Program-made: the position numbers and the translations under genes
Shown here: piece after piece, positions 1-64,000 of the stretch
How positions within the stretch are numbered: the first letter of the stretch is position 1
Layout of the letters: every line of letters begins with the position of its first letter
Notes under the pieces: generated by a model
What the model was told of the DNA's origin: nothing
Databases searched by the model: none
What the model saw: the letters and a program-made list of their open reading frames with translations, nothing else
Virus record (IMG/VR): IMGVR_UViG_3300043812_000016
Coordinates: 32,001-96,000 of that record
Source of the DNA: a virus
Taxonomy: Duplodnaviria > Caudoviricetes
Length of the DNA stretch: 64,000 nucleotides
Strand: one strand, 5' to 3'

Positions 1-345
1 CCACCACAGTCTCCAACGCTATGGAACAAATATTATCTAACAAACATCCAAGACCTTTTTAACGGTTGCGCTCGACCGCCCCTAGTGGGCATTCGCCGTC
101 GCACACTGGAGTTGCTGTGAATTATCACTCGTACACATTCATATTCTCCTAGCTAAGAACGGGAATGGGATCAGACCCACCTACGTTGAAATGTTCTCCC
201 TATACAGACAACCATGTTACCATAGCCCTCCGTATCACCTCAGGTTCAATTCGATAATTCTAAATCCCTTTTTCTTACGGTATCACGAACTGAAATCCCT
301 TAAAATCATATTAGTCCCCAAAGCGGGACCTAGAGGCTTGCTCTA
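1..345 (-). ncRNA. Large structured ncRNA, ROOL-like, 5' part (runs off window start)
   Basis: ORF-free and GC-rich relative to the genome. The minus strand carries the ordered motifs TAGGGAG, TGTGTACGAGT, ACTCCAG, AAAAGGTCTTG and GCGTTGGAGA, which resemble ROOL RNA as I recall it. 5' boundary approximate. Confidence 0.55.
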
Positions 346-382
346 TAGCTATTCAAATATCTAAAGTTCTAACTCACTAAAA

Positions 383-652
383 TCAGAGGTTAATGTGAAG
401 TCCCCTGCTTTCAAGAATATTGCCTAAACGACCAATATTCGTAAGTTCTTTATTATAATAGCATATCTTACCACCAGTAGCAAACATTTTATTAATTTCT
501 GTAGTGGGGATAAATCCTTCTGGTAAATAACATTTAGTTTGGTCAACTGCTTTAAGCAAGTCTGGATGAGCTTGATAATCTTTAACACTAATCCCTTTTT
601 GCACTGTTTCTAAAGACATCACAATCATTTGACTAACTAAGTCATCAATCAT
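383..652 (-). CDS. Hypothetical protein (probably 3' part of a frameshifted gene starting near 885)
   Basis: ORF track; coding-like fragments continue upstream. Confidence 0.5.
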   Translation of the reverse strand: MIDDLVSQMIVMSLETVQKGISVKDYQAHPDLLKAVDQTKCYLPEGFIPTTEINKMFATGGKICYYNKELTNIGRLGNILESRGLHINL

Positions 653-1143
653 TAAGTATTGATCGGTAATTCCAGCAAAGCGATAAGTATGCTCAGTAAA
701 ACCAAAGTCAAGCTCAGTTCGTCTGTCATTACGATAGATCTTATTTCTGTTTTTCCAACCGTTCCAACTGCTTATCAGAAATATCCCGGCAGTTAATTAC
801 TAACATACCGGGATACTTAACTCCAATATCATAGAGAACTTGATAAACACGCTGACGATTGCTATTCAACCGTCTCTTCACCATCTTGTTCTTCTCCTTC
901 TGGTTCCTTTTCTACTTCCAAGTTAGGTAGGTCTACGTCCAAGGTTAATTGAATTGTATAGTTTTCGTCATCGCTATTATCATAAGGACTTTGAACCACA
1001 GATTCTTCTGCAACTAAGGTAACCCTTCTTCTTGGTCAACAAGGGATTTAAGTTCTTCTAAGAACCACTTTTGGAAATCCTCTGGAGTAAGAGTCAGATA
1101 ATATTAGCAATAAATACCAAGAATTGTTAGTTCATTTCGTACT

Positions 1144-1383
1144 TCATAAAATCCTTAAGTGACTATCCACTCGTTTACTCTGAATCTTAGAATAAGTTAA
1201 CCGCAAATAACCAGTCTTAGTGTCCTTATCAATAAAACGTTCAAATTCAGGCTGTACATATCGCTTAGTGTGCATCGCTTTGAGATAGAAACGAAACGCC
1301 ATCGCCTTAACAAGAGCCTTAGTAGGCAATACAGCTTTTTTACCTTGGTATTCAGCAAAATATAAACCAGCTAAACTTTTCAT
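1144..1383 (-). CDS. Hypothetical protein
   Basis: ORF in a tightly packed minus-strand block with a GGGGG-type RBS. Confidence 0.55.
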   Translation of the reverse strand: MKSLAGLYFAEYQGKKAVLPTKALVKAMAFRFYLKAMHTKRYVQPEFERFIDKDTKTGYLRLTYSKIQSKRVDSHLRIL

Positions 1384-1394
1384 TACTTTTCCCC

Positions 1395-1535
1395 CTAAGC
1401 TAATTTACTTGCTACTTTGATCAATTCAGAGGTCTTAGCTTGTTGAAGCTTAAGAACCTTACCAGTATCGGTTGTAATCGTTCTAATACCCTTAGAACGC
1501 AATTGGTGCTTAACTTGTGCTTTCATTCCAGTCAT
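1395..1535 (-). CDS. Small basic hypothetical protein (MTGMKAQVKHQLRSKG...)
   Basis: GGAGG RBS precedes the ATG at 1535, just after the upstream stop. Confidence 0.5.
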   Translation of the reverse strand: MTGMKAQVKHQLRSKGIRTITTDTGKVLKLQQAKTSELIKVASKLA

Positions 1536-1536
1536 G

Positions 1537-2010
1537 CTACTTTTCCTCCTCAAATTCTTGATACACGCCCATAGGATGTTTATTAGCAACGTAAGCCTCA
1601 GCAGAAGCAACAATTCCAGCTAGGATGTCATCTAAGAAAACATTACAGCTATTCTTACGTGCGTCTACCTTGCCAATAATTCCGGGCTTTACATGATCTA
1701 AATAGCCTAGATTTGAAATACCAATCCCACCGAAGATCTCAACACAACCATGCGATAAAGTTTCATCACATTGAAAAAGTCCCGAGTCTTCATTAAGAAT
1801 TTCAGCAAGATATTGATCTTCAATTCCTCGATCAGCCCACATATCAAGATTAATACCTAAAAGCAAAATATTTTGAATTTCACGCTTATTCAATACGTGG
1901 TAAACAGCGTCAATACATTCGTCTAATTCAATATCTGGGTTATGCTCTTTTTGTCCTGCATACACAAGTCCACCCAAAGACTCTACAGGTACATTACGTT
2001 TATCCAACAA
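1537..2010 (-). CDS. Phosphatidylglycerophosphatase A-like protein (PgpA/YutG family)
   Basis: Motifs KREIQN..L.GI.LD, GLFQCDETL, GYLDHVKPGII, FLDDILAGIVASA; the start may lie further upstream. Confidence 0.8.
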   Translation of the reverse strand: MLDKRNVPVESLGGLVYAGQKEHNPDIELDECIDAVYHVLNKREIQNILLLGINLDMWADRGIEDQYLAEILNEDSGLFQCDETLSHGCVEIFGGIGISNLGYLDHVKPGIIGKVDARKNSCNVFLDDILAGIVASAEAYVANKHPMGVYQEFEEEK

Positions 2011-2227
2011 GTCTAAAACGTGTTGGTAAAGTGTCTTTTCGATTATTCACGTCCTTTACATACATAGCTTTTAAGAAATTATTGAAATCCCTAACACCTT
2101 GTTCCGTTGCTTGTTGTTTCCAAGCACTAACAACATTATTGATGACTTGATCCATATTGGATAGGTCTGGTTTCATAGCAAAATAGCCAGTTAATTTCTT
2201 ACCAATGATTTTTCTTGTGCATAGCAT
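2000..2227 (-). CDS. Hypothetical protein
   Basis: ORF track, overlapping neighbours. Confidence 0.45.
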   Translation of the reverse strand: MLCTRKIIGKKLTGYFAMKPDLSNMDQVINNVVSAWKQQATEQGVRDFNNFLKAMYVKDVNNRKDTLPTRFRLVG

Positions 2228-2739
2228 TAACTAGAATTTCGCCTTGGTAGCCATCAGTAAAATACAGACCATCAAAGTTAGGATCTTTAATAATTTCCTT
2301 TACTTGCTTCTCCATTTTTAACAACTCGCCCTTTAGATTATCAACTAATGGGTGAGGAGAAATAATTTCAAATTCCATACTAACACCTTATTTCAGAAGC
2401 AACAACATTCGATCCTCAGCTACATGAACATTCGTATCAAGCTGTAATTTCAACAGGGAGGTATCTACGTTGTGTTTTACACCAGTTTCGGCTAATGGTA
2501 CTAGAATTTCCTTAAAACGGCTCTCAGCGCATTCTGGAGCTTTACAGACGGTATAAGCAACTGGACCATCCGAAAGTTGTCTGAATTTAACCTAATTCAA
2601 ACTCGTCTAACTGATCTCGTAGCTTATAAACGATCTGAGTAAGGATTACTAATCAAATTTTCGATCATATTGACCATTTCATAATTAGAATAGCCAATGT
2701 ATTTGAACAAGTAATACAATTTTACATAATAAGTTTTGA

Positions 2740-3000
2740 TTAACCAACTCTACCTTTCCACTGCTTGATTTTTGATACTTGAAAGTCATTCCATTCGTCT
2801 ACCTAGCCTTTCTCCTTGATAAATTCTAACCAAAGGTGAGGAAGCCATTCCGTGACTTTCCATGTAATTTATAATATCCATTCGAGTCTCAGCCAAACGA
2901 TCAATCAAAACCATCTTTGTCGACATCAACTGGGACAATTGCTTTTCTGTAACTTACACTTCATACAATTAGGTGTATGAAAGATAATTGCATGGTACAT
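2740..3000 (-). CDS. NrdH/glutaredoxin-like redoxin (frameshifted in assembly)
   Basis: Manual translation MYHAIIFHTPNCMKCK (CxxC), then HGMASSPLVRIY...DEWNDFQVSKIKQW in another frame. Confidence 0.6.
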
Positions 3001-3113
3001 TCAATATTCTCTTTTCGTTGTTCAGATTTAATAGTTTAATTATACTCCTTAACCCAATCCTAAGTGCTAATTCTATAGCAGGAAAATTTTATTTTTTTTC
3101 ACTATAAAATGGT

Positions 3114-3139
3114 TTTAATGGGAGAAAGTGTGATATACT
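3114..3139 (+). promoter_or_regulatory. SigA-type extended -10 promoter at the divergence point
   Basis: TGaTATACT at 3131-3139. Confidence 0.55.
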
Positions 3140-3144
3140 AGTAT

Positions 3145-3620
3145 TCGGGTAATTAACGTTACCTAATTGAATAGTGTAAACCGACAGCGACCTTGGTATG
3201 TATATAACTGCCTAAGCCTTGGTAGTCGGTAGGGTTTAGTCTCCCAATAGTCGTGGTATGACTCAGTAGACTCGCTACCAATAGGTAACGTTAAAGGCTC
3301 TTGTACGTGCCTGTCATTATTTCCCTCCCTTTCGTGGGAAAGACGAAACGTAACAGGGTGGTAATGATTAGTTCTGCTAATTATTGCTTGGACCGCGTAT
3401 TGGGGTTCCAATCCTAACTTATCAACTTTGCTCAGGGAGGTCCCTGAGGATAAACAAAAAAAAGCTCTGATTCCCGGATGCTAAAACTAGGATGTGATAA
3501 GTAGGACCAAGGGTGCGCTGAGGTTAAAAATGGAACAGTACGAATAAGCCGTAAAACGTAAATAAGTACTGATGTCTTGCGGAGTAATTATTACTCTGTC
3601 TTTATTCTCGCTAATTAGTG
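3145..3620 (+). ncRNA. Large structured ncRNA of unknown family
   Basis: No credible ORF. Perfect 13-bp helix 3153-3165/3282-3294, plus helices 3412-3424/3495-3506, 3431-3437/3442-3448 and 3536-3541/3566-3571. Confidence 0.6.
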
Positions 3621-4080
3621 ATAGCTTTACTTGATCTAATTATATTAGAATTAAAACTTAACAAATCATATGACATACCTCTCTAATACTGTAATATCAA
3701 TAACTAGAGTAGATTTATTACTAGAGAATTGACTGCATATTAGGGGGTGCTGTTTTGTTTTGTTGTTTCTTTTAAGTGTAATAAGCTAGGGTTAGATAGT
3801 CTGAGTTAAAGCTTAGTCCTTATTAATCTTATCTTATTATCTAGTATTTAAACTTAAGGAAGTAAGTAAGGTATAAGGTAATAAGATAGAGTAATAATAA
3901 GTAAGACATAAGCTAGAGATAAAGACTAGATATAGAGTAAGGATAAAGAAGAGAAGAAAAAAGATAGGGTAGTAAGAAAGTTTGAAATAAGGATTTACTT
4001 CTAAGCAAGATGAAGTTAGAATTTACACATAGCGTTACTTAATACAAGTTAGCTAATACATATGAATAAAACTAGAAGGT

Positions 4081-5185
4081 ATGAATAAAATGAGAACAAA
4101 ATCTAATACAGTTAAATCACTTAATAATCTTAAGCTGTTAAAGCAAGGTGATTTCAGTTATAAAATTGTAGTCACAAGCTATCACAATCAAAATCTTGAT
4201 TTAGGTCCGATTCAATTAGTGTCCTATGGCTATCTTATTATGGGAAATAGTAAGACTGATCGAGGTTATAAAGCTGTTAAAAATCTTAATCAGTTTATCC
4301 TTAACATGAGAGCTTTGATTATTGCTCTTCAAACGATGAAGAAAAGACAGGTTACTTGTATTGAAATCCAAGACCCTAAATTAAGAGACTTGATTACTGG
4401 TAAGGTTAACCCAGATGATATTAGGCTAACCCCTAAGGAAAGAAAGATGTTAATTAAGGTTGGGGAATTGCTTTCTCAATTTAAGAAAGGATTTCTTATT
4501 AAAGAAGTTGATCCTAGTCCTAGGGTGTATCAAGAATTAATGAAAATTCTTAAAACAATTAGACCTCATATTAGTGCAAGATTAAGAAAGAAATTTACTA
4601 GAAATAAGGTTGAACGTAAATCTGGTAATCCTATCATTATCCAAAAAGGTAAGAAACATATTGACTATGGATTTACTCCTTTATCACAGCTTGATTTTTT
4701 GCCTAAGAAAGCTATTAAAATTTACACTGATGGTGGTAAAAGAAATAAGACTAAGATTGGTGCTTATGCTTATTCGATTCAAATTCCAGACCGTCCCGCT
4801 ATCAATTTTAATAAAGCAGGTTCAAAACACTACTAACCAGCGAATGGAGTTAAAAGCAGTTTTGCAAGCTTTAAGAGATGCTCATTACTTACACGATAAA
4901 CCAATTATTATTGTTACTGATTCTCAGTATGTAATTAAAGCTCTGACTAACGATAGCTGGTTATACACTTGGGCGAAGAATGATTTGAAGAAACCTAACG
5001 GCGAAAAAATTAAGAATGCTGATCTTTGGCTGAGTATGTTAAAGCATTTGAAGAAGTTTAGTAACGTCTTCTTATATAAAGTAGAAAGCCATCAAGATAA
5101 TAAAGGAAATAATTTTGTTGACGATCTTGTTAATCAAGCTATGGACGAATACCAAGAAAAGAAAGGAATTAAAAGTAATAATTGA
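4081..5185 (+). CDS. rnhA: Ribonuclease HI with N-terminal extension (one frameshift near 4825)
   Basis: IYTDGG, TTNQRMELKAV, IVTDSQYV, KNADLW, KVESH and GNNFVD motifs split over two ORFs. Confidence 0.85.
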
Positions 5186-5246
5186 TTGACTTCTAAAAAC
5201 ATCGAAGTTAGAATTAAAATATATTAAAGGAAAGGAAGTTATAATA

Positions 5247-5579
5247 ATGACTAAACTTAGTAATGAAGACCAAGCAAAATACGAACGCTCTATGGATATG
5301 GCACAAGAACTAATTGAAAAAATGGGTGATACTTGGGACGGAGCTGATATTGAAGACATTATCTTCTCAATTGGTGTAGCGGTTGACGATCTTTGTACAA
5401 CTACTGATTTCCCACAAGAATTAGCCAATGATATTATCAGCATCACGCTTACCGATGACGATAGTACGGAAAGTGAATTAACTGATGAGGACGATGACCA
5501 TATGGAAGTTATTTCCTTAGATGAAGACGATAGTATCGAATTCCTCAAACATTTACTTAGTAAAAAAGATAATAATTAA
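5247..5579 (+). CDS. Acidic hypothetical protein
   Basis: RBS GGAAAGGAAG, SigA promoter (TTGACT ~5186), terminator ~5585-5612. Confidence 0.75.
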   Translation: MTKLSNEDQAKYERSMDMAQELIEKMGDTWDGADIEDIIFSIGVAVDDLCTTTDFPQELANDIISITLTDDDSTESELTDEDDDHMEVISLDEDDSIEFLKHLLSKKDNN

Positions 5580-5627
5580 GTATTAGGACTTGTCTAATTG
5601 ACAGGTCTTTTTATTTTGTCTTAACTT

Positions 5628-5666
5628 TGTAATATTGTTGTAACATTGCTGTAGTTGTTCTGTAAT
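5628..5666 (+). promoter_or_regulatory. Four WalR-box-like direct repeats
   Basis: TGTAAT-N5-TGTAAC-N5-TGTAGT-N5-TGTAAT; three of four match the TGTWAH consensus exactly; upstream of a LysM cell-wall gene. Confidence 0.65.
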
Positions 5667-5755
5667 AGGTGCGTGCTATAGTAAAGGTGTAATCAAATAT
5701 GAATATTGTATGAACAAACAAAGAATTCGTATGTAAATGAAAGGATAGATGGTTT

Positions 5756-6403
5756 ATTTTATTATCTAAGAAGAACAATGTTAAATTCGCTTTAGCTGGT
5801 GCTGTGATGGCAGGTGCTTTACTTGGTGCTACTACAGCTAATGCTGACACTAAGATTGATGATACTCATGTACGGGTAGAAGCTGGAGATACTGTTTCTG
5901 GCATTGCTAACAAGTACGGTACTGACGTATCAACAATTGCATCTGCTAGTAACCTTAGCGATGCTAACAAGATCTTCGTTGGTGATATTTTAGTGCTTAC
6001 TCCAGAAGCACAGCAACCAACTACTAATAATGTACAAACTCCAGTAGCTAACCAAGCTCAACCAGCTAGTCAAGCTACTGTTAATACTCAACCTGTACAG
6101 AACCAACCAGTGCAATCACAAGCACCTGTACAACAATCAACTACCCCAGTTCAAAGTCAACCAGCTACATCTGCTGTTTCTGGTTCAGTTCATGACCAAA
6201 GAATGATTGCTATTGTAATGCCTGAGTCTGGTGGTAATCCTAATGCTACAAATGGTCAATACTCAGGTTTAGGACAAACTAATCAAAGCTGGGGAACTGG
6301 TTCTGTGGCTTCTCAAACTCAAGGTATGATTAATTATGCTAATTCTCGTTATGGTTCTGTAGCAGGTGCTGTTGCCTTCCGTCAAGCTCACGGTTGGTGG
6401 TAA
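5756..6403 (+). CDS. Secreted LysM protein of aggregation-promoting factor (Apf) type; start uncertain
   Basis: Signal peptide, LysM domain, Q/P/T linker, C-terminal ESGG...NGQYSGLGQ...RYGS...FRQAHGWW. Confidence 0.8.
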   Translation: MLLSKKNNVKFALAGAVMAGALLGATTANADTKIDDTHVRVEAGDTVSGIANKYGTDVSTIASASNLSDANKIFVGDILVLTPEAQQPTTNNVQTPVANQAQPASQATVNTQPVQNQPVQSQAPVQQSTTPVQSQPATSAVSGSVHDQRMIAIVMPESGGNPNATNGQYSGLGQTNQSWGTGSVASQTQGMINYANSRYGSVAGAVAFRQAHGWW

Positions 6404-6514
6404 AATTAAATAATTGACATCAATTAGTCTTATGTTATACTTATGGTATACATAGGGCTTTTTAATTTATCTTAAATAGTCCAATTTTAGTTGAAATGGG
6501 AGAAGTTCAATAAT

Positions 6515-6863
6515 ATGGAAATTACTACTAAAGAGCTTATTGATCATGCAGGAGAAAACATTGATATAGGACGCTAGACTTGTTAATAGTCATACCCGTT
6601 GGCTTGACTATGTTAAGGCTACTCTTCGAGATATAGACCCAAAGTATTATGATAATGTAGAAGATAGATTTAAAGATTTAGCTTTTAGCTTAATTGAGCT
6701 TCTTGGAGAAGCTACTACACAAATCACTAATCTTGATGACGAATTAGACCAAAAAGATGATGAATGGGATAACTATGTTGACGATATTCGGGCTGAATAC
6801 GATGATAGAATAGCTGACTTAGAAACAGAACTAGCAGGAGCTAGGGAAGAGGAGGACGATTAA
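6515..6863 (+). CDS. Acidic coiled-coil hypothetical protein (frameshift near 6570)
   Basis: Manual translation; SigA promoter TTGACA at 6414 upstream. Confidence 0.5.
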
Positions 6864-6864
6864 C

Positions 6865-7263
6865 ATGAATTATATTGATCTAGCTTATACCGTTGAAAAA
6901 GATAAGGTAGAAGAAAAAGTTAAAGAGATTACTGTCGGTAATGAATACCGAGTAGCTAACATTGTTCCATTTGACGAAGACAATATGCTTCTTTGCTTAA
7001 CTAAAGCGCCAGCCACTAATCATGGTTATCAGCCTAAACAATTAGGAGAAATGAAACCTCGTAACCGTGCAGGAGAACCAGCTACTACTCGCCAGCTTAA
7101 TTATATTCGGCAATTAGCTAATAAAGCTGATAAGGACCCGGCAAGCTTAGATTTAGATAATCTAACGAAGAAAGACGCTGGGCGCTTAATTGGTCGGCTT
7201 AAAAAGAACAAAAAGTCCCTAAAGGTCAAGAAGATCTTGATTTCGGACAGGGTTTTGATATGA
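6865..7263 (+). CDS. Hypothetical protein
   Basis: RBS GAGGAGG; C-terminal PATTRQLNYI...LTKKDAGRLI motif. Confidence 0.6.
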   Translation: MNYIDLAYTVEKDKVEEKVKEITVGNEYRVANIVPFDEDNMLLCLTKAPATNHGYQPKQLGEMKPRNRAGEPATTRQLNYIRQLANKADKDPASLDLDNLTKKDAGRLIGRLKKNKKSLKVKKILISDRVLI

Positions 7264-7308
7264 ATGAATTAGATCAGATGAATTTTGGAAATTAATTCAT
7301 AATTCCTC

Positions 7309-7337
7309 TTGCTTTTCTAATGAGACAGGTGTATTAT
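7309..7337 (+). promoter_or_regulatory. SigA promoter of the tRNA/ncRNA operon
   Basis: TTGCTT-N17-TATTAT. Confidence 0.65.
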
Positions 7338-7395
7338 AGAATTGTTGGTTAAATACATTAATTAAATGTTAGTCAAATGGCCAATCCTTTCTTAT

Positions 7396-7468
7396 CGTGG
7401 AGTGGAGCAGTTGGTAGCTCGCCAGACCCATTATCTGGAGGCCACAGGTTCAAGTCCTGTCTCCGCAA
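7396..7468 (+). tRNA. tRNA-Met(CAT), initiator-like, with atypical anticodon arm
   Basis: Cloverleaf with C1:A72 mismatch; stem CCAGA/TCTGG; loop CC-CAT-TA; T-loop TTCAAGT. Confidence 0.85.
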
Positions 7469-7604
7469 TTGGACTTAGTTACCTTTGGGTGATGATAGCT
7501 AGGTCCTGCCTTCTTATAGTTAGACATTTGTTGAATGGTAGCTTCTTTTGGTTTGTAATTTTTGTTCGGACGTGTAAGTTTAACTGTGTGCAATTAGCAC
7601 ACTT

Positions 7605-7638
7605 GTCTCGATAGTCTAACTGGATAAAACATCGGATT
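7605..7638 (+). pseudogene. 5' half of a split tRNA (Arg-like)
   Basis: GTCTCGA acceptor strand, D arm AACTGGATAA, anticodon stem TCGGA; pairs with 8447-8483. Confidence 0.75.
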
Positions 7639-7649
7639 ATCTATTATAA

Positions 7650-7723
7650 GTGAGTATCGCCTAATTGGATAAGGCACTTGTCTTCTAAACAAGATATTAT
7701 GGGTTCAAATCCCATTACTCACA
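7650..7723 (+). tRNA. tRNA-Arg(TCT)
   Basis: Complete cloverleaf: GTGAGTA/TACTCAC, CTTGT-CTTCTAA-ACAAG, T-loop TTCAAAT. Confidence 0.92.
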
Positions 7724-7741
7724 TCTTCTTAATTATGGAGA

Positions 7742-8449
7742 GTGGTAGTAATTAAATATTTGATAAAAGATGTTAGTGACGATCAATTTATTAAAGCTGT
7801 TAAATCTAGTAAAACCTATACAGAGATTGCTAAAAAGCTTGGTGCTTACTATGCAAGTGCTCCCTCTGTTGTAAAACGTAGAATTGAACAGTTGGGGATT
7901 GATTTTAAACCTGTGTCTCCTAGATATGAACCAGATGACGTATTTTTCTCAGAGCATCATTATCATACTTCCCATACATTAAGAAGTAGATTACTAAAAA
8001 TAAAAGATCGTGAGTATATTTGTTCTGTTTGTGGGCATCTTCCTATATGGAATGGTCAAGCTCTTACATTGGAAGTTGACCATATTAATGGTGACTCATC
8101 AGATTGTAGGTTAGCTAATTTACGCTGGGTTTGTCCCAATTGTCACTCACAAACAAATACTTACAGAAGGGGTAATAGTGGTTCCCCTAGAGAATACTAT
8201 TATCATAGGGTATGTATTGTTTGTGATAAGGAATTTAAGTCTACATCCAGACATGCTAAATATTGCTCTAAGGAGTGTTATAAAAAGGCTTTTACCAAAA
8301 AACCTCCCATAGGTAAGAATGAACTTATCAAAAGATTACGACAGACTTCTTTTGTTCAGGTAGGGAGAGATTTTAACGTTACTGATAATACAGTAAGAAA
8401 ATGGTGTAGAAAGTATAACATTTCTACTAGGTCAAAAGATTATAAATAA
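7742..8449 (+). CDS. HNH homing endonuclease
   Basis: CSVCG...LEVDHINGD..DCRLANLRWVCPNCH, second Zn finger, C-terminal HTH. Confidence 0.9.
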   Translation: MVVIKYLIKDVSDDQFIKAVKSSKTYTEIAKKLGAYYASAPSVVKRRIEQLGIDFKPVSPRYEPDDVFFSEHHYHTSHTLRSRLLKIKDREYICSVCGHLPIWNGQALTLEVDHINGDSSDCRLANLRWVCPNCHSQTNTYRRGNSGSPREYYYHRVCIVCDKEFKSTSRHAKYCSKECYKKAFTKKPPIGKNELIKRLRQTSFVQVGRDFNVTDNTVRKWCRKYNISTRSKDYK

Positions 8450-8483
8450 TCCGAAAATCCGAGTCCGAGTCTCGGTCGGGACA
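8447..8483 (+). pseudogene. 3' half of the split tRNA
   Basis: TAA-TCCGA anticodon stem, T arm CCGAG-TCCGAGT-CTCGG, TCGGGAC-A acceptor strand. Confidence 0.75.
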
Positions 8484-8487
8484 TTGT

Positions 8488-8710
8488 AGCAATTATGTGG
8501 AATAGATAGAATTTCATAAAAACACCTCCTTCCAATAAAATTGGATTTCAAAATAATTTAGTTGTAATACATAAGACAATAGGTTCACCCTATAAAGTTC
8601 CTTTCGTTAATACGGAAGACTAAAGTTAGTAGTCTTCTAAAGATGATTAAGTCTTAAAATTTCTTTATTCGTATCCTCTATCTAAGTAGGTTCGATTCCT
8701 GCAATTGCTA
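8488..8710 (+). ncRNA. tRNA-like-domain RNA with a ~165-nt internal region bearing anti-SD tracts
   Basis: Acceptor AGCAATT/AATTGCT, helix TAGATAGA/TCTATCTA, T arm GTAGG-TTCGATT-CCTGC. Confidence 0.7.
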
Positions 8711-8712
8711 TC

Positions 8713-8800
8713 GGCTAAGAAGTCTTTCTCATTTTATTCTTCTTAGCCTTGTATAATGGTGTTTAGTCATTATTATACTTCTTTTTCTTATTTTCTGTTA
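8713..8800 (+). ncRNA. Two hairpins antisense to the start regions of genes 4081 and 5247
   Basis: 8726-8739 is the exact complement of 4083-4096; 8761-8787 pairs with 5229-5256. Confidence 0.65.
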
Positions 8801-8840
8801 AACATCCTGTGGTATCTCCAGCGCAGGATGTTTTTCTTTT
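8799..8840 (+). terminator. Intrinsic terminator of the tRNA operon
   Basis: AAACATCCTG/CAGGATGTTT stem followed by a T run. Confidence 0.8.
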
Positions 8841-8957
8841 ATTTCTTTATATTAATATTGATACAAGATTGTACAATCTTATTTCTTGTATTGAATTCAA
8901 TATGAGGAGGTTGGAATGTTAGACTAGGATAGCCTAGCCGTAACCTAGTTTCTCCTA

Positions 8958-10250
8958 GTGCTAACTCTAGCAATGGGAAAACATTATTTTAAGAAGTTAG
9001 CTGTTGCAACAGTAGCCTTAGCAACTCTTGGAGCAACGATGTCTCTTTCCTCTGGAACTGTAATGGCGGCCAAGGGGGATCATGGTGTCGATTGGTCGAA
9101 ATATCAAGGATCTAATGGTATCTTTGGTTATCCAGACGATAAGTTCGCTGTTATTCAAATGGGTGGTACTACTACTGGTTGGAATCTTTATGACCAGTGG
9201 ACTTATGGATCACAGGTAAGAAGTGCTATTGCTCAAGGCAAGCGGGCGCATAATTATATCTGGTGGCAAAATGTTACGACTACTCAACAGGCGGATCAAG
9301 TATTAAATTACTTTTTGCCTAAGGTACAAACACCGAGAGGCTCAATTATCGCTCTGGACGTTGAGTCAGGCTATCAGAGTACTCAAGCTATTGACCATGC
9401 TTGTCAACGAATTAAAGACGCAGGTTATACGCCAATGGTTTATGGTTATAAGAATTACCTTGTAAATAATACTGATCTTCATTATTTAGCAAGTAAGTAT
9501 CAACTCTGGTTGGCGGAATACCCTAATTATTCAGTAACTAGAGAACCTAATTATAATTTCTTCCCTAGCTTTGAAAATATTGGTATGTTCCAATATACGT
9601 CAACAGCGATTGCTGGTGGTCTTGATCGGAACATTGACCTCACTGGTATTACTGATAATGGTTATACTAATGGTAATGCTCAAAAGCCTAAGACAGAAAC
9701 TCCAGCAACGGAACAAGGTAAGCAACTTCATCAAGATACCCATAATTATGTGGTTAAGTCCGGTGATAGCTGGTGGAAGATTGCTAATGATCACGGAATG
9801 GATATGTACGCCTTAGCTAAGCTTAATGGAAGTACTATTAATTCTGTAATCTACCCCGGACAAGTTCTTCGGGTAGCTGATAAAGGCGAAGGTAATTCTG
9901 TTTCTAACAAGGTGCAAAAACCAGTACCAAGTACTAATACTCAACAAACTTCAACCTATACTGTTCGTTACGGGGACAGTTGGTGGAAGATTGCTAATGA
10001 TCATGGTATGAGTATGTATACTCTTGCACAAATTAATGGTAAGAGTATTTACAATACTATTTACCCCGGTCAAGTATTAAAGATTAGTGGAAACGCTCAA
10101 GTACAACAACGTAAGTCATATACTGTTCGTTATGGCGATAACCTTTCAACAATTGCTTATCGCCTAGGTACTTCTGTAAATCATTTAGTAGCTACTAATG
10201 GTTTAAGAAATGCTAATCTAATTTATCCCGGACAGGTCTTGAGTTACTAA
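8958..10250 (+). CDS. Endolysin: signal peptide, GH25 muramidase and 3 LysM domains
   Basis: GVDWSKYQG, IALDVE, WLAEYP, FQYTS; three LysM repeats; start uncertain. Confidence 0.92.
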   Translation: MLTLAMGKHYFKKLAVATVALATLGATMSLSSGTVMAAKGDHGVDWSKYQGSNGIFGYPDDKFAVIQMGGTTTGWNLYDQWTYGSQVRSAIAQGKRAHNYIWWQNVTTTQQADQVLNYFLPKVQTPRGSIIALDVESGYQSTQAIDHACQRIKDAGYTPMVYGYKNYLVNNTDLHYLASKYQLWLAEYPNYSVTREPNYNFFPSFENIGMFQYTSTAIAGGLDRNIDLTGITDNGYTNGNAQKPKTETPATEQGKQLHQDTHNYVVKSGDSWWKIANDHGMDMYALAKLNGSTINSVIYPGQVLRVADKGEGNSVSNKVQKPVPSTNTQQTSTYTVRYGDSWWKIANDHGMSMYTLAQINGKSIYNTIYPGQVLKISGNAQVQQRKSYTVRYGDNLSTIAYRLGTSVNHLVATNGLRNANLIYPGQVLSY

Positions 10251-10309
10251 AAAGAAGTCTAGCTAATTAGCTAGGCTTTTTATATTACACTTAAAAGGAG
10301 TGAGTGTAA

Positions 10310-10950
10310 TTGAACTACTTAAATATTTTGGATTCTATTAGTGATCGTTCTAAGGTGTATTTTTTACCCGTAGACTCTACGGGTATAGTAAGCTATGAAA
10401 ATGCCTTTTTAACGTTTCATATTACTGATTTAGAAGGAAATAAAGTCACTACGGTTACAGGTAATTATGATAGTAATGGCATCTACTTTGATCCTATTAA
10501 TCTGATTGGTCTATCTGCCGGTAAAGTATATGGACTATATTTAGAAATTAGAACACGTACAGAACGTAATTATTTTCCGGGGCAAGAAGTTCTTTATCTG
10601 ATTCTGACTACAGATGCAAAATTATCTATCTTAAAAGATATTCCGACTGATTACTTTAAGAATTTAGACAGCGGTAATAGTAAGATGCCTTTTAATTCTG
10701 TACAGGTAGATTACTTTAGATGAAGACAAACAGGCTTATTCCAGAATTATTAATAATACTTTGATTATTGGTATTCCTAAAGGTAAGACAGGGCCGGTTG
10801 GCCCTAAAGGAGATACTGGTGACCTCAAGGGCCTATAGGTGCTAGAGGTTTAGACGGTACTAATGGTAGAGATGGGACTAGTTATATCCCTTACATTGGT
10901 TCGGATGGGAATTGGCACGTTAAAGAAACGGATCAAGGTGAGTTGAGTTA
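10310..10950 (+). CDS. Tail-fibre adaptor/collagen protein (frameshifted)
   Basis: N-terminus paralogous to 13555; Gly-X-Y repeats after 10780 in shifted frames. Confidence 0.6.
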
Positions 10951-13362
10951 ATGGAAAAAGATATTAATTTAAATAGTCAAAGCTCAAGGACCTGTAGGTC
11001 CAATGGGTCCTCAAGGTGAACGTGGTCCACAAGGACCAGTTGGCCCTAAAGGAGATAAAGGTGATACTGGAGCTAAAGGTAGTGATGGTGCTAATGGTGC
11101 AAAAGGGGATACTGGTGCTAGAGGTATAAGTATCTGGGCTTCTAAATATGCTCGTGGTGCTAAATTGAATGACCAGTATTGGTCTGATTTGAATGGTACA
11201 AAGGTTGGCTTTGGTCCACAGGTTGGTGATTTAGTTTTACAGACTGATGGAAATGTTTCTATAGTTACAAAGTCAGTAACTTCTTCTGATATTTATACTG
11301 GTGGTGGTTTATGGTCTATAGATGGTTATTTATTTAATATCCGTGGTCCACAGGGTTCTGTAGGTCTTACTGGACCAATGGGACCCGCCGGTCCTAAGGG
11401 AGAAACTGGTGCTACAGGAGCAACGGGCGCTAAAGGTAGTACGGGAGACAGAGGACCTCAAGGAATACAAGGACCTCAAGGAATAGACAAAGGAGACTAA
11501 AGGTGATCAAGGAGATAAAGGAGATACTGGACCACAAGGGCCTAAAGGGGATAAAGGTGATACGGGACCTAAAGGTAATGATGGATTTACCCCACAGATT
11601 GATAGTAATGGTCATTGGAAGATAGGCAATACAACTACTCAATATTCAGTAGGTATGAGGGATCAAGATGACTCAGCTACTCTATTAGATCTTAATACAG
11701 ATAGAGCTGTTTATTATCCGTCTGAAAAAGTAGTTTTCTATGCTACTAGCGTTTCTGGTCATGGTCATTTAGTAGTTAAGTATTATCATTTAAATAATTT
11801 AGTTGCTACTAAGGAAATCTATTATGGAACTTCTGAGCTTAGCTGGTCTTGGCTTTTGCCTGCTGACGATAATATTGGTTATGCTGTAGTAATTGAAAAT
11901 CATGTTGGTAATAATGTATCAACAGAGACAATTGCAATTAATGTAAGTAGCGATCTCTATAATTATCCTATTATGGGATTTATTTCTAGGTATGATAATG
12001 ATTCTCCAACAGAAATAAAAGGGGTTTTAGACTACTTAAAGCGACTTCATATCAATTTAATTCAGTGTTATGATTGGTTTGATTATCACTCTTTGCCATT
12101 ACCTACTTATAGTAATGGTGGTGATAGTTTATTTGTTGCTAATATTTGGAATGATATGGGTAATCGTTTAACTAAAAAGAAAGTTATTGAAGATTACTGT
12201 TATTTAGCTAAAAGCTATGGAATGAAACCTTTAGCTTATATGGCGATGAATGGATCTGATACTAATCAGCTAGTTCACGGATTATCCGCTGATATGTTTT
12301 TATATAATGATAATTCAAAAAGCCTTGACCATGTTTATAAAACTTTAGATAAATCTAATGGCTGGGGTAAATATAATCTTTATAATATGAATTGGATGAA
12401 TGGTCCTTGGCAGGATTATATTTATCGTCAAATGGAAACCGTTAGAAATAATATGCCATTTGTTGGTTGGCATATTGATATGTTTGGTGACCCCGGTAAT
12501 AAGTATGAGGCCAATGGTAATCTAATTAGTAGCGCTACTCTTGCTAATGGTATCCATTATTTCCTAAATAAAGCTGGTAAATTAGGTTGGGATACTGGTG
12601 TTAATTCTGTTGGTGAATACGGACTTGATGATATTAGAAATTCAACAGTTCCTAAATATCTTTATACCGAAGTATGGGATAATCGTAAGACTTATAATGA
12701 CTTGTTTAATCTGGTTAAATTTCTTGCTGAATCACGGGATAGTAACAAGCAAAAGAAAGGTGTAATTATAGCCGCTTATATGGATTATGATTACGCTAAA
12801 AATAATGCTGGTAAGTATTTTAATACGGACGGAATCATTCTAGCTGACTTAGTGATTATGGCTAGTGGTGGTACTCATTTGGAAATAGGGTGAGCATATG
12901 CTCTGTAATGAGTATTTCCCTAATAGTAATCTTAATCTCCCCTCAACGCTTAAAGATAATTATTTACCTAAGATGTATGACTTTTTTGTTGCTTTTAAAG
13001 AAATTATTGGCCTAGGCTATCAAGTTGACGGTTTAGCTACTATTGATGGTGGTAGTGTAGATTATTTACAAAGCGGTAAAGTTTGCGGGATTAGCCGAGG
13101 AAATAAGAATGATTATTTAGGTTTAAGTTTAATTAATCTTAGAACTACTAATACAGAGTGGCGAGATACAAATGCTAATTGTAGTGTTTCTCCAGCACAA
13201 AATATTAGGGTAACGCTCAAGCTAGGTGTAACTAATCATGACTGGTACTATTTTGACTTAGATAATTTAGAGCCTCAAAAATTAAATGTAGGGGCAGACG
13301 GAGTAGTTAATATTTCTTCACTAAGATATTATGGATTTATTTTAGGTATTCCTAAAAAATAG
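10951..13362 (+). CDS. Collagen-repeat fibre with a GH66 dextranase-like domain (frameshifts near 10975, 11490, 12890)
   Basis: Gly-X-Y repeats, then [59 protein letters not shown]. Confidence 0.8.
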
Positions 13363-13365
13363 TTA

Positions 13366-13482
13366 TTGATAATTTATTTAATTATGATATACTTAAATTA
13401 AATATTTAAGTAATGTAATTTGCCACTATACTAATATCTTGTTTACAGCCTTTTCTGCTAGTATGTAGGAAAGGTTTTTTAT
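13366..13482 (+). ncRNA. Promoter-sRNA-terminator unit A
   Basis: TTGATA-N16-TATACT, ~50 nt without ORF, terminator 13447-13482. Confidence 0.5.
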
Positions 13483-13554
13483 TTTACGTTGGTTTAATCC
13501 CCTATATTACAATTAGCGAAACCATGTGATAAGAAAGGGGAATGCAAGGGTCTA

Positions 13555-15732
13555 ATGAATAAATTAAGTTTTATTTCAAGCATTCCTAGTGATAATGATA
13601 CAACAATTTATTTAGTGCCTACTAATTCTCAAAAGAGCTTACAGTTCTTTAACGTGGAATTAAATATGCACTTTTATGATCTTAGTGGTAATAGTCGTTT
13701 AACTATTCCGGTAAATGCTAACGATGATGGTGTTTACTTTAAACTAAGCCAGTTATCTTCATTAGGACTAGGAACATATGCTTTTTATCTTAGTATGCGT
13801 TATTCAGACCATATGGAGTATTATCCTAGTAATACAGCGAAGTATATTACTTTGGCTTATAATAACAACAGATTAGTCTTTAAGAGTATCTTTACTCCCG
13901 AAGCTACTAATATTACTCCTCCCGATACGAGTAAGATTGTTGAACGCCAAGTTTTGCACGTCCATGATATTGATATTAAAGATATTAAGGTATCGACAAT
14001 TGACTCTAATAAAAACGCTAATGTTTATCTAGATCAGTATGATGTTTTACATTTTGATATTCCTAAGGGTGAGACTGGTAAGTCTCTATATGAATTAGCA
14101 CGGGACGCTGGTTTTACTGGTAGTTTTAAAGACTATGAAAAAACTTTAGTTGGTCCTACTGGTCCTAAAGGTGATCGTGGTTATAATATCTGGTTCGATA
14201 CCCATGATTATGGTGAAAACTACCGTGGCTCTTATTGGACTGACTTAAAGGGATCTGCTCCCGATCGTGGACCACAGGTTAGCGACTTAGTGGTTTTAAG
14301 TAGTGGTCATTTAGTTCAAGTAACTGGTGTTAGTTACGGTGGTGTTCCCGAAGCTGGTGGAGGTACCTTTAATTATGGTCCTTACTTAGCTAACTTAGCT
14401 GGTGTAGCTGGACCAAAAGGTGATCGTGGTGCTACTGGTTTACAAGGTCCTCAAGGTAATACTGGACCTACTGGTCCACAGGGTCCTGTAGGTCCTGCTG
14501 GTAAGAACTTTAATATTAAAAAGACTTTTGATTCTGTATCTGCAATGAATGCAAGTAATGGCGCTGGATTTACTGACGGTGACTTTACAATGATTGCAAG
14601 TAATGTTAGTGATCCTGATAATTCAAAGCTTTATGTTTGGGACGGAAGTAAGTTTGTTTATATTTCTGACCTTTCTGGTGCCCAAGGTATTCAAGGACCA
14701 CAAGGGATTCAAGGTATTCAGGGGGTTCAAGGTAAGCAAGGTTTAACTGGACCTCAAGGACCAAAGGGGGATAAAGGTGATACCGGGGCTACTGGACTCC
14801 AAGGACCCAAGGGGGATAAGGGTGAAACCGGACCACAAGGTCCTCAGGGTGTAAAAGGTGATACAGGTGACACTGGTACTGTTGATAATGCCGGATTGAC
14901 CACAGCGCCCGCTTTTGTTAAGCTTCAAACGCAGGTCAATAATAGTGCTGTGGGTACTAACCTATTAATGGGCACACGTGATTGGCAAGGGGACTGGAAA
15001 AATCTCCCATCATGGATGGTGAGTGAAGAGACGTACAAAGGTCTTACTGTTCGGTACTATTCACACGCATGGGATGGCCTAATGCAATATTATGACGCAG
15101 ATCCTAACACTACGTATACTTTTAGCTTCTATGCCAAAGCATCCGAAGCAGATAACAGCATGACTATATTTGTGCTTGATTCAGATGATTGGAGCAGTCC
15201 AGTCGTTAGCAGACCAGACTATGTTGGTCAAACTATAACAACAGAATGGCAACGATATTCAGTCACCTTTACTACTAAGAGTGGTGGGAAGATTTCCCCA
15301 AATGTCTGCTCTAATAAAGATGGTGTGACAATTTATGCGGCTGGTTACAAACTTGAAAAAGGTAGCGTAGCTACTGACTGGATGCCAGCGCCAGAGGATA
15401 GGGGTGATCGGGGTCTAAGTATCTGGTTTGATAAGTATGCTTATGGCGGTAATAGACCTAACCAATACTGGTCTGATCTTTACAATACTAAAGTTGGTTT
15501 TGGTCCACAGGTCGGCGACTTGATTATCCAAACTAATGGTATGATTACCCAAGTAACTGCTGTTAATGCTAGTGGAGATGCTTCTACTGGTGGTGGTACT
15601 TTTGATACGGGTGCTGTTATTGGTAATATGCAAGGTCATACCCCTGTTCGTGGTACTGATTACTGGACTGACGCAGATAAAAATGAAATTAAGTCTTATG
15701 TAGATGACGCAATTTTAAATGGAAAGTGGTGA
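13555..15732 (+). CDS. Tail fibre/receptor-binding protein with collagen repeats and a carbohydrate-binding module
   Basis: GPQG repeats, GTNLL...YTFSFYAKA...EWQRYSVTF...KLEKGSVATDW. Confidence 0.85.
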   Translation: MNKLSFISSIPSDNDTTIYLVPTNSQKSLQFFNVELNMHFYDLSGNSRLTIPVNANDDGVYFKLSQLSSLGLGTYAFYLSMRYSDHMEYYPSNTAKYITLAYNNNRLVFKSIFTPEATNITPPDTSKIVERQVLHVHDIDIKDIKVSTIDSNKNANVYLDQYDVLHFDIPKGETGKSLYELARDAGFTGSFKDYEKTLVGPTGPKGDRGYNIWFDTHDYGENYRGSYWTDLKGSAPDRGPQVSDLVVLSSGHLVQVTGVSYGGVPEAGGGTFNYGPYLANLAGVAGPKGDRGATGLQGPQGNTGPTGPQGPVGPAGKNFNIKKTFDSVSAMNASNGAGFTDGDFTMIASNVSDPDNSKLYVWDGSKFVYISDLSGAQGIQGPQGIQGIQGVQGKQGLTGPQGPKGDKGDTGATGLQGPKGDKGETGPQGPQGVKGDTGDTGTVDNAGLTTAPAFVKLQTQVNNSAVGTNLLMGTRDWQGDWKNLPSWMVSEETYKGLTVRYYSHAWDGLMQYYDADPNTTYTFSFYAKASEADNSMTIFVLDSDDWSSPVVSRPDYVGQTITTEWQRYSVTFTTKSGGKISPNVCSNKDGVTIYAAGYKLEKGSVATDWMPAPEDRGDRGLSIWFDKYAYGGNRPNQYWSDLYNTKVGFGPQVGDLIIQTNGMITQVTAVNASGDASTGGGTFDTGAVIGNMQGHTPVRGTDYWTDADKNEIKSYVDDAILNGKW

Positions 15733-15790
15733 GTAGATGAGTTTGAATGATATTTTAACGGTTCTACTCTAATAGATTGGAGGTGATAGC

Positions 15791-16672
15791 ATGACAGTTA
15801 AGGATACTTTTACTTCAATGGCCGATCATCTACGTAGTGAATATGGTATTAATGATTTATTAACGACTAATCAGATTAAGGACGGTTTTAACGGGTTACA
15901 CGTTACTAACCTAATAGATGATGGCCAGTCCTATGATTCAACAGTTGATAAGGTTGGTTGGAAACCTATAACGGGATTTCAGAAGTATGCTAATTTGATT
16001 CCAGGCAAATATATTTCAGTTTCATGTGATATTGAATGGTCTGGATATGATCCTAGTAAGGGTGAGCGCATTGGTATTGAATATGGAATAAAGTTTAAGA
16101 ATAGTCCTGAATTTTGGCTAGAGGTATTTTGTTACCCTAAAACTTCTAATGGTTCTAATCACATAGTTGGTGGTGGACTATTACCACAGGACATTATTAC
16201 AGGCTATGATGAAGGTAATTTTTACTCAATTGACTCGGGTGTATGCAAGATTACTAACCCCAAGATTTTTATAAATCCAATGGGGGGGAAAAGCAGTCTG
16301 AACTTGCTTAACCCATCCTTGTTTATGTTAGATCATAGTAAAATGCAGGGAACATTGATTACTTTTGATACCACAGGTCCTACTGATAGCTTAGGTCTTA
16401 TCCGTCAGAATCATATCTATCCTAATAAAGGTAGTTCTTATAAATTATCCTTTGAAGCTATTGGTAGTGGGAATATAATGACATATGTATTTGGTGGTAC
16501 AGTTGATAAGGGTTATCAAAGCAATGGTCATTTGATTACCTTAACAAATAGCTGGGATTATTATGAGCAATTAATCCCTGCTGATAATATGCCATTAAAT
16601 GCAAATTTTAATTTTAGTGCAATTACTAATTGTAAGGGTAAGGTAGCTGATCTTAAATTGATAGAAGTTTGA
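15791..16672 (+). CDS. Fibre-associated protein with tandem carbohydrate-binding-like domains
   Basis: RBS GGAGGTG; two NLL/NLI-initiated beta-rich domains. Confidence 0.6.
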   Translation: MTVKDTFTSMADHLRSEYGINDLLTTNQIKDGFNGLHVTNLIDDGQSYDSTVDKVGWKPITGFQKYANLIPGKYISVSCDIEWSGYDPSKGERIGIEYGIKFKNSPEFWLEVFCYPKTSNGSNHIVGGGLLPQDIITGYDEGNFYSIDSGVCKITNPKIFINPMGGKSSLNLLNPSLFMLDHSKMQGTLITFDTTGPTDSLGLIRQNHIYPNKGSSYKLSFEAIGSGNIMTYVFGGTVDKGYQSNGHLITLTNSWDYYEQLIPADNMPLNANFNFSAITNCKGKVADLKLIEV

Positions 16673-16698
16673 ATTTAACTAAGCTAAAATTAAAAGGC

Positions 16699-16851
16699 TT
16701 ACTAAGATCAGCGACTTGTGATATAATAAGTTGTAAGAGTGGTAGTAACTCTACGGAGCCTACTGCGAGGGGTAAGTACAAGTCCCTATAAAGTACATTA
16801 AGACTAGTCTAAGTCCTACTCATGCTATTTGTGAGTTAGGGCTTTTCTTTT
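16699..16851 (+). ncRNA. Promoter-sRNA-terminator unit B with two tandem H-type pseudoknots
   Basis: TGaTATAAT at 16719-16727; pairings given in findings; terminator 16811-16851. Confidence 0.55.
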
Positions 16852-16914
16852 ACAATTTTGTATTCTTTTCTTTGTATAGTGTTAATTCCCTATATTACAG
16901 TACAGGTGATAAGA

Positions 16915-17181
16915 ATGACTTATGATGATGTTCTTATTAAACGTAAGAAGTTATTTAAGCATATGGATCGTAAGAGAGTGTTTAAACGTAAATCACATAA
17001 TACCGAAACTCGTTATTGTGCTGTTTGTGGTCGTCCTCTTACATCCTATGTATTTAAGACAGGGGAGTTTGTTACCTCGGTTAAGCATATTCATTACTAT
17101 GTAAATGGAACTTTTCTTTCTGGTTCTGTTTGCTATAGCCCACACAGTTGTTATCGGTATTTAAGAAAGGAAGTGAAATAA
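16915..17181 (+). CDS. Zn-finger hypothetical protein of the packaging module
   Basis: CAVCG motif, AGGTG RBS, TATATTA upstream. Confidence 0.65.
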   Translation: MTYDDVLIKRKKLFKHMDRKRVFKRKSHNTETRYCAVCGRPLTSYVFKTGEFVTSVKHIHYYVNGTFLSGSVCYSPHSCYRYLRKEVK

Positions 17182-17182
17182 C

Positions 17183-17605
17183 TTGTCTGGTTTAACAGAT
17201 TCAATTCGTCAAATGATTTCAGCAGGGGAGACTGCTGATAAAGAACAAGCAACCGATAATATTAAACAAACAATTGAATTAGTTTCTAAGAAGCTTTTAG
17301 ATCAGGCAATGAGTGGAACTTCTGAACTTGACGTTAAAGACTTAAAGGACTTAGCTTCTGTTTATACTTTATTACAGCAAACTTCTGCTGGCGATGATAC
17401 GCAAACAGGTGCTCCACAAGCTCCTGCTGGTATGAGTGATATTTTTAATGACTCTATCCCTGTTTATAAAGATCCACAGGACGAGAATAAGAAACGGGTA
17501 GATCAAGATGATTTAATTGATTTATCGTCTAAGGATATTGATAAAATGGTATCAGATCAGTTCAAGGAACAAAATGATCTCAATTATAAAGCTAATGAAG
17601 CTTAA
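17183..17605 (+). CDS. Putative terminase small subunit
   Basis: Size, position and LDVKDLKDLASVY segment resemble the Twort-like gene upstream of terL. Confidence 0.45.
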   Translation: MSGLTDSIRQMISAGETADKEQATDNIKQTIELVSKKLLDQAMSGTSELDVKDLKDLASVYTLLQQTSAGDDTQTGAPQAPAGMSDIFNDSIPVYKDPQDENKKRVDQDDLIDLSSKDIDKMVSDQFKEQNDLNYKANEA

Positions 17606-17608
17606 TTA

Positions 17609-17708
17609 TTGACTTATTAAATAATTATGCTATTATAATTTATAAGTCGGTCAAACTTATGTATGGTGTTTTTTATTTTGAGGTAGCTACTGCAGTAGCT
17701 ACCTTTTG
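17609..17708 (+). ncRNA. Promoter-sRNA-terminator unit C
   Basis: TTGACT-N16-TATTAT; perfect AGGTAGCTACT/AGTAGCTACCT hairpin with T run. Confidence 0.5.
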
Positions 17709-17836
17709 TTATATAAGCAGTATATAAAGGATTAAAATTAGAAGTAGGAGATTTAGCTACCCCTCTATAAAATTTTTAATTAATCAGAAAAACCACTTAA
17801 ACTAAGAATAAATCTTAGATTAGGTGGTTATTTTAG

Positions 17837-18547
17837 TTGATTAAGTTGTATAATAATGATTGTTTAAAAATTTTACCGACTTTACCAGACCATAGTGTAG
17901 ATATGGTTTTATCTGACCTTCCGTTCGGATCAACTAGGAATCAGTGGGATTCTATTATTCCAATGGATCAGCTTTGGGAGCAGTATAAACGCTTATTAAA
18001 AGTAGGTGGAGTAGTTGCTTTGTTTGGTGACGAACCTTTTTCATCTAGTTTAAGGCTATCTAATCCTAAATGGTATCGTTATGATTGGTATTGGATTAAA
18101 AATAGAGGTTCTGGTTTTCTTAATGCTAAGAAAATGCCCTTAAAAGCGGTTGAGACTATTTCCATTTTTTATCCTAAGCTCCCTCTTTATAATCCACAAA
18201 TGGTTGAGGGAAAGCATTATAAAGCTAAGAATGATACTAAAAGTAATAATTGGGGTTCTTATAAGACTGGCTGGGTTACTGATAATAAAGGTACCCGTTA
18301 TCCAGTTAATGCTATCCATTTTAATAAGTTAGCAAAGACAATTCACCCTACTCAAAAACCAGTTGATCTCTTAGAGTATTTAATTAAGACCTACACTAAT
18401 GAGGGTATGACAGTACTGGACAACACTATGGGTTCTGGGTCTACTGGAGTTGCTTGTAAGAACCTAAATCGTAATTTTATCGGAATTGAAAAAGATCCAG
18501 ATTATTTTAAATTAGCGAAGGAGCGATTAGATGGGAACGTGGATTAA
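17837..18547 (+). CDS. DNA methyltransferase, N4-C/N6-A family
   Basis: DLPF catalytic-type motif, HPTQKP, VLDNTMGSGSTG. Confidence 0.9.
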   Translation: MIKLYNNDCLKILPTLPDHSVDMVLSDLPFGSTRNQWDSIIPMDQLWEQYKRLLKVGGVVALFGDEPFSSSLRLSNPKWYRYDWYWIKNRGSGFLNAKKMPLKAVETISIFYPKLPLYNPQMVEGKHYKAKNDTKSNNWGSYKTGWVTDNKGTRYPVNAIHFNKLAKTIHPTQKPVDLLEYLIKTYTNEGMTVLDNTMGSGSTGVACKNLNRNFIGIEKDPDYFKLAKERLDGNVD

Positions 18548-18737
18548 ATGCTTACTTTTTATCCTATTAATTTTAGTTATTATTGTTACTCTTTTTGCTA
18601 TTGTTGGTTATAGTGTATTATTTTTAATTTCACTTTTTCATATTACTGTTGATTTTAGCTTTTTAAATGCTGTGTTTGCTGGTGGAGCAACCTGTGTTTG
18701 TTTTAGCTTAATTGGGGGTATCTGGGGTGAAAAATAA
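18531..18737 (+). CDS. Small membrane protein
   Basis: Two hydrophobic helices, AAGGAG RBS. Confidence 0.6.
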   Translation: MGTWIKCLLFILLILVIIVTLFAIVGYSVLFLISLFHITVDFSFLNAVFAGGATCVCFSLIGGIWGEK

Positions 18738-19107
18738 ATTAAAGAGCGGGCTAGTTTATATTATTTTTGCAATTTTTGTTAGCTTAGTATCTTCTGGTTT
18801 TGTCTATTTAGTTTCTTTTATTCCTTTTTTAGGTCCTATTCCTAATTATTCTTATTTATTTTGGCTTTCATTTTTATATCTTATAGAGGTTGAGATTATT
18901 AAGAAATTATTTAATTTACATACCAATTTAGTATTAATAATTTTATTTATCCTTGTATATGGGGCTGGTTTTGCTTATTTAGGACTACCAGCTAATAATT
19001 GGTTAGCTCTTTTCATGTTATTCTTATCTATTTTAACAGCTTCTATTGTACAGTTAGGTTATCGTTATTTTAAGCGGGGTGCGAATGGTAAAACAAAAGA
19101 TAATTAA
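18727..19107 (+). CDS. Membrane protein
   Basis: About four hydrophobic segments. Confidence 0.6.
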   Translation: MKNKLKSGLVYIIFAIFVSLVSSGFVYLVSFIPFLGPIPNYSYLFWLSFLYLIEVEIIKKLFNLHTNLVLIILFILVYGAGFAYLGLPANNWLALFMLFLSILTASIVQLGYRYFKRGANGKTKDN

Positions 19108-19963
19108 ATCTCCAATTAACTATATGGGAAGTAAGAGACGTTTGCTTCCTCAGTTGTTGCCAGAACTACAACAAGACAACATTGATACATTCTTCGATTT
19201 GTTTGCGGGTGCAGGTAATGTTTCTTTAAACGTCAAAGCTCGGTATCATATCTGGAATGATCTTTCTACTCCTTTGGTTCAGATGTTTAAGGATCTATCT
19301 ACTTTAAATTCTTTGCAGTTTGAAGCTTCTAAAGAGTATATCATTAATCTAACTAATAAAGACGAATTCTTGAAGTTAAGATCTGATTATAATTCTGGTT
19401 ATTTTGAATACGACTTTGATAAATCTATCTCTCTCTATCTGCTGATTATTGCTTCTTTTAATGGCTTACCCCGTTTTAATAAAGCTTTTGAATACAATAT
19501 GCCTTATGCTAATTCTGAACGAGTTAATAAACGTTATTTAGAGAATAAGCTAAAGATTTTAGGTGACTTTATTAAAGTAATTAAAAATGGCTCTTATGGT
19601 TTTACCAATAAAAGTTATGATAAGGTAATTAATCTTAACACTGTTCATGATAATGATTTAGTTTATATGGATCCGCCTTATAGTCTAACTACCGCTACCT
19701 ATAATGATGGTAAGCGGGGTCTTAATTGGACTGAGGAAGACGATGTTAAGTTAGTAAATTACTTTAATGATTTAACACAAGCAGGGGTTAAGACTGCGAT
19801 GTCTAATGTGTTATCACATCGTGGAAAAGTTAATACAGTTTTAATGGAGTTTATTAAAGCTAATCCAGATCTTAAAGTTGTTCATTTTAATATGGACTAT
19901 TCTAATTCAACATATCATACTAAGTCTGGTAAAAGTGATGAAATTTTAATTAAAAACTATTGA
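19085..19963 (+). CDS. Dam-family (D12 class) adenine methyltransferase
   Basis: NYMGSK, DLFAGAG, YMDPPY, SDEILIKNY. Confidence 0.9.
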   Translation: MVKQKIIKSPINYMGSKRRLLPQLLPELQQDNIDTFFDLFAGAGNVSLNVKARYHIWNDLSTPLVQMFKDLSTLNSLQFEASKEYIINLTNKDEFLKLRSDYNSGYFEYDFDKSISLYLLIIASFNGLPRFNKAFEYNMPYANSERVNKRYLENKLKILGDFIKVIKNGSYGFTNKSYDKVINLNTVHDNDLVYMDPPYSLTTATYNDGKRGLNWTEEDDVKLVNYFNDLTQAGVKTAMSNVLSHRGKVNTVLMEFIKANPDLKVVHFNMDYSNSTYHTKSGKSDEILIKNY

Positions 19964-20103
19964 CATCATCTATTAAAATGATTAATATAACAAGTATAGA
20001 TTTCATTAACGTTATCAATGGAGTCTCCTTTCTTTTAATAATTATTGTTTAGAAAAGCCTACAGTATTATCAATCTCTAATGGACTGTGGGCTTTTCTTT
20101 TTG
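19960..20103 (+). ncRNA. Promoter-sRNA-terminator unit D with anti-SD tract
   Basis: TTGACA-N17-TAATAT; TTTCAT and CTCCTTTC (20025-20032); terminator 20051-20103. Confidence 0.6.
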
Positions 20104-20153
20104 TCTTTTTTAGCTTATAATTGTATTAAATTATTGTGAAAAGAGTTTGGCTA

Positions 20154-20414
20154 ATGCAAACAAAAGAAAGTCCTAAAAAAGAACAATTAACTAAGGTAGC
20201 CGTTTCTACTGGTTGTCCATATTGTCATTCTCCTTATAAGGTAAATTATTTACCCGATAGTGGAATGGGAGTATCTATTGAGTGTGACGATTCTGGTATA
20301 ATTCAGCCTTATTTATCTGTAGAGCATACAGGTAATTTTGACGAAGAAGTATTAGCTGATATTGTGGAGCAGATTGAGATTAAGTTTTGTCCTTTTTGCG
20401 GTAGGGAGTTGTAA
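20154..20414 (+). CDS. Zn-ribbon hypothetical protein
   Basis: CPYCH...FCPFCGREL. Confidence 0.7.
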   Translation: MQTKESPKKEQLTKVAVSTGCPYCHSPYKVNYLPDSGMGVSIECDDSGIIQPYLSVEHTGNFDEEVLADIVEQIEIKFCPFCGREL

Positions 20415-20416
20415 TT

Positions 20417-20854
20417 ATGGATGGTTGTACTTTTACATTTAAAGATATAGAAGATCATGTAGCTAAGGTAAAACAGAAGGCTTTAACAAGTGCAATGAGG
20501 AATAATCCTGTTTATGTAGATATAATTTGAGAAAACACGTTACTTTAGTTGCGTGATGAATCAATTAGTGGTATAATAAAAACTGTAAAGAATTTAGGTA
20601 ATTTTAGATACGAAAACCAAGTATCTTAATAAGTTACTTAATAATATTAAAGGTTAGGGACTAGCCTTGGTAAGATAGCTTAGTTCTGTAAGTTAGGTAT
20701 AGTGAATACTGATGTAAGATCCTAAATACTACTAGGTGTTCCCAGAATCTCCCACTTCAAGTGTTAAACATAAGGTTTAGCTAAGTGGGAGAAGTTCAAT
20801 AGTGTTTTCATGGGTATGTTTGATGAATTAAATGTACATTATCCAGAAGATTAG
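20417..20854 (+). pseudogene. Small gene interrupted by an IS200/IS605-derived element
   Basis: MDGCTF... stops at the element; SVFMGMFDELNVHYPED* resumes after it. Confidence 0.5.
20531..20799 (+). mobile_element. Non-autonomous IS200/IS605-type element (ends plus tnpB-3'/omega-RNA-like region)
   Basis: Left hairpin CACGTTACTTTAGTTGCGTG; GGTTAGGGACTAGCCTTGGTAA; right hairpin TCTCCCACTT/AAGTGGGAGA ending GTTCAA; no transposase or TnpB ORF. Confidence 0.65.
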
Positions 20855-20964
20855 TAAATGAAAAAGTCTAGGGTTAAGTCCTTAGGCTTTTTTAATATGC
20901 TATAATAATGATTGTGTAAAGGTGGTGATAGCTGATTAGTTTAAAAACAATTTATAAAAAGTCA

Positions 20965-21153
20965 TTGCAAAAGGTAGTTGATAATGCTAGTGCTGAGATG
21001 TTTTTGCCTGATATTGATCGGATTATGCTAAAGTATAAGCACTTAGGCTTGACTAAAGAGCAACAAATGAAGATCTTAGAACAGCTTAGTATTGCTATTG
21101 ACGTAAAGATTAGTAGATTAGCACAAGAAATTAGAGAGGAAGATGATAATTAA
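20965..21153 (+). CDS. Hypothetical protein upstream of terL
   Basis: ORF abutting the terL start; may begin slightly upstream. Confidence 0.55.
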   Translation: MQKVVDNASAEMFLPDIDRIMLKYKHLGLTKEQQMKILEQLSIAIDVKISRLAQEIREEDDN

Positions 21154-24100
21154 GTGGATGGTAAACAATTAACAAAGTTAGCTAGGTCGATGTTTAACTT
21201 AGGACCTAAAGATCCTATTACAGTTGATCAGCTAAATTATGTGTTGGGTATGAGTAGACCTAGTAACTATTTATTACAACATCACACGATTAATGGAAAG
21301 CCATTAACCTTTAATGTACCAGATCATGATACTACTAAGGCTTTAAGTCATAGGCCATGGCAAAAAATGGTTATTGACGATGTTAATTATCCAGATCTGT
21401 GCGTAATTAAAAGCCGACAGTTGGGTTTTTCGGAAGTTGGAATTGAGCAGATGATTTATTGGCTTGATATACATAGTGCTGATAAACCTAATGGTTTGTA
21501 TACATTCCCTAGATTAAGTGGGGCTTTTGACAGTAATGTTAATTGAAAAACATCCCCTAAACGGGCAAAGCTTAAAAAGCTGGTAAGAAAGACTAAGCTC
21601 TTATAGAGTAGTGTTAACCCCGTCCTAATAAAATGGCTAACGACTATATAGGGAATATCCTAAAGGGATAAAGATATAGTCTTACAATGTAATAAATTAC
21701 GTTTACATTTGTAAACTTATCGGCAACTTAATGACTTCTATAAGCAACGTATTTTGCCAGAGTTTGAGTCTGGTTATTATAAGTCTTTAATTAAAGATCC
21801 TAAGACAACTACAATGAATGGTATGAAGATTAGAGACTCTAATTTAATTTTCCGTACTAGTTCACAAGGTAGTTCTATGGAAGGTCTAAAAATTGATCGG
21901 CTTGCATTGGATATAATATTTGTTCTGGTTAACAGTAATGTTAATTGAAAAATATCCCCTAAACGGGCTTACCGTAATAAGGTGGTAAGAGAAGCTAAAC
22001 CTTATTTACGAAATAAGGCAGGCTAATCCCGTACCAAGTTAAAACAGGTCTAACGACTATATAGGGAATATCCTAGTAGGATAAAGATATAGTCTGTTTT
22101 ATAATTAAAATTATATATTAAATTGGAATATGATCGCTTAAATCCTCTAGCTGAGCAGTCAGCAATCAGTCTATGCAGTCCTCACCTTATAAGATTGTAA
22201 GTAGATGGTCAACGCCTAAATATGTGGGCGCTAAACTTAGTAATAAGTTTTGAATAAACTTTGTTAAACGGGTATAGCCAAATAACTGAAGTAAATAGGC
22301 TAGTAAGAAAGGCTAAGTCCAGAAGTGGATAGAGTTGATCAACCGTGCTAAATAGAAAAGCCTAACGATTAGGTGTTTACTTACTATATTAGAATATGGT
22401 ATAAAAATAATAGAAAGTGAGTAAACATATGCCTAGAAAAATAACAGATAAGATATTTAAGCAACGAGTATATGATCAAGTAGGTAATGAATATATAGCT
22501 TTAACTCCCTATGTTAAGGGGTATGAAAAAGTTAAGTTTAAGCATACTAAGTGTAACAACACTTTTTGGATGACTCCTAATCATTTTTTAGGGGATCATA
22601 GACGATGCTCCTATTGTAATCATGGTAATGCAAAGTCACCGGAGGAATTTGCAAAAGAATTTTGTAAGGTTGCAGGAAAACATTACATTCAGCTAACTGC
22701 TTATCATCGTTCACATGAAAAAATTGAAGTCATTCATGTTGATTGTGGACATAAATATTGGGTTGACCCTGATTCTTTTGTAAGTGGGGGTAGGAGATGC
22801 CCTAAGTGCTATGGAAATAATAGAAAGACAATTGAGCAGTTTAGAGAAGAGGTTAATTTATTAACTCATGGTGAATACGTTTGTATTTCCGAAAGCTATG
22901 TAAATAATAGAACAAATGTTGAGATTAAACATTTAGTATGTGGCAATAAGTACAAGGTTACACCCCATGATTTTATAGAGGGGAATAGATGTCCTTATTG
23001 CAAGCAATCAAAAGGGGAGAAGTTAGTTCAGAAAATTCTGGATAAACATAAGATACCTTATGAAATACAAAAGCGCTTCGAGTGGTGCAGGCGTGAAAAT
23101 GGTAGCTATTTACCTTTTGACTTTTATCTACCTAACTATAGCTTATGTATTGAGTACGATGGTATTCAGCATTTTAAGAGTGTTAAATACTTTGGGGGAC
23201 GGAAGAAGTTGCTAAGTCAACAAAATAGAGATAATTTCAAAAACAGGTGTTGCTTGAATAAAGAAATATCAGTTATTAGAGTTCCTTATAATCTATCTCC
23301 AGATTTTGTAGAAGTTAAATTAATGTCTGTAATAAATTCTAGGCAAAAAGCAAAGGATCGTATAGCTAAAATTATACGATTATGATATAATCTAATCTAT
23401 TTAGAAATAAATAGTTAATATAATTGACAGTACAAAATTATGGGATACATCGTCTGTTTTTACAATCAGACCAGAGACGTTGGGTACACACTTGCCCACA
23501 TTGCGGTTTTGAACAGGTTTTAGACTATGAGAAGAATGTTAAGCAGGTTAATAAAGATGGTATAGATACAGACGCTAGGGTTGTACAGCCGGGTACTTTT
23601 CAGTTTGTTTGTCAGAAATGCGGAAAATTGCTTGATCGGTGGTATGATGCCAAGTGGGTTGTAACTCGCCCCGGTTCGGGACGTAGACATGGTTATGCAA
23701 TTTCGCAAATGGATAGATTATGTGTCCCCTTTAATAGTGATATTAATTGAAATAAACTTACTAAACGGGTAAAGCTAAATAATAATTACAATAAAGAATA
23801 GGCTAGTAAGAAAGACTAAGTCCTAGTAATTAAGGATATAGTTGACCAACCGTACTAAATCTGATCTATAATAGATAGAGAAGTAAAAGTCTAACGACTA
23901 AACTTCTAATATTAATTTATTAGATAAGAGTGATATTTTATTATGGGTAGACTAAAGACTAATGAAGAATTTTTAAATGATTTGAATAATAAATACGGTA
24001 ATGAATATATACCTTTGTCTCCCTATATAAGGAATAATATAAAAATCCCCTTTTTACATTATGATTGTTGTACTATTGAGTATCATACTCCTAGAAGAAT

Positions 24101-26848
24101 TTTACAGGGTCATGGATGTAAAAAGTGTGGGAATATAAGTAGTGGATGTCAAAGAGAGAAGTCTAATAATAATTTTTTAGAGGAATTAAAATTATTAGGG
24201 TTAGACGACTTTAAGTTTAATGAGTCTTATCGTGGTAGAACTAAAAAGATTAGTTGTACACATCTTAAATGTGGTTTCACTTGGAAAGTATCTCCAGCAA
24301 GCATACTTCTTAATCGAGGATGTCCTAAATGTAGTTTAAATAGGATTAAGTCTTATAATTCATTATCATTTAATGAAGTTATGCGTAGACTACCCAATAA
24401 CATAAAGCTACTTGATCATTATCAAGTTGGAAATTTAAATAAGCACTATCATTTATTATGTACAACTTGTGGGTATGGTAGTAATTATGAATGGTGTCCT
24501 AACTTATTAGATGTAGTCGATAAGGGGTCAGGATGTCCTAATTGTTATTTAAATCATCGAAAGTCTAAAGGAGAATCTATAATTCTTACTATACTGAGGG
24601 ATTTAGGTTTTATCGAGGGTAAGGATTTTATTTATGGATATGTATTATCAAATAGGTTACATTTAGACTTTTATTTTCCTAAAGGCAAAATAGCTATTGA
24701 ATATGATGGTATTCAGCATTATGAACCTAGGGATAAGTTCGGAGGACTACCTGCTTTTAGAAAACAAGTAATTAGAGATAATAATAAAAATGATATTGTT
24801 AGAGAATTAGGAATTGATTTACTACGTATATCATATAAATACAATACCTATAATAAAATATATGGTGTATTAAAACCATTTATCATGTAATGTAAGTTAG
24901 CTATTAACTAGCTAAAGAGATAGTCTTATGTATAATTAAAGTTATACAAATAAAATAATTGGCAGTATGGATCACGGCGGACAAACTGAAGGAAGAGGAG
25001 ATGAGAGCGCCTTCCAAGCAGTTCTTCTATAATTACTCGCTTGGAATGCCTTATGAAGATAAAGGTGCAACCTTTAGAGATGAAGATATTTTAACTCATA
25101 TTGATAGTAGTTATAATAAGCCAGATGATAGAAGTAATTACAAGTACGTATCTATCGGTGTTGATTGGGGTAGATGTTTGCCCCTTTTTATAGGAATATA
25201 AAATAAAAGAACTGTGTTAAACGGGTAAAGCTAAATAACTGAATTGAATAGGCTAGTAAGAAAGACTAAGTCCAGAAGTGGATAGAGTTGACCAACCGTT
25301 CTAAAATAAATGACTAACGATTAAATAGGAGATGATACTAATGTCTAAGTTAACTAATTTGGACTTTATTGAACGTAGCAAGAAAATGGGAGTATTTGAC
25401 GAATATATCTTTTTAGACAAATATGTTAACAATAAAACTCCAATTAGAGCTATTCATAAAGTTTGTGGTAATGAGGTTAGTATTATCCCCCGAGAGTGGT
25501 TTAGAGGAAAGAACAGGTGTAGGAAATGCACTATTAATAAAAAGTGGAGAAAACCTGAAATATCTATTGAGAATGAAAAAGCTAAGATCAATAGTTGTTT
25601 GGGCAACAACTATAAGTTAATAGATGTGAGTTTTTTAACAAAGCATGGTAAAGGATCATATTATGCTAAGATATTAAATTTATCTACGAAAGAATATAAA
25701 ACTGTTAGGGCGGATCATATTACTTCGGATAAACGCTACTTGTCATCCACACACATTAAATCAGTTGGAGAGCTTAGAATTAAATCATACTTAGAGAGAT
25801 GTGGTATTGACTATGTATCACCTAAGACTTTTGAAGGTCTTAAAGATAAGCAGAAGTTACATTATGACTTTTACTTACCTAATAATAGAGTATTGATAGA
25901 ATATCAAGGCGAACAACACTTTAATGCCGACAAACAAATAAGTTGTAATCCTCATGCTTATGAATTACAGGTTAAGCATGATGAAATGAAAAGATCCTAT
26001 GCTAAAAATAATAACTATACATTATATGAAATACCATATACGATTTATAGTTATTCTGAAATATACAGATACATGAATAAATTACTTAATTAAACACACA
26101 GTGCCCAATAAGAGGGCAAAGATATAATCTATGCCCAGCAGAAATGCTGAGGTTAAGTTAAAGGAACACGTACATTCAATTGTTACTTTAGGTATGAGAG
26201 GTAATGGTCAAATTGACCTTATGGATCTTACTCAAATTCCTAGATCAACTGGTGTAGAACATATTGAAGAAGACCTAAATCTAGTCATGAGAAAGATAAA
26301 TCAATATCAGCCTGATATTATTTGTCCCGATTTAGGATTCTCTGGTAATTATGTGCAGAAAATGATGGCTTATTATGGTATTCAGCGTGTATATGGGGTT
26401 GTTGTTAGATCAGCGAAGACTAACGGTGACTTTTAATGCGCATTTTAATGATACTGATTCTACTGTTACTCTGGATAAGCTTACTCAAAATGTTATTCTT
26501 ATGGGTAACATTAAACGGGGTGATATCCATTTCTGGTCTGGTTCCCAGAACGATCCAGAAGTTAGAAAGCTTATTATTCATGGTAAAAATGTTGTTATTC
26601 GTACTGATGAAAAAGAAAATCAGCAGACACATTTAATTGAGTATAGTAAGGTTATTTTACGTAAGGGTCCAGATCATTACTTCCAGTCGATGGTATATGC
26701 TATGGCTGGGCTTGATAAGTTAATGAAAGAGGACGCAATGAAGCGTAGAAAGTCTACACAGATTGATTATCTTGATAATGACATCTTTACTCCAGAACAG
26801 ACGGATATACAACGAGAATATGAAATTAAGAACGAAACGGAGTTCTAA
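21154..26848 (+). CDS. terL: Terminase large subunit in six exons: 21154-21510, 21715-21912, 22126-22217, 23427-23714, 24962-25171, 26164-26848 (about 609 aa)
   Basis: Joined exons give KSRQLGFSE, YTFP|TY, LD|EYD, WSTP|TV, QMD|AVW, GVDWG|EH and GPDHY; needs one-base fixes in exons 3 and 6. Confidence 0.93.
21511..21714 (+). mobile_element. Group I intron terL-I1 (no ORF)
   Basis: IGS TAAGT-GGGG pairs with both exons; P7 GACTA/TAGTC; last base A in this assembly. Confidence 0.88.
21913..22125 (+). mobile_element. Group I intron terL-I2 (no ORF)
   Basis: Upstream exon ends in T, intron ends in G; CTAACGACTA and AAGATATAGTC core. Confidence 0.9.
22218..23426 (+). mobile_element. Group I intron terL-I3 with endonuclease ORF
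   Basis: IGS TGT-GGGCG; P7 GATTA/TAATC; terminal G. Confidence 0.9.
22417..23385 (+). CDS. Intron-encoded putative homing endonuclease (Zn repeats plus PD-(D/E)XK/DUF559-like domain)
   Basis: HxxC...RCPxC repeats; LPFDFY...IEYDGIQH. Confidence 0.85.
   Translation: MSKHMPRKITDKIFKQRVYDQVGNEYIALTPYVKGYEKVKFKHTKCNNTFWMTPNHFLGDHRRCSYCNHGNAKSPEEFAKEFCKVAGKHYIQLTAYHRSHEKIEVIHVDCGHKYWVDPDSFVSGGRRCPKCYGNNRKTIEQFREEVNLLTHGEYVCISESYVNNRTNVEIKHLVCGNKYKVTPHDFIEGNRCPYCKQSKGEKLVQKILDKHKIPYEIQKRFEWCRRENGSYLPFDFYLPNYSLCIEYDGIQHFKSVKYFGGRKKLLSQQNRDNFKNRCCLNKEISVIRVPYNLSPDFVEVKLMSVINSRQKAKDRIAKIIRL
23715..24961 (+). mobile_element. Group I intron terL-I4 with endonuclease ORF
   Basis: IGS TGT-GTCC; P7 GACTA/TAGTC; terminal G. 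Confidence 0.9.
23943..24890 (+). CDS. Intron-encoded putative homing endonuclease
   Basis: Zn repeats; LHLDFY...IEYDGIQH. Confidence 0.85.
   Translation: MGRLKTNEEFLNDLNNKYGNEYIPLSPYIRNNIKIPFLHYDCCTIEYHTPRRILQGHGCKKCGNISSGCQREKSNNNFLEELKLLGLDDFKFNESYRGRTKKISCTHLKCGFTWKVSPASILLNRGCPKCSLNRIKSYNSLSFNEVMRRLPNNIKLLDHYQVGNLNKHYHLLCTTCGYGSNYEWCPNLLDVVDKGSGCPNCYLNHRKSKGESIILTILRDLGFIEGKDFIYGYVLSNRLHLDFYFPKGKIAIEYDGIQHYEPRDKFGGLPAFRKQVIRDNNKNDIVRELGIDLLRISYKYNTYNKIYGVLKPFIM
25172..26163 (+). mobile_element. Group I intron terL-I5 with endonuclease ORF
   Basis: IGS TGTTT-GCCCC; P3 CTGTGT/ACACAG; P7 GATTA/TAATC; terminal G. Confidence 0.9.
25332..26093 (+). CDS. Intron-encoded putative homing endonuclease
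   Basis: HKVCG...RCRKC; LHYDFY...IEYQGEQH. Confidence 0.85.
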   Translation: MILMSKLTNLDFIERSKKMGVFDEYIFLDKYVNNKTPIRAIHKVCGNEVSIIPREWFRGKNRCRKCTINKKWRKPEISIENEKAKINSCLGNNYKLIDVSFLTKHGKGSYYAKILNLSTKEYKTVRADHITSDKRYLSSTHIKSVGELRIKSYLERCGIDYVSPKTFEGLKDKQKLHYDFYLPNNRVLIEYQGEQHFNADKQISCNPHAYELQVKHDEMKRSYAKNNNYTLYEIPYTIYSYSEIYRYMNKLLN

Positions 26849-26960
26849 TTAAGTAAAAGACCTCTACTAGCTTTTATACTAGTAGAGGTCTTTTCAGCTA
26901 TATTAAAGGCAGAATTGTAGGTGCTATAATGTATATTTTAAATAAAGGGGTGAAGATTAT

Positions 26961-28533
26961 ATGAGTTTTTTAGATCGCTGGTTTGGCTCTGAGAATGCTG
27001 ATGATTACATTGATCTTGAACAGTTGAATAAGCAAGAAATTGCCAAAAGCTTTAGAGCTGGTAGATCAGACCAGCGGGTTGATAATGCTTATATTCAAAT
27101 TGGTGCAGATAGTCATAATCGCCAAAACCCCCAGCGAGAAAAGATTAACCAAGATTATTATTTAAGAAAGAAAGATCAACTAAGAGCTTATGCAGATGAC
27201 CTATTAGTTCAAGCAATTATTAGAACTAGAACTAACCAGATCTTAAACTTTGCTACTCCTGCCCGTTTATCTAGTGACGATAATGGGTTTAGAGTTGTTA
27301 AAAAGGGTAAGCAACTTAGTGATATGACAACACATGAAAAAAATGTTGCTAAGAAGTTAGAGGACTTTATTTTCTATACTGGTAAGGACCAATTAGACTG
27401 GCGTGATGATTTCCCAACTTTCTTGGCTAAGATTATTTATGACTTTTATGTGTTTGACCAAGTTAATATTGAACGGGTTTATGAAAGTAAAAGATCTAAT
27501 AAATTAAACCATTTTAACCATGTAGACGCTTCTACTGTTCTAATTGATAAATACCCGACTAGTATTGATAAGCCTAAATCCTTTGTACAGGTAGTTAATA
27601 GTAATGCTAGTGATAAAGATAGAATTTATTTTAATAGTAAAGAGCTAGTATTTTCTACTTATTGGAGCCAAGATAAGCCTTATTCTGGTGGGTATGGTTT
27701 TTCGCCTGTTGAAGCAGGTATGGAACATATTCAGTACCATATTAATGTTGAGCAGTTTAATGCTCGTTTCTTTAGCCAAGGTGGTATGACTCGTGGTCTG
27801 TTGCTTTTAGATCCAGGGTGATGGTTCTGGTACTTCTCAGTCTAACTTAGACGCATTAAGACGTAATTTAACTCCAGCACAAGGAATCAACGGTTCGTGG
27901 AAAATTCCAATTATTCAAGCACATGATGCAAAGTACGTCAACATGACACAATCCTCTAAGGATATGGAATTTATTAATTTCCTTAATTATCTTAATAATA
28001 TTATTTGTGCTGATTTTAATATCCAACCCGATGAGATTAACTTTCCTAATCGAGGAGGAGCTAATGGTAAGACTGGTGGTAGTACCTTAAATGAGGGTAA
28101 TACTACTAGAACTAAAATAGACGCTTCTCGTAATAATGGGTTAGAACCTGTTATGAAGTACATTGAACGTCTAATGACTGATAAGATTTTACGATACGTT
28201 GACTCTGATTATATGTTTGTCTTTAGTCCAAGCGATCAAGGTAAAGAGAAACAACTACAAGATGAGTTAGCATTAAAGCTAAAAAATGGGATGACGATTT
28301 CAGAGGCGAGAGCGCTTATGCATTTACCTAAGCTTGACTTACCAGATATTCCGGGTAACTCGGACAACCTTCTGCAATTCTATGCTGTACAATCAAAATT
28401 AACAGATCCTAATGGTAATATGAGTCAACAAAAAGAAAGCTTAACTAGTCCTACTAAAGATGTTCCTAGTGCTATTAAAGAAAACACTAGCAATACTGAT
28501 AATGATAATGGTAGTTTAGATGATAAATCTTAA
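26961..28533 (+). CDS. Portal protein (frameshift near 27818)
   Basis: AIIRTRTNQ, FDQVNIE, GYGFSPVE, RFFSQGG, KDMEF, PDEINFPNRGG; position after terL. Confidence 0.9.
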
Positions 28534-28547
28534 AATGGGGTGTTATA

Positions 28548-29624
28548 TTGCGATGGACCACGAAAACATTTATTAAAGAATTAAATAAGCGTTATCCTAA
28601 TAAATTTATCGTGTTAGGTAAATATAATAGTATTCATACAAAAATAAGAGTTAGATGTTGTAAATGTCAGTACGAGTATGATGCTGAACCTAATTCAATA
28701 TTAAATCGTGGAATTAATTGTCCTAATTGTTCAAATATAGCTATCCACAAAAAGCAACGCTGGACTACGAGTTACTTTAAGAAAAAAGTAAAAGAGTTAG
28801 CAGGAGATTCTTATGTTGTGATAGGGTCTTATGTAGATAGTCAAACAAAAATTGATATGAAGCATTTAACCTGTGGTCATGTCTTTAGCATAAAACCTAA
28901 TGCTTTTATTCAAGGTCATAGATGTTTATATTGTTTTATGAATAAAAAGAAAACAACTAAACAATTCAAGCAAGAAATAAATGATCTTGTTGGAGATGAC
29001 TTTAACTTAATAGGTGAATATGATGGATGTATGAATTACGTTAAATTGAAGCATAATAAATGTGGTAATATTTTTAGTATAACCCCTAATAATTTTTTAG
29101 GAGGTTCTCGTTGTCCGTATTGTACTAAACTTGGTTGTTCTAATGGAGAGCAATTAATTAAATATTATTTAGACGATAGAGGTATTAATTATAAATACGG
29201 TTACTTAATTCCAGACTTAGCAAATACGCGAAATCTTCATTTTGATTTTTGGTTGGCTGATTTAAATATTGCTATAGAGTATGACGGTATCCAACATTTT
29301 AAACCTATTGAATATTTTGGGGGAGTAGATGCATTCCATAGTCAACAAATACGAGATAGATTAAAAGATAACTATTGTAAAAATAATAATATTAAATTAA
29401 TTCGTATTCCATATACTATGGATACTAAGAATAAAGTTAGAGATATTTTGTCTAAGAATATTCAAGATAAGATGAATCCAGAGGCTAATGTAGAGCAACA
29501 ACACCAAAATGATTACAAGCCGGGACACGAACAATCATTAGATAAGAAACCAGAGGCTAAAGAAGATTCTAATAAGCAAGATCTTAAGAGTCCAGAGGAG
29601 ACTAATGTAGGTAATACAGATTAG
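28548..29624 (+). CDS. Free-standing putative homing endonuclease with a portal-like acidic tail
   Basis: Zn repeats; LHFDFW...IEYDGIQH; extra ~54-aa C-terminal tail. Confidence 0.85.
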   Translation: MRWTTKTFIKELNKRYPNKFIVLGKYNSIHTKIRVRCCKCQYEYDAEPNSILNRGINCPNCSNIAIHKKQRWTTSYFKKKVKELAGDSYVVIGSYVDSQTKIDMKHLTCGHVFSIKPNAFIQGHRCLYCFMNKKKTTKQFKQEINDLVGDDFNLIGEYDGCMNYVKLKHNKCGNIFSITPNNFLGGSRCPYCTKLGCSNGEQLIKYYLDDRGINYKYGYLIPDLANTRNLHFDFWLADLNIAIEYDGIQHFKPIEYFGGVDAFHSQQIRDRLKDNYCKNNNIKLIRIPYTMDTKNKVRDILSKNIQDKMNPEANVEQQHQNDYKPGHEQSLDKKPEAKEDSNKQDLKSPEETNVGNTD

Positions 29625-29691
29625 CTAGTTTCCTATATTATTAAACAGAAAAGTTTATGTATTCTAAGTAGACGGGTGGTGAGATCTAAAG

Positions 29692-30603
29692 TTGAAAAAG
29701 AATTTTGATGTATTCTTACCAATTGATAAAGTAGAGAAGTCTGGTGAAGGTGACGAAGCTACTTATACAATTTCTGGGATGGCCTCCACATCAGATAAAG
29801 ACCTACAAGGGGAGACGATAGACCCGCAAGGTATAAATGCTGACTATCTACTAAGCGATGGTTGGGTTGATTTTGAGCATGATCGTGATCAAGTAATTGG
29901 AGTACCAACAGAAAATACATACGTAGACTCTAAAGGTTTGTTCCTTGAGGCTAAGCTTTTCAAGAATATGCCACAGGTACAAGATATTATTAAGCTTTAC
30001 CATAATATTAAAGATAATCATATTGATCGACAACTTGGCTTTTCGATTGAGGGTAATGTTTTAGAACGGGACGCTAGTGATGATTCTATTATTAGACAAG
30101 TTCAAATTACTGGTGTAGCGGTAACTAAGAACCCAGCTAATACTCATGCTACTTGGGAATTGGTTTCAAAGTCTATTTTTGGTTTAGATAATGAGGAACC
30201 TGTTGAAGAGGCAGATACTACAGATTCTAAGCCTATGTTAAGTATGACTGTAAAATTAGATAAGACAAATAAAGCTCTAACTGCTGGTCATGGAATTACT
30301 CCTAGTACCCAGAATGATGGTGGAGCCTTTAGAACAGAAGCTCTTTCTGGTCAATTGGTTAGTTTAGCTGAAAATATGAAGCAGGCTCGTAAGATTGGGT
30401 TAAGACCAGTTGCTAATTCAGTAGCTGATATTTTAGCTCATAAGGACTCTGGGGACGATGTAATGATTTTATTCTTACAATTGTTCGAAGGTCTTTCTTA
30501 TAATGATTCACAAGCTGTGGTTCATGCAATTAATACTAATAACCTAACTACTAGTCGATTGGAAAGAATTTTAAGTGGTGCAGATGGTGTCACTGATGAT
30601 TAA
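29692..30603 (+). CDS. Prohead protease
   Basis: GMASTSDKDLQGE, DFEH, LGFSIEG, GVAVTKNPAN. Confidence 0.9.
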   Translation: MKKNFDVFLPIDKVEKSGEGDEATYTISGMASTSDKDLQGETIDPQGINADYLLSDGWVDFEHDRDQVIGVPTENTYVDSKGLFLEAKLFKNMPQVQDIIKLYHNIKDNHIDRQLGFSIEGNVLERDASDDSIIRQVQITGVAVTKNPANTHATWELVSKSIFGLDNEEPVEEADTTDSKPMLSMTVKLDKTNKALTAGHGITPSTQNDGGAFRTEALSGQLVSLAENMKQARKIGLRPVANSVADILAHKDSGDDVMILFLQLFEGLSYNDSQAVVHAINTNNLTTSRLERILSGADGVTDD

Positions 30604-30615
30604 GGAGGATTAATT

Positions 30616-31680
30616 TTGCCTGATAAATTAAAGAATGCTATGGACGCTATTGATAAAGCTCGTAAGTCATTAGTGTCTACAGAAGACACAGTAGAAAAGT
30701 CTGCTGAAGTTGAAAAGACTGATCCAGATGTAAAAGCACAGGAAGAAGCAACTAAGTCTACTGAGGAAGCTGAAAAGAACGTTAACCAAGCTACTATTTC
30801 AGATGATAATGAAAAAGTAACTAAGGACGTTGACGATGATGATGTAGAAGAATCTGCTGATAAAAAGGATAAGTCAACTAAGTCTGTTGATGAAGCTGAA
30901 AAATCAGAAGACGAACCTGCTGTAGAAAAGAATACAGACGCTAAGACTGAAGAAGCTAAGGCTAAGCAACATAAAGAATTAACTAATGTTGATGATCCCA
31001 AGGGTCATGAAGAAGCTTCTAAGTCATTTGATACTAATGCAGTAATTGACGCTTTAACTAAGTCTGTTGATACTATGGCTGAAATGCAAAAGTCTTACAA
31101 GGAATTAGCAGAAGCTTCTATGGAAATTGCTAAGTCATTCTTGGCTAAGCAAGCACCTATTGAAGATCAAGCTGAAAAGTCAGTAGAAAAGTCTCAAGAT
31201 AAAAAGTGTGGAGACGATGATGATGTAGAAGAATCTGCTGATAAAAAGTGTAAGACAGCTAAGTCTGATGATGACCAAGAACCAGATACAGATGATGAAG
31301 CTAAAGACGACAAGGAAGACAAAGCTAAGAAGTCTGTAGAAGATCCTGCTGATAATGCTGATGAAGCTGAAAAATCAGTGGAGGAACCAGCAGAAGAAGA
31401 TAAGGCTGAAAAGTCAATCCCTACTGGTAAGGCAGTTGCTACGGGTGCAGAAGAAGCTAAGGACGATACAGTTGCTAAGTCTGTAGAAACTCAAGAAGAC
31501 GGTGTTACTAAGGAAGCCTTAGAAAACGTAATCGCCAAGTCATTGCTTGGTTTTGATGGTGTACAAAGCGGTGTTAACTTGGAACGCAAGCACGCCTTAA
31601 AGAGTCTCTTAGCTGATACTCGAGAACTTAAAGGTACTACAGTTCCCGATAGTTTTATTGAAAGATATAACGAAATTTAG
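30616..31680 (+). CDS. Acidic scaffold-like protein
   Basis: Between protease and capsid genes; D/E/K-rich with many KS motifs and an internal 36-nt duplication. Confidence 0.7.
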   Translation: MPDKLKNAMDAIDKARKSLVSTEDTVEKSAEVEKTDPDVKAQEEATKSTEEAEKNVNQATISDDNEKVTKDVDDDDVEESADKKDKSTKSVDEAEKSEDEPAVEKNTDAKTEEAKAKQHKELTNVDDPKGHEEASKSFDTNAVIDALTKSVDTMAEMQKSYKELAEASMEIAKSFLAKQAPIEDQAEKSVEKSQDKKCGDDDDVEESADKKCKTAKSDDDQEPDTDDEAKDDKEDKAKKSVEDPADNADEAEKSVEEPAEEDKAEKSIPTGKAVATGAEEAKDDTVAKSVETQEDGVTKEALENVIAKSLLGFDGVQSGVNLERKHALKSLLADTRELKGTTVPDSFIERYNEI

Positions 31681-31755
31681 TTTTTAATTAAAAAACCATA
31701 CTTATGTCTATATTAGATATAGACAACGAATGGTAAAATGGAAAGGATGAAAATT

Positions 31756-33258
31756 TTGCCAGAATTACTAAAAGAAAAGACTGTAGTAAAGTCTGTTTTT
31801 AAACAAGATCAAGAAGACAAGTTAAACAAGTCTTTAAATAATGATAAGGCAGACCGGGTTGTTAAAGCCTTTACTGCTGGTACTGGTATTACGCCAGAAA
31901 CACAACCAGATGGTGCCGCTTACCGTATGGAAGCATTAGATCCTACTCTTAACATCTCTACTTATGGAGACGAAGATTACACAATCTACAAGGATCTTGC
32001 TAAGGTACCTGTTAACCAAACTGTTCAAAAGTATACTGTTTACTACTCACATGGTCGTACAGGACACCAAATGTTCCAACCAGAAATTGCCAAGCTTCGT
32101 TCTAACGAACCTCATGCACGGCAAAAGACTGTTAACGTTAAGTTCCTTGTAGACACTAAGGGTAGTTCATTTGCAATGCAATGGGCTAATACAACTGTTG
32201 ATACCAACATCTTGTTGGAAATCTCAGCTATTAACAACATTGCTAAGGCTATTGAATATGCTACTTTCTATGGTGACTCAGACTTGGCTCAACAAGACGG
32301 TGAAGGTCTTGAATTTGACGGTCTTGAAAAGCTTATGGACGAACACAACAAGATTGATATGCGTGGTTCTTCCCTTACACCACAAGCACTTAACTTAGCC
32401 GCTGTTAAGATTGCTCAAGGTTATGGTACACCAACTGATGCTTATATGCCGGTAGGTATTAAGGCTGATTTCGTTAACGAACACCTTGGTGCACAACGTA
32501 TCTTACAACCTAACTCAGCTGGTGCTGGTATGCAAGTTGGTCTTGATATTCAACGGTTCATTTCAGCTCGTGGTAATATTGCTCTTCATGGTTCAACTAT
32601 TATGGACCTTGATAAGAAGCTTGATATGGACGGTGCTGTAGACCAAGACGCTCCAGTAGCTCCAACTGTTAAGGCAGAAGTTGTTACTGGTGACAATGGT
32701 ATGTTTATGGCAGACGACAAGAAGGACAAAGATGATAAGGTTGTTCTTAACAAGTCTGTTGGTGTTGACTTAACATACCGTGTAGTCGCCGTAGGTCAAC
32801 AAGACTCATTACCATCTGATGAAGTTAAGGTTAAAGTTACGAACACTACTGATACTGTTAAGATTACTGCAACTCTTAACCGGATGGTTGCTAACATTCC
32901 TGATTATGTTGCAATTTACCGTAAGTCAGATGTTCCGGGCGATGACCAATTCTGGCTTGTAGGTCGTGTAGCTATCTCTAAGATGGCTGGTGATGGTACT
33001 ATTGTATTCGAAGATAACAACGAAACTATTCCGGGTACTGGTGACGTATTCATTATTGAAAACCGTCCAACTACATTACGTTATCTCGAATTTGCACCAA
33101 TCACTAAATTCCCGCTCGCAATTACCACTACTGCTACTAACGTTGCATATTTGTGGTTTGGGAGTTTAGCATTAATCTTCCCTAAGCGGGTAGCGCTACT
33201 CCACAACACATTATATAACTCAACAGCTAAGTCAATTCCTTCCAGTGTAATTGATTAG
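31756..33258 (+). CDS. Major capsid protein precursor
   Basis: KAFTAGTGITPETQ, HGRTGH, IAKAIEYATFYGDSDL, GLEFDGL; RBS favours the TTG at 31756. Confidence 0.95.
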   Translation: MPELLKEKTVVKSVFKQDQEDKLNKSLNNDKADRVVKAFTAGTGITPETQPDGAAYRMEALDPTLNISTYGDEDYTIYKDLAKVPVNQTVQKYTVYYSHGRTGHQMFQPEIAKLRSNEPHARQKTVNVKFLVDTKGSSFAMQWANTTVDTNILLEISAINNIAKAIEYATFYGDSDLAQQDGEGLEFDGLEKLMDEHNKIDMRGSSLTPQALNLAAVKIAQGYGTPTDAYMPVGIKADFVNEHLGAQRILQPNSAGAGMQVGLDIQRFISARGNIALHGSTIMDLDKKLDMDGAVDQDAPVAPTVKAEVVTGDNGMFMADDKKDKDDKVVLNKSVGVDLTYRVVAVGQQDSLPSDEVKVKVTNTTDTVKITATLNRMVANIPDYVAIYRKSDVPGDDQFWLVGRVAISKMAGDGTIVFEDNNETIPGTGDVFIIENRPTTLRYLEFAPITKFPLAITTTATNVAYLWFGSLALIFPKRVALLHNTLYNSTAKSIPSSVID

Positions 33259-33367
33259 CTTATAAAATAATTTATGTAAGAGTAAGATTAATTTCTTACT
33301 CTTATTTTTTTTTTAGTTTTTTATAATTTTGTCATGACTACTTCTACTAATTGTGCTATAATCATAA

Positions 33368-34504
33368 ATGAAGGAGTTGATATTAATGACTAGAAGAAAA
33401 ACTAATGAAGAATTTGTTAAACAGGTTAAAGAATTAGTAGGTGATGATTATACTTTTCTTGAACCTTATAAGAACAATAGAACTAAGTTATTAGTACGTC
33501 ATAATGTTTGTGGTAATGTGTATAGAGTTGTTCCTGATAGCTTTTTAAAGGGTCGTAGATGTCCTAAGTGTCGTAGGAAAGAAGTAACAAATAAGAGGCG
33601 TATGTCTAATGATGAGTTTATAAAACGTGTTAATGATTTAGTTGGTGATGAATACTCTGTATTAGAACCTTATGTTAATTCTCAAACACCTATTTTGATT
33701 AAACATAATGTTTGTGGTCATGTATTACAAATGAAACCAAACTCCTTTTTAAATGGTAGTCGTTGTAAATATTGTGCACATAATGTAAGATTAACTACGG
33801 ACGAGTTTAAAGATAGGATTAGTGGAATATATGGAAATGACTATACTGTTTTAGGCGATTATGTTAATTCCCATACGCCTATATTAGTTAGACACAACAT
33901 TTGTCACCATACTTATACAGTTAGACCTATGAATATAATGAGAGGTCAGAGATGTCCTTATTGCTTTAAGACTCCTAAAAAGACTACTAAGGAATTTCAA
34001 ATAGAATTGAATGAAATATATGGAAGAGGAGTTTATACAGTAGTCAGTCCTTATCGTGGGGCAAAAAAGAAAATAATGCTCAAACATAAGTGTGGCTATG
34101 TTTGGGGAACAAAGCCTAATTGGATGCTATCAAAAAGAGGTGGTTGTCCTATGTGCAATACCCCGCATGGAGAACTTATAATTAATAATATTTTAAAAGA
34201 CAGTGCTATATCTTATGAGCATCCTAAGAAGTTTAGTGACTTATTAGGCGTTGGCGGTTTTCCTTTGCATTATGACTTTTATATAGACGATCAGAGGGTA
34301 TTAATTGAATATCAAGGATTACAACACTATGAGCCTATTGATCATTTTGGTGGAAAAGAACAATTTAAGAAACAGCAGTATCATGATAAGTTAAAGCGCA
34401 AGTATGCAAAAGCTAACGGTTATAATTTAATTGAAATACCATATTCTTGTGATACTTACAATGATATAAAGAAGTGCTTAATTGAAGGTGGTTTAAAACT
34501 ATGA
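33368..34504 (+). CDS. Free-standing putative homing endonuclease
   Basis: Four Zn repeats; LHYDFY...IEYQGLQH; likely start 33386. Confidence 0.85.
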   Translation: MKELILMTRRKTNEEFVKQVKELVGDDYTFLEPYKNNRTKLLVRHNVCGNVYRVVPDSFLKGRRCPKCRRKEVTNKRRMSNDEFIKRVNDLVGDEYSVLEPYVNSQTPILIKHNVCGHVLQMKPNSFLNGSRCKYCAHNVRLTTDEFKDRISGIYGNDYTVLGDYVNSHTPILVRHNICHHTYTVRPMNIMRGQRCPYCFKTPKKTTKEFQIELNEIYGRGVYTVVSPYRGAKKKIMLKHKCGYVWGTKPNWMLSKRGGCPMCNTPHGELIINNILKDSAISYEHPKKFSDLLGVGGFPLHYDFYIDDQRVLIEYQGLQHYEPIDHFGGKEQFKKQQYHDKLKRKYAKANGYNLIEIPYSCDTYNDIKKCLIEGGLKL

Positions 34505-35718
34505 CAAAAATAGACCAAGAACAGATTGGATTTAAGAAAGTTAATTCCCTAGACTTACATGGATTAATGGTTGACTATCATTATTTACACCGAGTAGTAG
34601 CTTGTAAGTATGCTTATGGAATGTACTACCAAAATCAATTAGTAGGAATGGTTACCTATACTCATGTACGTAAGTCTTTAGCTTCTTCAATCTCGCCTTT
34701 AGCTAATAAAGATAATACTTTAGAATTATCTCGATTATACATAAAAGACGAAGTAAGCCAAAACTTAAAGAATATTACTTCTAAGTTTGTTTCATGGACT
34801 TTAAGACAATTAAAGCAAGAACAAGATGGTAATTGGTTTATTATCTCCTTTGCTGATCAAGGTATGCACCATACAGGAGCAATTTACCAAGCTACTAACT
34901 TCTTATACTGTGGAACAACAGATTCTGGTATCTTTTGTTATAATGGACCAGATAAGAAAGGTGGTAAATGGGTTAAAGGACATCACTACCGTTTCTTTAT
35001 CCTACGTTCAATTAAGTATCGTTACATTATGTTCTTAGGTTCTAAGACGTTTAAGAAACAAGCCCGTAAGACCCTTAAATTTGAGATTGAACCTTATCCT
35101 AAACAAGATAGCATTCACTACTCAGTAGGTGATACAGAAGAACGTTTAATCCGTGATCGTCAAGAAAATAAGGTTTATACAGAAACTGAATTACTTAAAG
35201 CTTTTCCTAACTATGATTGGAATGGAGATAATGGAGAAGTAGTTAAACCTATTAAGCCTAAGGTTGTTAAAAAGGTTAATCAACACTTTGCCCCAGTCTA
35301 TGCTATCAGCACTAAAACTAATCAAGTCTTTCAGTTTGAGTCTATTCGCTCCTGTGCAGAAACTCTAAATGTAGGTGAACGTAATATTAAGCACTGCTTA
35401 GCTGATAAGAAAGGTTCTCTTGGTGGTTTTGTCTTTTGCAGACCAGATGATTACACCTCAGAGCTTGCTAAGGAATTAGTAGAAAACGCTAAGAAGAGTC
35501 CTAAGTATAATCATGATTTCATCGTTGATGGTAACTGGGTAGAGGGAATGACTAAAGTTCGAGAGATTGTAGGAGCTAGTCGTTCTTCTATTCATAGGGC
35601 AATTGATGTTAACCGTAGAGAGGTTAAAGGACACACAATTGATATTCCTAAGCCTAAGGATATTGTTAATCATTATAAGTCTGTTTATCAACCTTTAGTT
35701 ACATATTTAATTAGTTAA
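34501..35718 (+). CDS. Mom-like GNAT DNA-modification enzyme with C-terminal NUMOD1-like DNA-binding repeats
   Basis: YHYLH, LELSRL, IISFAD, HTGAIYQATNFLYCG. Confidence 0.75.
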   Translation: MTKIDQEQIGFKKVNSLDLHGLMVDYHYLHRVVACKYAYGMYYQNQLVGMVTYTHVRKSLASSISPLANKDNTLELSRLYIKDEVSQNLKNITSKFVSWTLRQLKQEQDGNWFIISFADQGMHHTGAIYQATNFLYCGTTDSGIFCYNGPDKKGGKWVKGHHYRFFILRSIKYRYIMFLGSKTFKKQARKTLKFEIEPYPKQDSIHYSVGDTEERLIRDRQENKVYTETELLKAFPNYDWNGDNGEVVKPIKPKVVKKVNQHFAPVYAISTKTNQVFQFESIRSCAETLNVGERNIKHCLADKKGSLGGFVFCRPDDYTSELAKELVENAKKSPKYNHDFIVDGNWVEGMTKVREIVGASRSSIHRAIDVNRREVKGHTIDIPKPKDIVNHYKSVYQPLVTYLIS

Positions 35719-35764
35719 AATAGATGACTGTTAATTCAGTCTTTTTTATTTAATCTTTTTGTAT

Positions 35765-35802
35765 AAAAGTAGTTGAAAATTCAACTAAAAGTGTTATACT
35801 TA
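35765..35802 (+). promoter_or_regulatory. SigA promoter with palindromic operator (copy 1)
   Basis: 38 nt identical to 55011-55048. Confidence 0.75.
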
Positions 35803-35832
35803 TAATTGAAATAAGGAAAGGAAGTTATTAAG

Positions 35833-36069
35833 ATGAGAATGATTAAGACTTCAACGGCTGGTTATATTTCGGTAATTCAATTTGTAATGGGTGCTTGGTT
35901 TGGGTATTCAATGCTAATGGCAATTATCTCTGGAGTGCTTACGTGGTTTGTGCTCAATTGTTTTGGCGTTGATATTGAGCTTGATAATTCATCAACTGAA
36001 CAGGATAATGTAGACACTGAAAATAATAAAGAAACTGCTAAGACACGAGAAGAATTAAAAAACAAGTAG
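35833..36069 (+). CDS. Small membrane protein
   Basis: RBS and hydrophobic N-terminal half. Confidence 0.6.
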   Translation: MRMIKTSTAGYISVIQFVMGAWFGYSMLMAIISGVLTWFVLNCFGVDIELDNSSTEQDNVDTENNKETAKTREELKNK

Positions 36070-36180
36070 AAGATCAGTTTAATAGTAGAAATAGCTATGC
36101 TAGAAAATAGGAAAGAGTTGTTAAATAAGATTGATTAGCTTTCTTATGGTAGTGTTAATTTTGTTAAGAGGTTGTTAAGT

Positions 36181-36396
36181 ATGGAAAAGAAGTATGAAGA
36201 TTACTTTAATTTCATTAAGACTATGCTAATTCTTAACTCTAATGAAGAAGAATCTACTTTTTCATTGGATGTTAAAATGAAAATGATTAGAGAGCAAACT
36301 AGAGTGTTGCTTGAGCGAGAGTTAACTGACTATGCTAACGAAATGACTGAACAGCATAACAAGTACGTTGAAAAGTTGAGGGCTAAATTATCATGA
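36181..36396 (+). CDS. Hypothetical protein
   Basis: ORF with GAGG RBS. Confidence 0.55.
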   Translation: MEKKYEDYFNFIKTMLILNSNEEESTFSLDVKMKMIREQTRVLLERELTDYANEMTEQHNKYVEKLRAKLS

Positions 36397-37118
36397 AAAT
36401 TTTTCGTTTAGGTATACAAAAGAAATGGCACATAGTTGATCCAGAAGACCATAATCATTCTTTATGTCGTGAAAATTATAATGCTAATCCAGAAGTAGAA
36501 GATGTGCGTGAATATAAAGATGAAAAGCTTTGTAATATTTGTATGTCTCGGGCTTATAAACGTGGGTTTATTGGAGTTTATCCAAAGGTTTATTTAGATC
36601 GGGTTAATGTTCATAAATATCATACTTATGACGCTGATACTATTACTCGTCTTTATAATCCAGAAAAGAATTATAAGGAAACTCTTTATCCAGACCGTAA
36701 TTCTAAGATTGCTGATCCCGAAGGTTATTTAGCAGACCAATTCTTTGGATTTTTGATTGAAGAGCTAAAGGGTCGTGAAACGGGTCTTTGGACTTTTAGA
36801 GAGTTGCAGGAAGACTTACTTTCTAAAGATAAACATACTAAAAAGCAAAAAAATTTCTGGGTTGATAATTTCCTAACGCAAAATAAAGTTAGAACAGACT
36901 TACTTTATCGGATTTATCCTATTAGTAATTATGTAAAGCATCAGTTAGTAGAAAGCGATAAACCCCGTCATGTTGAATTATTAGCTTTAAGACCAGATTA
37001 TAAAGAAGACGTTGAGCCTGTTGAAGATTTTGTTGGTTATTATATTGGAGAGGGTAAGACTAATGACTTACCAACTTCTTTAATTGATCCTTTTGCTATT
37101 GTAGACGGTAAATTATAA
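36393..37118 (+). CDS. Hypothetical protein
   Basis: Coupled ORF. Confidence 0.65.
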   Translation: MKIFRLGIQKKWHIVDPEDHNHSLCRENYNANPEVEDVREYKDEKLCNICMSRAYKRGFIGVYPKVYLDRVNVHKYHTYDADTITRLYNPEKNYKETLYPDRNSKIADPEGYLADQFFGFLIEELKGRETGLWTFRELQEDLLSKDKHTKKQKNFWVDNFLTQNKVRTDLLYRIYPISNYVKHQLVESDKPRHVELLALRPDYKEDVEPVEDFVGYYIGEGKTNDLPTSLIDPFAIVDGKL

Positions 37119-37411
37119 TGAATATAATTTCAGTATTTGTCTTAGACTTCTCTAATGAACATATCATGTTGTTTCATTGCTCTAATTCTATTCGAGAGTT
37201 CCAAGACTTTGAACAACAAGTAGTTAATACTCTAACAGATGAAGAATTAAGCTTAGGCGGTTCTCATGTTATTGGTAATGGTCATATTGAGACCCCAGAT
37301 GATTTAAAGGAATATGATCCGTTCTTTATTCCTTATAAGTCTGTATACACAATTAAAGAATATCAAAGCTATGCTGAATTAGCTGTTAAACAACAAAGAC
37401 TGTTCAGATGA
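37118..37411 (+). CDS. Hypothetical protein
   Basis: Coupled ORF. Confidence 0.6.
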   Translation: MNIISVFVLDFSNEHIMLFHCSNSIREFQDFEQQVVNTLTDEELSLGGSHVIGNGHIETPDDLKEYDPFFIPYKSVYTIKEYQSYAELAVKQQRLFR

Positions 37412-37467
37412 GTAGTCTTTTTATATTAAGACTAGGTAAACCTTTAACAGAAAGGCAGGTTAAAATT

Positions 37468-38389
37468 TTGTCTAAGGAAGATATAAGAAACTATTTTCAA
37501 ATACAAAAACAACCCGGAGCAATCCAGACTTATAATGGTAATCCAGATTATGCTCTAGGTAGTGATTATGAAGGATGTAACCCTAGATTCTTTAGGTATT
37601 AATATTGACTTAATTAAAAATGAACTTATGGGTATGGAAAGAGACTTAGTAGATCCTGTTACTAATGAGCCTTATCCAGACAGTTTTTATAAGATGATTT
37701 TAAATCGGGTGGTTGCACAGGCTGAAAAGATTTTTGACGTGGCAATTGTTCCTCGTCTACAGGTAGACCGTTTGGACTATCACCGTTCAGACTTTAATGC
37801 TTTTGCCTATCTACATACAACAATGAGACCTATTTTAAGTGTTAAGGACTTATTACTCTATTATAATAATCAAGATATTATGCACATTCCAGACGAGTGG
37901 ATTAAGGTAACTAATCGTACAGGTCAATTACAAGTATCTCCGTCTGTATTAATGCAAGGACTTAATACTACTATTAACCCTACTGTTTATCCTTTAATTA
38001 ATTCTCCTTATGGAATGACTCCTAGTCCTTTTACTCAAATGGAGTTTGCTCCTCAAATGTTAGGAGTAACTTATGTAGCTGGTATGATGCCACATACTGG
38101 TAAAGACGGGGTTAATTATGATTGGATGATTCAACCGGATATGCTTTCGTATATTGCTAAGTTAGGTGCTGTAGAAATTTTGGAGAAATGGTCACGGAAC
38201 ATAGTAGGAGCGGGTATAGCGTCATACAGTGTTTCAGTGGACGGTATATCTACTAGTCTTAACACTACAGCTTCTGCTGAAAACTCAGCCGCTACTGCCG
38301 AAGTAGATCAGATGGTTCGAGATATGAAACCTATAGAACAGCGCTTGCTTTCCTACTATGGCAACCCTGAGATAGGCTGGTTTTCATAA
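37468..38389 (+). CDS. Head-tail adaptor/neck protein (frameshift near 37570)
   Basis: GAGIASYSVSVDGIS...TTASAENS; late motif upstream. Confidence 0.75.
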
Positions 38390-38424
38390 CTAAAATGTGT
38401 TATATTGTATTTTTAATTTCATTA

Positions 38425-38558
38425 TTGACAATTACGACTATCATGCTATTATAGTATTTGTGGGTTCATTAATTAATTTCGATTTTGGCTTAACATATTT
38501 ACACCTATATACTACTTTTGTGTTTTTAAGGCACCTATTAATTTAGGTGTCTTTTTTG
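38425..38558 (+). ncRNA. Promoter-sRNA-terminator unit E
   Basis: TTGACA-N16-TATTAT; core complementary to AGGTGTAAATATGTTAAGCC; terminator 38528-38558. Confidence 0.6.
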
Positions 38559-38613
38559 TGTTTTAAATTCAACCTATATTAAAGAGGATAAATAGAAAGT
38601 AGGTGAAATTATA

Positions 38614-39645
38614 ATGGCTGATAATCCTTTGCATGAAAAAGTAGAGTCTGCTAATCCGTTTTACCCAGCTAAGAATAATATGAATCCTCTTGATATTGAT
38701 AGGGTAGTTCAGTTAATTCAGCAACACGCAGTTAATGTTGTTTGGGAGCAGGCTTATCATTGTCCTTGTTTAGACGAACAGACAGGTCAACCTCAGCCTA
38801 ATTGTCCTGTTTGTCATGGTCAAGGTTGGATTTATTTACATCCAAGAACAATTGATATGGCAATTCAGGGTGATGAAAAGAACTTTAGCTTAAATCCTAC
38901 TGGTATGGATAATTTAGGTACTAGCAAAGCAACTCCACAAGTTACTGTAAATGGAATTGAGCAGGGGATTAAGCCGGGTGATAGAATTACAGTTACTGGG
39001 TGGACAACTAATGACTCTTATACATTTAATGTGACTAATGAACGTTTACAAGATGGCCTATTTTTACCATTTGATGTAGCCTCTATTAACGAAGCTTATT
39101 ATATTGAAAATGGAGAATTAAAATCTATTAACGATATTGCTGATTCATTAGTAGTTAATGAAGGCAACCAATTAGAGATTAAGGACGAAAGTTTATTAGG
39201 TAGAGTTATTACTTTATCTTTAGAGGTTGTTAAACGCTTTTATGTTGTTTCTATGATTAAAGAATTACGTTATCAACAATATTACAAGCTTAATCAAAAA
39301 CTATGGGCTTTAGGTAATGGTACCCGTGCAGTTAATGAAGATGAGGCTGTTATTAATGAAGATGACCAATTAGGTAATGAATATGTTAATCCTAATGATA
39401 TGAGTAGTATTGTTCCTAAGAATATTAAACAGGCTCAGTTACGCTCTTATCCTCAAGTAGTAAATCGTGACGGGGCACAAATTGTAATTGGTAAGCACCA
39501 GATTTTTAGGATGCCTCCTACATTACTAATTAGAAGAGAAAATCTTTACTTCTCTAATGTTAACTTGGCAACCTCAGACGGTAAGAATCAGTCTGTAATT
39601 AAGAACCCAACATTGAATGAGTTTGACGACTTCCTAGGGGGCTAA
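38614..39645 (+). CDS. Head closure/neck protein
   Basis: WEQAYHCPC...CPVCHGQG. Confidence 0.75.
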   Translation: MADNPLHEKVESANPFYPAKNNMNPLDIDRVVQLIQQHAVNVVWEQAYHCPCLDEQTGQPQPNCPVCHGQGWIYLHPRTIDMAIQGDEKNFSLNPTGMDNLGTSKATPQVTVNGIEQGIKPGDRITVTGWTTNDSYTFNVTNERLQDGLFLPFDVASINEAYYIENGELKSINDIADSLVVNEGNQLEIKDESLLGRVITLSLEVVKRFYVVSMIKELRYQQYYKLNQKLWALGNGTRAVNEDEAVINEDDQLGNEYVNPNDMSSIVPKNIKQAQLRSYPQVVNRDGAQIVIGKHQIFRMPPTLLIRRENLYFSNVNLATSDGKNQSVIKNPTLNEFDDFLGG

Positions 39646-39648
39646 GTA

Positions 39649-40362
39649 ATGGCTCAAATATCAGATTTAATTAGTAATGAGTCTATTAGAGGTCTCCATG
39701 AGTTCTTTAACAGACAGGTAGATGAGAAACAGATCACTGAATCGTATACTAAGGGTTTAGCTAATGAATTAAAAAAGACCTTTGGTAATCTTGCAGTTAG
39801 GGATAATGGATCTAGTGTATCTGTTGCCTATCGAATTTTGAATGACGCTAATAATGAGAATGTTGGCTTTTATGACTTAAAGCAGGCGTTTGCTCGTTCG
39901 CCTAAGGCTAAGCCTACTAAAGATGGGGGTTGGTATATTAGAATACCAATTTCAAATCGTGCAACAGAATATCGTCAAGCTTTTGGTCGTAGACTATGGG
40001 ACACAATTAGTCATACTGAGTTTGGTACTACTTCTAGTGCAGATGAGAATATAGCTAGATTTCAAAAGATTTTATCTAATGCTGGAGGAGTTAATAGTAG
40101 TCCAATTGCTTACCAGTGGAAGTCTACTAGCGTTACTCGTGAACGGTTTGGTAGTTCAGCTACAAGAGGACAGTATATATCATTCCGTACTGTTTCTGAT
40201 AAGTCAGATCCTAGCTCTTGGATTATCAATAAATCGGGTATGAATGCAAAAATTAATCAAGAAACAGAAAATGAACAACAAGCACAAGAGGTCGCTAAAG
40301 TTGTACAGCAGGCAATTAGACAAATCATAGATAGATACAATAAGGCAGGTGAGATTAGTTAA
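39649..40362 (+). CDS. Neck/virion protein
   Basis: KDGGWYIRIPI, YISFRTVSDKS..SSWI. Confidence 0.7.
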   Translation: MAQISDLISNESIRGLHEFFNRQVDEKQITESYTKGLANELKKTFGNLAVRDNGSSVSVAYRILNDANNENVGFYDLKQAFARSPKAKPTKDGGWYIRIPISNRATEYRQAFGRRLWDTISHTEFGTTSSADENIARFQKILSNAGGVNSSPIAYQWKSTSVTRERFGSSATRGQYISFRTVSDKSDPSSWIINKSGMNAKINQETENEQQAQEVAKVVQQAIRQIIDRYNKAGEIS

Positions 40363-41207
40363 TGAGTATTGAATTAGTAGATCAGCATATAGTCGATGAG
40401 GTTAATTCCCTCTTAAAAGGTATACTTGCCAATCCCTATATTATAAAACAGGAAATACTTAGCCAACTTCCCGACAAAATTGTAGATAACTTTATTAATA
40501 CATACGGAATTGGAAAGAGTAATCATGGGGTTGAAATTCCTCTTTATTTTGCTTTTCCTCAAACTCCTCCTAAAACAGCTTTCTTATTAGCACAGTTTAA
40601 GGGGTCACAGGAAGATGAGGATAATGCAGTATTAGGTAATTATCAAGGGGAATTAACTTCTAATGATAGTGGTAAGCTAACACATGAGAAGTTACCCGTA
40701 ATAGTTGATGGTAAGCAGGCTTATTTACAGCCTAGTCAACCCATTAAAGATGTTTATTCTCTTCCACAAACTAATGTGTATGAGGTAAAGGATAATAAGG
40801 TCTATATTCCTTATTTACCTATCTATAATAAAGATTCTAAATTTGATCTGTTCTATATAATTAAGGAAGAAAATACAGGTCAGTCTTATCCAATAGGTAT
40901 AAATACCATAGAAGCTGTAACAATAGATTTTATCTCCAATAATACAAATACTATTCGTTGTCTTTCTGGAATATTTGTTTATATTGAAACCTATTTGCGA
41001 AAGTCATTAGAGGATAATGGCGCTGTCTTTTTACCTAGTATTGAGTTAAATGGTATGGATATGGTTCAAGACGTAAGTACAGCAGAGAATAGTCTTGGTG
41101 GTCAACAATTGTACTATCGCCGACTAACTGTAAACTATCATGTAACCCAAACGATTAAACAGAATATGAATCAAACATTAGATAAGATTATTTTAGGTGG
41201 TGAATAG
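40362..41207 (+). CDS. Tail completion/terminator protein
   Basis: Position before the sheath; EIPLYFAFPQ, ISNNTNTIRCL. Confidence 0.65.
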   Translation: MSIELVDQHIVDEVNSLLKGILANPYIIKQEILSQLPDKIVDNFINTYGIGKSNHGVEIPLYFAFPQTPPKTAFLLAQFKGSQEDEDNAVLGNYQGELTSNDSGKLTHEKLPVIVDGKQAYLQPSQPIKDVYSLPQTNVYEVKDNKVYIPYLPIYNKDSKFDLFYIIKEENTGQSYPIGINTIEAVTIDFISNNTNTIRCLSGIFVYIETYLRKSLEDNGAVFLPSIELNGMDMVQDVSTAENSLGGQQLYYRRLTVNYHVTQTIKQNMNQTLDKIILGGE

Positions 41208-41208
41208 A

Positions 41209-41406
41209 TTGGTGAAGAAAGATCAGAAGTTAACCCTTTATTCTCTAAACGAGTTTCTTACTACGGTTAAGGGAATGGCTAAGTATCGAAAATTAACTGA
41301 TATACAGCTTGCTGGATTTAGTAACTTAATGCGTTCTAAGGATATGCTTTTTGTATACGATCCACACGTATATCTTGAAGAATTAGACCATTATATTAAT
41401 GGTTAA
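41209..41406 (+). CDS. Small protein preceding the sheath
   Basis: QLAGF motif, synteny. Confidence 0.55.
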   Translation: MVKKDQKLTLYSLNEFLTTVKGMAKYRKLTDIQLAGFSNLMRSKDMLFVYDPHVYLEELDHYING

Positions 41407-41435
41407 TATTGTTAAGTAGAAAGGAACGGGATAAA

Positions 41436-43376
41436 ATGGCACTAATTCCTTCATCTGATACTATGAAGCGAATCTATCCAAAGTTTTATAATTCACGTCC
41501 TCACGTAGAAACGAGTTATGATGACTCAGCCTTAACTAATCAATCTTCCGATTCAGAAAAGAATATCTTTTTGCTAGGTTCAGCAACAGAAGGTAATCCT
41601 AATAATGTTTATGAAATTAAGTCATCTGCCAGCGCTCGTAAGATCTTTGGTTCTGGTGACTTAGTAAAGGCAATGGAATTGATTTGGAATCCAACGGGTG
41701 ACTACTACCAAAATGGTGGTAAGGTTTATGCTATGCGGGTTGAAAATGCTACGCAAGCTTCACTAGAAGAAGGTCCTATCACTATTACTTCTAAAGTTTT
41801 TGGTGCTAGTGCTAATAAGATTGGGGTTTCATTTACTCGGGACGCTTTATCACAGGGTTATAATTTACGGGTAGAATATGAACCACAAATGTACGCTAAG
41901 AATTACACTAACATCGGTAATATCTTTGCTATTTACCACGGTGGTCGTCAAGCTACAGCTAAGTACTATGGTTACAAGGTTGTAGGTAATGTTGCTCGTG
42001 CTAATAAGTTTATCTTAGCTATGGGTGATGATTCTAAGAATATGCAAGTAGTTCGTGAATTAGACCTTACTAAGGTTTCGTTTGACGAAGTACAAAAGCT
42101 TCTGTCCGCTATTAACGCAACACCGGGATTTCAATCTACAGTTTTGAAGACTTGCGCTCGCATCAGCACTGCAGACTTAGACTTAACTCCGGGTGACGAC
42201 TATGTAATGATTGGTACAGAAGATGAACCAACTACTGTTACTAGTGTTTACGGTGACTTGAAGTTATCTACTCGAATGGACCCTTACATTTCAGTAAGCA
42301 TTAATTCATTAGGTGCGCCTACGGGCGTTCAGGCTACTCCTACTGCTGATGGTGCTACTATTACTGCTACTCCAGTTAAGAAAGATATTCAAATTTTTGC
42401 TAATGAATACCTTTCTGGTGGAGACGATGGTCAAGTACCTATTTCATGGGCTGATAAGTTTAAGAATGTTCATGGTAAGAATGTTTACTACATTGTTCCA
42501 TTAACAGCCGAAGAAAATGTTCATGCTGAATTAGCTGAATTCCTTAGTGAAGAAAATATCTTAGGTTATAACTATATGTCATTTGTTGGTGGGGGTTATA
42601 ACGAAGACTTTAACTATGCAATTAACCGTCAATTAGGCTTGCAATCAAACCGTGTAGCTTTAGTTGCTAACTCTGGTATCTATACTAACTTGTCGGGTAA
42701 TGAAGTTCATATTCCTGCTTACTTAATGGCCGCTTATGTTGCTGGTATTGCTTCTAGTCTACCTATTGGTACTCCAGTTACTCATAAGCACCTTAACTTA
42801 GTAAGTTTGGATCAAAACTTCGATGGGGACGAACTTGATCAATTAGACGCTAATGGTGTTATTGCAATTGAAAACCAAGTACGTAGAAATACGTCTGGTG
42901 GATTTACTATTGTAGAAGATGTAACTACTTACAACTCTACTAACGAACCTACCAAGAATGTTGTTTCATTACAAGAAATTACAGACTTCTTATTTGACGA
43001 CTTGCGTTACTACCTTGAAGACAACTTCATCGGTATGCCAGTACATCAAATTACAAGTGGTTTGATTAATACCTTTATTGAAGCATTCTTGAAGCAACGG
43101 GTTTCTGATGGTATGTTAGCTAGTTATGACGGTACATCAATTCAAACTGTAATTAATGGTAACCAAGCCTATGTATCATTCTCCTGCGCTCCATCACGTG
43201 GGTTACGAACTATCTATGTTGCTGGTACTTATACTAACTTTGTATCAAGTGCTGGTGGTAATGGTGGTTCTAACTCTGATTATGATGGGATTGAAGGTAA
43301 TGGAATTAATCCAGACACGGAGACCGTGGCTGGGATCGAAGCCAACTCAAGAGTCCAGACTCACTATGCAGATTAG
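41436..43376 (+). CDS. Tail sheath protein
   Basis: SRPHVE, IFGSGDL, LSGGDDG..P.SWADKF, YYIVPLT, IVEDVTTYN. Confidence 0.93.
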   Translation: MALIPSSDTMKRIYPKFYNSRPHVETSYDDSALTNQSSDSEKNIFLLGSATEGNPNNVYEIKSSASARKIFGSGDLVKAMELIWNPTGDYYQNGGKVYAMRVENATQASLEEGPITITSKVFGASANKIGVSFTRDALSQGYNLRVEYEPQMYAKNYTNIGNIFAIYHGGRQATAKYYGYKVVGNVARANKFILAMGDDSKNMQVVRELDLTKVSFDEVQKLLSAINATPGFQSTVLKTCARISTADLDLTPGDDYVMIGTEDEPTTVTSVYGDLKLSTRMDPYISVSINSLGAPTGVQATPTADGATITATPVKKDIQIFANEYLSGGDDGQVPISWADKFKNVHGKNVYYIVPLTAEENVHAELAEFLSEENILGYNYMSFVGGGYNEDFNYAINRQLGLQSNRVALVANSGIYTNLSGNEVHIPAYLMAAYVAGIASSLPIGTPVTHKHLNLVSLDQNFDGDELDQLDANGVIAIENQVRRNTSGGFTIVEDVTTYNSTNEPTKNVVSLQEITDFLFDDLRYYLEDNFIGMPVHQITSGLINTFIEAFLKQRVSDGMLASYDGTSIQTVINGNQAYVSFSCAPSRGLRTIYVAGTYTNFVSSAGGNGGSNSDYDGIEGNGINPDTETVAGIEANSRVQTHYAD

Positions 43377-43475
43377 CAGACTACAATAAAACAATTAATT
43401 AAATTAGAACCCTGTATCATTAACTTGATATAGGGTTTTTCATATATTAAGAATAGTTGAAAGCGAGGATATAAA

Positions 43476-44108
43476 ATGGCTAAAACAAAAGAGGAAATCT
43501 TAGCTGAAATGAAAAAAGCGCAAGCACAGCAACGAGAAGTTCGAGAACATACAGGAAGGGCACCTCGTGGTGGGGAGGCTCAACCTGTAGAAGAAAAACA
43601 GTCTAAAGAAGAAAAGAAACAACAATCAGTCTCTGATGACGTTAGAATTAAGCAATTAGAAGAGAAGGTTCAAGCCTTAAAACGAGATAAGGCAGATTTA
43701 AGAGACCAAGTAGAAAACAAAGAACAGGTAAGTAATTACCAAAAGGAACAAGAAGCTTTATCTTCCATTGTTCAAAATAATGATGATTACCATTTTGTTA
43801 AGAAGTATACAGTTTCTACTGCTAAAGGACAAAAACGTGAATTTGTAGTTAAAATGCACGCCCCTAGTGTAATGGAACAAGCTGAAATTCAACAGGAGTT
43901 TGTTGACCTCACTTCTGGTCGAGGTGCTGGTTTCTTAGCTGGTTTACAAGATTTGTATTTGGCGATTGGTTACTTCCGTGTGGTTGGAGATAATGTACCT
44001 AATTGGTTTACTGATGTAGATAAGACTTATCGGGTAGACATCCTATTAGACGTATTTCGTGACTATGAGGAATGGTTAGACTTTTTTCTGCAAGACCAGC
44101 TCCAGTAG
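43476..44108 (+). CDS. Tail assembly chaperone
   Basis: Position before tape measure genes; ends EEWLDFF. Confidence 0.7.
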   Translation: MAKTKEEILAEMKKAQAQQREVREHTGRAPRGGEAQPVEEKQSKEEKKQQSVSDDVRIKQLEEKVQALKRDKADLRDQVENKEQVSNYQKEQEALSSIVQNNDDYHFVKKYTVSTAKGQKREFVVKMHAPSVMEQAEIQQEFVDLTSGRGAGFLAGLQDLYLAIGYFRVVGDNVPNWFTDVDKTYRVDILLDVFRDYEEWLDFFLQDQLQ

Positions 44109-44649
44109 AAAAGATATAAAAGAACACCCAGATTGGAATATTAACCTATCTCCTGCTTTAAATCGTCTTGGTGGTATTCAAACTTTAGTTCGTTCTACCT
44201 CTGGTCGTAATATGTGGGCTATTATGAAGTTTTTTAAAGTGCTTCCTAATGATCCATTATTAAAGTCACTTACTTTTGCTCAACGGGAGTTTATTATTGC
44301 GTCTATGAATGAGGACGTAAAAGAGGCGGAGCGCCAAGCTAAAGGTGAGAAAGAAGTTTCTCATGTTGAAGATAAGAGCTTTGAAAAGAAGTTCTACTCT
44401 AACGAAAATGTTGAGCTTCTCGAACAGGGAGATAACTTAGACGATATTTATAAGCAGACACTTAAGCTTAAGGCTAAAGAGGACGCTCGACAGGGTGTTA
44501 GCGAGAACTATGATGAGGTTCTTGACTTTAAGATTAAGCAGGCTATTGAAGAACACGAATTGAAGCAACGGAATGCAGAAGCACAAGTTGACGAAAACTG
44601 GAAGAAATTAATTGAAAAGTCTAATAATTATGAATTTGATGATGAGTAG
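44088..44649 (+). CDS. Frameshift extension of the tail assembly chaperone
   Basis: +1 frame open from 44081; LGGIQTLVRS..GRNMWAIMK; no RBS before 44212. Confidence 0.65.
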
Positions 44650-44657
44650 GTGAAGTA

Positions 44658-47600
44658 ATGTCAGTGTCACGATATACAGTAAAACTTGATATTGGCGATG
44701 GTCGTTTTAAATCTCTTGCTAGTCAGTTAAACAGATTAAATAAAGAAATTGATCGGGTCTATCAACGAGGTCAAGATAATAACAATACTGTAAGTGACAA
44801 AGACTTAACTAACTTACAAAGTCATTTATCTGGTCTTGTACAGGCAATTGATGATAAAAAGCAACGGACTAATGAACAATTAGATCAAGCAAGGATTGTT
44901 AATGATACAGACCAGATTGCTAAATTTTTAGACGAATTAAAAGAGTTGACAGACGCTGGTAAGGAGTCTAATCAACTCTTTTCTTCTTATAAATTTAATC
45001 AAGTAAACAATTATCGAGTTAATTCTTCAAGAGCATTTAGAACTAATGACTTCGATAAACTTAATTCTGATTTTCAACATGATTTAACTGATTTAAAAGA
45101 TAATATTGGTAAGTTAAGTAATCGTAGTAAGATTTTAGAAAGACGTTGGGATCGTGGCGTTTTTAATGGTGCGGTTACTTATGAACGGTGGCAAAAGTAT
45201 CAAGACCAAAATCAAACCCAAGCCAACGAGTATGATAATTATAATAATCAATATCAAGAATTAAAAAAGCAGTATGAAGACCAGTTACAACAATTAACTA
45301 AGGAACGAAATGTTTTAAATAATCAGATTGAGTCTGGTAAAGGTAGTCAAGATGATATTACTAAACGATCTGCATTAGACGAACAGATCATAAAAATGCG
45401 AAAGGTAGATCAGACTTTAAGTGATTTAGCTAATACACTCAACAATACTGGAAGTCGGATTAATCTCTCTAATGCTAAGCTACATGATAAACAGACTGTA
45501 GATACTGTTGTTTTACCCGCTAAGGATTCACTAGAAGGTTTTCTTAGTACTCATAAGCGAATTCTTACTCGCTCTGCTATTGTAGGTGCAGTTGGTAATA
45601 CTATACGTGCTTATAATACAGGAAATAGTCTTATTTTAAATAATTTTGATAATATTAAGTCAACTGTTTATGCTTCTGGTTTAGGAGAAAATAAGGTAGA
45701 AAATACTTTAGCAGACGCTGGATTTAGTATGGGCTATGGTTTAGATGAGATGAGTAATTATCTTAATAATTATACGTCCGCTACTGGTAATGCTAATTTA
45801 AGTCGAAATCAAATTAAAGACGTAACAAGGTCTTGGGCTGGATTGTCTCGATATTCTGGTGCTAATGATTCTACCACTCAAAACTTGGAATACGTAAGTG
45901 CTATGACCTCATTAGCTGGTACTAAAGAATTTAGTAGCTTAGCGAATGCAATTCAAAATGAGATTACTAATTCTGGTATGAATGCAAAGGCTAATGAGCA
46001 ACAACAAGCCCTAGCTAATATGTATCAAACAGCTTTTAATGTTTCTGGTAGTACTTTATCAACTAGAGATCAAAAAGAAATTGCTGGTTTTCAAGGGGTT
46101 ATGGCTCAAACCGGTAAGTCTGAATTACAAGGACAACAGGGGGCGCAAGCCTATGCTGGTTTAGTCTCAGCCTTTCAGCCTAGTAACATAGCCTCTCTTA
46201 GGTTATTTACTGGCAATGATCCAGCTTATCAAACAAGAGAAGGTCATGCTCAAGCTATTTTTGATATGCAGGACGCTTCTAAACATCCATACAAATATAA
46301 GACTGCTATTGATAACCTTTTAAGAAATGCTAAGACACAAGCTCGTACTAAAAACGGTGATGTTACAATTGCTTCTGCTAATCTTTATAAATTATCAAAA
46401 GAGAGCGGTGGTAATCTTTCACCTCAACAAGCTAAAGACTTAGTAGAGCTTTATAAGCATAAGAAGTTTACTAAGAAGAATGTTGATAAGATTGTTAAGG
46501 GTAGTGGCAAAGGAAATAAAGATAAATATGATAAAACTGGTGCTAAGACCATTCAGCAACAGCAAAAGGCTATTCAAGAAAGTGAAGTTAAAGCTTCCCA
46601 TGCTTTAAATCATTTCACCCATAAGCTTAATTGGATAAATAAGACTTTTTGGATTAGTAATATTATGTCTGGAGTAGGAACGTCTATAGGTGTTTCTATG
46701 TTAGGTGATCTAGGAGTAGGTCTTATTTATGGAGGTTATGCTAAGAGTGGTTATCAAAAGATAGCAGGTAGTCTTAAGAATCGAGGACTTAAAGGTACTT
46801 TATCTGCTATTAAAGGTAAGGGTAGTAGCCTAAAAGATTCCTTAATTTCGATTATAAGCAACGCTAAGAGCGATAAGTCTAGTTCCAGTGTATCTGGTAC
46901 TAAAATGATTAAAAGAGCTAAATCGGGGCTTAAAATTAATCCTACGACACTTGTAAAATCTGGATCTAAAGTTCCTGCTAGAAAGATAGGTAAAGCCGGT
47001 GCTTTAATTGGTGTTGGTATGGGTGCTTATGCTTTATATGATAGTTATAAGAATGATAATAAAGCTCATGCTTCTACAGTTAACCCTAAAGAAGATAATT
47101 CTCGTTCTAAGAATAAGAAACAGTCTAATAAGAAAGCTTCTAGTATGACTGTTAGTAAGTTAGCTAAGCAGGTTCAGAACAAATATAAGCGACTTCATAA
47201 GTCAGAGTGGCGTTTAATTGATTATCTTAATACTTATTGGGATATTTTCTTGCGTAAAGCTAAAGAATCTGGTAGTAGCTCTAGCTCTAGTGATGATGTT
47301 GGTAGTGACTCAGGAGGAGATTCTGCTAAGTCCCCAGAAGAGTGGAAGGATGATATTAAAAAAGCCGCCAAAGCTATGGGACAGAATGTATCAGACGAAC
47401 AAGTCAATATGATTGTTTCCATGATTAAGGCTGAGTCTGGAGGAGATCCTACTGTTACTCAGCAGATTAGTGATATTAATTCGGCTAATGGTCATCCAGC
47501 TCAAGGTCTTTTACAATACGTCCCTTCAACTTTTGAACATTATGCAGTTAAGGGTCATACAAATATTAAATCTGGTTATGATCAATTACTTGCTCTATTT

Positions 47601-47999
47601 AATGACTCTAACTGGGCTAGAGATATTCATTATGGTGGTGGATGGGGTCCTACTGGTAACCCTATTAAGACTAATGCTACTGGCGGTATTCGTTATCACG
47701 CTACAGGTAACACATATAGTACACGGGTAGCTCAGACTCCTACTAATCAATTCAATATGAATTTACAGCATCCATTAGAATTGCAAACACTTTTTAAGCA
47801 GAATATTAGGAAGTCTCAAAACTATATTAAAGTTCAGAGAAATCGTGGAAAAGTTAATGTTAATGTAAACGTTAATCGGAGTAATATTCTTAAGGTTCAG
47901 CAGGTTGTAGACCAAACAATTAATGAGGAATTTAACTTTTGGTTGCAGTCTAAGAAGGCTGAACAGTATGCAAGCTTTTATAGTAATGAAGTTGGGTAG
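44658..47999 (+). CDS. Tape-measure-like protein 1 with C-terminal lytic transglycosylase
   Basis: Coiled-coil body; AESGGDP...GHPAQGLLQYVPSTF. Confidence 0.8.
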   Translation: MSVSRYTVKLDIGDGRFKSLASQLNRLNKEIDRVYQRGQDNNNTVSDKDLTNLQSHLSGLVQAIDDKKQRTNEQLDQARIVNDTDQIAKFLDELKELTDAGKESNQLFSSYKFNQVNNYRVNSSRAFRTNDFDKLNSDFQHDLTDLKDNIGKLSNRSKILERRWDRGVFNGAVTYERWQKYQDQNQTQANEYDNYNNQYQELKKQYEDQLQQLTKERNVLNNQIESGKGSQDDITKRSALDEQIIKMRKVDQTLSDLANTLNNTGSRINLSNAKLHDKQTVDTVVLPAKDSLEGFLSTHKRILTRSAIVGAVGNTIRAYNTGNSLILNNFDNIKSTVYASGLGENKVENTLADAGFSMGYGLDEMSNYLNNYTSATGNANLSRNQIKDVTRSWAGLSRYSGANDSTTQNLEYVSAMTSLAGTKEFSSLANAIQNEITNSGMNAKANEQQQALANMYQTAFNVSGSTLSTRDQKEIAGFQGVMAQTGKSELQGQQGAQAYAGLVSAFQPSNIASLRLFTGNDPAYQTREGHAQAIFDMQDASKHPYKYKTAIDNLLRNAKTQARTKNGDVTIASANLYKLSKESGGNLSPQQAKDLVELYKHKKFTKKNVDKIVKGSGKGNKDKYDKTGAKTIQQQQKAIQESEVKASHALNHFTHKLNWINKTFWISNIMSGVGTSIGVSMLGDLGVGLIYGGYAKSGYQKIAGSLKNRGLKGTLSAIKGKGSSLKDSLISIISNAKSDKSSSSVSGTKMIKRAKSGLKINPTTLVKSGSKVPARKIGKAGALIGVGMGAYALYDSYKNDNKAHASTVNPKEDNSRSKNKKQSNKKASSMTVSKLAKQVQNKYKRLHKSEWRLIDYLNTYWDIFLRKAKESGSSSSSSDDVGSDSGGDSAKSPEEWKDDIKKAAKAMGQNVSDEQVNMIVSMIKAESGGDPTVTQQISDINSANGHPAQGLLQYVPSTFEHYAVKGHTNIKSGYDQLLALFNDSNWARDIHYGGGWGPTGNPIKTNATGGIRYHATGNTYSTRVAQTPTNQFNMNLQHPLELQTLFKQNIRKSQNYIKVQRNRGKVNVNVNVNRSNILKVQQVVDQTINEEFNFWLQSKKAEQYASFYSNEVG

Positions 48000-48007
48000 G
48001 TGATTGA

Positions 48008-51000
48008 GTGAGCAAGCAAGAAGATACAAATATTAAGGTTACGGCTGATGTTGACCCCGCCAAAGCGAGTCTTCGAGAAATTGAGGATCTAGTTAGTTCT
48101 ACCCAACAGAAGATTAATCGGGTATTTAGTACTGTACAAGATAATAACGGTCAGATTAGTAATAAGCAGTTAGCTGGGGTTCAAAATGGCTTTGGTCGTT
48201 TAGACGAAGTTAAATCCGCTTTAGATAATGCTCTTAACCAAGCTAAGGCAACTCAAAATGGTTCTAAGCTAGAAGAAAGCATTAATACTTTAGCTCCTAA
48301 GTTAGATCTAGTTGTTAGTAGTTTAAGAGAGTTAAGATCTGGTAATAATAGTACTAAGCTTGATTCTATCTTTAATGCTCGTACAACTACTTCTCGTGCT
48401 TTTAGAGATGATAGTGCTACTATTCGTGGTGAACAGGGAGACTTTAGTCAACAAAATTTACATTATGAGAGTTTAGCTAGAGAAAGCCGATCTGATATTC
48501 ATAATTTAGCTAGTTCGCTTAAACGTGAAATGGGTAACTTAGACGTTGGTAGGAAGTCTGGTTATATTTCATATAATCGTTATCACCAGTACAAAGCCTC
48601 GTCTCAGTCTATTCAAAGCCGTTTGCAAGAACAACGAGATCGGTTTAATTCTCCTACTGGTGATATTGCTCGTTTTGCTAGTTATTATCAAAATTTACAA
48701 ACTCAAGGCAAAAGAAGCTAATAATGTTGCTTCTGCACCGGGTGCAACTACTGAGCAGGTTCGTTATGCTAGAGCTTTAGACGAACAAGTTAAGCACCTA
48801 GAAAAGGTTAATGAGCGATTTAAGAAGCAGGAAGAAGAATTACGAACTGCCGAAAAGAATTCAGAGTCGTTTAATGATCGCCTTAATGATACTCAAGGGA
48901 GTAACTATTGGCGATGATCCTAATTCTTTTATGGGTCAGCTTAATAAGCGTAAATATACTATTTTACGTGGTGCTATCTGCCTCGGAGGCGCTTCTATTG
49001 CTAGTGCTTATGCTCAAGGAAATAGTTTAAGACTTTCTAGTTTTGACGATATTAAGTCTACTGCATATGCTAATGGCGGTAGAGATGGTGAAGTTCTTAA
49101 TACCTTAGGCGACTATGGTTATAAATATGGTTATAATGGCGCAGAAATGGGTCAGTTTGCCAATGCTTATACTTCTACTACTGGTAATGTGGGGAGTACT
49201 AGAGATGTTGCTGGTGTTGCTCAGACGTGGGCTAGACAATCTCGTATCACAGGAGCTAATGCACAGAGTACTTTAGGGCTAGAACAGACTGTCGGTAATA
49301 GTGCTAATTTAAATTCTAGTCAGATGAGTAGTGTTGGTAATGCAATTACTAATTCTATTATTAATTCTGGTATGAGTGCTAAGGCAACTGAACAGCAACA
49401 AGGATTATCTATGTTAATCCAGAATGCAAGTAATCAGGGTCTTACTGCTCGTGATGAAAAGAACTTAGCGGGCTTCCAAGGTGCGATTGCTAGTGGCGGG
49501 GCACAATTCCAAGGTACACAAGGCGCTCAAAATACTATGCAGTTAGCTCAAGGATTAGGTAATGTTAATAACCCAATGATGAGACAGCTTTTTGCTCAGT
49601 CTAATCCTAGTCGCTATACAGGGGTAGAGGGTTCTGCTAATATGGTTTTTGATATGCAAGAGTTCCAGAAGAAACCATGGAAGATGAAAGGAATTCTCCA
49701 AAATGCTGAAAAAGATTTTGGTAGTCGCAAGGTTGCTTCCGCTAATCTATATCAGGCGACTGGTGTTCCGGCAGAGACTATTGAAAAGTGGATTCAATTA
49801 GCAGATTCTGGTAAGTTAGACAAGAAGCATATAGATAAGCTAGAAAAATCATCTAGTGCAAGTAAAGAAGGCGGGAAAGCAGATCAGGATTATGATAAGA
49901 CGGGAGCTTCACAACTTCAAAAGTATAATTCTGCATTAGCTGATTCTGCTATGAAAGCTAGTCAAGCTTTAGACGGTTTACGTGGTATTATTGCTAAGGC
50001 TTATAAGGCTGGTGGTGGGTTATCTCCATTTGTTTCTGGTGTCGCTAGTGCATTTGGTGCTGGTGCTGGAAATCTTATGAGTATCTATGCTCTTGATAGG
50101 CTAAGAGGTAAAGGTGGTTCTGGAGGTGCTGGAGGGTCTGGTATCTTAGGGCGTATCTTTAAAGGTGGTAAATCACCTGTAGAAAAGGAAGCTGAAAAAG
50201 CAACTGCTAAAGCTGGAGAAGAAGCTGTTAAAATTGGTGCTAAATCAGTTTCCCGTTCTGGTATCAAAGCTACTGCTTCTGGTATTCTAAAGTCTAGTAA
50301 ATTAAGAGGTTTAGTTCGTGGTGCTAAGGCTGGACTACCGGGTGTTGGTGATTTAGTCTTTGGCGGTTTAGACTTAGCCACCTCTGTTGCAACTACTAAG
50401 AAAGGTACTAAAGCTCGTAGAAAGGCTGTTGGTTCTAGCTTAGGCTCATCTGCTGGTAGTGTTGCTGGTGGGGTTGTTGGTGGACTGATAGGTTCAATTT
50501 TCCCCGGTGCTGGTACTGCGGTTGGTGCAGTTGCTGGTAGTGTAGCTGGTGGCTGGTTAGGTGATAAGTTTGGTGGTTTCCTTGGTGGTAAGATAGGTAA
50601 GTCTAAGGATAAAGCTATTAATAAAGCTAAAGGACAATCACTTAGAGACGCTCGTAAGACTGCAAGTAAGTATAATAAGTCTGGTGGCGTACTAAGAGGT
50701 ATTCTAAAGAATGGTAAGCGATTCTTACCGGGGGTTGCTCTTGGTATTGCAGGCTTAGGCTTAATGGACGATTTCTTTGGAGGTAAAGCTAAAGCTTCCT
50801 CAAAGAAGGGCAGTGAGAAATCAGAAGCATGGCGTATTTTGCGTGGCTATGATAAAATGCTTGATCATGCTATGCGAGTAGTTCAATCTGCTAAGTCTAT
50901 TAAGAACGGTGGAGATTCTAGTTCTAAGAGTGACGACTCAGATATATCTGGTACTTCCGGTGAGGGAGAAAAGGCTATTCGGAGCGTTGCAAAAGCTATT

Positions 51001-51750
51001 GGTAAGAAGCTTGGTGTTGATCCTAAACTAGTTTATGCACAATTGATGCACGAAACTAATGGCGGTACTCATATGGCTGGTAAAAACAACTATGGTGGTA
51101 TTGTTTATGCTGGTCAGAAAGGTGCTAAAGCTGGGTCTCATCAGCCAGACGGTAGTGGTAATTATGCAGACTTTGATAGCCTAGACGACTTTGCTAATGC
51201 TTATGCTTCTACTCTTCAGAAGATGGGTATTAATAGTAGTATTAAGTCTGTTAATGACTGGGCTAATCAGCTTCATAGTAAGGGTTACTTTACTGATTCT
51301 CCTGCTAATTATGCTGGGGGAATGGAAAGATTTGCTAAGCAGTATGCTGTTGGTGGTATTCGTCAATACGCTTCTGGTAGTCCTTTAATCACAGATCATC
51401 CAACTACTAATAATGGTAGTGATGTTTATGGTGAGGCTGGGACAGAAGCTTATGTACCATTAAATGCTGGTCATTACTTTAGTGGGCTTTCTACTTTAGA
51501 CGACTTAGCTGGTATCTTTGGTAAAAAGGTAGTTAATCCGGGAGTTTCTGAGTCAGGTGGAAAATCAACTACTATTAATCCAAGTTATAATATTAACCTT
51601 ACGATTAATGGTGGTACTGATGATCCAGATACATTAGCCCAAACAGTGGCTAATAAAGTAAGAGAAATGCTAAGTCAATATGATAGTCAGCAAGCAATGA
51701 GTAACCAGCAAACATTCTTTGCTAATGAAACTTCTGGACTTCTAGTCTAA
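48008..51750 (+). CDS. Tape-measure-like protein 2 with C-terminal GH73 glucosaminidase-like domain (frameshifts near 48710 and 48895)
   Basis: Gly-rich region; AQLMHETNGG, NNYGGI, YADFDSL, KGYFTDSPANY. Confidence 0.8.
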
Positions 51751-51830
51751 ATGAAGTTATAATTTAGTTGAACATTTGTTAATACACACCCAAAAATCCT
51801 CTATGTTTCAGACGTACATAGGGGATTTTG
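51735..51830 (+). ncRNA. Promoter-sRNA-terminator unit F
   Basis: TGGACT-N17-TATAAT; core GAACATTTGTTAATACACACCC; hairpin 51793-51830. Confidence 0.45.
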
Positions 51831-51855
51831 ATTTATATTAAAACTAAATAAAGGG

Positions 51856-54800
51856 GTGAAAATTTTGCCAAAAATAGATATTGGTGCTTATCGACAAGTA
51901 GCAAGTAAAAAGAAGAAACCTTTTCATGTAGACTCTAAGTCTGCTGGACAAGCACTAGATCATAAACAAATTAAATCACATATAGATGTAGGTGCTTATG
52001 GTGGAGTATCAGACGCTTATAAGAATAAAGGTCATAAGTCTGGTTCTTCTAAAGGCGGGGACGATAAAGATATTTCAAAGGCTGATGAAAACTATAAACA
52101 AATAATGCAGGAGTCTTTGAATTTAAGACAAACTCCTACCCCTCGTTATCCTACTCATATAGACCATAAGCCGGGTGATATAGCTAAATATGGTTCTATT
52201 TCAACGTCTGGTTATTTACAGGTAACGGTAGCAACTATTTCGGGTACTTATCCTTTAGTCCCCCGTTCTGTGTCTCATCAAATTCCAGATGATACACAAG
52301 ATAAATTAATTGCTGATCTAATTTCAGTGCAAGTACAAAATGATATGCAAAATGATATTCCAACTTTGACTATGATTTTAGGCAATAGTCATGATTGGTC
52401 TTCCCTTTTTGCTGTTAATGATTTAATTCGGGTAGACTATATCTTACCAGACAAACAGTATCGTCAATTTGATAAGTGTATTTATACTGGTTTAGTTTCT
52501 AATTTAACTCGTAATGCTAATTACAATGGAGCGCAAGAAACTTATACGGTTGTAGGTCAAGGTATGGCTAAGATTATGAGTAATATTCAGTTGTCTACTT
52601 TTTCTGATTTACAGTCTAACCTTAATGGTTATCAACTGCTCCCAGACGATGAAAAGACGGGGATTGGTTTTAAGCAACATACGTCTGCTAATATTATTAA
52701 GCAGATTATTAATCGATTTGTTTTGCAAAACCAAGGTGGAGTAAATACCTATGATTACTTAAATGGTCAAGGTGGTCGAGATATTACTGATCGGGCTACT
52801 CCAGTTAAAGCAGGTGTAGTTAATGATTTTATGGGTCAACCAAAGAGCCAAGCTGATTATCAAGCTTATTTAGATTCTTTACCAGATAAGAATGGTAATA
52901 CCGCCGATGGTTCAGACCAGAATTCAGATACAGACCAGAATGGGAAGAATAATGATCCAGAAACTAATAATCAAGTTAGTTGGTTAAATATCCCCATGCA
53001 GGTATCGGAAAATGGAGAATTACCTATTCAGAACTTAATTGAGTTTTATATCTACGAGAATTTAGACGAGTCCTACCCAGACGCAGGCCCAAGCAATCCA
53101 TTCTTAAATTATAATGGTTCCATTCTCCAGTTTATTAAAGACGTTTCTGCTAAGCCTTTTAATGAAATGTATTGGACGCACGATCGTGGGTTAGCTACTT
53201 TTAATTACCGCCCTACACCGTTTGATCCCGAAAATTGGATGGGCTTGCCTGTTAATGAAATTGCTCCCGGTGATATTATGAGCGTTAATATTCAAAACAA
53301 TGACCAAGAGCAGGCTTCGATCTTTAAGCTTACGCCTACACAAGGTATGGGGATAGATCAGTATGACGGAGGCTTTACAGGGAATATGGCACCATTAACT
53401 AATATGGAGCTTATTCACCGTTATGGTTATAAGTTAATGAATGTACAAGTTGATTACTTTAATGGTAATAAACAAGAGGATCCACTGTCACAAGTAACAG
53501 CAGGGACGACTAATGCAGACAGTGAAGCTATGAAAGGGTGGACTCAAGAAGAAGCTATGCTTCATGCTCCTTATTACACATCTGTAGTTGATGCTTTTTA
53601 TTATACTAGTGGACGTAAGGCTAACGGAGAAGATATTTCTATTCCTAAAGAAGCTGGTGGATCTGCTCAGTATAATGCTGTAAATGAAGCGATTAAAGCT
53701 TCTGGTAATGCTTATGATTTTGCTCGTTCGGTTGCTGGGTTAGGAATTAGTCAAGAAGACGCTAATACACTATGGACAATGCGTAATCACTTTAATCGCA
53801 CTAGCTACCTTAGTGTGATGATGCCTAATTACACTCCTACTAATACAGCTATTTCTAAGAATTCTAAGTATTTAAAGAGTTATGATCGGATGGCTAAAAA
53901 CCCTGAAAAAGCGGCTGGTGAGTTGATTGACGAAATGGGTTATACAATTGGACCAGAACAGGCTTGGGAAATTGTACAGTCTGCTTTAGCTAATGGGGGT
54001 AAGCCTAGTGAGGCTGATTATGACCGGATTATGAATTCAGTTCCTTTTGACCAAGGACATGATGGTATTAATGGATCACCAGATAGTGGTCAGCAATCTG
54101 TACCTTTCTTATTCCTTAGATATACCCAGAAATTATTTGATTGGTACGCAGATAATGCTAAGTTCTATTCTGGCACGATTACTTTAGGATCGCTTTCTAC
54201 ACCAATGGTAGATTGGATTGGTGAGCGGGTAATGTTTTATGATGACCCTTCTGGTGTCTGGTGGGAATTTTATTGTGAAGGTGTGACTACTAGTTGGAGT
54301 TATGCTAATGGACTACAAGTTACATTGAATGTTACTCGTGGTGTTCCTTTAAGATCTGAAACAGATGACTTTTATCGTAGATTTACTGAACCATGGAGTT
54401 TTAAGGGTAAGTTTACTCGTTTCCTTGGTGGCTACTTTGGTGAGCAAAATCTTGCTACTGCTATTTCCAATGCAAGTAAAGATAGTGGAGGAGATAGTGG
54501 AGGAAAAGGTTCGGGAGACCTCATAGAAAAAGCTAAGGATATTATGAATAATGAAAACTGGAGCTATTCACAACCTATGCGTACAGATTTTCGCAAGAAT
54601 GGTCATGCAGATTGTTCAAGCTTTGTTTGGTATGTATGTAATGCTTGTGGGTATGATGTAGGTTCATCTGCCTTTACAACTTATACAGAACCTAGTATTT
54701 TAGATGAAATTAGTGCTGATGATACTGGTTCAGGGTCTATTGTTGTTAATGATAATGGTGGTAATTCACACACTGCTTTTCTTGAAGAGAAGTGGAAGGG

Positions 54801-54936
54801 TGATGATACAGCAATTATTAATATGGGTGGTCGAGACAATCACGGTGGACCTAGTGGAGATGTTAATGAAGATACCTATGGAATGGCTTTTGCTAAAGGT
54901 GGGTCAATAAAATTTTATAAGCCAAAAAAGAAGTAA
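51856..54936 (+). CDS. Baseplate hub/tail-associated lysin with NlpC/P60 domain
   Basis: KPFNEMYW, RPTPFDPENW, LFDWYADN, DCSSFVW...HT. Confidence 0.85.
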   Translation: MKILPKIDIGAYRQVASKKKKPFHVDSKSAGQALDHKQIKSHIDVGAYGGVSDAYKNKGHKSGSSKGGDDKDISKADENYKQIMQESLNLRQTPTPRYPTHIDHKPGDIAKYGSISTSGYLQVTVATISGTYPLVPRSVSHQIPDDTQDKLIADLISVQVQNDMQNDIPTLTMILGNSHDWSSLFAVNDLIRVDYILPDKQYRQFDKCIYTGLVSNLTRNANYNGAQETYTVVGQGMAKIMSNIQLSTFSDLQSNLNGYQLLPDDEKTGIGFKQHTSANIIKQIINRFVLQNQGGVNTYDYLNGQGGRDITDRATPVKAGVVNDFMGQPKSQADYQAYLDSLPDKNGNTADGSDQNSDTDQNGKNNDPETNNQVSWLNIPMQVSENGELPIQNLIEFYIYENLDESYPDAGPSNPFLNYNGSILQFIKDVSAKPFNEMYWTHDRGLATFNYRPTPFDPENWMGLPVNEIAPGDIMSVNIQNNDQEQASIFKLTPTQGMGIDQYDGGFTGNMAPLTNMELIHRYGYKLMNVQVDYFNGNKQEDPLSQVTAGTTNADSEAMKGWTQEEAMLHAPYYTSVVDAFYYTSGRKANGEDISIPKEAGGSAQYNAVNEAIKASGNAYDFARSVAGLGISQEDANTLWTMRNHFNRTSYLSVMMPNYTPTNTAISKNSKYLKSYDRMAKNPEKAAGELIDEMGYTIGPEQAWEIVQSALANGGKPSEADYDRIMNSVPFDQGHDGINGSPDSGQQSVPFLFLRYTQKLFDWYADNAKFYSGTITLGSLSTPMVDWIGERVMFYDDPSGVWWEFYCEGVTTSWSYANGLQVTLNVTRGVPLRSETDDFYRRFTEPWSFKGKFTRFLGGYFGEQNLATAISNASKDSGGDSGGKGSGDLIEKAKDIMNNENWSYSQPMRTDFRKNGHADCSSFVWYVCNACGYDVGSSAFTTYTEPSILDEISADDTGSGSIVVNDNGGNSHTAFLEEKWKGDDTAIINMGGRDNHGGPSGDVNEDTYGMAFAKGGSIKFYKPKKK

Positions 54937-55010
54937 AGTTGGATTGATTTTTACTAAGAAATAGAGGAATTAGATTCTCTATTTCTTTTTTATTTTTGTA
55001 TTTTTTGTAC

Positions 55011-55048
55011 AAAAGTAGTTGAAAATTCAACTAAAAGTGTTATACTTA
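55011..55048 (+). promoter_or_regulatory. SigA promoter with palindromic operator (copy 2)
   Basis: Identical to 35765-35802. Confidence 0.75.
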
Positions 55049-55078
55049 AAACATGAATTAGGGAAAGGAAGCATAACA

Positions 55079-55591
55079 ATGAAGAAAGGTAGTACATCTG
55101 ATTTAGTAGAAGATATTAATAAGAAATATGATCCAGAAACGATTAAGAAAACGTTGATTAAGTTTCAGCAATTGCAAGAATTGGGTTGGGAGATTATCAT
55201 TGATCCTGTAGAGAATGAGGCTTATAGTATTAAATCTGATGATGAAACAAAAATTGTTTATCGTCCTTATGTATATGCGCCTGATCGACATGGTGAAGAT
55301 TATATCTTGAACTTAGATACTTCTTTTGACTCATATTATAGTTATTTACAATGTTTAGTTGATACTGTTAAGGCTGTTTCTAAGTTAGATAATCATTATA
55401 ATTGTCCTTATTGCTCTATGATTAATGGAGAAGGTAAAAAGATAGAAATTGATAAAGATTCTTATATGAGATATAAGACTGATGGTGATATTATAAGGTT
55501 GATCGTTTATCGGAGTGATACTATTGAACCCGAAGAGGTACAGGATATTGACTCTAGTTATTGTATGATTTGTGGGAGGAAATTATCATGA
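55079..55591 (+). CDS. Hypothetical protein with Zn ribbon
   Basis: CPYC...CMICGRKL; RBS before ATG 55079. Confidence 0.7.
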   Translation: MKKGSTSDLVEDINKKYDPETIKKTLIKFQQLQELGWEIIIDPVENEAYSIKSDDETKIVYRPYVYAPDRHGEDYILNLDTSFDSYYSYLQCLVDTVKAVSKLDNHYNCPYCSMINGEGKKIEIDKDSYMRYKTDGDIIRLIVYRSDTIEPEEVQDIDSSYCMICGRKLS

Positions 55592-55920
55592 GTAATCAAA
55601 AACCAAAAGGTGTTGGGGACGTAAAGATTACCCAAAAAGACGTAGATAATTTTTTCAATTCTATCCACACGGACGCTTTAGTAGACAGTATTAAGATGTC
55701 TTATAAACCAACTTTTAAAGTTAAAATTATAGAAGAAGTTCCTAATTATGCTCCTACTTGGGAAGATATAGAAAAGGATAATATTACTCATCATTATACC
55801 TTAGAGGAAGAGGTTAATGAATTTATTAGGGATAAAGAGGTAATTAGTATCCAGTATTATTCTTATCCAAAGAAGAGTGTTTTGATTACTTATAAGGAGT
55901 ATGATAATGAAAAAGCATGA
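55588..55920 (+). CDS. Hypothetical protein
   Basis: GGAGG RBS, coupled. Confidence 0.6.
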   Translation: MSNQKPKGVGDVKITQKDVDNFFNSIHTDALVDSIKMSYKPTFKVKIIEEVPNYAPTWEDIEKDNITHHYTLEEEVNEFIRDKEVISIQYYSYPKKSVLITYKEYDNEKA

Positions 55921-56080
55921 TCTTTATATGAAAATTGTATTTACTTTAATGGTTATATGTATTTTCGTTGGGTTTAGTATTATGCTCTTTTTTAAGAGTT
56001 TTGTAGGTATTTTTATTGAATTTTTAGCATTAGTTGTATTATGGATTGCAGTAATATGGGATTCTTAGGAGGGGCTATTA

Positions 56081-56293
56081 ATGAAGAAGTTAACTAAATT
56101 ACAACAGATTTGTCCTTATTGTCATTCATATGCAGAAGAGGAAAAATTAGATGTAAGCCCCAGTGGTGATTGCTGGTTAAGTATGTCTATGTGTGGGATG
56201 GTTGAGTATCATCTAAATGATATTACGATAGGAGCAAGTGAAAAATTTGGATTTTGTCCTATGTGTGGAAGGAGTTTGTCCGATGTTGAATAA
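56081..56293 (+). CDS. Zn-ribbon hypothetical protein
   Basis: CPYCH...FCPMCGRSL, same family as 20154. Confidence 0.65.
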   Translation: MKKLTKLQQICPYCHSYAEEEKLDVSPSGDCWLSMSMCGMVEYHLNDITIGASEKFGFCPMCGRSLSDVE

Positions 56294-56579
56294 ATTAGAA
56301 AAAAAGTTAAAACAATTAGATCAACACTTGAGTTGTAAAGTTGTTACTAAAGATGAAGGTAAGTCTAAGTTAGTTGGTAATACTTTAATTATGTCTCAGC
56401 ATAGTGCTGGTGACGTTTTAATTAAATACGATAGTAACGTGATTCTAAAGCTAACAGATGTTAATGAAACCCCCGCTATAAGGATTATGCTTGACTATGT
56501 TGATAAGGATAACGCAGAATTACTTTCAACATTAATTAAGTTGTGTAGTATTTATTTACCAGATAGTGAGGAGGATTAA
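56283..56579 (+). CDS. Hypothetical protein
   Basis: AAGGAG RBS. Confidence 0.55.
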   Translation: MLNKLEKKLKQLDQHLSCKVVTKDEGKSKLVGNTLIMSQHSAGDVLIKYDSNVILKLTDVNETPAIRIMLDYVDKDNAELLSTLIKLCSIYLPDSEED

Positions 56580-56833
56580 TGATACACAAGTACAGAAAGA
56601 TAGTTCCAATTAAAGCTGAGCAATTTAAAGCTACTAATAAACAGATAAGTGATTATCATATTGGCTTAGAGCGAAGCCGGGGTCATCATCACCAAGTTAA
56701 GTCCTATTATTTACCTACTAAAGAGGGGGAAATGTTATTGCATATTGGTGATTATATTGCTACCGGTGTTGAGGATGAGCATTGGGCTGTTGCTAAAGAT
56801 ATATTTGAGAAAACATATGAAAGGGTGGAATAA
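56579..56833 (+). CDS. Conserved phage protein
   Basis: YRK..IKAEQF...TKEG...GDYIATGVEDEHW...IFEKTYE. Confidence 0.7.
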   Translation: MIHKYRKIVPIKAEQFKATNKQISDYHIGLERSRGHHHQVKSYYLPTKEGEMLLHIGDYIATGVEDEHWAVAKDIFEKTYERVE

Positions 56834-57027
56834 TGAAGTTTTTAGAGGGTTTAAGCTTTGGCTGGTGGTCCAGTGGGTTATTATTTTGGGTACTAGTCCT
56901 TATGATTGATTCACCGATTAGCTGTAGTTATAAAACTTTAGCAATTATACTTTTAACTCTTGAGGCTATAATCTTTTTTGTTGGTCTTGGAGTTTGGGTT
57001 TATCTTATGTGGAGGTCTAAGAAATGA
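56833..57027 (+). CDS. Small membrane protein
   Basis: Two hydrophobic helices. Confidence 0.55.
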   Translation: MKFLEGLSFGWWSSGLLFWVLVLMIDSPISCSYKTLAIILLTLEAIIFFVGLGVWVYLMWRSKK

Positions 57028-57296
57028 CTAAAGTTAAAGTAAAGAAAACACGCAAGTTTCATTCAGCAGAGGCTTGGATTGTAAAAGATTGTCAAGGCAA
57101 TTATGTAACGTCTGTAGAGTTCTTATGAGATACGCCTAAGAATGTTAAGACTGCTTATTATAATAAGCCTGCGTTTGATATTCTTAAATTCGGACAAATT
57201 TGTGTGTTTAATAATTATTTAGAAGCTTGTGCAGTTGCTAATGAATGCGGTGGTAAGGTCTATGAATTAGGATTAATTAAAGTGAGGTAGGCTAAA

Positions 57297-57761
57297 ATGG
57301 GTATAGAAGATTTTATTAATCATTTAAGAAGACTTGAAATAAGTGTATGTAGGTTAGATGGTACTCGCTATATTTTACATACTAAGTACACTAAAAGTGC
57401 TTTTTTAGTTATTAATTTAGATTCAGAAGAGCTTGTAGAAAGCTGTCATTGGAATAATTTAAGTCATATAGACTATGGATGCTTATTGTTAGTGATGAAT
57501 GAGATAGAAGACTTTAGAAAGACACCTATTAATTTGCGTTCAAAATTAAAAGAGTATACTATCCAAGTATTAATTGGTAATTCTCAAGGTTATCTTAAAT
57601 ATTATTTACCAGATAGAGAATTTTCTATTGGTAGCAGTATTAAGTCAGACAATTATCAAATTGCTTTTACTAAAGATGAAATCGAAGGATTTAAAAAACG
57701 TAATGATATTGCTGTTGATTGGAATAAAGCAATAATTAAGGAGGTAGACGAAGATGATTAA
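57297..57761 (+). CDS. Hypothetical phage protein
   Basis: GAGGT RBS; FTKDEIE motif. Confidence 0.65.
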   Translation: MGIEDFINHLRRLEISVCRLDGTRYILHTKYTKSAFLVINLDSEELVESCHWNNLSHIDYGCLLLVMNEIEDFRKTPINLRSKLKEYTIQVLIGNSQGYLKYYLPDREFSIGSSIKSDNYQIAFTKDEIEGFKKRNDIAVDWNKAIIKEVDEDD

Positions 57762-58245
57762 ATATAACAGGAAAGATCATATCTTAGAAGTTGATACTCC
57801 TACTAATAAGTTTGAATTAGATCAAGCCGATTTATCTTCTTTACGACAAGCTTTATCTGATTTACCTGCTCATAATTCAAGTGAATTAATTAATTTAAAT
57901 TATTTGAAAGACTTATACAGTAATCATCAAAAGTATCTTACTTATTTAGCTTATAATATGGTCTATAATTTAATCTTAAAATACATCTATGAGGATTTTA
58001 ATATATCTAAATGGTACATTCCCTATGATTACGAGGGTGTGGCATCTTTTTCAGGTAGTGAATTGATTCCCGGATATAAAGATACCATTTTATGGGGAGG
58101 TATTCCTGATAAGCTTATTTTGGAACAAGCTGAATTAGTTTTAAAAGACTTAGAATCTCATGGAATTAAGATTAAAAACTCTTATACCGAAGATGGTGAA
58201 TTGATAGTATATGTAGACGAAAGTATTTTTAAGGATGGTAAATAA
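57754..58245 (+). CDS. Hypothetical protein
   Basis: Coupled ORF with GGAGG. Confidence 0.65.
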   Translation: MIKYNRKDHILEVDTPTNKFELDQADLSSLRQALSDLPAHNSSELINLNYLKDLYSNHQKYLTYLAYNMVYNLILKYIYEDFNISKWYIPYDYEGVASFSGSELIPGYKDTILWGGIPDKLILEQAELVLKDLESHGIKIKNSYTEDGELIVYVDESIFKDGK

Positions 58246-58247
58246 TT

Positions 58248-58781
58248 ATGTATGCACTTTATAATACAAAGACTGGTAATTATGTAAAATCAATTGGTAC
58301 TTCTGCTTTTGATAATGCGAAGATTTATTCTGAAACGGCTATGCTGGCTGAAGTTCCTTTTCTTAGTAAAGATCTTTATACAGCAGACCAGTTAAAGAAT
58401 TTTAACACCCTAGCTAATATGGCTGATAACACTTTAGGTAATAAGGCTGTATCAATTGAAGATTCACTTAATTGGGGGTTAAATAAGGTAAGTTCTCTGC
58501 TTTATTCTACTACCCGTGATATTTATAATAAGGATCTTATTAAAGGTGAAGATTTGGGGTCATTAACAGACACTTTTATTTCAATGATGTCTAGCTATCT
58601 TGATTTTGACGTTAATGCTTATCTAAAGGATAAAGCTACTTATTTAGCTACTTTTAATGGACCAATTAATGATGAATTGGCTAAGAAAGCACAAGAAGCT
58701 CAGAATGCTAAGAAACAAGCACAGGCTGAGAATGATCAGAAGCAAGCTGAGATTGACGCAAAGAATAAAGTAAAGGATTAA
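58248..58781 (+). CDS. Hypothetical protein (paralog of 58798)
   Basis: MYALYN...YT...DFD shared pattern. Confidence 0.7.
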   Translation: MYALYNTKTGNYVKSIGTSAFDNAKIYSETAMLAEVPFLSKDLYTADQLKNFNTLANMADNTLGNKAVSIEDSLNWGLNKVSSLLYSTTRDIYNKDLIKGEDLGSLTDTFISMMSSYLDFDVNAYLKDKATYLATFNGPINDELAKKAQEAQNAKKQAQAENDQKQAEIDAKNKVKD

Positions 58782-58797
58782 GGTAGGGTGTTAAACT

Positions 58798-59247
58798 ATG
58801 AAATATGCTCTTTATAACAATAAGGAAAATAAGTTTGTTAAGCTTTTAGCTACTCGAATGCTAAGTCATGAAACTATTTATGAATTAACATCTGATGTGG
58901 AAGAAGTTAAAGAATTGACTGATAAGCCATATACAGAAGCAGAACTACATCATTTTGAAGAAGTAGCTGGAGTAGAAAAAGGGTCTTTTGAAAATTACAA
59001 ATTAAGTATGCAAGATGAGGAGGCTTATACGGTATATAATGCAGGAGACAAAGCTTTGCAATCTATCCATGATTATTTGTGTATGTTAGATCCTCGTAAT
59101 GTAGATGGTATTGCCGATTTTGTAGATCGGATTCAGTTGGCTATTTATAATGTGACTGACTTTGATATGGAAGAATATTTTGAAGATAAAGATTATTATT
59201 TAGATGATTTAAGAGGGGAGAATGACTGGGACAATGAAGATGATTAG
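58798..59247 (+). CDS. Hypothetical protein (paralog of 58248)
   Basis: MKYALYN...YT...DFD. Confidence 0.7.
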   Translation: MKYALYNNKENKFVKLLATRMLSHETIYELTSDVEEVKELTDKPYTEAELHHFEEVAGVEKGSFENYKLSMQDEEAYTVYNAGDKALQSIHDYLCMLDPRNVDGIADFVDRIQLAIYNVTDFDMEEYFEDKDYYLDDLRGENDWDNEDD

Positions 59248-59581
59248 CCTAGTAGTTGGGTTATTATGTATTATTCTTATCCTATCTGTTGCTTATCTTA
59301 TTAAGAGAGTAAATAAGCTAATTGACTATGTTTTAGGTAAAGATGATTCACTTATCAATCTTAGTGTTCCTGATACGTCATATATTGAATTACCAGACTA
59401 TCTTTTCGTGCTATCAGTTTTTAGTAAACCTATTAATGACCGTATAATTATTGGGGTCTATAGCAGTAGTGATAAGGCAAAAGAACGACTTAACTATTAT
59501 AAAAAGTCATTTAGACATCCTGAAAATTATACAGATTATCGAATTGACCCTATTCCTAATAATTTAGAGGAGGATAAGTAG
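59234..59581 (+). CDS. Membrane-anchored hypothetical protein
   Basis: N-terminal hydrophobic helix. Confidence 0.6.
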   Translation: MKMISLVVGLLCIILILSVAYLIKRVNKLIDYVLGKDDSLINLSVPDTSYIELPDYLFVLSVFSKPINDRIIIGVYSSSDKAKERLNYYKKSFRHPENYTDYRIDPIPNNLEEDK

Positions 59582-60102
59582 TGGAATATTTATTTGCTAT
59601 CTTTTTGGGTGGGGTAATGTTTGGTGTAGGCTTATCTGGACTAGTTAAGTTTATTTTAGTTATATTTAATAATAAGAAAGGAAACTCTAAACCTAAGTCT
59701 GTTACTTATGATGATAAAACTCTTATTAAGAAGTCATATCCTCTTGTTAGTACTCATTATACCGCACAGGAGATCAAGGATAGAGTTCATGACAATCGAG
59801 ATCAGCATAGACAAGACGTTGTGGACGTTTTCTTTAGTCAATTAAACTTTGCAATTAGTCATGACTATTTAGGATCATCTTATGTAATAAATGTTGACTT
59901 ATACGAGAGAGCCAGTCTTCCTGATGTTTTCATTTCTTCTAAGGACTTAGAATTTTTGAGATTATATTTATCTATTTATTATGGATTTGATACAAAGATC
60001 GAAAAACAAAGTGGCTATCACGATGTTGATTATTTATTTTTAATAGTATCTTGGGAAGATCCTAAAGTACCCTTGATTGTTTTTAATAAAGGAGAAGATT
60101 AA
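59581..60102 (+). CDS. Membrane-anchored hypothetical protein
   Basis: N-terminal hydrophobic helix, GAGGAGG RBS. Confidence 0.65.
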   Translation: MEYLFAIFLGGVMFGVGLSGLVKFILVIFNNKKGNSKPKSVTYDDKTLIKKSYPLVSTHYTAQEIKDRVHDNRDQHRQDVVDVFFSQLNFAISHDYLGSSYVINVDLYERASLPDVFISSKDLEFLRLYLSIYYGFDTKIEKQSGYHDVDYLFLIVSWEDPKVPLIVFNKGED

Positions 60103-60629
60103 TGGTTATTAATGACTACAGTTTGATTATTGGTATCATTATTGGTATTTCTATTACTGTTATTATAGGCTTGATTGCTATAAATCGAGAACCTAAGGTT
60201 GAGTTGGAACCTCAAAAGGTTAAATTACCTGAGAAACAATCTTCTGATGATATAGCTTCAATAAAAAATGAGATAAGTAAGCTGTGGAACGCTCTTTCAG
60301 ATATTGGTCAAAAAAGCGAAAAGTTCTTTGATAGCTATAGTGATAGATTAGTAAGTGTTGAACAGCATATAGGTACTGATTTAAAGAACGATGATCCTCG
60401 TAGACATCTGCGTGTTAATGGGTTTAATCGTCCAGTTGTTTTTGTTGTTAATTATACATATAATGACGGATATGGCCCTTTTAATTGTTCTGATGCTTTT
60501 GCTTATAAAGAAGACGCTTATGCTTTTGTTAGAAAGTTAAAAGAATCCTTAGGTAGTGTAAAAGATATATCAATTAGTCCTATGATTGTTTATCTTGATA
60601 AGGATAAAACACTAGATAATGTGGATTAA
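60102..60629 (+). CDS. Membrane-anchored hypothetical protein
   Basis: N-terminal hydrophobic helix, AAGGAG RBS. Confidence 0.65.
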   Translation: MVINDYSLIIGIIIGISITVIIGLIAINREPKVELEPQKVKLPEKQSSDDIASIKNEISKLWNALSDIGQKSEKFFDSYSDRLVSVEQHIGTDLKNDDPRRHLRVNGFNRPVVFVVNYTYNDGYGPFNCSDAFAYKEDAYAFVRKLKESLGSVKDISISPMIVYLDKDKTLDNVD

Positions 60630-60642
60630 TCTTTAGCAAAGG

Positions 60643-60768
60643 TTGACAACCATGGGTGTATGCTTTATACTAATAATGTTCCTTAATTCAGTAAGGAAAT
60701 TGTTTCAAACTTTTATCTGAATTCTTTGTTTGTTTTTCTTTGGCAGGGTTTGTCCCTGTTTTTTTTTA
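60643..60768 (+). ncRNA. Promoter-sRNA-terminator unit G
   Basis: TTGACA-N17-TATACT; 60719-60734 complementary to 5713-5728; terminator 60742-60767. Confidence 0.65.
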
Positions 60769-60777
60769 TCTTAGCTA

Positions 60778-60935
60778 TTGTATTTTAATTAAAGTGTGAT
60801 ATACTATAATCATGGTTATGTTAATGAATTATTTAGTTTGACTGGCAGAGACTCGATAATTGTTATACATTACCTTCTTTATTAAGATTAGTCGATTAAA
60901 AGAGTGCTTATCCTGTTGGGTAGGCGCTCTTTTTA
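60778..60935 (+). ncRNA. Promoter-sRNA-terminator unit H
   Basis: TTGTAT-N16-TATACT; core CATTACCTTCTTT; terminator 60899-60935. Confidence 0.55.
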
Positions 60936-60996
60936 TTTTGTATATTGTAGATCATACCTGATGAAGTTATAATTAACTTGTATAGGAGGTTTTAAA

Positions 60997-62163
60997 ATGA
61001 GTAGAAGAAAAACAATAGAAGAATTTAAGCAGGAAGTTTACAATTTAGTAGGTAACGAGTATACAGTAAAGTCTAATACATACGTTAATGCTCATACTAA
61101 GTTGTTGATAATACATAATAAGTGTGGCTATGGGTGGAAGGTTACACCTCTTAGATTTAATCGTGGACAACGTTGTCCCATCTGCTCTAAAAAGCCTAAG
61201 GATAGTGCTGAGAGGTTAGCCTATGAGGTTTTAATAGATACAAATAATAATTGGTATTTAGATTATAATACTAAATCTGATATTTTTCTTACTAGTAGGG
61301 TTAATCTTATTAATTGGAAGACAGGAGAATCAGTGAATTTAACTTGGAACAAATTTAGGGTAGGAGGCATTAATGACTCATCTTTTAAATATTTAGTTAG
61401 TAGTATTAAGAATAATTCAGTAAAGAAACGAGTTCAGTTAACTAAATTAGCTATTAGTAAAATTACTCCACCCTTAGTATTTAAACATCATTTTGACTCG
61501 ATTGTTAATGGTAATTATATGTTACTTAGTCCTTATCAAGGTTCAAATAAAAAGATTAAAGTGAAACATCTTGTCTGTGGAAATACTTATTGGGTAAGGC
61601 AGGATAAGTTTATTAATGAGGGCCAAAGATGTGCTTGGTGTGCTTCGCATCACAGCATTCAATCCTATAGTAAGAGACTTAGTGATGTTAGTAAGTCTCG
61701 ATATATACTTATAAATAATAATGAGTTTAAGAATAGCAAGTCTTATGCTACTTATTTGTGTACTCGTTGTGGACGTAGGTTTAAGCAACGTGCTGATTTA
61801 ATGTTGCAGGGGTATGGTTGCCCTTATTGTAATCAGTCTACTGGGGAGAGATTAGTTGATAGGGTCCTTTCACAGGTCTACCAATTAGAGGAGTCTCAAG
61901 ATTTTTACTATGGTTATGTATTGCCTAATAAATTACATTTAGACTTCTATTTACCTTCATCTAACTTAGCTATTGAATATGATGGTAAACAACATTATGT
62001 ACCTGTAGACTATTTTGGTGGAGAAGAAGGATTTAAAAAGATTCAAGATAGGGATAGAAAAAAAGATAAGTATTGTAAGGAGTGTGGTATCAAGCTAATT
62101 AGGATTCCCTATACTATTAATACCTATAGAGGGATAAAAGAGCTACTAGCCTCTTACCTGTGA
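60997..62163 (+). CDS. Free-standing putative homing endonuclease
   Basis: Zn repeats; LHLDFY...IEYDGKQH. Confidence 0.85.
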   Translation: MSRRKTIEEFKQEVYNLVGNEYTVKSNTYVNAHTKLLIIHNKCGYGWKVTPLRFNRGQRCPICSKKPKDSAERLAYEVLIDTNNNWYLDYNTKSDIFLTSRVNLINWKTGESVNLTWNKFRVGGINDSSFKYLVSSIKNNSVKKRVQLTKLAISKITPPLVFKHHFDSIVNGNYMLLSPYQGSNKKIKVKHLVCGNTYWVRQDKFINEGQRCAWCASHHSIQSYSKRLSDVSKSRYILINNNEFKNSKSYATYLCTRCGRRFKQRADLMLQGYGCPYCNQSTGERLVDRVLSQVYQLEESQDFYYGYVLPNKLHLDFYLPSSNLAIEYDGKQHYVPVDYFGGEEGFKKIQDRDRKKDKYCKECGIKLIRIPYTINTYRGIKELLASYL

Positions 62164-62273
62164 TGGGGTGTCTATTAAATTAGACACCTTTTTGTTTTGT
62201 TCTATATTAATTATTGACCACTAAGATATATCTTAAAATTTTACTTTTCTAATTAGAAAGGAGTTGTCGATAA

Positions 62274-62955
62274 TTGGCAACTGTAGCAGGACAAACGGTA
62301 AACACGGGTAACCGAATTTATATTATGTGTAAGAACCATTTAATTGCACGTGCTCAAAGTTTGACAGCTAATAGAAGTTACGGTACCGAAGGGGTATACG
62401 AAATCGGATCCATTAACTAGCATAGTGGTGGTTAACAGTAATGTTAATTGAAAAATTCTACTAAACGGGTAAAGCTGAATAACTGAATTGAATAGGCTAG
62501 TAAGAAAGGCTACGTCCAGAGGTGGATAGAGCTAACCAACCGTTCTAAAACAAAAGACTAACGATTAAGTCCTTATTAGATTAAGATAAGGTAATGTAGA
62601 ACCTCTTATAGAGAGGAAGATATAATCTAATCTTTTTAGAAATAAGTAGTTAATATAATGTATGCCAAGGGAACACGTATACCTCAAATATACGGGTTCT
62701 CTTACACTAGAAAGATTTCGTATGGTACGAGATAACCTTGCATCTAAACAAATGGATATAGCCCATCTGGGAGAAGACATCTTGCAAGCTGACGTTTTAA
62801 CCATTTCTGTAATGGATAGCGTTACTAAAATGGTAGTCGAAGCGTTTTACGGATGCAGTGCTTCCACCTACAACACCAGTTATAGAGCCAATCAAATCGT
62901 ATCTGAATCTATTGAGTTTCTTTACCTCAGCTCTTCGACTGGCTCACAGTCATAA
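62274..62955 (+). CDS. Tail tube protein in two exons (62274-62413, 62661-62955; 144 aa)
   Basis: QTVNTGN, RAQS, YGTEGVYEIGSI|MPREHVYLKY, GCSA, IEFLYL match the Twort-like tube protein. Confidence 0.92.
62414..62660 (+). mobile_element. Group I intron in tail tube gene (no ORF)
   Basis: IGS GCATA-GTGG pairs with TATGC and CCAT; P7 GATTA/TAATC; terminal G; removal restores the frame. Confidence 0.9.
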
Positions 62956-63125
62956 TTATTATATGGTGTATTGATAACTAAATAAATTAATTTAATAGCG
63001 TATATCATAATCTAATATCTAGGTAACGATATACGCTATTTTATATGCTTTATTTCTTTTGATAAAATATACTCTTGAATGATAAATTAATTGGGGTATA
63101 ATTATATAAGAAAGAAGGAATAGTA

Positions 63126-64000
63126 TTGAAAAAATTAACTTTTGAAGAATTTAATTATAGGGCACAGCGTATGCTAGGATCTAGTTATGTTTTTTACCCT
63201 CCATATAAGGATATGAAAACGCCTATTAAATATAAGCATTTAGTGTGTGGGACTACTGGAACTTTAATTCCTGATAATATTTTTAGAGGTAAAGCTAAAT
63301 GTAAGTATTGTAGTATGAGGAGGAGATCTGGTAGACGTATGATAACAGACGATGAGTTTAGGAAGAGGCTACATAAAGTTCGCCCTAGCGATGATATTAT
63401 TTTACTTGAGCCTATACATGGTATTTTTAAGAAAACCAAGGCAAAATGTCTCGTGTGTGGGTATGGTTCAAAAGGTGAATGGACTCCTCTTCCAGTTAAC
63501 TTATTAAAGGGTAAAGGGTGTCCTAATTGTGCAGGTAATGCTCCTAAAACACCAGATAGTGTAATTAAAGAAGTTAGAGATTTAGGGAATGGTGAGTATG
63601 AATTATTAGGAACTAAGAGAACTAAAAAAGATGGTTTATGGTTACATTTACTCCATAAAGAGTGCGAAAATGATTATTGGGTTCGTGACTATAGTTTCAT
63701 ACATGGTTATCGTTGTAAATTTTGTGCTAACAAAGCAACAGGCGACAGATGTAGGCTATCCTTAGACGAAGTTAAGCAACGAATTACAAGGGTTGCTGAT
63801 GGTCGTTATACATATGTAAGTGGTAATTATAAGAACAACCAAAGCCCTATCTATGTAAGGCACAACGTATGTGGTACTGTGTTTAAAACCACATGGGGGC
63901 AACTTAGTGCTAATAAGGGCTTGTGTCCTAATTGTGGGTCTTCTAATGGTGAACAGGCGATTATGAACTATTTAGTATCACACAGGGTTAGTTACTCTTA
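63126..64000 (+). CDS. Free-standing putative homing endonuclease (truncated by window)
   Basis: Manual translation from TTG: KHLVCG...KCKYC, GCPNC, SNGEQ; same family as the others. Confidence 0.8.
   Translation, partial: MKKLTFEEFNYRAQRMLGSSYVFYPPYKDMKTPIKYKHLVCGTTGTLIPDNIFRGKAKCKYCSMRRRSGRRMITDDEFRKRLHKVRPSDDIILLEPIHGIFKKTKAKCLVCGYGSKGEWTPLPVNLLKGKGCPNCAGNAPKTPDSVIKEVRDLGNGEYELLGTKRTKKDGLWLHLLHKECENDYWVRDYSFIHGYRCKFCANKATGDRCRLSLDEVKQRITRVADGRYTYVSGNYKNNQSPIYVRHNVCGTVFKTTWGQLSANKGLCPNCGSSNGEQAIMNYLVSHRVSYS

Follow-up and report, generated by a model that had tools for sequence, protein, structure and literature searches.

Large structured RNAs of unknown function, among them ROOL, GOLLD, OLE and the long non-coding RNAs (lncRNAs) of phage K, are a standing puzzle, and several of them are found in phages of lactic acid bacteria. 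The cages formed by ROOL and GOLLD are homo-oligomeric and have been seen by cryo-EM, and GOLLD has a conserved 3' half with pseudoknots. A precedent of another kind is ColE1 RNA II, a structured pre-primer of about 500 nt that is made from a constitutive promoter, lies upstream of a hybrid-forming region and is linked to RNase H. For the phage K lncRNAs, we know of no structure or conservation analysis. ROOL and GOLLD have been reported to self-assemble into their cages (bioRxiv 10.1101/2024.12.08.627333), and in phage K (Kayvirus, Herelleviridae) RNA-seq revealed two abundant lncRNAs, lnc001 and lnc002 (PMC9241854).

We analyzed a 64,000-nt stretch of DNA, here called the window, that spans positions 32,001 to 96,000 of a 143,482-bp IMG/VR virus record (G000:C1) rated complete. 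Based on PHROG matches to capsid, sheath, tape measure and endolysin proteins, the source was identified as a Herelleviridae-like myovirus of lactobacilli; Lactobacillus phage LfeInf has a capsid protein with 62% identity to that of the source, and the next matches are SPO1-like Lactobacillus phages. Genes run leftward to the left of about position 2990 and rightward from 4081. At this divergence point, a first-pass annotation made from the letters alone had placed an unassigned, highly structured RNA of about 470 nt, and our analysis supports that proposal, with the strand and ends of the RNA as we infer them in Table 1.

The RNA does not belong to any family that we searched for. Rfam 15 cmscan over the whole window at gathering thresholds returned only two tRNAs, and these, a tRNA-Met and a tRNA-Arg at 7395-7723, 3.8 kb downstream of the RNA, were also the sole finds of ARAGORN. 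When 2900-4100 was searched at E <= 10, the single result was a chance snoRNA match (E = 9.9), so that the comparison with Rfam proposed earlier yields no family even at this permissive cutoff. The ROOL covariance model (RF03087) had no match in the window at gathering thresholds or in 2900-4100 at E <= 10, and the GOLLD model (RF01998) had none in the window, in 2900-4100 or in the related contigs L007 and L009 described below. There was no Rfam match to group I or group II introns, in agreement with the annotator's failure to recognize either core, and none to ribozymes, RNase P, tmRNA (for which ARAGORN was also negative), 6S, OLE, HEARO or raiA. Searches of L007, L009, the upstream 8 kb and an intergenic region of Lactobacillus phage Lb338-1, at gathering thresholds and at E <= 10, gave tRNAs and chance matches only. 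The RNA had no blastn match among 50,697 phage records and no similarity to phage K lnc002, to the L009 RNA or to a second ORF-free region at window 1-358, a region that itself has no Rfam match and no significant fold.

Table 1. Features of the RNA locus and of the adjoining cassette (window coordinates; pair probabilities are predicted)
Feature	Position	Strand	Remarks
Promoter, extended -10 TGATATACT at 3131-3139	3111..3139	+	A/T-rich tract upstream, weak -35
Structured non-coding RNA, type A	3146..3610	+	5' end placed from the -10 element, 3' end from the terminator-like hairpin
5' hairpin GGGUAAU-UAAC-GUUACCU	3147..3164	+	pair probability 0.94
Conserved block 1: AACCGACARCGA ... ACUGCYUAAGC ... 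UAGUCGGURGGG	3179..3234	+	contains the invariant ACCGAC/GUCGGU complement
13-bp hairpin, arms 3360-3372/3376-3388	3360..3388	+	four G.U pairs; probability 0.94
Hairpin Pw, UUGGA/UUCCA core	3388..3411	+	probability 0.68 in type A, 0.15 in type B
3' domain, closing helix Py 3413-3424/3495-3505	3413..3505	+	encloses Px, A-rich linker and pseudoknot
Hairpin Px, CUCAGGG-AGGU-CCCUGAG	3431..3448	+	probability 1.00 in type A
H-type pseudoknot candidate	3463..3493	+	S1 = 3463-3469/3475-3482; loop UCC 3472-3474 pairs with GGA 3490-3492
Conserved block 2: GGACCNAGGGU-N7-GGUUAAAWAUGGA	3504..3534	+	position 3509 free to vary: A, U or G
Terminator-like hairpin, 9 bp (3 G-C), stem-loop 3579-3599, then CUUUAUUCUC	3579..3609	+	pair probability 0.93
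A/T-rich spacer with a G/U-rich run at its end	3611..3780	+	contains CATATGACATACCTCTC at 3667-3683; conserved together with the RNA
Purine-rich, C-poor tract with TAAG-like repeats	3781..3990	+	GC skew about +0.5
Sigma-A-like promoter of the RNase H operon, TTTACT-17-TAGAAT	3994..4022	+	separate from the RNA promoter
Gene fusing an N-terminal domain of unknown family to RNase H	4081..5185	+	Pfam RNase_H 3.9e-24

The borders of the RNA are marked by a promoter and a terminator-like hairpin. The extended -10 promoter reported earlier is present, reading TG-A-TATACT; it was missed by a consensus promoter scanner because it has no -35 match, but it is kept as TATGATATAAT in L007 and L009, and the promoter is conserved across all five related phages. 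A promoter class of the form GGTTTTA...GATATA was not found elsewhere in the window. At the other end, the terminator-like hairpin is the sole site of its kind within 2500-4400. GC content is raised, as had been noted, at 40-44.5% over 3101-3600 versus 27-33% on either side. The whole RNA folds on the + strand with -146.4 kcal/mol (z = -3.5; 0 of 100 shuffles were equally good), and the minus-strand fold is 23 kcal/mol worse. G.U pairs, promoter and terminator agree in pointing to the + strand as the strand of the RNA. The spacer behind the hairpin shows only 0.6-1.2% divergence, even when compared to L022. The tract at 3667-3683 that had been read as a further anti-start element is indeed there, but nothing supports an anti-start role for it, and it lies beyond the terminator-like hairpin.

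Part of the stretch is contained in six RNA runs, and four of these (X15-X18, from three studies) were mapped onto 2700-4500. The evidence takes the form of assembled contigs, which reveal neither the strand nor the real ends of a transcript and may partly stem from DNA carry-over. Contigs from all three studies cover the RNA, as expected if a transcript exists. In three of the four libraries, representing two of the three studies, whole contigs were short and confined to the RNA: 331 nt covering 3240-3571 in X16, 350 nt covering 3174-3524 in X17, and 347 nt covering 3166-3513 in X18. The depth of the X16 contig was 14.9, versus 2.0 for the next gene. In X18 both neighboring genes were represented as well, with contigs of the leftward gene reaching 2947 and those of the RNase H gene beginning at 4149, leaving a gap at 3514-4148, and in X17 there was no cover outside the RNA; neither gap proves absence. 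The promoter gap, 2948-3165, was covered by no contig from X15-X18. In X15, one continuous contig (3291-4225) ran past the terminator into the next gene, reflecting either read-through or DNA carry-over, and on the basis of this contig the terminator-like hairpin appears leaky. The RNA is present in RNA libraries, and we treat the contigs as supporting evidence for a discrete transcript rather than proof of one.

This arrangement raises the question of whether the RNA is a long structured 5' leader of the RNase H operon, similar to an attenuator or riboswitch, in which folding would determine whether transcripts terminate at 3579-3609 or read through. The RNA and the operon share one orientation and are co-inherited, with the RNA directly upstream and a terminator-like hairpin at the end of the RNA, and the X15 contig would be the read-through product. 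However, the hairpin lies about 470 nt ahead of the start codon, the RNA and gene contigs are separate and of unequal depth in X16, and no riboswitch or leader family in Rfam matches the RNA. Because the operon has a separate promoter at 3994-4022, conserved as TTGACT-17-TAAGAT at the aligned position of L007, the RNA appears to be more than a leader, and we regard the leader explanation as very unlikely.

The RNA stretch is non-coding. The only ORFs in the region are TTG-started frames of 38-82 aa, for which a Pfam search returned no family, consistent with the earlier statement that no ORF with phage-like coding is present. A 1-nt indel at about 3327-3333 distinguishes all the other copies of the region, and because of this indel the frames 3163-3411 (minus) and 3301-3417 (plus) are broken. 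In ENA contigs, gene callers predicted no gene in the region.

Using neighboring proteins as queries, we retrieved four related IMG/VR contigs (L002, L003, L007, L009). L002 and L003 carry the RNA at 97-98% identity. The flanks of L007 and L009 are 83-97% identical to the window, with homology that stops at 3137, right behind the -10 element, and resumes near 5160. L007 has in this place, behind the same promoter, a non-coding stretch (type B) that shares only two blocks with the window RNA, equivalent to 3179-3234 and 3443-3534. In L009, the place is taken by about 1.06 kb of unrelated, ORF-free sequence, in which a short pseudoknot-like motif and GAGGUUAAA are all that is shared with the window RNA. 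Phages with flanks this similar carry three different RNAs at the locus.

Homologues were also sought by motif scans of IMG/VR (three), JGI metagenomes (one) and GTDB genomes (one), as well as in ENA/Logan, and no lineage other than types A and B came out of these searches. The motif scans of IMG/VR, JGI metagenomes and GTDB genomes found nothing outside the clade of the source phage except chance matches, and the block 2 pattern matched only this clade in IMG/VR and GTDB genomes. Candidates L014-L017, L019, L020 and L023 were rejected as chance matches in high-GC coding DNA, and L026 is presumed to be another. Protein-guided look-ups added four type A contigs that include the RNA region and one type B contig. 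Type A is now represented by the window and seven contigs (L002, L003, L022, L028-L031) and type B by three (L007, L021, L040), and both lineages were always found at the same locus, behind the same promoter. The block 1 and block 2 patterns of Table 1 are shared by types A and B, which would place the two in one family.

Within each lineage, the core of the RNA is nearly invariant (0-3 changes) inside flanks that differ by 5-19%. Between the window and L022, there were 0 changes in 3146-3280 and 3461-3610, next to flanks that are 8-19% different, and the middle third of the RNA had 12 changes. The type B core (375 nt) had 1-3 changes compared to L021 and L040 in a 1.1-kb region that is about 5% different as a whole. 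These alignments showed purifying selection on the RNA, and recent cassette exchange could partly explain the low divergence.

We then compared predicted folds within and between lineages. Nested long-range helices had been described, and the perfect 13-bp helix among them was found as 3153-3165 with 3282-3294 (inverted repeat I1), where it is an alternative to the 5' hairpin. The palindrome AACGUU lies within both of these structures and is present in types A and B. Block 1 is 75% identical to L007 4396-4449, in surroundings that are otherwise unalignable; its invariant ACCGAC/GUCGGU helix has a predicted probability near zero and competes with the long-range helix in type A, and the minimum-energy folds of the two types conflict in this 5' domain. 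The 13-bp hairpin in the middle of the RNA varies within type A at 5 of its 13 pairs among about 12 copies, including RNA-library variants, and pairing is always kept: 3365/3383 is a double change from U-A to C-G, and the changes at 3362, 3366, 3376 and 3380 are wobble-mediated. Its G.U pairs favor the + strand because they would be A.C mismatches on the opposite strand. For Pw, the 3' arm GUUCCA has an alternative pairing with UGGAAC at 3531-3536.

The 3' domain provided the comparison between lineages. Closing helix Py has 11 bp in type A (CCUA[A]CUUAUCA/UGAUAAGUAGG, probability 0.92) and 8 bp in type B (CCGAAGUA/UACUU[U]CGG, probability 0.58), with 3 double compensatory differences and 0 broken pairs. 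Hairpin Px reads CUUAGGUG-AAGAA-CACCUAAG in type B (probability 0.97) and differs from type A by 2 double compensatory differences, again with 0 broken pairs. The pair probabilities of Px and Py were predicted independently for each lineage, and the pairs were checked by script on both, in registers set by hand for n = 2 lineages. An A-rich linker, RWAACAAAWAA, lies between Px and the 3' arm of Py in both lineages. The pairing of the candidate pseudoknot spans the conserved GCUAAAAC, and both lineages have a conserved UAAAAC loop; stem S1 would have 7 bp in type A and 4 bp in type B, and stem S2 3-4 bp and 6 bp, respectively. In these models, Px, Py and the pseudoknot are kept with differing sequences in the two types, a statement that applies to two lineages with hand-set registers. 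Simple helices account for neither GGACCNAGGGU nor GGUUAAAWAUGGA, the two conserved parts of block 2. A MAFFT alignment of the lineages was rejected, as Px and Py were misaligned between A and B. A covariance model built from type A alone (R1) was also rejected as too specific, for type B went undetected under default filters and was recovered weakly with filters off (E = 0.0024), with Py misaligned.

Covariation, which had been named as a check on the RNA, is seen in the compensatory changes within type A and between the two lineages. These changes bear directly on whether the region is a mere intergenic relic or spacer, with a fold and low divergence that result from composition and recent phage recombination. 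The family is indeed tiny, with two lineages in one phage clade, recent cassette exchange can yield low divergence, and the fold z-score of type B is weak, at only -1.9. Yet compensatory or pair-preserving changes occur in three helices with 0 broken pairs, the same helices are found in lineages that are unalignable there by sequence, and an invariant core sits inside diverging flanks independently in both lineages. The conserved promoter and the short, discrete RNA-library contigs inside the RNA also speak against a region without function, which we consider highly improbable. Together, these data make it very probable that the stretch is a real, selected, structured non-coding RNA.

The RNA is inherited with its downstream neighbors. 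Segment 3138-5160, which contains the RNA, the purine-rich tract and the RNase H-family genes, is replaced as a unit between relatives, and the alignments showed that these three elements are exchanged as one cassette. The purine-rich tract is about 70% identical to L007 5139-5313. The RNase H fusion gene is frameshifted in the window copy, and its intact 367-aa form (P0002) is found in 13 other contigs. The L007 cassette has a 201-aa ORF and two RNase H genes with an RNase H1 hybrid-binding domain, and the L009 cassette has one such gene, for which Pfam gave only the hybrid-binding domain; similarity between the N-terminal domain of the type A fusion and the type B 201-aa ORF was not significant. 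In the distant Lactobacillus phage Lb338-1, a hybrid-binding RNase H gene likewise comes first at a divergence point, where it is preceded by about 1 kb of DNA that carries no annotation, and this DNA has no clear fold signal on the same strand.

A cassette of this composition could be a pre-primer unit for an R-loop replication origin, like that of ColE1 RNA II. Read-through from the promoter at 3131-3139 past a weak terminator would extend the RNA into its purine-rich part, which would form a stable hybrid with the template; RNase H1-type enzymes of the cassette would cut the hybrid to leave a 3'-OH primer, and the structured 5' part would control hybrid formation and make each cassette self-specific. 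Several features of the locus fit such a role. Over the whole 143-kb genome, cumulative GC skew reaches its minimum at G000 35,060, equal to window 3,060 and about 90 nt before the RNA, although the switch in gene orientation explains this minimum equally well. The C-poor, purine-rich tract and the A/T-rich spacer lie just downstream, but the terminator-like hairpin stands between RNA and tract, and the tract itself varies by repeat indels of 11-17 nt between close relatives and has a purine content (69%) that is matched elsewhere in the genome. In the relatives and in Lb338-1, the RNA position is followed by hybrid-binding RNase H genes (Cauli_VI, E = 1e-13 to 1e-19 in the relatives), whereas the type A RNase H is without this domain. 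The continuous X15 contig would agree with read-through into the tract; against it, none of the short RNA-confined contigs of the other three libraries lies over the tract. RNA, tract and RNase H genes are swapped together, as replication modules are, but to our knowledge no replication origin has been mapped in the Herelleviridae-like phage group, and we count this against a pre-primer. We therefore judge a pre-primer to be unlikely, and we would put no greater weight on the wider idea, drawn by analogy, that RNA, purine tract and RNase H1-type genes together make up a self-contained module for replication initiation in a lytic phage, one that can be exchanged. If it were true, priming of the ColE1 or mitochondrial kind would operate in Herelleviridae, with the RNA as a cassette-specific pre-primer or regulator.

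The variability of the locus also brings to mind an anti-defense or host-takeover RNA, made early and abundantly as a decoy or inhibitor of a host sensor or nuclease, with the neighboring, diversifying RNase H paralogues as part of the same counter-defense island. A hypervariable locus that holds three different RNAs behind a conserved promoter would suit this role, as would RNase H genes that differ between cassettes in their number and domain composition, and a sigma-A-type promoter is compatible with early expression. However, no defense or anti-defense protein family was found adjacent to the RNA, the RNA is extremely conserved within each lineage rather than diversifying, and its complementarity to the rest of the phage genome (12-mer matches) is at about chance level. 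An anti-defense role thus seems quite unlikely to us.

The reading to which we commit is that of a free scaffold or protein-binding RNA, which by analogy would fall into one broad class with ROOL, GOLLD and the phage K lncRNAs. We think it probable that a stable non-coding RNA of about 465 nt is transcribed from the locus as a unit of its own and founds a new RNA family, and, with similar confidence, that the RNA is free and trans-acting rather than a primer or a leader. Its strand, exact ends, timing, partners and function are what we infer from the features described above. In this model, host sigma-A RNA polymerase would start a few bases past the extended -10, and most transcripts would end at hairpin 3579-3599, with some reading through. 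The transcript would fold into a 5' domain around block 1, followed by lineage-specific middle hairpins and a 3' domain in which Py encloses Px, the A-rich linker and the H-type pseudoknot, with block 2 next to it. The product would act as RNA, with no role as a message. The likeliest partners would be the RNase H-family proteins of the RNA's own cassette, an assignment that we put forward only tentatively and that may well be wrong.

These findings would add an unrelated family to the large RNAs of phages, one whose transcription unit is clear, whose structure has been modeled in part, with a candidate pseudoknot, and which has a fixed genetic partner. The linkage to RNase H provides a concrete hypothesis, in which the RNA would act with RNase H in replication priming or in counter-defense, and the locus is a place where related phages carry different large RNAs behind one promoter. 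DNA runs that contain the stretch come from pig gut, chicken gut, feces, digesters and sludge; with a phage this common in digesters and in gut samples from pigs, chickens and other animals, experimental material should be obtainable.

Compared to ColE1 RNA II, the phage RNA is similar by analogy in its size, its structure, a promoter that would be constitutive, a downstream region able to form an RNA:DNA hybrid and a link to RNase H. Unlike in ColE1, a terminator-like hairpin and a spacer of about 170 nt precede the purine tract, no equivalent of the antisense RNA I was seen, and the RNase H gene belongs to the phage, not to the host. Like lnc001 and lnc002 of phage K, the RNA belongs to the same phage family and is long and non-coding, from a large intergenic region in the left-hand part of the genome (PMC9241854), but there is no sequence similarity. 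The phage K RNA at 37679-38832 lies on the leftward strand directly upstream of a tRNA cluster, a position that fits the candidate at window 1-358 better.

Like ROOL and GOLLD, this is a large (>400 nt), ORF-free and highly structured RNA from a phage of lactobacilli; compared to the neighboring mRNAs it appears abundant, and tRNA genes are found in its neighborhood. Unlike them, it gives no covariance-model match even at E <= 10, is shorter at about 465 nt, and is linked to RNase H genes rather than placed directly beside tRNAs. For an assembly like the ROOL and GOLLD cages, the AACGUU palindrome is the only lead in the phage RNA. What is new relative to the known large phage RNAs, as judged across the compared genomes, is the fixed linkage of the RNA to RNase H-family genes in an exchangeable cassette.

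The conserved promoter at window 3131-3139 is followed by different RNAs in different phages. In the related IMG/VR contig L009 (IMGVR_UViG_3300045988_140928), the same promoter lies upstream of roughly 1.06 kb of GC-richer sequence that lacks ORFs (4836-5900) and is unrelated to the window RNA; a pseudoknot-like motif (CUGAUACCCAG-UGCUUUA-GGGUA) and GAGGUUAAA are all that the two have in common. This stretch may represent a third RNA class at the locus, beside the type A (window) and type B lineages. Within the RNA, a conserved block, GAGGUUAAAAAUGG (window 3522-3552), resembles a Shine-Dalgarno sequence followed by a start codon. The frames that follow it encode 5 aa in type A, 21 aa in type B and 21 aa in L009 and are mutually unrelated; the block is probably not a gene, but its likeness to a ribosome-binding site is conserved.

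The purine-rich tract downstream occupies a conserved position in both RNA types as well as in L009, but between close relatives it varies by repeat indels of 11-17 nt. It could consist of iterons, form hybrids or be a plain spacer. Single-nucleotide indels set the window copy apart from every other assembly at three places (see table), and we consider these to be probably assembly errors rather than signs of pseudogenes.

Features of the window at and near the RNA locus
Feature	Window position	Remarks
NrdH-like gene, upstream	2786-2990	1-nt indel; 86 aa in relatives
Window RNA	3333	1-nt indel relative to other assemblies
Purine-rich, C-poor tract	3781-3990	TAAG-like repeats
RNase H fusion gene	4081-5185	1-nt indel; gene intact in 13 contigs (P0002, 367 aa)
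tRNA-Arg	7650-7723	within segment 7627-8460
HNH endonuclease gene	7742-8449	within segment 7627-8460

The segment carrying the HNH endonuclease and tRNA-Arg genes is missing in two relatives, L007 and L009, indicating that it is an insertion. A few kilobases from the RNA locus, some relatives carry a TnpB/OrfB_IS605 gene (L028 5054-6104, L040 6640-7800) where the window holds different genes, a sign of active mobile elements surrounding the cassette.

Another region without ORFs, some 750 nt long, covers window 1-358 and the sequence upstream (G000, the full phage record, ~31.6-32.36 kb; L018 3604-4360, minus strand) and is adjoined by two leftward tRNA genes. It matched no Rfam family, and its fold z-score was only -1.07. 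Homology to relatives begins only at window 354, which marks this stretch as another variable non-coding cassette.

Lactobacillus phage Lb338-1 shows the same architecture as the window RNA locus, with about 1 kb of unannotated DNA at a divergence point (L027 5015-6015; NC_012530 ~42.9-43.9 kb) and a hybrid-binding-domain RNase H gene immediately after it; the predicted fold gave z = -1.06 on the RNase H strand but a clearer -2.6 on the opposite strand. The stretch at window 1-358 is alike in position to lnc002, a long non-coding transcript of phage K that sits just upstream of a tRNA cluster.

Follow-up and report, generated by a model that had tools for sequence, protein, structure and literature searches.

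Short promoter-to-terminator units in a Herelleviridae-like phage genome are a mixed set rather than a coordinated anti-SD repertoire

On the evidence of their sequence, about seven promoter-to-terminator units that encode no protein are real features of the window, the whole 64,000-nucleotide stretch analyzed here, which is part of the 143-kb Herelleviridae-like genome of a large, uncultured, Lactobacillus-type phage. Short early RNAs are probably made from them. The units are a mixed set, and the coordinated system for blocking ribosome-binding sites that had been proposed for them is rejected. We favor, at a little better than even confidence, the reading that they are separate and unrelated short transcription units that constitute neither one family nor a coordinated anti-SD system. 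The basis for this reading, documented below, is the sequence anatomy of the units, their excess over chance, their pattern of conservation, and the absence of target enrichment. The main value of the analysis as it stands is negative, in that most of the striking 'anti-SD repertoire' disappears once composition-matched controls are applied and close relatives are compared. Should the RNAs be made, the units would provide a well-delimited set of candidate sRNAs in a phage family whose small RNAs have been observed without being explained.

Six of the eight units (A, C, D, E, G, and H; Table 1) consist of a near-consensus sigma-A promoter followed by a strong intrinsic terminator, with no SD-led ORF, as the original prediction had described. 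The same layout is plausible for unit B, which has an extended −10 element, but it does not apply to unit F. This last unit falls below the score cut-off of the promoter scan. It has a TATAAT box without a −35 element, for which reason it is best read as the terminator of an upstream gene, probably simply that of the 979-aa gene at 48811–51750. An ORF scan of the eight units found no SD-led plus-strand ORF of at least five codons within any of them, the sole match being an 8-codon frame that starts within the terminator tail of unit E. The terminators have hairpins with energies of −13 to −23 kcal/mol and T-runs behind them, and the promoters match the early-gene promoters of the phage in quality. 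In the early arm, by contrast, promoters of the same kind mostly have a gene with an SD and ATG within ∼30–100 nt downstream. The proposal that several units lie directly before late-gene motifs is correct for A, B, and E only (motifs located at 13501, 16889, and 38573), and does not extend to the rest.

Table 1. Positions and predicted anatomy of the eight units, of the minus-strand frame at unit D, and of elements of the tRNA operon, which are not among the eight units.
Feature	Position	Strand	Promoter	Leader or core	Terminator	Late-promoter motif downstream
Unit A	13366..13483	+	13366-13393; −35 with 5-6 of 6 matches, 16-nt spacer, TG-extended −10	AT-rich leader	13447-13476 plus T-run	13499-13511
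Unit B	16699..16855	+	16699-16727; TG-extended −10 (16719-16727), weak −35	predicted RNA of ∼110 nt	16811-16844	16887-16899
Unit C	17609..17712	+	17609-17636; −35 with 5-6 of 6 matches, 16-nt spacer, TG-extended −10		hairpin 17680-17705	
Unit D	19960..20108	+	19960-19988; perfect −35, 17-nt spacer, good −10	5′ hairpin ∼19998-20026, CU tract	20051-20098 plus T-run	
Unit E	38425..38560	+	38425-38452; −35 with 5-6 of 6 matches, 16-nt spacer, TG-extended −10	70-nt leader	38528-38553 plus T-run	38571-38581
Unit F	51757..51832	+	TATAAT box 51757-51762		hairpin 51793-51829, weak T-run	
Unit G	60643..60768	+	60643-60671; perfect −35, 17-nt spacer, good −10	5′ hairpin 60679-60698, U-rich tract 60700-60745	60742-60759 plus T9	
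Unit H	60778..60936	+	60778-60805; TG-extended −10, weak −35	90-nt structured RNA	60898-60933	
Minus-strand frame at unit D	19952..20033	-		SD plus TTG (start 20018), 22-codon hydrophobic ORF		
5′ leader of tRNA-Met	7346..7394	+		CU-rich tract 7384-7391		
16S-tail match, 9 nt	8515..8533	+		inside tRNA-like element 8488-8710		
3′ tail of tRNA operon	8711..8842	+		two hairpins, CU-rich single-stranded tract 8778-8796	8800-8833	

The layout of the units is not due to chance. Strong promoters number 32 in intergenic DNA, compared with 6.3 ± 2.8 in shuffles (a fivefold enrichment), and a strict count of promoter-then-terminator pairs gives 3, against 0.00 in 60 shuffles. The view that the units are chance promoter- and terminator-like strings in AT-rich intergenic DNA would suit unit F, and a generic consensus scan of positions 7000–26000 indeed yielded no excess of promoter-like strings (75 versus 78.7 expected). 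For the set as a whole it is nevertheless extremely improbable, given the enrichment among high-scoring promoters, the absence of such pairs from every shuffle, and the retention of promoter and terminator in relatives despite diverging flanks.

Comparison of the units with each other reveals shared sequence only in the form of 13–18-nt regulatory motifs. Their layout recurs in two relatives, G001 and G002, and, elsewhere in the genome, in the distant G003 and G004. In an Rfam search, no unit reached the curated gathering threshold, the only passing matches being two tRNAs; assignment of unit H to Atu_C9 was rejected, since the match scored 26.6 bits and the threshold is 40. Among relatives of unit A, the terminator and late motif are invariant, the −10 element and leader are deleted in L004 and L006, a 260-nt mobile RNA element interrupts the −10/leader region in L002, and the leader is shortened from 54 nt to 17 nt in G002. 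Unit B, the fold of which does not exceed shuffles in stability (z = −0.38), occurs in L003 and L005; unrelated sequence takes its place in L002, L004, and L006, with the junction inside the terminator. Presence of unit C varies even among near-identical relatives, with L002 and L004 lacking it entirely; positions 17716–17778, downstream of this unit, are the 3′ remnant of a gene deleted in the window phage, and in G001 (L005) a 193-aa gene is found between the unit C hairpin and the remnant. A mosaic junction lies upstream of the −35 element of unit E, the leader of which is kept in seven close relatives, although the 5-nt 'anti-SD' previously noted there is mutated in three of these seven. 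All seven variants of unit D retain both its promoter and its terminator, with pairing preserved through G-U changes and a variable leader; the 5′ hairpin and CU tract are kept in six, and the leader is deleted in L058.

The units thus compared sit at mosaic junctions, at which genes, homing-type nucleases, and a small mobile RNA element have been gained or lost between close relatives. Because the leaders are exchangeable and the units occupy such junctions, we regard the units as neither one family nor a coordinated anti-SD system. Judging from units A and D, selection would act on the terminator, and in D on the promoter as well, with the leader being freely deleted or replaced.

A comparable arrangement is found in T4-like phages, in which PeSL cassettes, composed of a strong early promoter and a stem-loop terminator, mediate modular shuffling (PMC2839356, PMC4122927). 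The units resemble PeSLs in combining a host-type early promoter with an effective stem-loop in intergenic DNA, and in their location at sites of gain, loss, or replacement between close relatives. However, PeSLs are repeated, ∼100 bp in length, and mutually similar, whereas the units have only motif-level matches in common. In addition, the PeSL stem-loop lies upstream of or within the promoter and the cassette extends to the SD and start of the gene that follows, whereas the unit hairpin lies 10–90 nt downstream of the predicted start site, with a late promoter or a further unit after it and no SD directly behind it. The true PeSL-like repeats of this phage are the promoter/start-region cassettes of its early arm.

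In the explanation that we favor, host RNA polymerase carrying sigma-A would start at an early-type promoter just past the stop codon of a late gene, transcribe 10–90 nt, and be released at the strong intrinsic terminator, affording non-coding RNAs of ∼45–130 nt. The same terminator would also end the upstream operon and would shield the next late gene, the late promoter of which is located just downstream in three cases. As a precedent, late transcription in one kayvirus largely passes over a terminator at which early transcription stops (PMC7698491). The 'early' timing is deduced from promoter type only, and production of the RNAs, its timing, and any action in trans are predictions of this explanation. 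The only RNA runs are assembled contigs, in which transcript ends and levels cannot be seen; these contigs bridge units A and D. A strong promoter that fires into a terminator would bring no obvious benefit if the RNA were functionless, and this consideration counts against the explanation.

At λ PR′–6S RNA–tR′, a strong constitutive promoter produces a short terminated RNA directly before the late genes. The units likewise combine a strong promoter with a short terminated RNA before late genes, but they lack a Q-like factor or binding site, and the late genes have late-type promoters of their own downstream of the terminator. The order of promoter, terminator, and gene in units A, B, C, D, and E is also consistent with attenuation, in which the promoter would serve the downstream gene and the hairpin would be a leader terminator that is read through in part, or on demand by means of a phage antitermination factor, as at λ PR′–tR′. 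The outcome would be low or conditional early expression on top of expression from the late promoter. In G001, the 193-aa gene follows the unit C hairpin directly and has its SD in a second hairpin, and kayviruses are known to have units that an early and a late promoter drive together (PMC7698491). We nonetheless consider attenuation unlikely: the terminators are strong, having both long stems and long T-runs; the genes downstream code for virion or packaging functions and are each served by a late promoter; units G and H stand in tandem before a gene that has yet another promoter; and neither a gene for an antiterminator nor a binding site for one was identified.

Similar small non-coding RNAs are already reported, as Staphylococcus phage K (Herelleviridae) expresses them from intergenic regions, with no function assigned (PMC9241854). 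Like these RNAs (snc001–007) and other Herelleviridae non-coding regions (PMC10383478, PMC12282133), the separate units proposed here come from the same family, are intergenic and scattered, have partly host-type promoters, and have no assigned function and targets that are predicted only. The snc RNAs have no sequence similarity to the units and were seen by RNA-seq, whereas the units are known from sequence alone. At least one phage K locus, snc007, looks by eye like a small ORF that was left unannotated and is preceded by a strong SD, a feature that the units lack.

The original prediction held that the units are dispersed trans-acting sRNAs that mask the SDs and starts of phage and host mRNAs, including those for defense. 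Each unit was compared with 162 phage start regions (−25 to +40), using the reversed start regions as a control. The enrichment at starts did not materialize: units A–H gave no more and no stronger matches than with the reversed regions (at a score of at least 24, 21 versus 24 for D, 30 versus 32 for G, and 20 versus 16 for H), and their best matches genome-wide showed no excess over shuffles. The reverse-strand strings that read as RBS plus start are all present as described, and the ORFs that follow them are indeed short (4–25 codons). Anti-SD sequences had been ascribed to several cores; a match of at least 7 nt to the 16S 3′ tail is found only in D, with E and F containing only 5-mers. No tract of at least 6 nt occurs in the cores of A, B, C, E, F, and G, in agreement with the earlier remark that A and C lack a clear anti-SD.

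Among the eight units, a seed that is both accessible and complementary to an SD or start occurs in D only, with a near-match in H. In unit D (fold versus shuffles, z = −4.8), nine nucleotides (20025–20033) match the 16S 3′ tail and are situated in a single-stranded CU-rich tract (20025–20036) between the 5′ hairpin and the terminator. Unit H (z = −4.8 versus shuffles) is conserved in G001 and G002, where it carries a 9-nt 16S-tail match, and has one mismatch at that place in the window; a 7-nt mimic occurs in one unit of the distant G003. Across five genomes, 16S-tail tracts of at least 7 nt are present in 3–4 of ∼16 unit families, compared with 1.6% of 60-nt control segments, in a comparison made post hoc. 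The 3′ tail of the tRNA operon also speaks for the prediction by mirroring the consensus start region: positions 8755–8796 are complementary to the stereotyped stretch of SD, spacer, ATG, and second codon in this phage. The fold of the tail has a z of −10.5, and its segment 8745–8800 is the only element enriched for pairing with the 162 phage start regions, the best target being gene 5247 (−34.8 kcal/mol, spanning −21 to +10). The 5′ leader of tRNA-Met, which is conserved in G001 and G002 and has a reverse ORF of 4 codons, showed no such enrichment against the same 162 regions. With no enrichment of A–H at the phage starts, no scaffold common to the units, and the leaders of A, C, and one D variant deleted or absent in close relatives, a dispersed repertoire is distinctly unlikely; what survives of the proposed antisense translational-control layer is a few non-coding elements complementary to starts.

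The reverse SD and start strings could alternatively be real small-protein genes, with unit D representing a type I toxin–antitoxin-like locus whose plus-strand RNA would be the antitoxin. Their SDs are strong and correctly spaced, and the minus-strand frame at unit D, which overlaps the promoter and leader of the unit, would encode a hydrophobic peptide of 22 aa and is open in four of seven variants (related frames in L056, L059, and L074 were judged by eye). However, L057 and L070 have lost the frame yet keep the CU tract, and the region is deleted in L058. The conserved codons coincide with the plus-strand −35 and −10 boxes, the promoter scan yielded no convincing minus-strand promoter, and a bidirectional terminator lies upstream. 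The 25-codon minus-strand ORF at 8515 is not conserved, because its ATG is missing in G001 and G002 even though both keep the tract, and the remaining reverse frames have just 4–10 codons. Minus-strand genes are thus highly improbable.

The modest excess of 16S-tail tracts and the complementarity of unit G to nuclease genes hint at more function for some of the otherwise separate units than 'punctuation'. In Firmicutes, sRNAs such as RsaE/RoxS and the LhrC family occlude SDs with C/U-rich seeds. Unit D and the tRNA-operon tail resemble these sRNAs in having a hairpin, a single-stranded CU-rich tract, and an intrinsic terminator, but they are not homologous to them (Rfam negative), they mimic the 16S tail itself rather than carrying a UCCC loop, and none of their targets was identified. 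UCCC motifs are mentioned in PMC12282133. Three elements are, individually, plausible riboregulators: unit D by means of its 16S-tail-like CU tract, the tRNA-operon tail by acting on the stereotyped start region that many phage genes have in common, and unit G by acting on a multi-copy nuclease family at the 5′ ends of its coding sequences.

That these elements and unit H form a subset of ORF-less RNAs that are true start-site maskers, built on an exchangeable-seed scaffold, is unlikely. The tail would then be a 'pan-start-region' antisense RNA that switches off the many phage genes with one stereotyped ribosome-binding cassette in common, D and H would display 16S-tail mimics, and rapidly evolving seeds would be exchanged as leaders on a scaffold formed by the conserved promoter and terminator. 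For unit G, an inverted 5′ piece of a selfish nuclease gene would have been domesticated into an antisense RNA that restrains the multi-copy family. Provided that the RNAs are made, three concrete hypotheses can be tested, namely antisense control of a selfish nuclease family, mimicry of the 16S tail, and antisense pairing to a shared start-region cassette. The nuclease family in question is of the CapR/zinc-ribbon/DUF2726 type. The tract of unit G is homologous, in inverted orientation, to the 5′ end of its genes, the N-terminal motif of the family can be read from the reverse complement of this tract, and the best pairings of the unit are with the starts of nuclease paralogues 65095, 33386, 60997, and 63339.

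The full IMG/VR virus record is 143,482 bp long, and the window corresponds to its bases 32001-96000. By its proteins, the phage belongs with the Herelleviridae-like myophages of Lactobacillaceae; a nucleotide search of GenBank phages gave no match to the window, and the nearest named relative is the Lactobacillus phage LfeInf (∼49% amino-acid identity on a virion protein). We compared four complete relatives, together with extra fragments from IMG/VR and metagenomes: G002 (∼93% nucleotide identity across 80% of the genome), G001 (86% across 83%), the distant G003, and the very distant G004.

All eight promoter-RNA-terminator candidates (units A-H) were read individually in sequence. A stable hairpin with a T-run lies downstream of every promoter, including the TATAAT box of unit F, and no plus-strand ORF of at least five codons led by a Shine-Dalgarno (SD) sequence is found inside any unit. 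The layout originally predicted for the eight, a promoter and a terminator enclosing no ORF, stands with the exception of F, which has its TATAAT box only. In a genome-wide scan, equally strong promoters of the early arm are mostly followed by an SD and ATG within ∼30-100 nt, and strong promoters in the late-gene region lead into terminators. Shuffles gave 6.3 ± 2.8 strong intergenic promoters where 32 are observed, and none of 60 shuffles produced a promoter-then-terminator pair; the layout is thus not due to chance, and the units are a real, non-random feature. The late-promoter-like motif (late motif) found downstream of some units is similar to the kayvirus late -10 box (PMC7698491). A promoter class built on an 11-mer common to F and the promoter before gene 60997 was rejected, as the 11-mer has only three occurrences, one of them within a ribosome-binding site.

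Coordinates of the features discussed (window numbering unless prefixed; G000:C1, full record; L, loci in relatives)
Feature	Position	Details
Unit A	13366 (+)	near-perfect -35, 16-nt spacer, TG-extended -10; late motif downstream
Unit B	16699 (+)	relies on TG-extended -10; late motif downstream
Unit C	17609 (+)	near-perfect -35, 16-nt spacer, TG-extended -10
Unit D	19960 (+)	perfect -35, 17-nt spacer
Unit E	38425 (+)	near-perfect -35, 16-nt spacer, TG-extended -10; late motif downstream
Unit F	51735 (+)	TATAAT box alone; below promoter-scan score cut-off
Unit G	60643 (+)	perfect -35, 17-nt spacer
Unit H	60778 (+)	relies on TG-extended -10
Further promoter-then-terminator unit	G000:C1:121010 (89010-89110, past window end)	perfect -35, hairpin -19 kcal/mol; absent from the original list
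193-aa gene of G001	L005:6033-6612	inserted after unit C hairpin; SD in predicted hairpin
Remnant of 193-aa gene	17716-17778	last ∼20 codons only
tRNA/HNH cassette	7605-8483	∼810 nt
Second tRNA-Arg(TCT)	7650-7723	in cassette
HNH endonuclease gene	7742-8449	in cassette
tRNA-like element	8488-8710	7-bp acceptor-type stem, canonical T arm, long internal insert
tRNA-operon tail	8745-8800	between hairpins and strong terminator; fold stability against shuffles z = -10.5
Nuclease genes	22417, 23943, 28548, 33368, 60997, 63126	free-standing
Nuclease genes beyond window	65095, 99033	same family
Structured RNA	20549-20890	ORF-less, ∼300 nt, own promoter and terminator
Structured RNA, second copy	G000:C1 ∼21630 (minus)	promoter-driven
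Structured RNA, third copy	L002:1750-2010	within unit A promoter of relative
Split gene region	21154-26848	
Group I intron match	21500-21703	E = 9e-6
Group I intron match	21905-22116	E = 4e-8
Early cassettes	G000:C1:1262-8912 (outside window)	∼twelve, near-identical, before small genes
ORF-free stretch	G000:C1:6337-7489 (outside window)	1.15 kb

Units A, D, and E are kept in both G001 and G002; unit G was also scored in G002 and unit C in G001, and alignment shows that both genomes contain G and H. G003 and G004 have promoter-then-terminator units of their own at different positions. No sequence is common to units A-H past regulatory motifs of 13-18 nt. Unit A lacks its -10 and leader in the related loci L004 and L006, has just 17 nt from -10 to hairpin in G002, and carries a 260-nt element within its promoter spacer in L002. 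Unit C is missing from L002 and L004 and is followed in G001 by a 193-aa gene, the 3' remnant of which persists in the window. A junction with unrelated sequence falls inside the terminator of unit B, and the relatives' similarity to unit E starts at its -35. All seven variants of unit D keep promoter and terminator, with pairing maintained via G-U changes; their leaders differ both in length and in sequence, and one variant has lost its leader altogether. RNAalifold on these 7 variants found one-sided G-U changes only and no double compensatory changes; searching metagenomes with the terminator pattern of D gave 16 matches, only two of them new D homologues and the remainder unrelated terminators. 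This comparison of variants indicates that the terminator (for D, the promoter too) persists while the leader changes, and that the units mark mosaic junctions. The leaders are expendable, and the most likely reading of the units is a heterogeneous set of short, early transcription units situated at the boundaries between modules.

The original prediction had instead proposed a coordinated antisense layer directed at translation starts. The reverse-strand strings that it quoted as ribosome-binding site plus start codon are present, and of the anti-SD tracts that it placed in several unit cores, a match of at least 7 nt to the 16S 3' tail occurs within the window in unit D alone. Across these genomes, an intergenic anti-SD string is in nearly every case just the complement of a real SD lying on the opposite strand. 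Pairing was scored for each element against 162 phage start regions, their reversed sequences, and coding interiors, by ungapped and seed-and-extend scoring in place of a duplex-energy ranking that was unstable with long windows. The expected enrichment at start regions did not appear, with units A-H giving no excess over reversed controls. The small excess of D and G over coding interiors is compositional, and neither the genome-wide best matches of the units nor their seed-and-extend energies rise above shuffles. Rfam, at E-value thresholds, returned no credible match across the units. Two points favor the antisense reading: 16S-tail matches of at least 7 nt occur in 3-4 of ∼16 unit families versus 1.6% of control segments (five genomes, post hoc test), and the design of unit D (a 5' hairpin, a single-stranded CU tract, and the terminator) is retained in six of seven variants. 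A 22-codon hydrophobic frame opposite D is lost in two variants. Given the missing start-region excess and the expendable leaders, the analysis does not support a coordinated layer. Three individual elements are worth experiments.

In unit G, the U-rich tract shows complementarity to codons 2-15 of the adjacent downstream gene 60997 and its paralogues, and the starts of this nuclease family rank first among its pairings, equally in the full record (G000), G001, and G002. Judged on score, the match does not exceed shuffled U-rich sequence, so the case for unit G rests on target identity and adjacency. Read in reverse, the tract encodes the N-terminal motif of the family, which marks it as an inverted homologous fragment. 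Any action of an RNA from unit G could be in trans or, on read-through transcripts, in cis. Gene 60997 belongs to a family with CapR, treble-clef zinc-finger, and DUF2726 domains that gives matches at some ten sites in the genome. The family is a large one of free-standing nuclease genes (with a CapR homology domain); DNA-level conservation is seen at their 5' ends, and close relatives differ in which of these genes they have.

When all start regions were scanned without bias against the sense strand of intergenic DNA, inverted matches were in excess (e.g., 20 vs 7 at a score of at least 38 in G000), and in G000, G001, and G002 most of the top matches lie on the tRNA operon's 3' tail. This tail mirrors the stereotyped SD, spacer, ATG, and second codon of the phage. 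At a score of at least 28 it matches 23 start regions, 9 reversed sequences, and 1 interior; gene 5247 is the target with the most favorable pairing (-34.8 kcal/mol). An inverted remnant of a gene start is an equally possible origin of the tail. The tRNA/HNH cassette interrupts the resident tRNA-Arg(TCT) exactly in its anticodon loop; in G001 and G002 this tRNA is uninterrupted, and two runs (one DNA, the other probably DNA) have contigs that join across the cassette. The tRNA-like element received no call by ARAGORN or Rfam, nor did ARAGORN with intron search resolve it; a 16S-tail-like tract inside it is conserved in G001 and G002.

In the same family, seven expressed small non-coding RNAs without a known function are described for phage K (PMC9241854), and non-coding regions are plentiful in a Listeria relative (PMC12282133). 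Inspected for the unit layout, snc007 of phage K resembles a small ORF and snc006 is ambiguous. The promoter early stem-loop (PeSL) cassettes of T4-like phages also join early promoters and terminators at shuffling junctions, but they are repeated sequences with another internal order, and the units here lack these defining features. In this phage the real counterparts of the PeSL repeats, and the origin of its stereotyped start region, are early cassettes with a consensus promoter, a fixed leader, and a stereotyped SD and ATG; a second class of early cassette has five occurrences. The RNA data consist of assembled contigs (from two RNA runs, a third run of doubtful type, and one DNA run) that are blind to starts, ends, strand, and levels; RNA contigs bridge units A and D, which, as assembled contigs, is neutral for or against discrete RNAs.

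The structured RNA is evidently mobile, since copies lie elsewhere in the genome and inside the unit A promoter of a relative; contig depth at its locus is far above that of flanking bins in one pig-gut RNA run. Both group I intron matches fall under the Rfam gathering score; within the split gene region they are flanked by short exon-like ORFs and nuclease ORFs. The ORF-free stretch carries several consensus promoters on both strands.

Follow-up and report, generated by a model that had tools for sequence, protein, structure and literature searches.

Organization of the locus

The window, i.e. the whole stretch of 64,000 nucleotides that was analysed, covers bases 32001–96000 of a phage record of 143,482 bp which was derived from a metagenome. 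Its DNA has only distant matches, to large Staphylococcus and Lactobacillus phages, and a search of cultured phages with the locus, in which close records may be masked, returned tRNA-Met-like matches only. A tRNA-Met gene is followed here by an arginine tRNA gene which is split in two, and the sequence separating both halves carries a second tRNA-Arg(TCT) gene together with a gene for an HNH endonuclease (Table 1). In the following, the split gene is called the outer or resident tRNA and the carried gene the inner tRNA. An earlier note on this DNA had recognised this nested arrangement, had placed the stop codon of the HNH gene at the end of the old anticodon loop, and had proposed homing without an intron. 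The arrangement is confirmed by the present analysis: the halves assemble into a cloverleaf, the inner tRNA and the HNH gene are recovered by independent profiles (see below), and the TAA stop coincides with positions 36–38 of the old loop.

The insert extends from 7639 to 8446 and is compact, with just 29 of its 808 nucleotides being neither tRNA nor open reading frame. The spacer which separates the inner tRNA from the HNH reading frame is fast-evolving, as 5 of 21 aligned positions differ between the window and L009, another occupied allele. A direct repeat of seven nucleotides, ATTATAA, is found towards both ends of the insert. It was considered as a target-site duplication and ruled out, since the sequence is absent from the intact target. 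The repeat is possibly due to chance in AT-rich DNA or to microhomology from the founding insertion, and it remains unexplained.

Two further elements resemble tRNAs. Directly downstream of the locus, at about 8488–8710, lies a tRNA-like scaffold composed of an acceptor and a T arm, which is kept in relatives with an empty site. A weak tRNA-like match with an enlarged anticodon region is also present at G000:31315-31400.

Table 1. Features of the split tRNA locus (positions refer to the window)
Feature	Position	Strand	Content and support
tRNA-Met	7395–7469	+	upstream of the split tRNA
Outer (resident, type A) tRNA-Arg(TCT), 5′ half	7605–7638	+	acceptor 5′ strand, D arm, anticodon-stem 5′ strand, loop positions 32–33; 100% identity to the intact gene of L006/L007; cloverleaf on rejoining
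Left junction filler, 11 nt	7639–7649	+	absent from the empty site; one difference between cassette variants
ATTATAA repeat (7 nt, palindromic core), left copy	7643–7649	+	read from the sequence
Inner intact tRNA-Arg(TCT)	7650–7723	+	ARAGORN; Rfam, 70.8 bits
Spacer between inner tRNA and HNH reading frame, 18 nt	7724–7741	+	GGAG motif resembling a ribosome-binding site
HNH endonuclease gene, 235 aa	7742–8449	+	GTG start uncertain; TAA stop at 8447–8449
ATTATAA repeat, right copy	8439–8445	+	inside the end of the HNH reading frame
Outer tRNA-Arg(TCT), 3′ half	8447–8483	+	loop positions 36–38, anticodon-stem 3′ strand, variable loop, T arm, acceptor 3′ strand, discriminator A; 100% identity to the intact gene of L006/L007; pairing check

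The split tRNA and its empty sites

When the two outer halves are joined, ARAGORN calls a cloverleaf at almost every trial joint. In its long-intron mode the program reports the split tRNA directly (7604–8484, with an intervening sequence of 800 nt). The split is corroborated, far above chance expectation, by uninterrupted alleles. Exact searches of IMG/VR with either half retrieved two contigs, L006 and L007, in which both halves are contiguous and joined by the seven-nucleotide loop TTTCTAA, giving an intact tRNA-Arg(TCT) which we call type A (58.5 bits against the Rfam tRNA model). The neighbourhood is the same as in the window, with tRNA-Met upstream and a GH25/LysM lysin downstream. A third contig, L198, harbors an intact tRNA-Arg(TCT) of a second type, B, at the same locus, with the loop CTTCTAA. 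The metagenome IMG 3300043781 contains both empty alleles. The earlier note had held that its reading would fail if no empty-site allele existed in relatives; as three related contigs possess uninterrupted alleles at this locus, the refutation does not apply.

In alignments, T33 (7638) is the last position with homology to the empty site before the insert and T36 (8447) the first one behind it, hence the insert replaces T34 and C35. The empty sites also settle two finer claims. The letters that follow the 5′ half had suggested that the old tRNA was also Arg(TCT); the identity is upheld by the uninterrupted alleles, whereas the ATCTA at the left junction may or may not derive from the old anticodon. 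This junction reads A-TCTA in the window and A-TTTA in the commoner variant of the cassette. Similarly, the unusual T-loop TCCGAGT is present as described, but it is no sign of degeneration since the intact allele of L006 and L007 has the same T-loop.

The inner tRNA

The inner tRNA is intact and divergent from its outer counterpart, as had been claimed. In an alignment with the outer and intact arginine tRNAs, it uses different bases at all five anticodon-stem pairs. Its loop, CTTCTAA, is identical to that of the intact type B allele. Across six cassettes, five stem pairs show double compensatory changes and only one cell in 126 is broken; the anticodon arm itself is invariant. These compensatory changes indicate that the structure of the inner tRNA is maintained by selection. 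At this locus, each phage of the group would accordingly possess one functional tRNA-Arg(TCT), be it the original gene or the one that the cassette brings.

Exact searches with the D and anticodon arms of the inner tRNA gave no matches in IMG/VR or in 185,579 GTDB species genomes. Being absent from both collections, the inner anticodon arm is specific to the cassette, and these arm searches identified neither a donor context nor a host source for the inner tRNA.

The HNH endonuclease

The gene within the insert had been annotated as an HNH gene. Pfam HNH_3 matches it with 29.8 bits (cut-off 24.8), and phrog_10822 matches it over its full length (residues 10–223, E 2.5e-48). The protein comprises N-terminal and C-terminal domains of helix-turn-helix type, the latter matched by Pfam HTH_28. 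A tblastn comparison aligns residues 10–220 (90% of the query) with hegA/TflIV of phage T5 at 24.4% identity (E 2e-12). The catalytic D-H...N motif and two Cys-x2-Cys zinc pairs are conserved: C94, C97, H114, N126, C131 and C134 are invariant in 22 homologues, D113 is kept in at least 90% of them, and D113, H114 and H135 are invariant in the close clade of six members. An AF2 model reaches a pLDDT of 84.9; Foldseek with this model and a PDB sequence search yielded weak HNH and HTH matches only. On sequence grounds we assign the protein to the F-TflIV/phrog_10822 family, and site-specific cleavage by the HNH domain is inferred from this membership.

Hundreds of relatives are found in phage contigs. 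Upstream sequence of sufficient length was available for 149 family loci, and in 92 of them an intact tRNA on the same strand ends at most 250 nt upstream. Between the window and L009, the HNH genes differ by 41 synonymous and 23 non-synonymous codons, and the gene is under purifying selection. Three assemblies (L202–L204) share a premature stop at codon 86 and additionally carry a mismatch in the acceptor stem of the outer halves; such nonsense alleles would be expected late in a homing cycle.

Variation among occupied alleles

The cluster of HNH proteins at 90% identity has 52 members. Fourteen further occupied alleles were collected from independent assemblies (L009, L188–L197 and L202–L204), so that with the window the same insert is seen at the same position and with the same junctions in 15 metagenome assemblies originating from different samples and pipelines. 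Opposed to the three empty sites, these alleles constitute a presence/absence polymorphism at one exact site in collinear genomes.

The outer halves of the occupied alleles can be assigned to the two types. Both halves are of type A in the window, L009, L194 and L196, with stems as in the intact type A gene, and both are of type B in L197, where the stems are intact. Other alleles are mosaics. L195 is B on the 5′ side and A on the 3′ side, which results in one anticodon-stem mismatch. In L189, L190, L192 and L193 the 5′ half is B and the 3′ half starts as A and turns into B within the T arm; three to four stem pairs are mismatched and ARAGORN makes no call. L188 and L191 are B on both sides with an eight-nucleotide remnant of type A, TCCGAAAA, in front of the 3′ half, that is, eight extra nucleotides at the right junction. 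Furthermore, every occupied B allele starts its loop with the donor-type T where intact B has C. All the footprints of A/B crossovers fall within about 40 nt of the insert. Mosaic halves, remnant and donor-type T are compatible with co-conversion tracts of varied length, without being proof of break-induced repair. The mosaics further show that selection does not maintain the pairing between the outer halves.

The divergence of the cassette was compared with that of its flanks (700 nt on the left, 900 nt on the right) for eight distinct alleles of the common variant, variant 2. The mean pairwise divergence is 0.65% for the cassette, 5.0% for the left flank and 5.8% for the right flank, a factor of 8–9, and the cassette is significantly less diverged than the flanks in all 28 pairs. 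The window carries a second variant, which lies 9.2–9.7% (about 9.4%) from variant 2 on flanks that mostly differ by 3–7%. Compared with L009, the outer halves of the window show no difference in 72 nt and the HNH gene differs by 10%. The cassette therefore has a history discordant with that of its surroundings, and we regard this as positive evidence for horizontal spread, in which tRNA and HNH gene would move as a block.

Recurrence in distant phage groups

The nested layout, an inner tRNA-Arg(TCT) and an HNH gene within a split tRNA of arginine type, recurs in four more distant phage groups: P0002 (L010, of which only the 5′ half is available because the contig ends there), P0003 (L094), P0004 (L011, L012, L013) and P0005 (L095, L096, L097). 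The HNH homologues are of 48–60% identity and each is preceded by a homologous inner tRNA-Arg(TCT), with a different outer tRNA in every case. In L102 and L107, identical D and anticodon arms are found in phage tRNA-Arg(TCT) genes that are intact. In L094, a terminator-like hairpin separates the 5′ half from the inner tRNA. L012 and L095 belong to phages that are related yet highly divergent, and the outer stems of the two differ by eight compensatory pairs, which would reflect either separate invasions of tRNA genes that had already diverged or a retained function.

More remote homologues are arranged differently. A 38%-identical HNH homologue in L098 is an ordinary gene between tRNAs. In Enterococcus phage PEf771, a related HNH gene splits a tRNA without carrying a replacement; given such relatives, the rescue copy is not obligatory in the family. 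A scan of metagenomes with the HNH alignment of the close clade returned homologues of at most 40% identity and no new nested cases. A nested tRNA-His called by ARAGORN in L055 was rejected as spurious, its 3′ half being located inside the HNH reading frame.

A second class of loci contains an HNH gene in the loop without any inner tRNA, and there the ends of the insert pair with covariation. This junction pairing hints at RNA-level structure in some relatives.

Absence of intron features

That no group I core is visible, as the earlier note had remarked, is borne out by Rfam, which finds no intron match at E≤10 between 7000 and 9000, and by the 29 nucleotides that are left once the tRNA and the reading frame are accounted for. 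In related split-tRNA loci, Rfam likewise detects no group I intron at gathering score and E≤5. The terminal G of a group I 3′ splice site is lacking as well; the last G, at 8438, is 8 nt upstream of the right homology boundary. To our knowledge, the EndA splicing endonuclease is not known from bacteria. The mosaic outer halves also speak against a need for the halves to be rejoined, as they would be in archaeal-type split tRNAs or in splicing at a bulge-helix-bulge (BHB) motif.

A proposed cut-and-replace cassette and its alternatives

We interpret the insert as a mobile homing cassette of a cut-and-replace kind, which destroys its target tRNA and supplies a divergent replacement; we give this reading a probability of roughly 0.8. 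In a mixed infection, the HNH enzyme would attack a related phage whose tRNA-Arg(TCT) gene is uninterrupted, breaking this gene within or close to the DNA of the anticodon arm. The break would then be repaired by recombination with the cassette-bearing genome, for which the tRNA halves and the neighbouring phage DNA could serve as homology arms. In this process the entire cassette would be copied into the anticodon loop, along with a short stretch of donor flank. The resident tRNA would thereby be destroyed and remain as two halves that are not spliced, and decoding of AGA would be kept by the inner tRNA. The latter would presumably escape recognition by the enzyme, as all five of its anticodon-stem pairs differ. 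Since the type B allele, taken to be sensitive, has the same loop as the inner tRNA, any discrimination between inner and outer copies must rest on the stems.

Intronless homing with a compensating tRNA, as originally proposed, is thus largely supported by the empty sites, the discordant divergence, the mosaic halves, the purifying selection on the HNH gene and the compensatory changes in the inner tRNA. Cutting of the intact tRNA-Arg in or near its anticodon loop, resistance of the inner copy, the absence of spliced RNA and HNH-dependent spread are still matters of inference from sequence. Homing endonucleases of the free-standing kind can cleave at a distance from the place where they are inserted, and no cleavage data are available. 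In addition, the outer halves in the four other contexts form perfect cloverleaves, which demands either independent recent invasions or a retained function.

The homing reading has to be weighed against ordinary recombination combined with positive selection for the inner tRNA, for instance through escape from a host anticodon nuclease or better decoding, the HNH gene being a passenger or cutting elsewhere. A sweep of a beneficial tRNA would equally lower the divergence of the cassette on diverged flanks, and the Rfam score of the inner tRNA exceeds that of type A (70.8 versus 58.5 bits). Phage tRNAs have also been reported to evade tRNA-targeting defences by changes in the anticodon loop (work cited in PMC10644984). 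Selection of this kind, however, does not explain why the unit sits inside the anticodon loop of the very gene it replaces, why crossovers cluster within such a short distance of the insert, or why the nested layout recurs in four distant groups and always with an HNH gene. It also has to contend with an HNH gene that evolves under purifying selection and encodes a member of a site-specific endonuclease family from tRNA clusters, and we consider it unlikely. That the record is a contig derived from a metagenome invites the suspicion of an assembly artefact or chimera, but identical junctions in 15 independent assemblies effectively refute it.

Other alternatives assign a role to the outer halves. 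The outer tRNA might still be functional, the insert being removed from the RNA or the halves assembling in trans and being ligated, which would amount to a new kind of tRNA intron in bacteria or phages. Good cloverleaves of the outer halves in five different contexts, the compensatory pairs between L012 and L095, and halves that are unchanged between the window and L009 while the HNH gene differs would fit this idea. The identity of the halves is nevertheless accounted for by the near-identical backbones of both phages, and a ribozyme core, a terminal G and an Rfam intron match are all missing. Moreover, the mosaic alleles have mismatched stems, others bear the eight-nucleotide insertion or the acceptor mismatch, L094 places its terminator-like hairpin behind the 5′ half, and an inner copy with an identical anticodon, present in every case, would be redundant if splicing worked. 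We hold a functional outer tRNA to be very improbable. In a broader version, to which we assign only a slight chance, HNH genes in tRNA anticodon loops across the F-TflIV-like family may form an intron-like class without a ribozyme, whose outer halves are not mere debris; tRNA enzymes or some unidentified ligation step would act on the RNA, either regenerating the tRNA or excising and stabilising the HNH message, and the window would represent a variant with a spare tRNA. Likewise, tRNA scaffolds made of acceptor and T arm could be general tags for RNA processing or stabilisation, with the HNH mRNA as one cargo. Both tRNA-like elements described with the locus, of which the downstream scaffold is conserved in empty-site relatives, would suit such tags. 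Yet the supposed scaffold was demonstrably once an ordinary intact tRNA-Arg gene, which still exists in relatives, and its pairing is lost in mosaic alleles. RNase P and RNase Z process transcripts at tRNAs, and we infer that their action at the inner tRNA would cut the 5′ half off the cargo. General scaffold tags are, in our judgement, very unlikely.

Relation to known systems

Bacterial group I introns are established in the anticodon loops of several tRNAs, including tRNA-Leu(UAA), tRNA-fMet, tRNA-Arg(CCU) and tRNA-Ile, with Azoarcus as an example. The cassette shares their insertion point. In contrast to these introns, it possesses neither a ribozyme core nor a terminal G, nor the room for them, and harm is averted by a spare gene instead of splicing. 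In phage Aeh1, the free-standing HNH gene mobE reportedly splits nrdA without an intron or intein, a case of ‘genes in pieces’; MobE is also named in PMC2330249. There, too, an HNH gene resides within a gene of the host phage in the absence of intron and intein; however, the nrdA pieces stay functional as a split protein, whereas in the window the split product would be dead and a second copy is carried.

Among the closest known systems are the F-Tfl enzymes of phage T5, homing endonucleases of its tRNA cluster for which PMC2330249 and PMC10644984 cite site specificity. F-TflIV (hegA; sisters F-TflI and F-TflII) is homologous to the HNH enzyme of the window and, like it, is encoded directly downstream of a tRNA in a tRNA region. 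Unlike the latter, hegA is free-standing between genes and not located in a split tRNA, and no carried replacement is known. SegB of phage T4 cuts the tRNA-gene DNA of related phages that lack SegB and co-converts its own gene together with neighbouring tRNAs; the end of its reading frame abuts the 5′ end of a tRNA-Arg (PMC2330249). Intronless spread with tRNA genes and a reading frame that ends against tRNA sequence are thus common to SegB and the cassette. SegB differs in being a GIY-YIG enzyme with an intergenic gene, which replaces the region through flanking homology and leaves no split target gene behind.

The same design logic is found in engineered HomeR and cleave-and-rescue drives, in which a nuclease attacks a needed gene and the element lies within or disrupts this gene and carries a recoded rescue copy intended to withstand cutting (PMC7968924). 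These drives are synthetic CRISPR elements in insects; the cassette is a natural HNH element in phages, its target tRNA is probably beneficial rather than essential, and the resistance of its rescue copy is inferred. Our literature search revealed no description of an HNH gene and a replacement tRNA nested inside a split target tRNA. Insertion inside the target gene and a carried replacement are combined in none of T5 F-TflIV, T4 SegB and Aeh1 MobE.

Significance

Homing endonuclease genes normally avoid harm to their hosts by hiding in self-splicing introns or inteins, or by a place between genes. The cassette would represent a third solution, which is to break the target gene and bring a substitute of divergent sequence. 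By analogy, the logic of a home-and-rescue drive has apparently evolved naturally in phages, and the population bears signatures reminiscent of a drive: backbones have diverged while the cassette on them is nearly uniform, mosaics point to co-conversion, and nonsense alleles of a late stage occur. For annotators, half-tRNAs next to HNH genes are to be taken as real features. The outer and inner tRNAs furthermore form a naturally occurring pair of targets, one putatively sensitive and one putatively resistant, with which the specificity of an uncharacterised HNH clade could be defined. Lastly, the cassette offers a mechanism by which tRNA genes may be exchanged and replaced between phages.

Degenerate copies and junctions in related phages

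Among the loci related to the window (L-numbers in the table), the HNH gene of three cassette copies (L202, L203 and L204) is truncated by a stop at codon 86 and gives a product of 85 amino acids (P0119). The outer tRNA, which is split by the cassette, is of type B in all three, and its acceptor stem contains an A/C mismatch. These cassettes are degenerating elements. In L094, a more distant phage with the nested layout, the sequence separating the outer 5′ half from the inner tRNA forms a terminator-like hairpin with a T run after it. This suggests that the cassette is there transcribed separately from the 5′ half.

Neighboring elements

Directly 3′ of the split tRNA, the window contains a tRNA-like element that comprises an acceptor stem, ~166 nt that substitute for the D and anticodon arms, and a canonical T arm. 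Its conservation in L006, L007 and L198, the relatives with an empty site, places it outside the cassette. Downstream of the split tRNA of the more distant phages L011-L013, a similar scaffold bears a cargo of ~260 nt. Two tRNA matches were also obtained in the window's own record (G000), the second of them in the genome search, and ARAGORN called neither as a tRNA; the weaker one, just outside the window, has 32 nt in the anticodon-arm position where 17 nt are expected.

Two further elements were observed in relatives. L136 encodes a full-length ROOL RNA within a phage tRNA array, adjoining its split-tRNA/HNH locus. In L191, which carries the cassette, a Y1 transposase and an OrfB/TnpB-like gene form an IS200/IS605-type pair downstream of the lysin gene; neither the window nor the other relatives have this pair.

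Features in the window's record and in related loci
Feature	Locus	Position	Strand	Remark
tRNA-like element	window	about 8488-8710	+	
Weak tRNA match	G000:C1	31315-31400 (= L004 1290-1375)	-	31 bits
Second tRNA match	G000	31526-31602		39.6 bits
Cassette, early HNH stop	L202	2501-2758		
Cassette, early HNH stop	L203	507-764		
Cassette, early HNH stop	L204	303-560		
Hairpin and T run	L094	about 102-127		
ROOL RNA	L136	2985-3590		348 bits
IS200/IS605-type pair	L191	6917-8597		
Split tRNA	L200 (MN241318.1)	1407-2241		Enterococcus phage PEf771
Split tRNAs, longer HNH ORF	L045, L063, L066, L078/L080/L083, L088	about 1416-2526		
Split tRNAs, second class	L016, L020 (=L151), L115, L126, L136, L158, L163, L179, L184	about 1350-2300		where flanks complete

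Other split tRNAs

In the cultured Schiekvirus PEf771, the annotated HNH gene PEf771_65 (39% identity to the window's HNH) interrupts the anticodon loop of a tRNA-Lys(CTT)-like gene whose halves carry no annotation in the record. As in the window, its TAA stop adjoins the 3′ strand of the anticodon stem. The inner tRNA is absent from this locus, and an intact tRNA-Lys(TTT) lies ~130 nt downstream.

Other tRNAs are split by a longer HNH ORF (~275-308 codons, stop-to-stop), followed by ~50-170 nt of conserved non-coding sequence with a common GGATG..ATAGTC motif. This stretch resembles the 3′ portion of a group I intron; these loci gave no match in Rfam.

Lastly, in a second class of loci, the anticodon loop of various kinds of tRNA, some with an encoded CCA, is interrupted by an HNH gene from the superfamily to which that of the window belongs (33-38% identity), and an inner tRNA is lacking. 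The insert comprises ~80-120 non-coding nt 5′ of the ORF and ~22-25 nt 3′ of it. Its first bases pair with its last bases and covariation is present (e.g. TTAGAT/ATCTAG, TTAAAT/ATTTAA, TTGAATAG/CTTATTTCAA). For the members scanned, Rfam gave no match to a group I intron at E ≤ 5. This second class could be an undescribed intron-like element.

What the first reader, a model, noticed from the sequence alone, without database searches (positions are those of the whole stretch)
8488..8710. tRNA/tmRNA-like scaffold carrying three anti-Shine-Dalgarno tracts
Seen: 7-bp acceptor stem, unpaired D region, an 8-bp helix in place of the anticodon arm and a canonical T arm. This is the layout of a tmRNA tRNA-like domain, but without G3-U70, encoded CCA or an obvious tag frame. 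The inner region holds TTTCAT-N5-CACCTCCTTCC (8512-8533), TTCCTTTC (8598-8605), ATCCTC (8673-8678) and internal helices. Inference: tRNA-like ends let RNase P/RNase Z release and stabilise a multivalent antisense RNA from the tRNA operon.
Basis: partly seen in the sequence, partly recalled or inferred. Interest (0 to 1): 0.82.

Follow-up and report, generated by a model that had tools for sequence, protein, structure and literature searches.

The report
Oversized tRNA-like RNA in phage tRNA operon
A Lactobacillus-type phage carries, four bases after its arginine tRNA gene, a 223-base gene for an RNA whose ends fold like a tRNA but whose middle is a long non-decoding insert, much like the still unexplained 'species 1' RNA of phage T4; only one of its three supposed ribosome-site-binding tracts is conserved.

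Summary
The structural observation holds. Window 8488-8710 folds into a 7-bp acceptor stem, an 8-nt unpaired segment with an invariant GG, an 8-bp helix, a canonical T arm and discriminator A. This layout occurs once in the 143-kb phage genome, against 0.03 per shuffled genome. It begins 4 nt after a tRNA-Arg on the coding strand.

Nine distinct copies (223, 195 and 181 nt) exist in one small clade of about 133-153-kb Herelleviridae-like phages. All 20 pairs of the tRNA-like domain are kept in every copy. Changes fall in unpaired positions (7 of 17, against 2 of 40 paired, both pair-preserving).

It is not a tRNA, an intron-bearing tRNA, a tmRNA (no G3:U70, no conserved tag frame, no Rfam or ARAGORN hit), a minus-strand ORF or an attP copy.

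Only CACCTCCTTCC is conserved. TTCCTTTC and ATCCTC lie in a fast-changing part, and no specific antisense target emerged. No expression data could be obtained.

The closest known thing is phage T4 rnaC/rnaD, which has the same genomic context and is absent from Rfam. This scan has already reported similar tRNA look-alikes in other phages' tRNA islands.

Verdict: probably a real, processed, non-decoding tRNA-like RNA. The anti-Shine-Dalgarno role is an untested lead.

The parts
7395..7469 (+). tRNA-Met(CAU), first gene of the tRNA operon
   Evidence: ARAGORN and Rfam RF00005
7605..7638 (+). 5' half of the resident tRNA-Arg(UCU), cut in the anticodon loop
   Evidence: Aligns with the intact tRNA-Arg of relatives L006 and L009
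7639..8446 (+). Inserted cassette: a complete, divergent tRNA-Arg(UCU) (7650-7723) plus an HNH endonuclease ORF (7742-8449)
   Evidence: ARAGORN and Rfam; Pfam HNH_3 plus HTH; absent in all relatives
8447..8483 (+). 3' half of the resident tRNA-Arg; a 4-nt spacer TTGT (8484-8487) follows
   Evidence: Alignment A1
8488..8494 (+). Acceptor stem, 5' strand AGCAATT
   Evidence: Fold; invariant in 9 variants although flanked by variable sequence
8495..8502 (+). Unpaired D-loop analogue ATGTGGAA; GG at 8499-8500 is invariant, 5 of 8 positions vary
   Evidence: Alignment A2
8503..8510 (+). 8-bp helix, 5' strand TAGATAGA
   Evidence: its only change is A-U to G.U
8523..8533 (+). Single-stranded CACCTCCTTCC, identical to the 16S anti-Shine-Dalgarno core; the only conserved pyrimidine tract
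   Evidence: Invariant in A2; unpaired in the MFE fold; the only AAGGAGGTG complement on the + strand of the genome
8531..8545 (+). Hairpin 1, TCCAAT-AAA-ATTGGA
   Evidence: invariant apart from a 1-nt loop insertion in three variants
8562..8574 (+). Hairpin 2, TTGT-AATAC-ATAA
   Evidence: RNAalifold: one compensatory U-A to C-G change and one G.U to A-U change
8575..8676 (+). Fast-changing part of the insert (indels of about 28-42 nt, low identity between length classes); holds TTCCTTTC and ATCCTC
8677..8684 (+). 8-bp helix, 3' strand TCTATCTA
8686..8702 (+). T arm GTAGG-TTCGATT-CCTGC
   Evidence: U.G to C-G in L016; loop position 59/60 is U or C
8703..8710 (+). Acceptor stem 3' strand AATTGCT plus discriminator A; followed by T, no CCA
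8713..8748 (+). Perfect 10-bp hairpin directly 3' of the element
   Evidence: Sequence; conserved in relatives
8800..8843 (+). Intrinsic-terminator-like hairpin plus T run; first terminator after the tRNA operon
   Evidence: Sequence

Best explanation
This is a gene for a non-decoding, oversized tRNA-like RNA that forms the last cistron of the phage's small tRNA operon (tRNA-Met, tRNA-Arg, this RNA).

Shown:
- Its two ends form a tRNA 'top half': a 7-bp acceptor stem stacked on a 5-bp T stem with a canonical T loop.
- A short GG-containing loop replaces the D arm.
- An 8-bp helix replaces the anticodon arm and carries a 140-166-nt insert.
- These pairings are kept in all nine natural variants, while the unpaired positions and the distal insert change freely.

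Inferred:
- The RNA is co-transcribed with the tRNAs.
- RNase P cuts its 5' end (U at -1, A at +1) and RNase Z cuts its 3' end after A8710. It has no CCA and a U follows the discriminator, as for the three neighbouring tRNAs.
- The host enzyme then adds CCA, giving a stable RNA of about 226 nt (184-198 nt in relatives).

The proximal part of the insert (8516-8574) is a conserved module: a single-stranded CACCUCCUU tract followed by two small hairpins.

Most likely role, at low confidence: the tRNA-like fold gives tRNA-like processing, stability and abundance, and the exposed tract pairs with Shine-Dalgarno sequences of mRNAs and so damps their translation. I give about 0.55 to 'real processed tRNA-like RNA gene' and about 0.2 to the Shine-Dalgarno-binding role.
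For: - Fold and chance: the fold matches the described layout. The full motif occurs once in the genome, against 0.03 per shuffled genome.
- Position: the element starts 4 nt after tRNA-Arg on the strand that carries all large ORFs.
- Distribution: one copy is present in each of the 3 other near-complete relatives of about 133-153 kb and in several fragments. Of the three long records, the model R1 was run on G001 and G002 only.
- Conservation of pairing: there are 9 distinct sequences, with all 26 tested pairs intact in every sequence. RNAalifold recovers the same helices on its own, plus a hairpin with one compensatory change.
- Substitution pattern: variable columns are 2 of 40 paired, both pair-preserving, against 7 of 17 unpaired (Fisher p=0.002). 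The 5' strands show 1 of 15 variable against 10 of 17 in adjacent unpaired sequence (p=0.003).
- Allele history: the short allele is shared by L007 and L009, whose flanks differ in similarity to the window. This points to old alleles exchanged by recombination, so the conserved stems are informative.
- Stability: the tRNA-like domain is in the MFE fold in 7 of 9 variants.
- Ends: all four tRNA(-like) 3' ends here read A73 followed by U, without CCA.
- Precedent: phage T4 has stable RNAs rnaD and rnaC directly after its tRNA-Arg(UCU), next to a homing endonuclease gene. rnaC has a canonical T arm and paired ends. Their roles are unknown (PMC3014915).
Against:
- All relatives are close (flanks 90-100% identical). 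There is no double compensatory change in the tRNA-like domain itself, and the T arm and 3' acceptor strand may lie outside the diverged segment.
- z is only -2.2 for the window copy. In a fold of L009 that began one base late (180 of 181 nt), z was -0.4.
- The distal insert changes by indels, as a decaying sequence would.
- The same genome holds other tRNA genes with damaged anticodon arms, which fits decay.
- Anti-SD role: complementarity is generic. The best of 219 start regions pairs 14 of 15 nt and is not clearly above chance. The phage's own genes also use GGAGG-type sites.
Confidence: 0.55

Rival explanations
1. It is a relic: a former tRNA gene rearranged by homing-endonuclease-driven breaks and insertions. 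It may still be transcribed, and perhaps cut, because it sits in the operon, but it has no function of its own. The CACCTCCTT tract is then an accident, for example an inverted fragment of a ribosome-binding site.
For: - The neighbouring tRNA-Arg of this very phage is split in its anticodon loop by an HNH cassette.
- The genome's tRNA-His-like gene (G000 31525-31603, minus strand) has an altered anticodon arm compared with the normal tRNA-His of relative L003.
- The distal insert evolves by deletions bounded by short repeats.
- The locus is a recombination hot spot.
Against: - The geometry cannot arise from a simple insertion into an anticodon loop. Only 8 nt stand in place of the D arm and positions 8-26, and 1 nt in place of the variable loop.
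- Stems are spared while adjacent unpaired positions vary (p about 0.002-0.003).
- The element is kept in every genome of the clade.
- A 58-nt island inside the insert is conserved between two variable stretches and shows one compensatory change.
Confidence: 0.25
2. The functional unit lies on the minus strand: a small ORF (8517 down to 8440, MKFYLFHIIATMSRPRLGLGFSDYL) with a perfect ribosome-binding site GGAAGGAGGTG-N5-ATG. It could be a small toxin-like peptide, or there could be an antisense transcript from the minus-strand promoter-like site at 8801-8772.
For: - The SD and ATG are present in the window.
- A minus-strand TTAACA-18-TATAAT site matches 11 of 12 positions.
- There is a weak, non-significant psm-mec RNA match at E 0.76.
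Against: - The ATG is lost in all four 181-nt variants while the SD complement stays invariant.
- The ORF runs antisense through tRNA-Arg, so its C-terminus changes with the tRNA allele.
- The hydrophobic stretch is too short for a membrane helix.
- All large ORFs in the window are on the + strand.
- Promoter-like sites are no more frequent than in shuffles.
Confidence: 0.05
3. It is a reduced phage tmRNA-like RNA that enters stalled ribosomes and adds a tag from an internal frame.
For: - The layout of the tRNA-like domain matches that of tmRNA.
- A frame without a start codon stays open for 28-33 codons in the 223- and 195-nt copies and in L009 (my reading).
- ARAGORN's tmRNA mode calls exactly 8488-8710 at a 70% threshold.
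Against: - There is no G3:U70 (C3-G70).
- The relaxed ARAGORN mode gives 213 calls in the genome and about 290 in shuffles, and it fails on four relatives.
- There is no RF00023 match at E<=10 in the region or the genome.
- The phage has no SmpB.
- A +1 insertion in three variants, and the indels, put homologous bases in different frames, and the tag ends differ.
Confidence: 0.04
4. It is a decoding tRNA interrupted by an intron that is spliced out.
For: ARAGORN with introns allowed, at an 80% threshold, draws a tRNA-Lys(CUU) with a 140-nt intron.
Against: - That drawing has mismatched D and anticodon stems and appears only below the default threshold; nothing is called at default.
- There is no group I intron match, and 140-166 nt is short for one.
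- The would-be anticodon loop differs between 95%-identical phages.
Confidence: 0.03
5. The 3' part is a phage attachment site that copies the 3' end of a host tRNA or tmRNA gene.
For: Phage attachment sites often copy the 3' ends of tRNA genes (general knowledge).
Against: - The 21-nt T-loop and acceptor string has no tRNA match in one genome for each of 185,579 species; the single hit is inside a GC-rich coding region.
- The 5' strand pairs with it and co-occurs in all copies.
- The genome is of the large virulent Herelleviridae type.
Confidence: 0.01

Closest known systems
Phage T4 species 1 and species 2 RNAs (rnaC, rnaD)
   Same: - They are small stable RNAs encoded at the end of a phage tRNA cluster, directly after tRNA-Arg(UCU), with a homing endonuclease gene (segB) beside that tRNA.
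- rnaC has a canonical T arm and base-paired 5' and 3' ends around a long non-tRNA middle.
- They are not in Rfam and their function is unknown (PMC3014915).
   Different: - There is no sequence similarity, and the host lineage differs (Gram-positive, Herelleviridae-like phage).
- Here the acceptor is a perfect 7 bp and the D arm is reduced to 8 nt.
- An 8-bp helix joins the T arm through a single base.
- The insert carries a conserved 16S-like CACCUCCUU tract.
- That the T4 RNAs are cut by RNase P is from my memory of the 1970s literature and was not checked here.
tRNA-like domain of tmRNA (SsrA, Rfam RF00023)
   Same: The layout is the same: acceptor stem, unpaired D-loop analogue with GG, a long helix in place of the anticodon arm, a T arm, and a large insert between the two halves.
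   Different: - It has no G3:U70 alanine identity pair.
- It has no conserved tag frame, resume codon or pseudoknots.
- It gives no match to the family model or to ARAGORN at default settings.
- The phage encodes no SmpB.
Spacer-derived RNA sponges of tRNA operons (3'ETS of leuZ in E. coli); C-rich anti-SD sRNAs of Firmicutes (RsaE, RNAIII)
   Same: These are regulatory RNAs released from a tRNA transcript by tRNA-processing enzymes, or RNAs that block translation by pairing a pyrimidine tract with Shine-Dalgarno sites (from my own knowledge).
   Different: Here the tract sits inside a tRNA-shaped molecule rather than in a spacer. No partner is known and nothing has been tested.
Bacterial Y-RNA-like YrlA RNAs
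   Same: They are non-decoding RNAs with a tRNA-like module, and some are phage-encoded (from my own knowledge).
   Different: In YrlA the tRNA-like module is internal and the ends form the Ro-binding stem. Here the ends form the acceptor stem, and there is no Rfam match.

Membership tests
Canonical tRNA (RF00005) | Cloverleaf with D arm, 5-bp anticodon stem, 7-nt anticodon loop and variable loop; detected by tRNA finders | tested here: not met
   ARAGORN at default settings and Rfam find only the two true tRNAs. There is no tRNA match at E<=10 in 8300-8950. Only 8 nt lie between the acceptor and the helix, and 1 nt between the helix and the T stem.
Canonical tRNA (RF00005) | 7-bp acceptor stem stacked on a 5-bp T stem with a TTCRANN loop | tested here: met
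tmRNA (RF00023) | tRNA-like domain layout | tested here: met
tmRNA (RF00023) | G3:U70 alanine identity pair | tested here: not met
   Position 3 is C and pairs with G in all 9 variants
tmRNA (RF00023) | Conserved tag reading frame with resume codon and stop | tested here: not met
   A +1 insertion in three variants and the indels shift homologous bases between frames, and the tag ends differ. ARAGORN finds no tag in the relatives.
tmRNA (RF00023) | Match to the family model or to ARAGORN at default settings | tested here: not met
   The relaxed-threshold call is at noise level.
Group I intron in a tRNA gene | Intron in the anticodon loop with a group I core; exons join into a cloverleaf | tested here: not met
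   There is no RF00028 match at E<=10. The only exon model appears at an 80% threshold and has mismatched stems.
T4 rnaC-type stable RNA of phage tRNA clusters (a kind, not a sequence family) | Encoded in a phage tRNA cluster on the tRNA strand, tRNA-like T arm and paired ends, non-tRNA middle | tested here: met
   for the element; for T4
T4 rnaC-type stable RNA of phage tRNA clusters (a kind, not a sequence family) | Accumulates as a stable processed RNA in infected cells | not testable with these tools
The host is not in culture as far as I can tell.
Type I toxin-antitoxin small ORF (minus strand) | Conserved small hydrophobic ORF with start codon | tested here: not met
   The ATG is absent in the four 181-nt variants

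The most novel reading that the evidence does not exclude
The phage makes a tRNA-shaped, tRNA-stable RNA that displays an exact copy of the 16S rRNA anti-Shine-Dalgarno core (CACCUCCUU). The RNA either competes with ribosomes for strong Shine-Dalgarno sites, shutting off or timing the translation of host or phage messages, or acts as a decoy for factors that recognise the 16S 3' tail. If so, it would give a first function for the 50-year-old class of stable RNAs in phage tRNA clusters.
Probability: 0.15. Interest if true: 0.75.

Novelty: new variant of a known kind. Interest (0 to 1): 0.4.

Why it matters
Stable tRNA-like RNAs at the ends of phage tRNA clusters have been known since the T4 work of the 1970s, yet still have no assigned role and are missing from Rfam. 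This Gram-positive example has a cleaner tRNA-like domain. It also has natural length variants that mark which parts are constrained, and one conserved exposed tract that suggests a concrete, testable activity: pairing with Shine-Dalgarno sites. It further shows that gene finders miss such RNAs in phage annotation. If the RNA proves to be an inert relic, the locus still documents how homing endonucleases remodel phage tRNA genes.

Tried and rejected
- **Rfam.** Nothing at gathering thresholds or at E<=10. The best match was psm-mec RNA on the minus strand at E 0.76, which is noise.
- **ARAGORN.** Nothing at default settings. Relaxed thresholds gave a tmRNA call and an intron-tRNA call, but the control showed 213 tmRNA calls in the genome and about 290 in shuffles, so both were rejected.
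- **GenBank phages.** No DNA match for 8300-9000. The closest named phage, LfeInf, and two L. plantarum phages lack the element when searched with model R1.
- **Collection scans.** Scans with the T-loop and acceptor string found only this clade plus chance hits in GC-rich coding DNA. No ancestral normal tRNA and no host tRNA were found.
- **Amber recoding.** Rejected genome-wide: TAG ends 24 of 124 long + strand ORFs.
- **Antisense targets.** The longest exact complement in the genome is 14 nt, at chance level. A duplex scan of 219 start regions gave a best hit at the ribosome-binding site of an XRE-like regulator (genome about 29332, minus strand; 14 of 15 pairs) and ranked the lysin leader about 12th. 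Neither is convincing. A first, larger scan timed out.
- **Other tRNA-like domains around CACCTCCTT.** A scan of IMG/VR (first 120 rows only) gave only false positives in which the tract is the anticodon stem of an ordinary tRNA-Met.
- **Phage-encoded helpers.** No SmpB or CCA-adding enzyme gene is present.
- **Host.** Not identified beyond lysin similarity to Limosilactobacillus fermentum phages, so host targets and the host tmRNA could not be examined.

Full report
**Where it lies.** The window is bases 32001-96000 of a 143,482-bp IMG/VR phage record judged complete. The genome has 34% G+C, and all large ORFs in the window are on the + strand. The tail sheath is 60% identical to that of Lactobacillus phage LfeInf (Herelleviridae) and 43-48% identical to those of L. 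plantarum myoviruses. The lysin is closest to those of Limosilactobacillus fermentum phages. ARAGORN and Rfam find two tRNAs, tRNA-Met at 7395-7469 and tRNA-Arg(UCU) at 7650-7723. Neither finds anything at 8488-8710, even at E<=10.

**The observation.**
- a 7-bp acceptor stem, 8488-8494 with 8703-8709;
- 8 unpaired bases;
- a perfect 8-bp helix, 8503-8510 with 8677-8684;
- one base, then a T arm GUAGG-UUCGAUU-CCUGC;
- discriminator A8710, with no CCA and C3-G70 instead of G3:U70.

An acceptor stem plus a T arm alone turns up about once per shuffled genome. Adding a helix of at least 7 bp in this geometry leaves the real element as the only hit in the genome, against 0.03 per shuffled genome. 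The element also starts 4 nt after the discriminator of a tRNA-Arg.

The three pyrimidine tracts are at the stated coordinates. CACCTCCTT is the only complement of AAGGAGGTG on the + strand of the genome.

**Relatives.** Exact-pattern scans and a flanking-protein search found the element only in one clade. This comprises five IMG/VR contigs from two samples and five metagenome records, including records of 133, 141 and 153 kb. There are nine distinct sequences in three length classes of 223, 195 and 181 nt (alignment A2). Model R1, built from them, finds one copy in each of the three near-complete genomes it could search. It finds none in LfeInf or in two L. plantarum phages. In all relatives the element directly follows an intact tRNA-Arg(UCU).

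**What is conserved.** The flanks are 90-100% identical, so plain conservation means little. The locus itself is far more diverged than its surroundings:
- the tRNA-Arg has several alleles;
- the D-loop analogue varies at 5 of 8 positions;
- the distal insert (8575-8676) drops to about 30% identity and has indels of 28-42 nt.

The short allele is shared by L007, whose flanks are about 96-100% identical to the window, and by L009, whose flanks are about 80-96% identical. The alleles therefore look older than the flanks and appear to have been moved by recombination.

Against this background, all 20 pairs of the tRNA-like domain and the 6 pairs of hairpin 1 are intact in every sequence. The only changes in paired bases are A-U to G.U and U.G to C-G. 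Variable columns number 2 of 40 paired against 7 of 17 unpaired (Fisher p=0.002). The 5' strands, which lie inside the diverged segment, vary at 1 of 15 positions against 10 of 17 in the adjacent unpaired sequence (p=0.003).

RNAalifold, given no structure, returns the same helices. It adds a 4-bp hairpin at 8562-8574 with one compensatory U-A to C-G change. The tRNA-like domain is in the unconstrained MFE fold of 7 of 9 variants and within 1.5 kcal/mol of it in the other two. GG in the D-loop analogue is invariant, as expected if it docks on the T loop.

Weak points remain:
- There is no double compensatory change in the tRNA-like domain.
- There are few independent lineages.
- The T arm and the 3' acceptor strand may lie outside the diverged segment.
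- The fold z-scores are modest: -2.2 for the window copy and -0.4 for L009. The L009 fold began one base late, at 180 of 181 nt.

**The tracts.** Only CACCTCCTTCC is invariant. It lies in a conserved island (about 8516-8574) between two variable stretches and is unpaired in the fold. TTCCTTTC is TTCTTTTC in L006 and absent in the 181-nt class. ATCCTC is GTTTTC in the 181- and 195-nt classes. 'Three tracts' is therefore a feature of one allele only.

**What it is not.**
- *Minus-strand ORF.* The tract is the complement of a perfect ribosome-binding site followed by ATG. However, the ATG is lost in the four 181-nt variants, and the 25-codon frame runs antisense through tRNA-Arg.
- *tmRNA.* G3:U70 is missing. 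No frame is conserved once the +1 insertion and the indels are taken into account. RF00023 gives nothing at E<=10 in the region or the genome, and the phage has no SmpB. The relaxed ARAGORN call is at noise level.
- *Intron-bearing tRNA.* There is no group I match. A cloverleaf appears only at an 80% threshold and has mismatched stems. The would-be anticodon loop differs between near-identical phages.
- *attP copy.* No tRNA with this 3' end exists in one genome for each of 185,579 species.
- *Simple insertion into a tRNA.* The spacing rules this out: 8 nt in place of positions 8-26, and 1 nt in place of the variable loop.

**How it most likely works.** The following steps are inferred, not shown. 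The operon transcript runs from upstream of tRNA-Met to the terminator-like hairpin at 8800-8843. RNase P cuts between U8487 and A8488. RNase Z cuts after A8710. All four tRNA(-like) 3' ends here are A followed by U without CCA, which as I recall is the substrate type of Bacillus RNase Z. The host enzyme adds CCA, since the phage has no gene for one. The product is a stable, non-decoding RNA. Its conserved module presents CACCUCCUU, the same sequence as the 16S anti-Shine-Dalgarno core.

The simplest activity is pairing with Shine-Dalgarno sites. I found no specific target: the longest exact complement is 14 nt. The best of 219 start regions belongs to an XRE-like regulator and pairs 14 of 15 nt. 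The lysin leader ranks about 12th. I therefore rate the gene as real at about 0.55 and this role at about 0.2.

The main rival, at 0.25, is a relic of endonuclease-driven remodelling. In this phage the resident tRNA-Arg is split in its anticodon loop by a cassette carrying a replacement tRNA-Arg and an HNH gene. A tRNA-His-like gene also has an altered anticodon arm compared with a relative.

**Closest known.** In T4 the order is tRNA-Ile, segB (a homing endonuclease), tRNA-Arg(UCU), rnaD, rnaC. rnaC has a canonical T arm and paired ends around a non-tRNA middle. Neither RNA is in Rfam, and their roles are unknown (PMC3014915; the T4 tRNA-region map in PMC2330249 shows RNA species I and II). 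The context and architecture match, but there is no sequence similarity.

This scan has already reported tRNA look-alikes in the tRNA islands of other phages, with the same closest relative. The kind is therefore not new. The tmRNA-like geometry and the conserved 16S-like tract make this a new variant.

**Limits.** The host was not identified. All relatives are close.

Noticed in passing
window 7605-8483: The resident tRNA-Arg(UCU) is split in its anticodon loop (5' half 7605-7638, 3' half 8447-8483). The insert is a cassette holding a complete but divergent tRNA-Arg(UCU) (7650-7723) and an HNH endonuclease ORF (7742-8449, Pfam HNH_3 plus HTH) whose TAA stop is the end of the old anticodon loop. 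All relatives have the intact tRNA and no cassette. It looks like a homing endonuclease that carries a replacement for the gene it disrupts.
   Followed up: partly
window 8904-8975: The lysin has an odd leader. A strong SD (GAGGAGG) and ATG at 8916 are in frame with the lysin ORF, but two TAG codons (8925, 8946) intervene. The likely start, ATG 8973, has no SD. Five CTAG motifs lie about 10-12 nt apart, and an 11-bp helix (8918-8928 with 8954-8965) could bring the SD close to ATG 8973. Genome-wide TAG recoding is excluded.
   Followed up: partly
window 8713-8843: Directly 3' of the element lie a perfect 10-bp hairpin (8713-8748), an extended -10 box TGTATAAT (8750-8757) and a strong terminator (8800-8843). 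Together they could give an sRNA of about 80 nt or a stable 3' trailer fragment. On the minus strand there is a TTAACA-18-TATAAT site at 8801-8772 (11 of 12 matches).
   Followed up: no
G000:C1:31525-31603 and 31315-31400 (minus strand, just outside the window): Two more tRNA-like genes are missed by ARAGORN. The first has the tRNA-His hallmark (8-bp acceptor, G-1:C73) but a 5-nt insertion and an altered anticodon arm. The homologous gene in relative L003 (2881-2954, minus strand) is a normal tRNA-His(GUG). Anticodon arms seem to be hot spots of change in this clade.
   Followed up: partly
L005:4741-4815 compared with L008 and L006 (tRNA-Arg alleles): The tRNA-Arg next to the element exists in several alleles with compensatory T-stem differences (CCGAG/CTCGG against GGGAG/CTCCC). 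One copy (L005) looks like a recombinant with a mismatched T stem, which points to recombination breakpoints inside the gene.
   Followed up: no
G000:C1 about 29290-29340 (minus strand): The ribosome-binding site of an XRE-type HTH regulator gene (UUGAAGGGAGGUGUU) pairs with 8521-8535 of the element at 14 of 15 positions. It is the best of 219 start regions but is not clearly above chance.
   Followed up: partly

Follow-up and report, generated by a model that had tools for sequence, protein, structure and literature searches.

A candidate antisense RNA against a family of phage gene starts in the 3′ trailer of a phage tRNA operon

The 3′ trailer of a tRNA operon in a virulent-type phage of a Gram-positive host holds an inverted copy of the Shine-Dalgarno (SD)-spacer-ATG region that recurs in stereotyped form throughout the phage genome, and it may give rise to an RNA that pairs with the starts of the phage's own genes. 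Since this inverted start-region (TIR) copy lies on the transcribed + strand, the trailer RNA would carry both anti-SD and anti-AUG sequence. Our preferred reading, to which we assign a probability of roughly 0.4, is that a trailer-borne anti-TIR RNA occludes the start of gene 5247, acts more weakly on other members of the family and aims a second loop at the start of gene 4090. Transcription, processing and repression by the trailer are all inferred here from sequence. That the segment originated from a gene start is the parsimonious reading of its sequence, given that 24 of 26 matches to the family consensus in the genome are real gene starts, and what the competing readings dispute is what such a sequence now does in the trailer.

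The window analysed here, 64,000 nucleotides long, comprises bases 32001–96000 of a 143,482-bp IMG/VR virus record that is rated complete and has a G+C content of 34%. As its lysin and a tail protein resemble those of Lactobacillus phage LfeInf (50–57% protein identity), the phage would be placed, distantly, beside LfeInf among the Herelleviridae-type myophages of lactic-acid bacteria, and its nearest isolated relatives are this distant. Upstream of the LfeInf lysin there is neither a tRNA cluster nor a comparable trailer, and LfeInf therefore offers no comparison for the trailer. Searches of GenBank phages by megablast and blastn with positions 4000–10500 and 8400–9000, and by tblastn with gene 5247, gave no match. 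Close relatives occur in pig-gut and bioreactor-sludge sequencing data, and the phage group is also present in RNA libraries. Searching with the 5247 protein, the lysin, an alignment of ORF 6865 and the 17-nt antisense pattern described below gave one phage group only, with three trailer haplotypes. Relatives L004, L005, L006 and L031 are 90–97% identical to the window, and L018 (the same as L032) and L033 are 78–89% identical. Contigs L010, L012 and L013 were rejected as relatives; the 17-mer occurs there by chance and the contexts are unrelated. From 4081 to beyond 16 kb every gene of the window lies on the + strand.

The operon probably begins at a sigma-A-like promoter at 6414–6441 (TTGACA-16-TATACT with TG) and probably comprises ORF 6865, tRNA-Met, tRNA-Arg, an HNH gene, a tRNA-like scaffold, the trailer and a terminator. 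The scaffold (8486–8712, + strand), directly 3′ of tRNA-Arg, is built of a 9-bp acceptor-like helix, an 8-bp helix (TAGATAGA/TCTATCTA) that replaces the anticodon arm, and a T arm, and has an interior of 100–165 nt that varies by indels across the relatives. This interior keeps an invariant ACACCTCCTTCC tract, within which CACCTCCTT is presumably identical to the 3′ end of 16S rRNA. An intron-containing tRNA or a tmRNA was considered and rejected: ARAGORN found none in the scaffold even with its intron option, and the Rfam tRNA model gave no match at E≤10. Of the cloverleaf, the acceptor-like helix and the T arm alone are represented. Rfam holds no family for the trailer or the scaffold.

Neither the phage tRNAs nor the scaffold encode a CCA end, and in each case a U comes next. 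In Bacillota, CCA-less tRNA precursors undergo RNase Z-type 3′ cleavage, and it is because of the missing CCA and the following U that we propose, by analogy, that such a cleavage would release the trailer as an RNA spanning 8711–8835. The trailer is predicted to fold into a hairpin with a perfect 10-bp stem and a 16-nt loop at 8723–8738 (hp2, 8713–8748), a second hairpin of 11 bp made of A-U and G-U pairs, two of them G-U (hp3, 8751–8778, −9.1 kcal/mol), and a CU-rich unpaired tail (8779–8799). The intrinsic terminator of the operon follows at 8800–8840, where a GC-rich stem of −16.2 kcal/mol precedes the U run UUUUUCUUUU and the structure is kept in the relatives; a simple scan missed it, probably since the scan's loop limit was 8 nt. 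The antisense segment (8761–8790) thus sits after the scaffold and directly before the terminator. A + strand TATAAT at 8752–8757 lacks a sigma-A-like −35 element, and the first-pass annotation, which had proposed a phage sRNA here, is therefore better revised to a processed operon trailer than kept as an independent sRNA gene.

The folds themselves tell which strand is at work. One pair of the terminator stem runs U-A, U-G and C-G across the relatives, a U-G pair of the T arm becomes C-G, and the G8758–U8771 pair of hp3 becomes A-U in L032 and L033; on the minus strand, every G-U pair of the scaffold helices, of hp3 and of the terminator would turn into a C-A mismatch. From these G-U pairs, together with the compensatory change, we conclude that the + strand RNA is the folded molecule, and the + strand is almost certainly the one transcribed here. 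A minus-strand open reading frame with a strong SD (GGAGGTG) and an ATG at 8535 was rejected, as L005, L018 and L033 no longer have its ATG, whereas CACCTCCTTCC on the + strand is conserved.

The regions on either side of the scaffold and trailer have features of their own. Upstream, 7605–8483 contains an HNH endonuclease gene (7742–8449; PHROG 10822, E 2.5e-48) and, at 7650–7723, a tRNA-Arg(TCT) that is divergent and AT-rich, both missing from all relatives, where one intact tRNA-Arg(TCT) is found instead. Of the old tRNA, the 3′ half is still present at 8447–8483, and 7605–7638 resembles its 5′ half by eye, so that the region looks like a homing cassette that brought its own replacement tRNA. 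Downstream, between the terminator and the leader of the lysin gene, lie two perfect palindromes, AAGATTGTACAATCTT (8865–8880, invariant in the relatives) and TATTGAATTCAATA (8889–8902), which look like operators. The lysin leader (8901–8975) has a strong SD, GAGGAGG, followed by the mini-ORF ATG TTA GAC TAG (8915–8926) and by a long conserved hairpin (~8918–8966) that ends just before the lysin ATG at 8973. This ATG has no SD of its own, the arrangement is conserved in all relatives, and the hairpin may serve to deliver the SD or the leader may control coupling or reinitiation. The best tblastn matches of the lysin (8973–10250) are annotated as lysin or endolysin, and its signal-peptide-like N-terminus, MGKHYFKKLAVATVALATLGATMSLSSGTVMAA, suggests that it may be a secreted (Sec-dependent) endolysin.

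Within the trailer, the 17 nt GTTTAGTCATTATTATA (8761–8777), which span the loop and 3′ arm of hp3, are the exact complement of 5240–5256, with the anti-AUG CAU at 8768–8770. After one bulged target base, the adjoining tract CUUCUUUUUC (8778–8787) pairs with the SD GGAAAGGAAG (5229–5238) through two G-U pairs, and it has U at places where C would pair better. Together 8761–8787 and 5229–5256 form a predicted RNAduplex of 27 pairs at −30.1 kcal/mol, or −15.2 kcal/mol net once the cost of opening both RNAs is included. The coordinates and the pairing of the first-pass annotation are thereby reproduced, as is its description of a segment mostly folded in a hairpin with a free anti-SD tail. Opening costs nothing (0.0 kcal/mol) for 8779–8787 in the tail, 3.3 kcal/mol for the hp2 loop and 10.2 kcal/mol for the 17-mer, of which the hp3 stem takes up 11 of the 17 nt; the tail and the hp2 loop are the accessible seeds, and the 17-mer is costly to open. 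The target comprises the SD, spacer, ATG and seven coding nucleotides (5229–5256) of gene 5247 (5247–5579, + strand), which encodes an acidic protein of 110 aa matching no Pfam and no PHROG family and has its own promoter (5186–5214) and terminator (5585–5609). It had also been argued that the wobble-compatible mismatches favour RNA pairing over duplication. This argument is weak because mismatches in a purine tract are always transitions, half of which give G-U, so that both of two mismatches would be wobble-compatible by chance about 25% of the time.

Taken alone, the 17-mer is weak evidence for pairing (p ~0.2): about 22% of dinucleotide-shuffled versions of the window contain a distant inverted 17-mer, the window itself contains a 19-mer and three distant 16-mers that are inverted in the same way, and the identical 17-mer recurs in three unrelated viral contigs. 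These are the observations that speak for pure coincidence in AT-rich DNA, and the extended match goes beyond what they can account for. The best duplex of 8751–8799 with any of 184 predicted start regions reaches −34.8 kcal/mol, a value attained by none of 120 shuffles (mean −25.5, sd 2.3), which bears out the pairing under the shuffled control that had been proposed for it. The segment matches a 23-nt consensus of phage start regions with two errors, whereas 20 shuffled genomes contained no match at ≤3 errors. In a genome-wide scan of 88-nt windows on both strands, all other places with several antisense matches of ≥14 nt lay opposite start regions, facing TIR-family ORFs of at least 26 aa, some of which (26–70 aa) were too small for the gene caller used; the site is thus unique among places in the genome that are not gene starts. 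Coincidence is largely refuted by the shuffle tests of duplex energy and consensus match, and we now hold it to be very improbable.

The wider match reflects a property of the phage as a whole. Its genes share a stereotyped family of start regions, the TIR family, with words of 15–28 nt in common and the consensus AAGAAAAGGAAGT(T)ATAATAATG, often then ACTAA. A fuzzy search with the 23-nt consensus AAGAAAAGGAAGTTATAATAATG, which was derived by eye from the starts of 5247 and one early gene, found 26 copies, 24 of which precede ORFs of 26–697 aa; many of these genes lie in the left-end small-gene cluster and many begin MTN or MTK. This cluster (genome 1300–9000, or −30700 to −23000 in window coordinates) consists of small + strand genes of 26–131 aa whose near-identical start regions have words of 17–28 nt in common, and we take it to resemble the host-takeover module of SPO1-like phages. 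The segment complements some 24 of these start regions, with predicted duplexes from −19 to −35 kcal/mol. Gene 5247 is the best, and a gene at window position 94320, outside the 24-member list, is nearly as good at −34.4 kcal/mol. The specificity for gene 5247 claimed in the first-pass annotation therefore does not hold: 5247 heads a long list of predicted partners.

Read on the minus strand, 8761–8790 is itself a TIR copy, and, measured against the consensus drawn by eye, it is among the six best in the genome. At ≤2 errors there are six copies, five of them real gene starts, including that of 5247, and the sixth is the minus-strand copy at 8770, which differs from the 23-nt consensus by one substitution and one deletion. 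It alone of the six has no real gene behind it: the inverted copy (8790–8768) is followed by an ORF of only 13 codons, MTKHHYTRLRRIK (8729–8770, minus strand), against 26–697 aa in the other members. Over 40 nt, the copy shares 32 positions with the start of an early gene at window position −27970 and 31 with that of 5247, where typical pairs within the family score 27–30. It is a mosaic, whose upstream part is nearest to the −27970 start and of which only the part after the ATG matches 5247. As the copy is equally near to both genes, the 17-mer is best understood from its sequence as family resemblance extended by the common ATGACTAAA.

These findings give weight to a relic, in which an MTK/MTN-type minus-strand gene once began at 8770 and lost its body, leaving the start and 13 codons. 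Such a remnant would have been kept as an arm of hp3, a 3′ stabiliser and the terminator context of the + strand RNA, and its match to 5247 would be non-regulatory. The other five best copies (the minus-strand copy itself having two errors in 23) are real gene starts, as are 24 of the 26 looser matches, which precede ORFs of 26–697 aa; the mosaic of 32/40 and 31/40 suggests an old member of the family and no recent copy made for 5247; and the matching coding nucleotides ACTAAAC suggest descent from a real gene start. Against a relic stands the finding that no minus-strand gene remnant was found beyond the 13 codons. A relic start explains the sequence of the segment about equally well as an anti-TIR RNA does, and we regard it as a serious contender, slightly less probable than our preferred reading. 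The two share an origin, and they differ only in whether the pairing matters now.

The minus strand might also be functional in its own right, either through the promoter-like site TTAACA-18-TATAAT (8772–8801, minus strand, 11/12), whose TATAAT is the TIR spacer and which would drive an RNA antisense to the scaffold and the HNH gene, or through translated mini-ORFs, namely the 13 codons from 8770 and a 5-codon ORF overlapping it at ATGA. No other promoter-like match in 4.5 kb is as good as this site, the phage has TIR-family ORFs as short as 26–29 aa, and the three substitutions in L032 and L033 fall at positions 3, 1 and 3 of codons of the 13-codon ORF, two of them synonymous and one H>Y. Two third-position changes out of three would, however, arise by chance in about 26% of cases, and in L032 and L033 the spacer is 19 nt, outside the 16–18 nt expected. 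The promoter cannot express the mini-ORF because its predicted start is downstream of the mini-ORF's ATG, and no further minus-strand promoter was found upstream. In the SD core, GG has decayed to AG, and the G-U pairs of the conserved helices would be C-A mismatches in a minus-strand RNA. We judge such an element improbable. A likeness of the 13-aa peptide (TRLRRIK) to an L004 product (NRLKRRIK) was rejected as low-complexity coincidence because the frames overlap a second start copy.

The strongest argument for a regulatory reading comes from the neighbouring hairpin. Nearly exactly within the 16-nt loop of hp2, 8726–8739 is the exact complement of 4083–4096, the start region of an RNase H gene (ATG 4090, + strand), with a predicted net energy of −10 kcal/mol. 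No more than 1.7% of 88-nt windows contain any antisense match of ≥14 nt to start regions. Genes 4090 and 5247 lie next to each other and are the only two with a near-identical promoter of the form TT(G/T)ACTTCTAA-N7-GAAGTTAGAAT: that of 5247 (5186–5214, TTGACTTCTAA-N7-GAAGTTAGAAT) and its sister upstream of 4090 (3994–4022) differ by one mismatch in 22 specified bases. It is this coherence, a second loop matching the co-promoted neighbour of the best target, that argues most strongly for regulation, and a relic start would need it as a second coincidence, with a chance of ≤1.7%. In L004 and L031 a different gene with the same start occupies the slot of 4090, and the match to the hp2 loop is 16 nt instead of 14 nt. 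In the complete genome behind L018 (G001) the hp2 loop is invariant and no site lies within 2 mismatches of its complement; pairing of the 4090 kind therefore cannot explain the conservation of the loop there. A single inverted duplication of 4083–5256 as the source of both complements was rejected, the order of the two not being that of an inversion.

The promoters and the 4090 locus deserve a few remarks of their own. Weaker copies of the promoter family occur at 51735 and 103397, and the family has an inverted repeat, ACTTC-N11-GAAGT, across the spacer, perhaps the operator of a dimeric regulator. In the window, the RNase H gene is divided between two frames, 4090–4836 and 4610–5185, the second with Pfam RNase_H, and is a single ORF of 362–364 aa in L005, L006 and L033; on this comparison, the split stems from a frameshift mutation, or from faulty assembly of the record, and is no programmed shift. 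In L004 and L031 (3915–3930 each, corresponding to 4081–4096 of the window), an unrelated gene, MRKFSQQNKF..., replaces the RNase H module. The gene start keeps the 16 nt ATGAATAAAATGAGAA unchanged there, within DNA that is otherwise 73–79% identical, so that the 4090 start region seems to mark a junction at which modules are exchanged.

Comparison with the seven relatives bears on whether the pairing is maintained. Against L032 and L033 the trailer differs by about five substitutions and one U insertion over ~123 nt, where the flanks are 78–89% identical. The tail (8779–8799) is invariant in the seven relatives save for one U insertion, and it and the 16-nt loop of hp2 stay invariant while the scaffold interior is hypervariable; a relic would not lead one to expect this of an unpaired tail and a loop. 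Within the duplex, the relatives have T5242C in L005 (A-C) and T5242G in L033 (A-G), and two further changes, A5253G in L006 and L032 and A8765G in L032 and L033, turn pairs to G-U. Position 5242 has thus changed twice, each time disrupting a pair, with 8775 unchanged. The check for covariation that had been proposed found, in the seven relatives, four single-sided changes and no compensatory double change in the 27-bp duplex, in what is a small sample of close relatives. The longest exact complement shrinks across the relatives from 17 to 14, 13, 12 and ~9 nt. With wobble allowed, at least 24 pairs are left in every relative, and the interaction is therefore still predicted in all of them. 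Outside the hp3 stem, conservation is not significant (an estimated p of ~0.2 from substitution counts). The relatives thus provide no positive evidence of selection for pairing; the absence of compensatory changes, the two disruptive changes at 5242 and the lack of significance once the hp3 stem is set aside all favour a relic.

The first-pass proposal of a trans-acting phage sRNA stands in part. The non-random complementarity, the folded + strand, the downstream terminator and the favourable net pairing remain; the specificity, the wobble argument, the covariation and a promoter of its own do not.

If the trailer does act as an anti-TIR RNA, it might work as follows. Processing at the 3′ end of the CCA-less tRNA-like scaffold would release a stable RNA of ~125 nt consisting of hp2, hp3, the CU tail and the terminator. 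Pairing would begin between the free tail and the purine-rich SD, and hp3 would then open, until the SD and AUG of 5247 are buried in a duplex of up to 27 bp that blocks binding of the 30S subunit, with repression as the presumed outcome. Other TIR-family starts would be bound more weakly by the same RNA, and the 16-nt loop of hp2 would act likewise on the start of gene 4090. Because the operon and both putative targets (4090 and 5247) have sigma-A-like promoters, such an RNA has no obvious temporal logic.

The closest working analogue of the proposed trailer RNA is c4 RNA of phages P1 and P7, an antisense RNA that blocks a ribosome-binding site via loop-displayed complements and that resembles the trailer in being phage-encoded, in lying on the same strand as its target, in carrying its complements in loops and in targeting a phage ribosome-binding site (PMC12197685). 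It is excised from a longer transcript (PMC12197685), a step that for the trailer is so far only proposed. DicF of the Qin prophage is likewise trans-acting, is processed from a polycistronic transcript and blocks initiation at a start region (PMC12197685), but it differs in its host target ftsZ, its imperfect pairing and its use of Hfq, the predicted targets of the trailer being the phage's own genes. The Rfam C4 model (RF01695) gave no match at the gathering score over the window, nor at E≤10 in 8400–9000. The target of c4 lies just downstream in the same operon and is matched by short complements, whereas the trailer offers a 27-bp complement, is separated from its best target by 3.5 kb, comes after a tRNA-like scaffold and fits a whole family of start regions, in a virulent-type phage of a Gram-positive host. 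The cut that yields c4 RNA is made by RNase P.

The tRNA-operon setting has parallels elsewhere. The 3′ETS-leuZ of E. coli is a base-pairing RNA made from a tRNA operon trailer, from the last tRNA to the terminator. Like the trailer it has this origin and no promoter of its own; it differs in acting as a sponge of other sRNAs, with no occlusion of start regions, and in being bacterial and Hfq-linked. The T4 species 1 and 2 (rnaC/rnaD) are stable non-tRNA RNAs that end a tRNA cluster, have tRNA-like ends and are processed together with the tRNAs. They are like the trailer in their tRNA-cluster setting and unrelated to it in sequence; to our knowledge their function is unknown and an antisense role has never been described for them. 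In T4, too, a class of phage mRNAs is silenced at the SD or start region: RegA is a translational repressor protein and RegB an endoribonuclease that cuts GGAG; both are proteins, not RNA, and the analogy to the trailer RNA is one of function only.

A broader version of our reading, which we consider doubtful, is that the trailer gives a class-wide anti-TIR RNA of a virulent Herelleviridae-like phage of lactic-acid bacteria, made from the tRNA operon via the tRNA-like scaffold. It would occlude the starts of some two dozen mostly early genes, with 5247 the best target and a second loop against 4090. Having arisen from a gene start by inverted duplication, it would be the equivalent in RNA of T4 RegA/RegB.

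We know of few phage trans-acting RNAs that act on the phage's own genes (c4 of P1 and P7 among them) and of hardly any in virulent phages of Gram-positive bacteria; an antisense RNA on a phage tRNA-operon trailer, directed against a family of start regions, would, if real, be a new form of such regulation. Should the segment instead be a relic, it would teach caution, as an inverted leftover start convincingly mimics an sRNA-target pair wherever start regions are stereotyped. If the anti-TIR RNA is true, phage tRNA operons could double as factories of regulatory RNA, a stereotyped ribosome-binding sequence would serve as a common handle by which a whole class of genes is switched off, and an antisense regulator could arise simply by the inverted duplication of a gene start.
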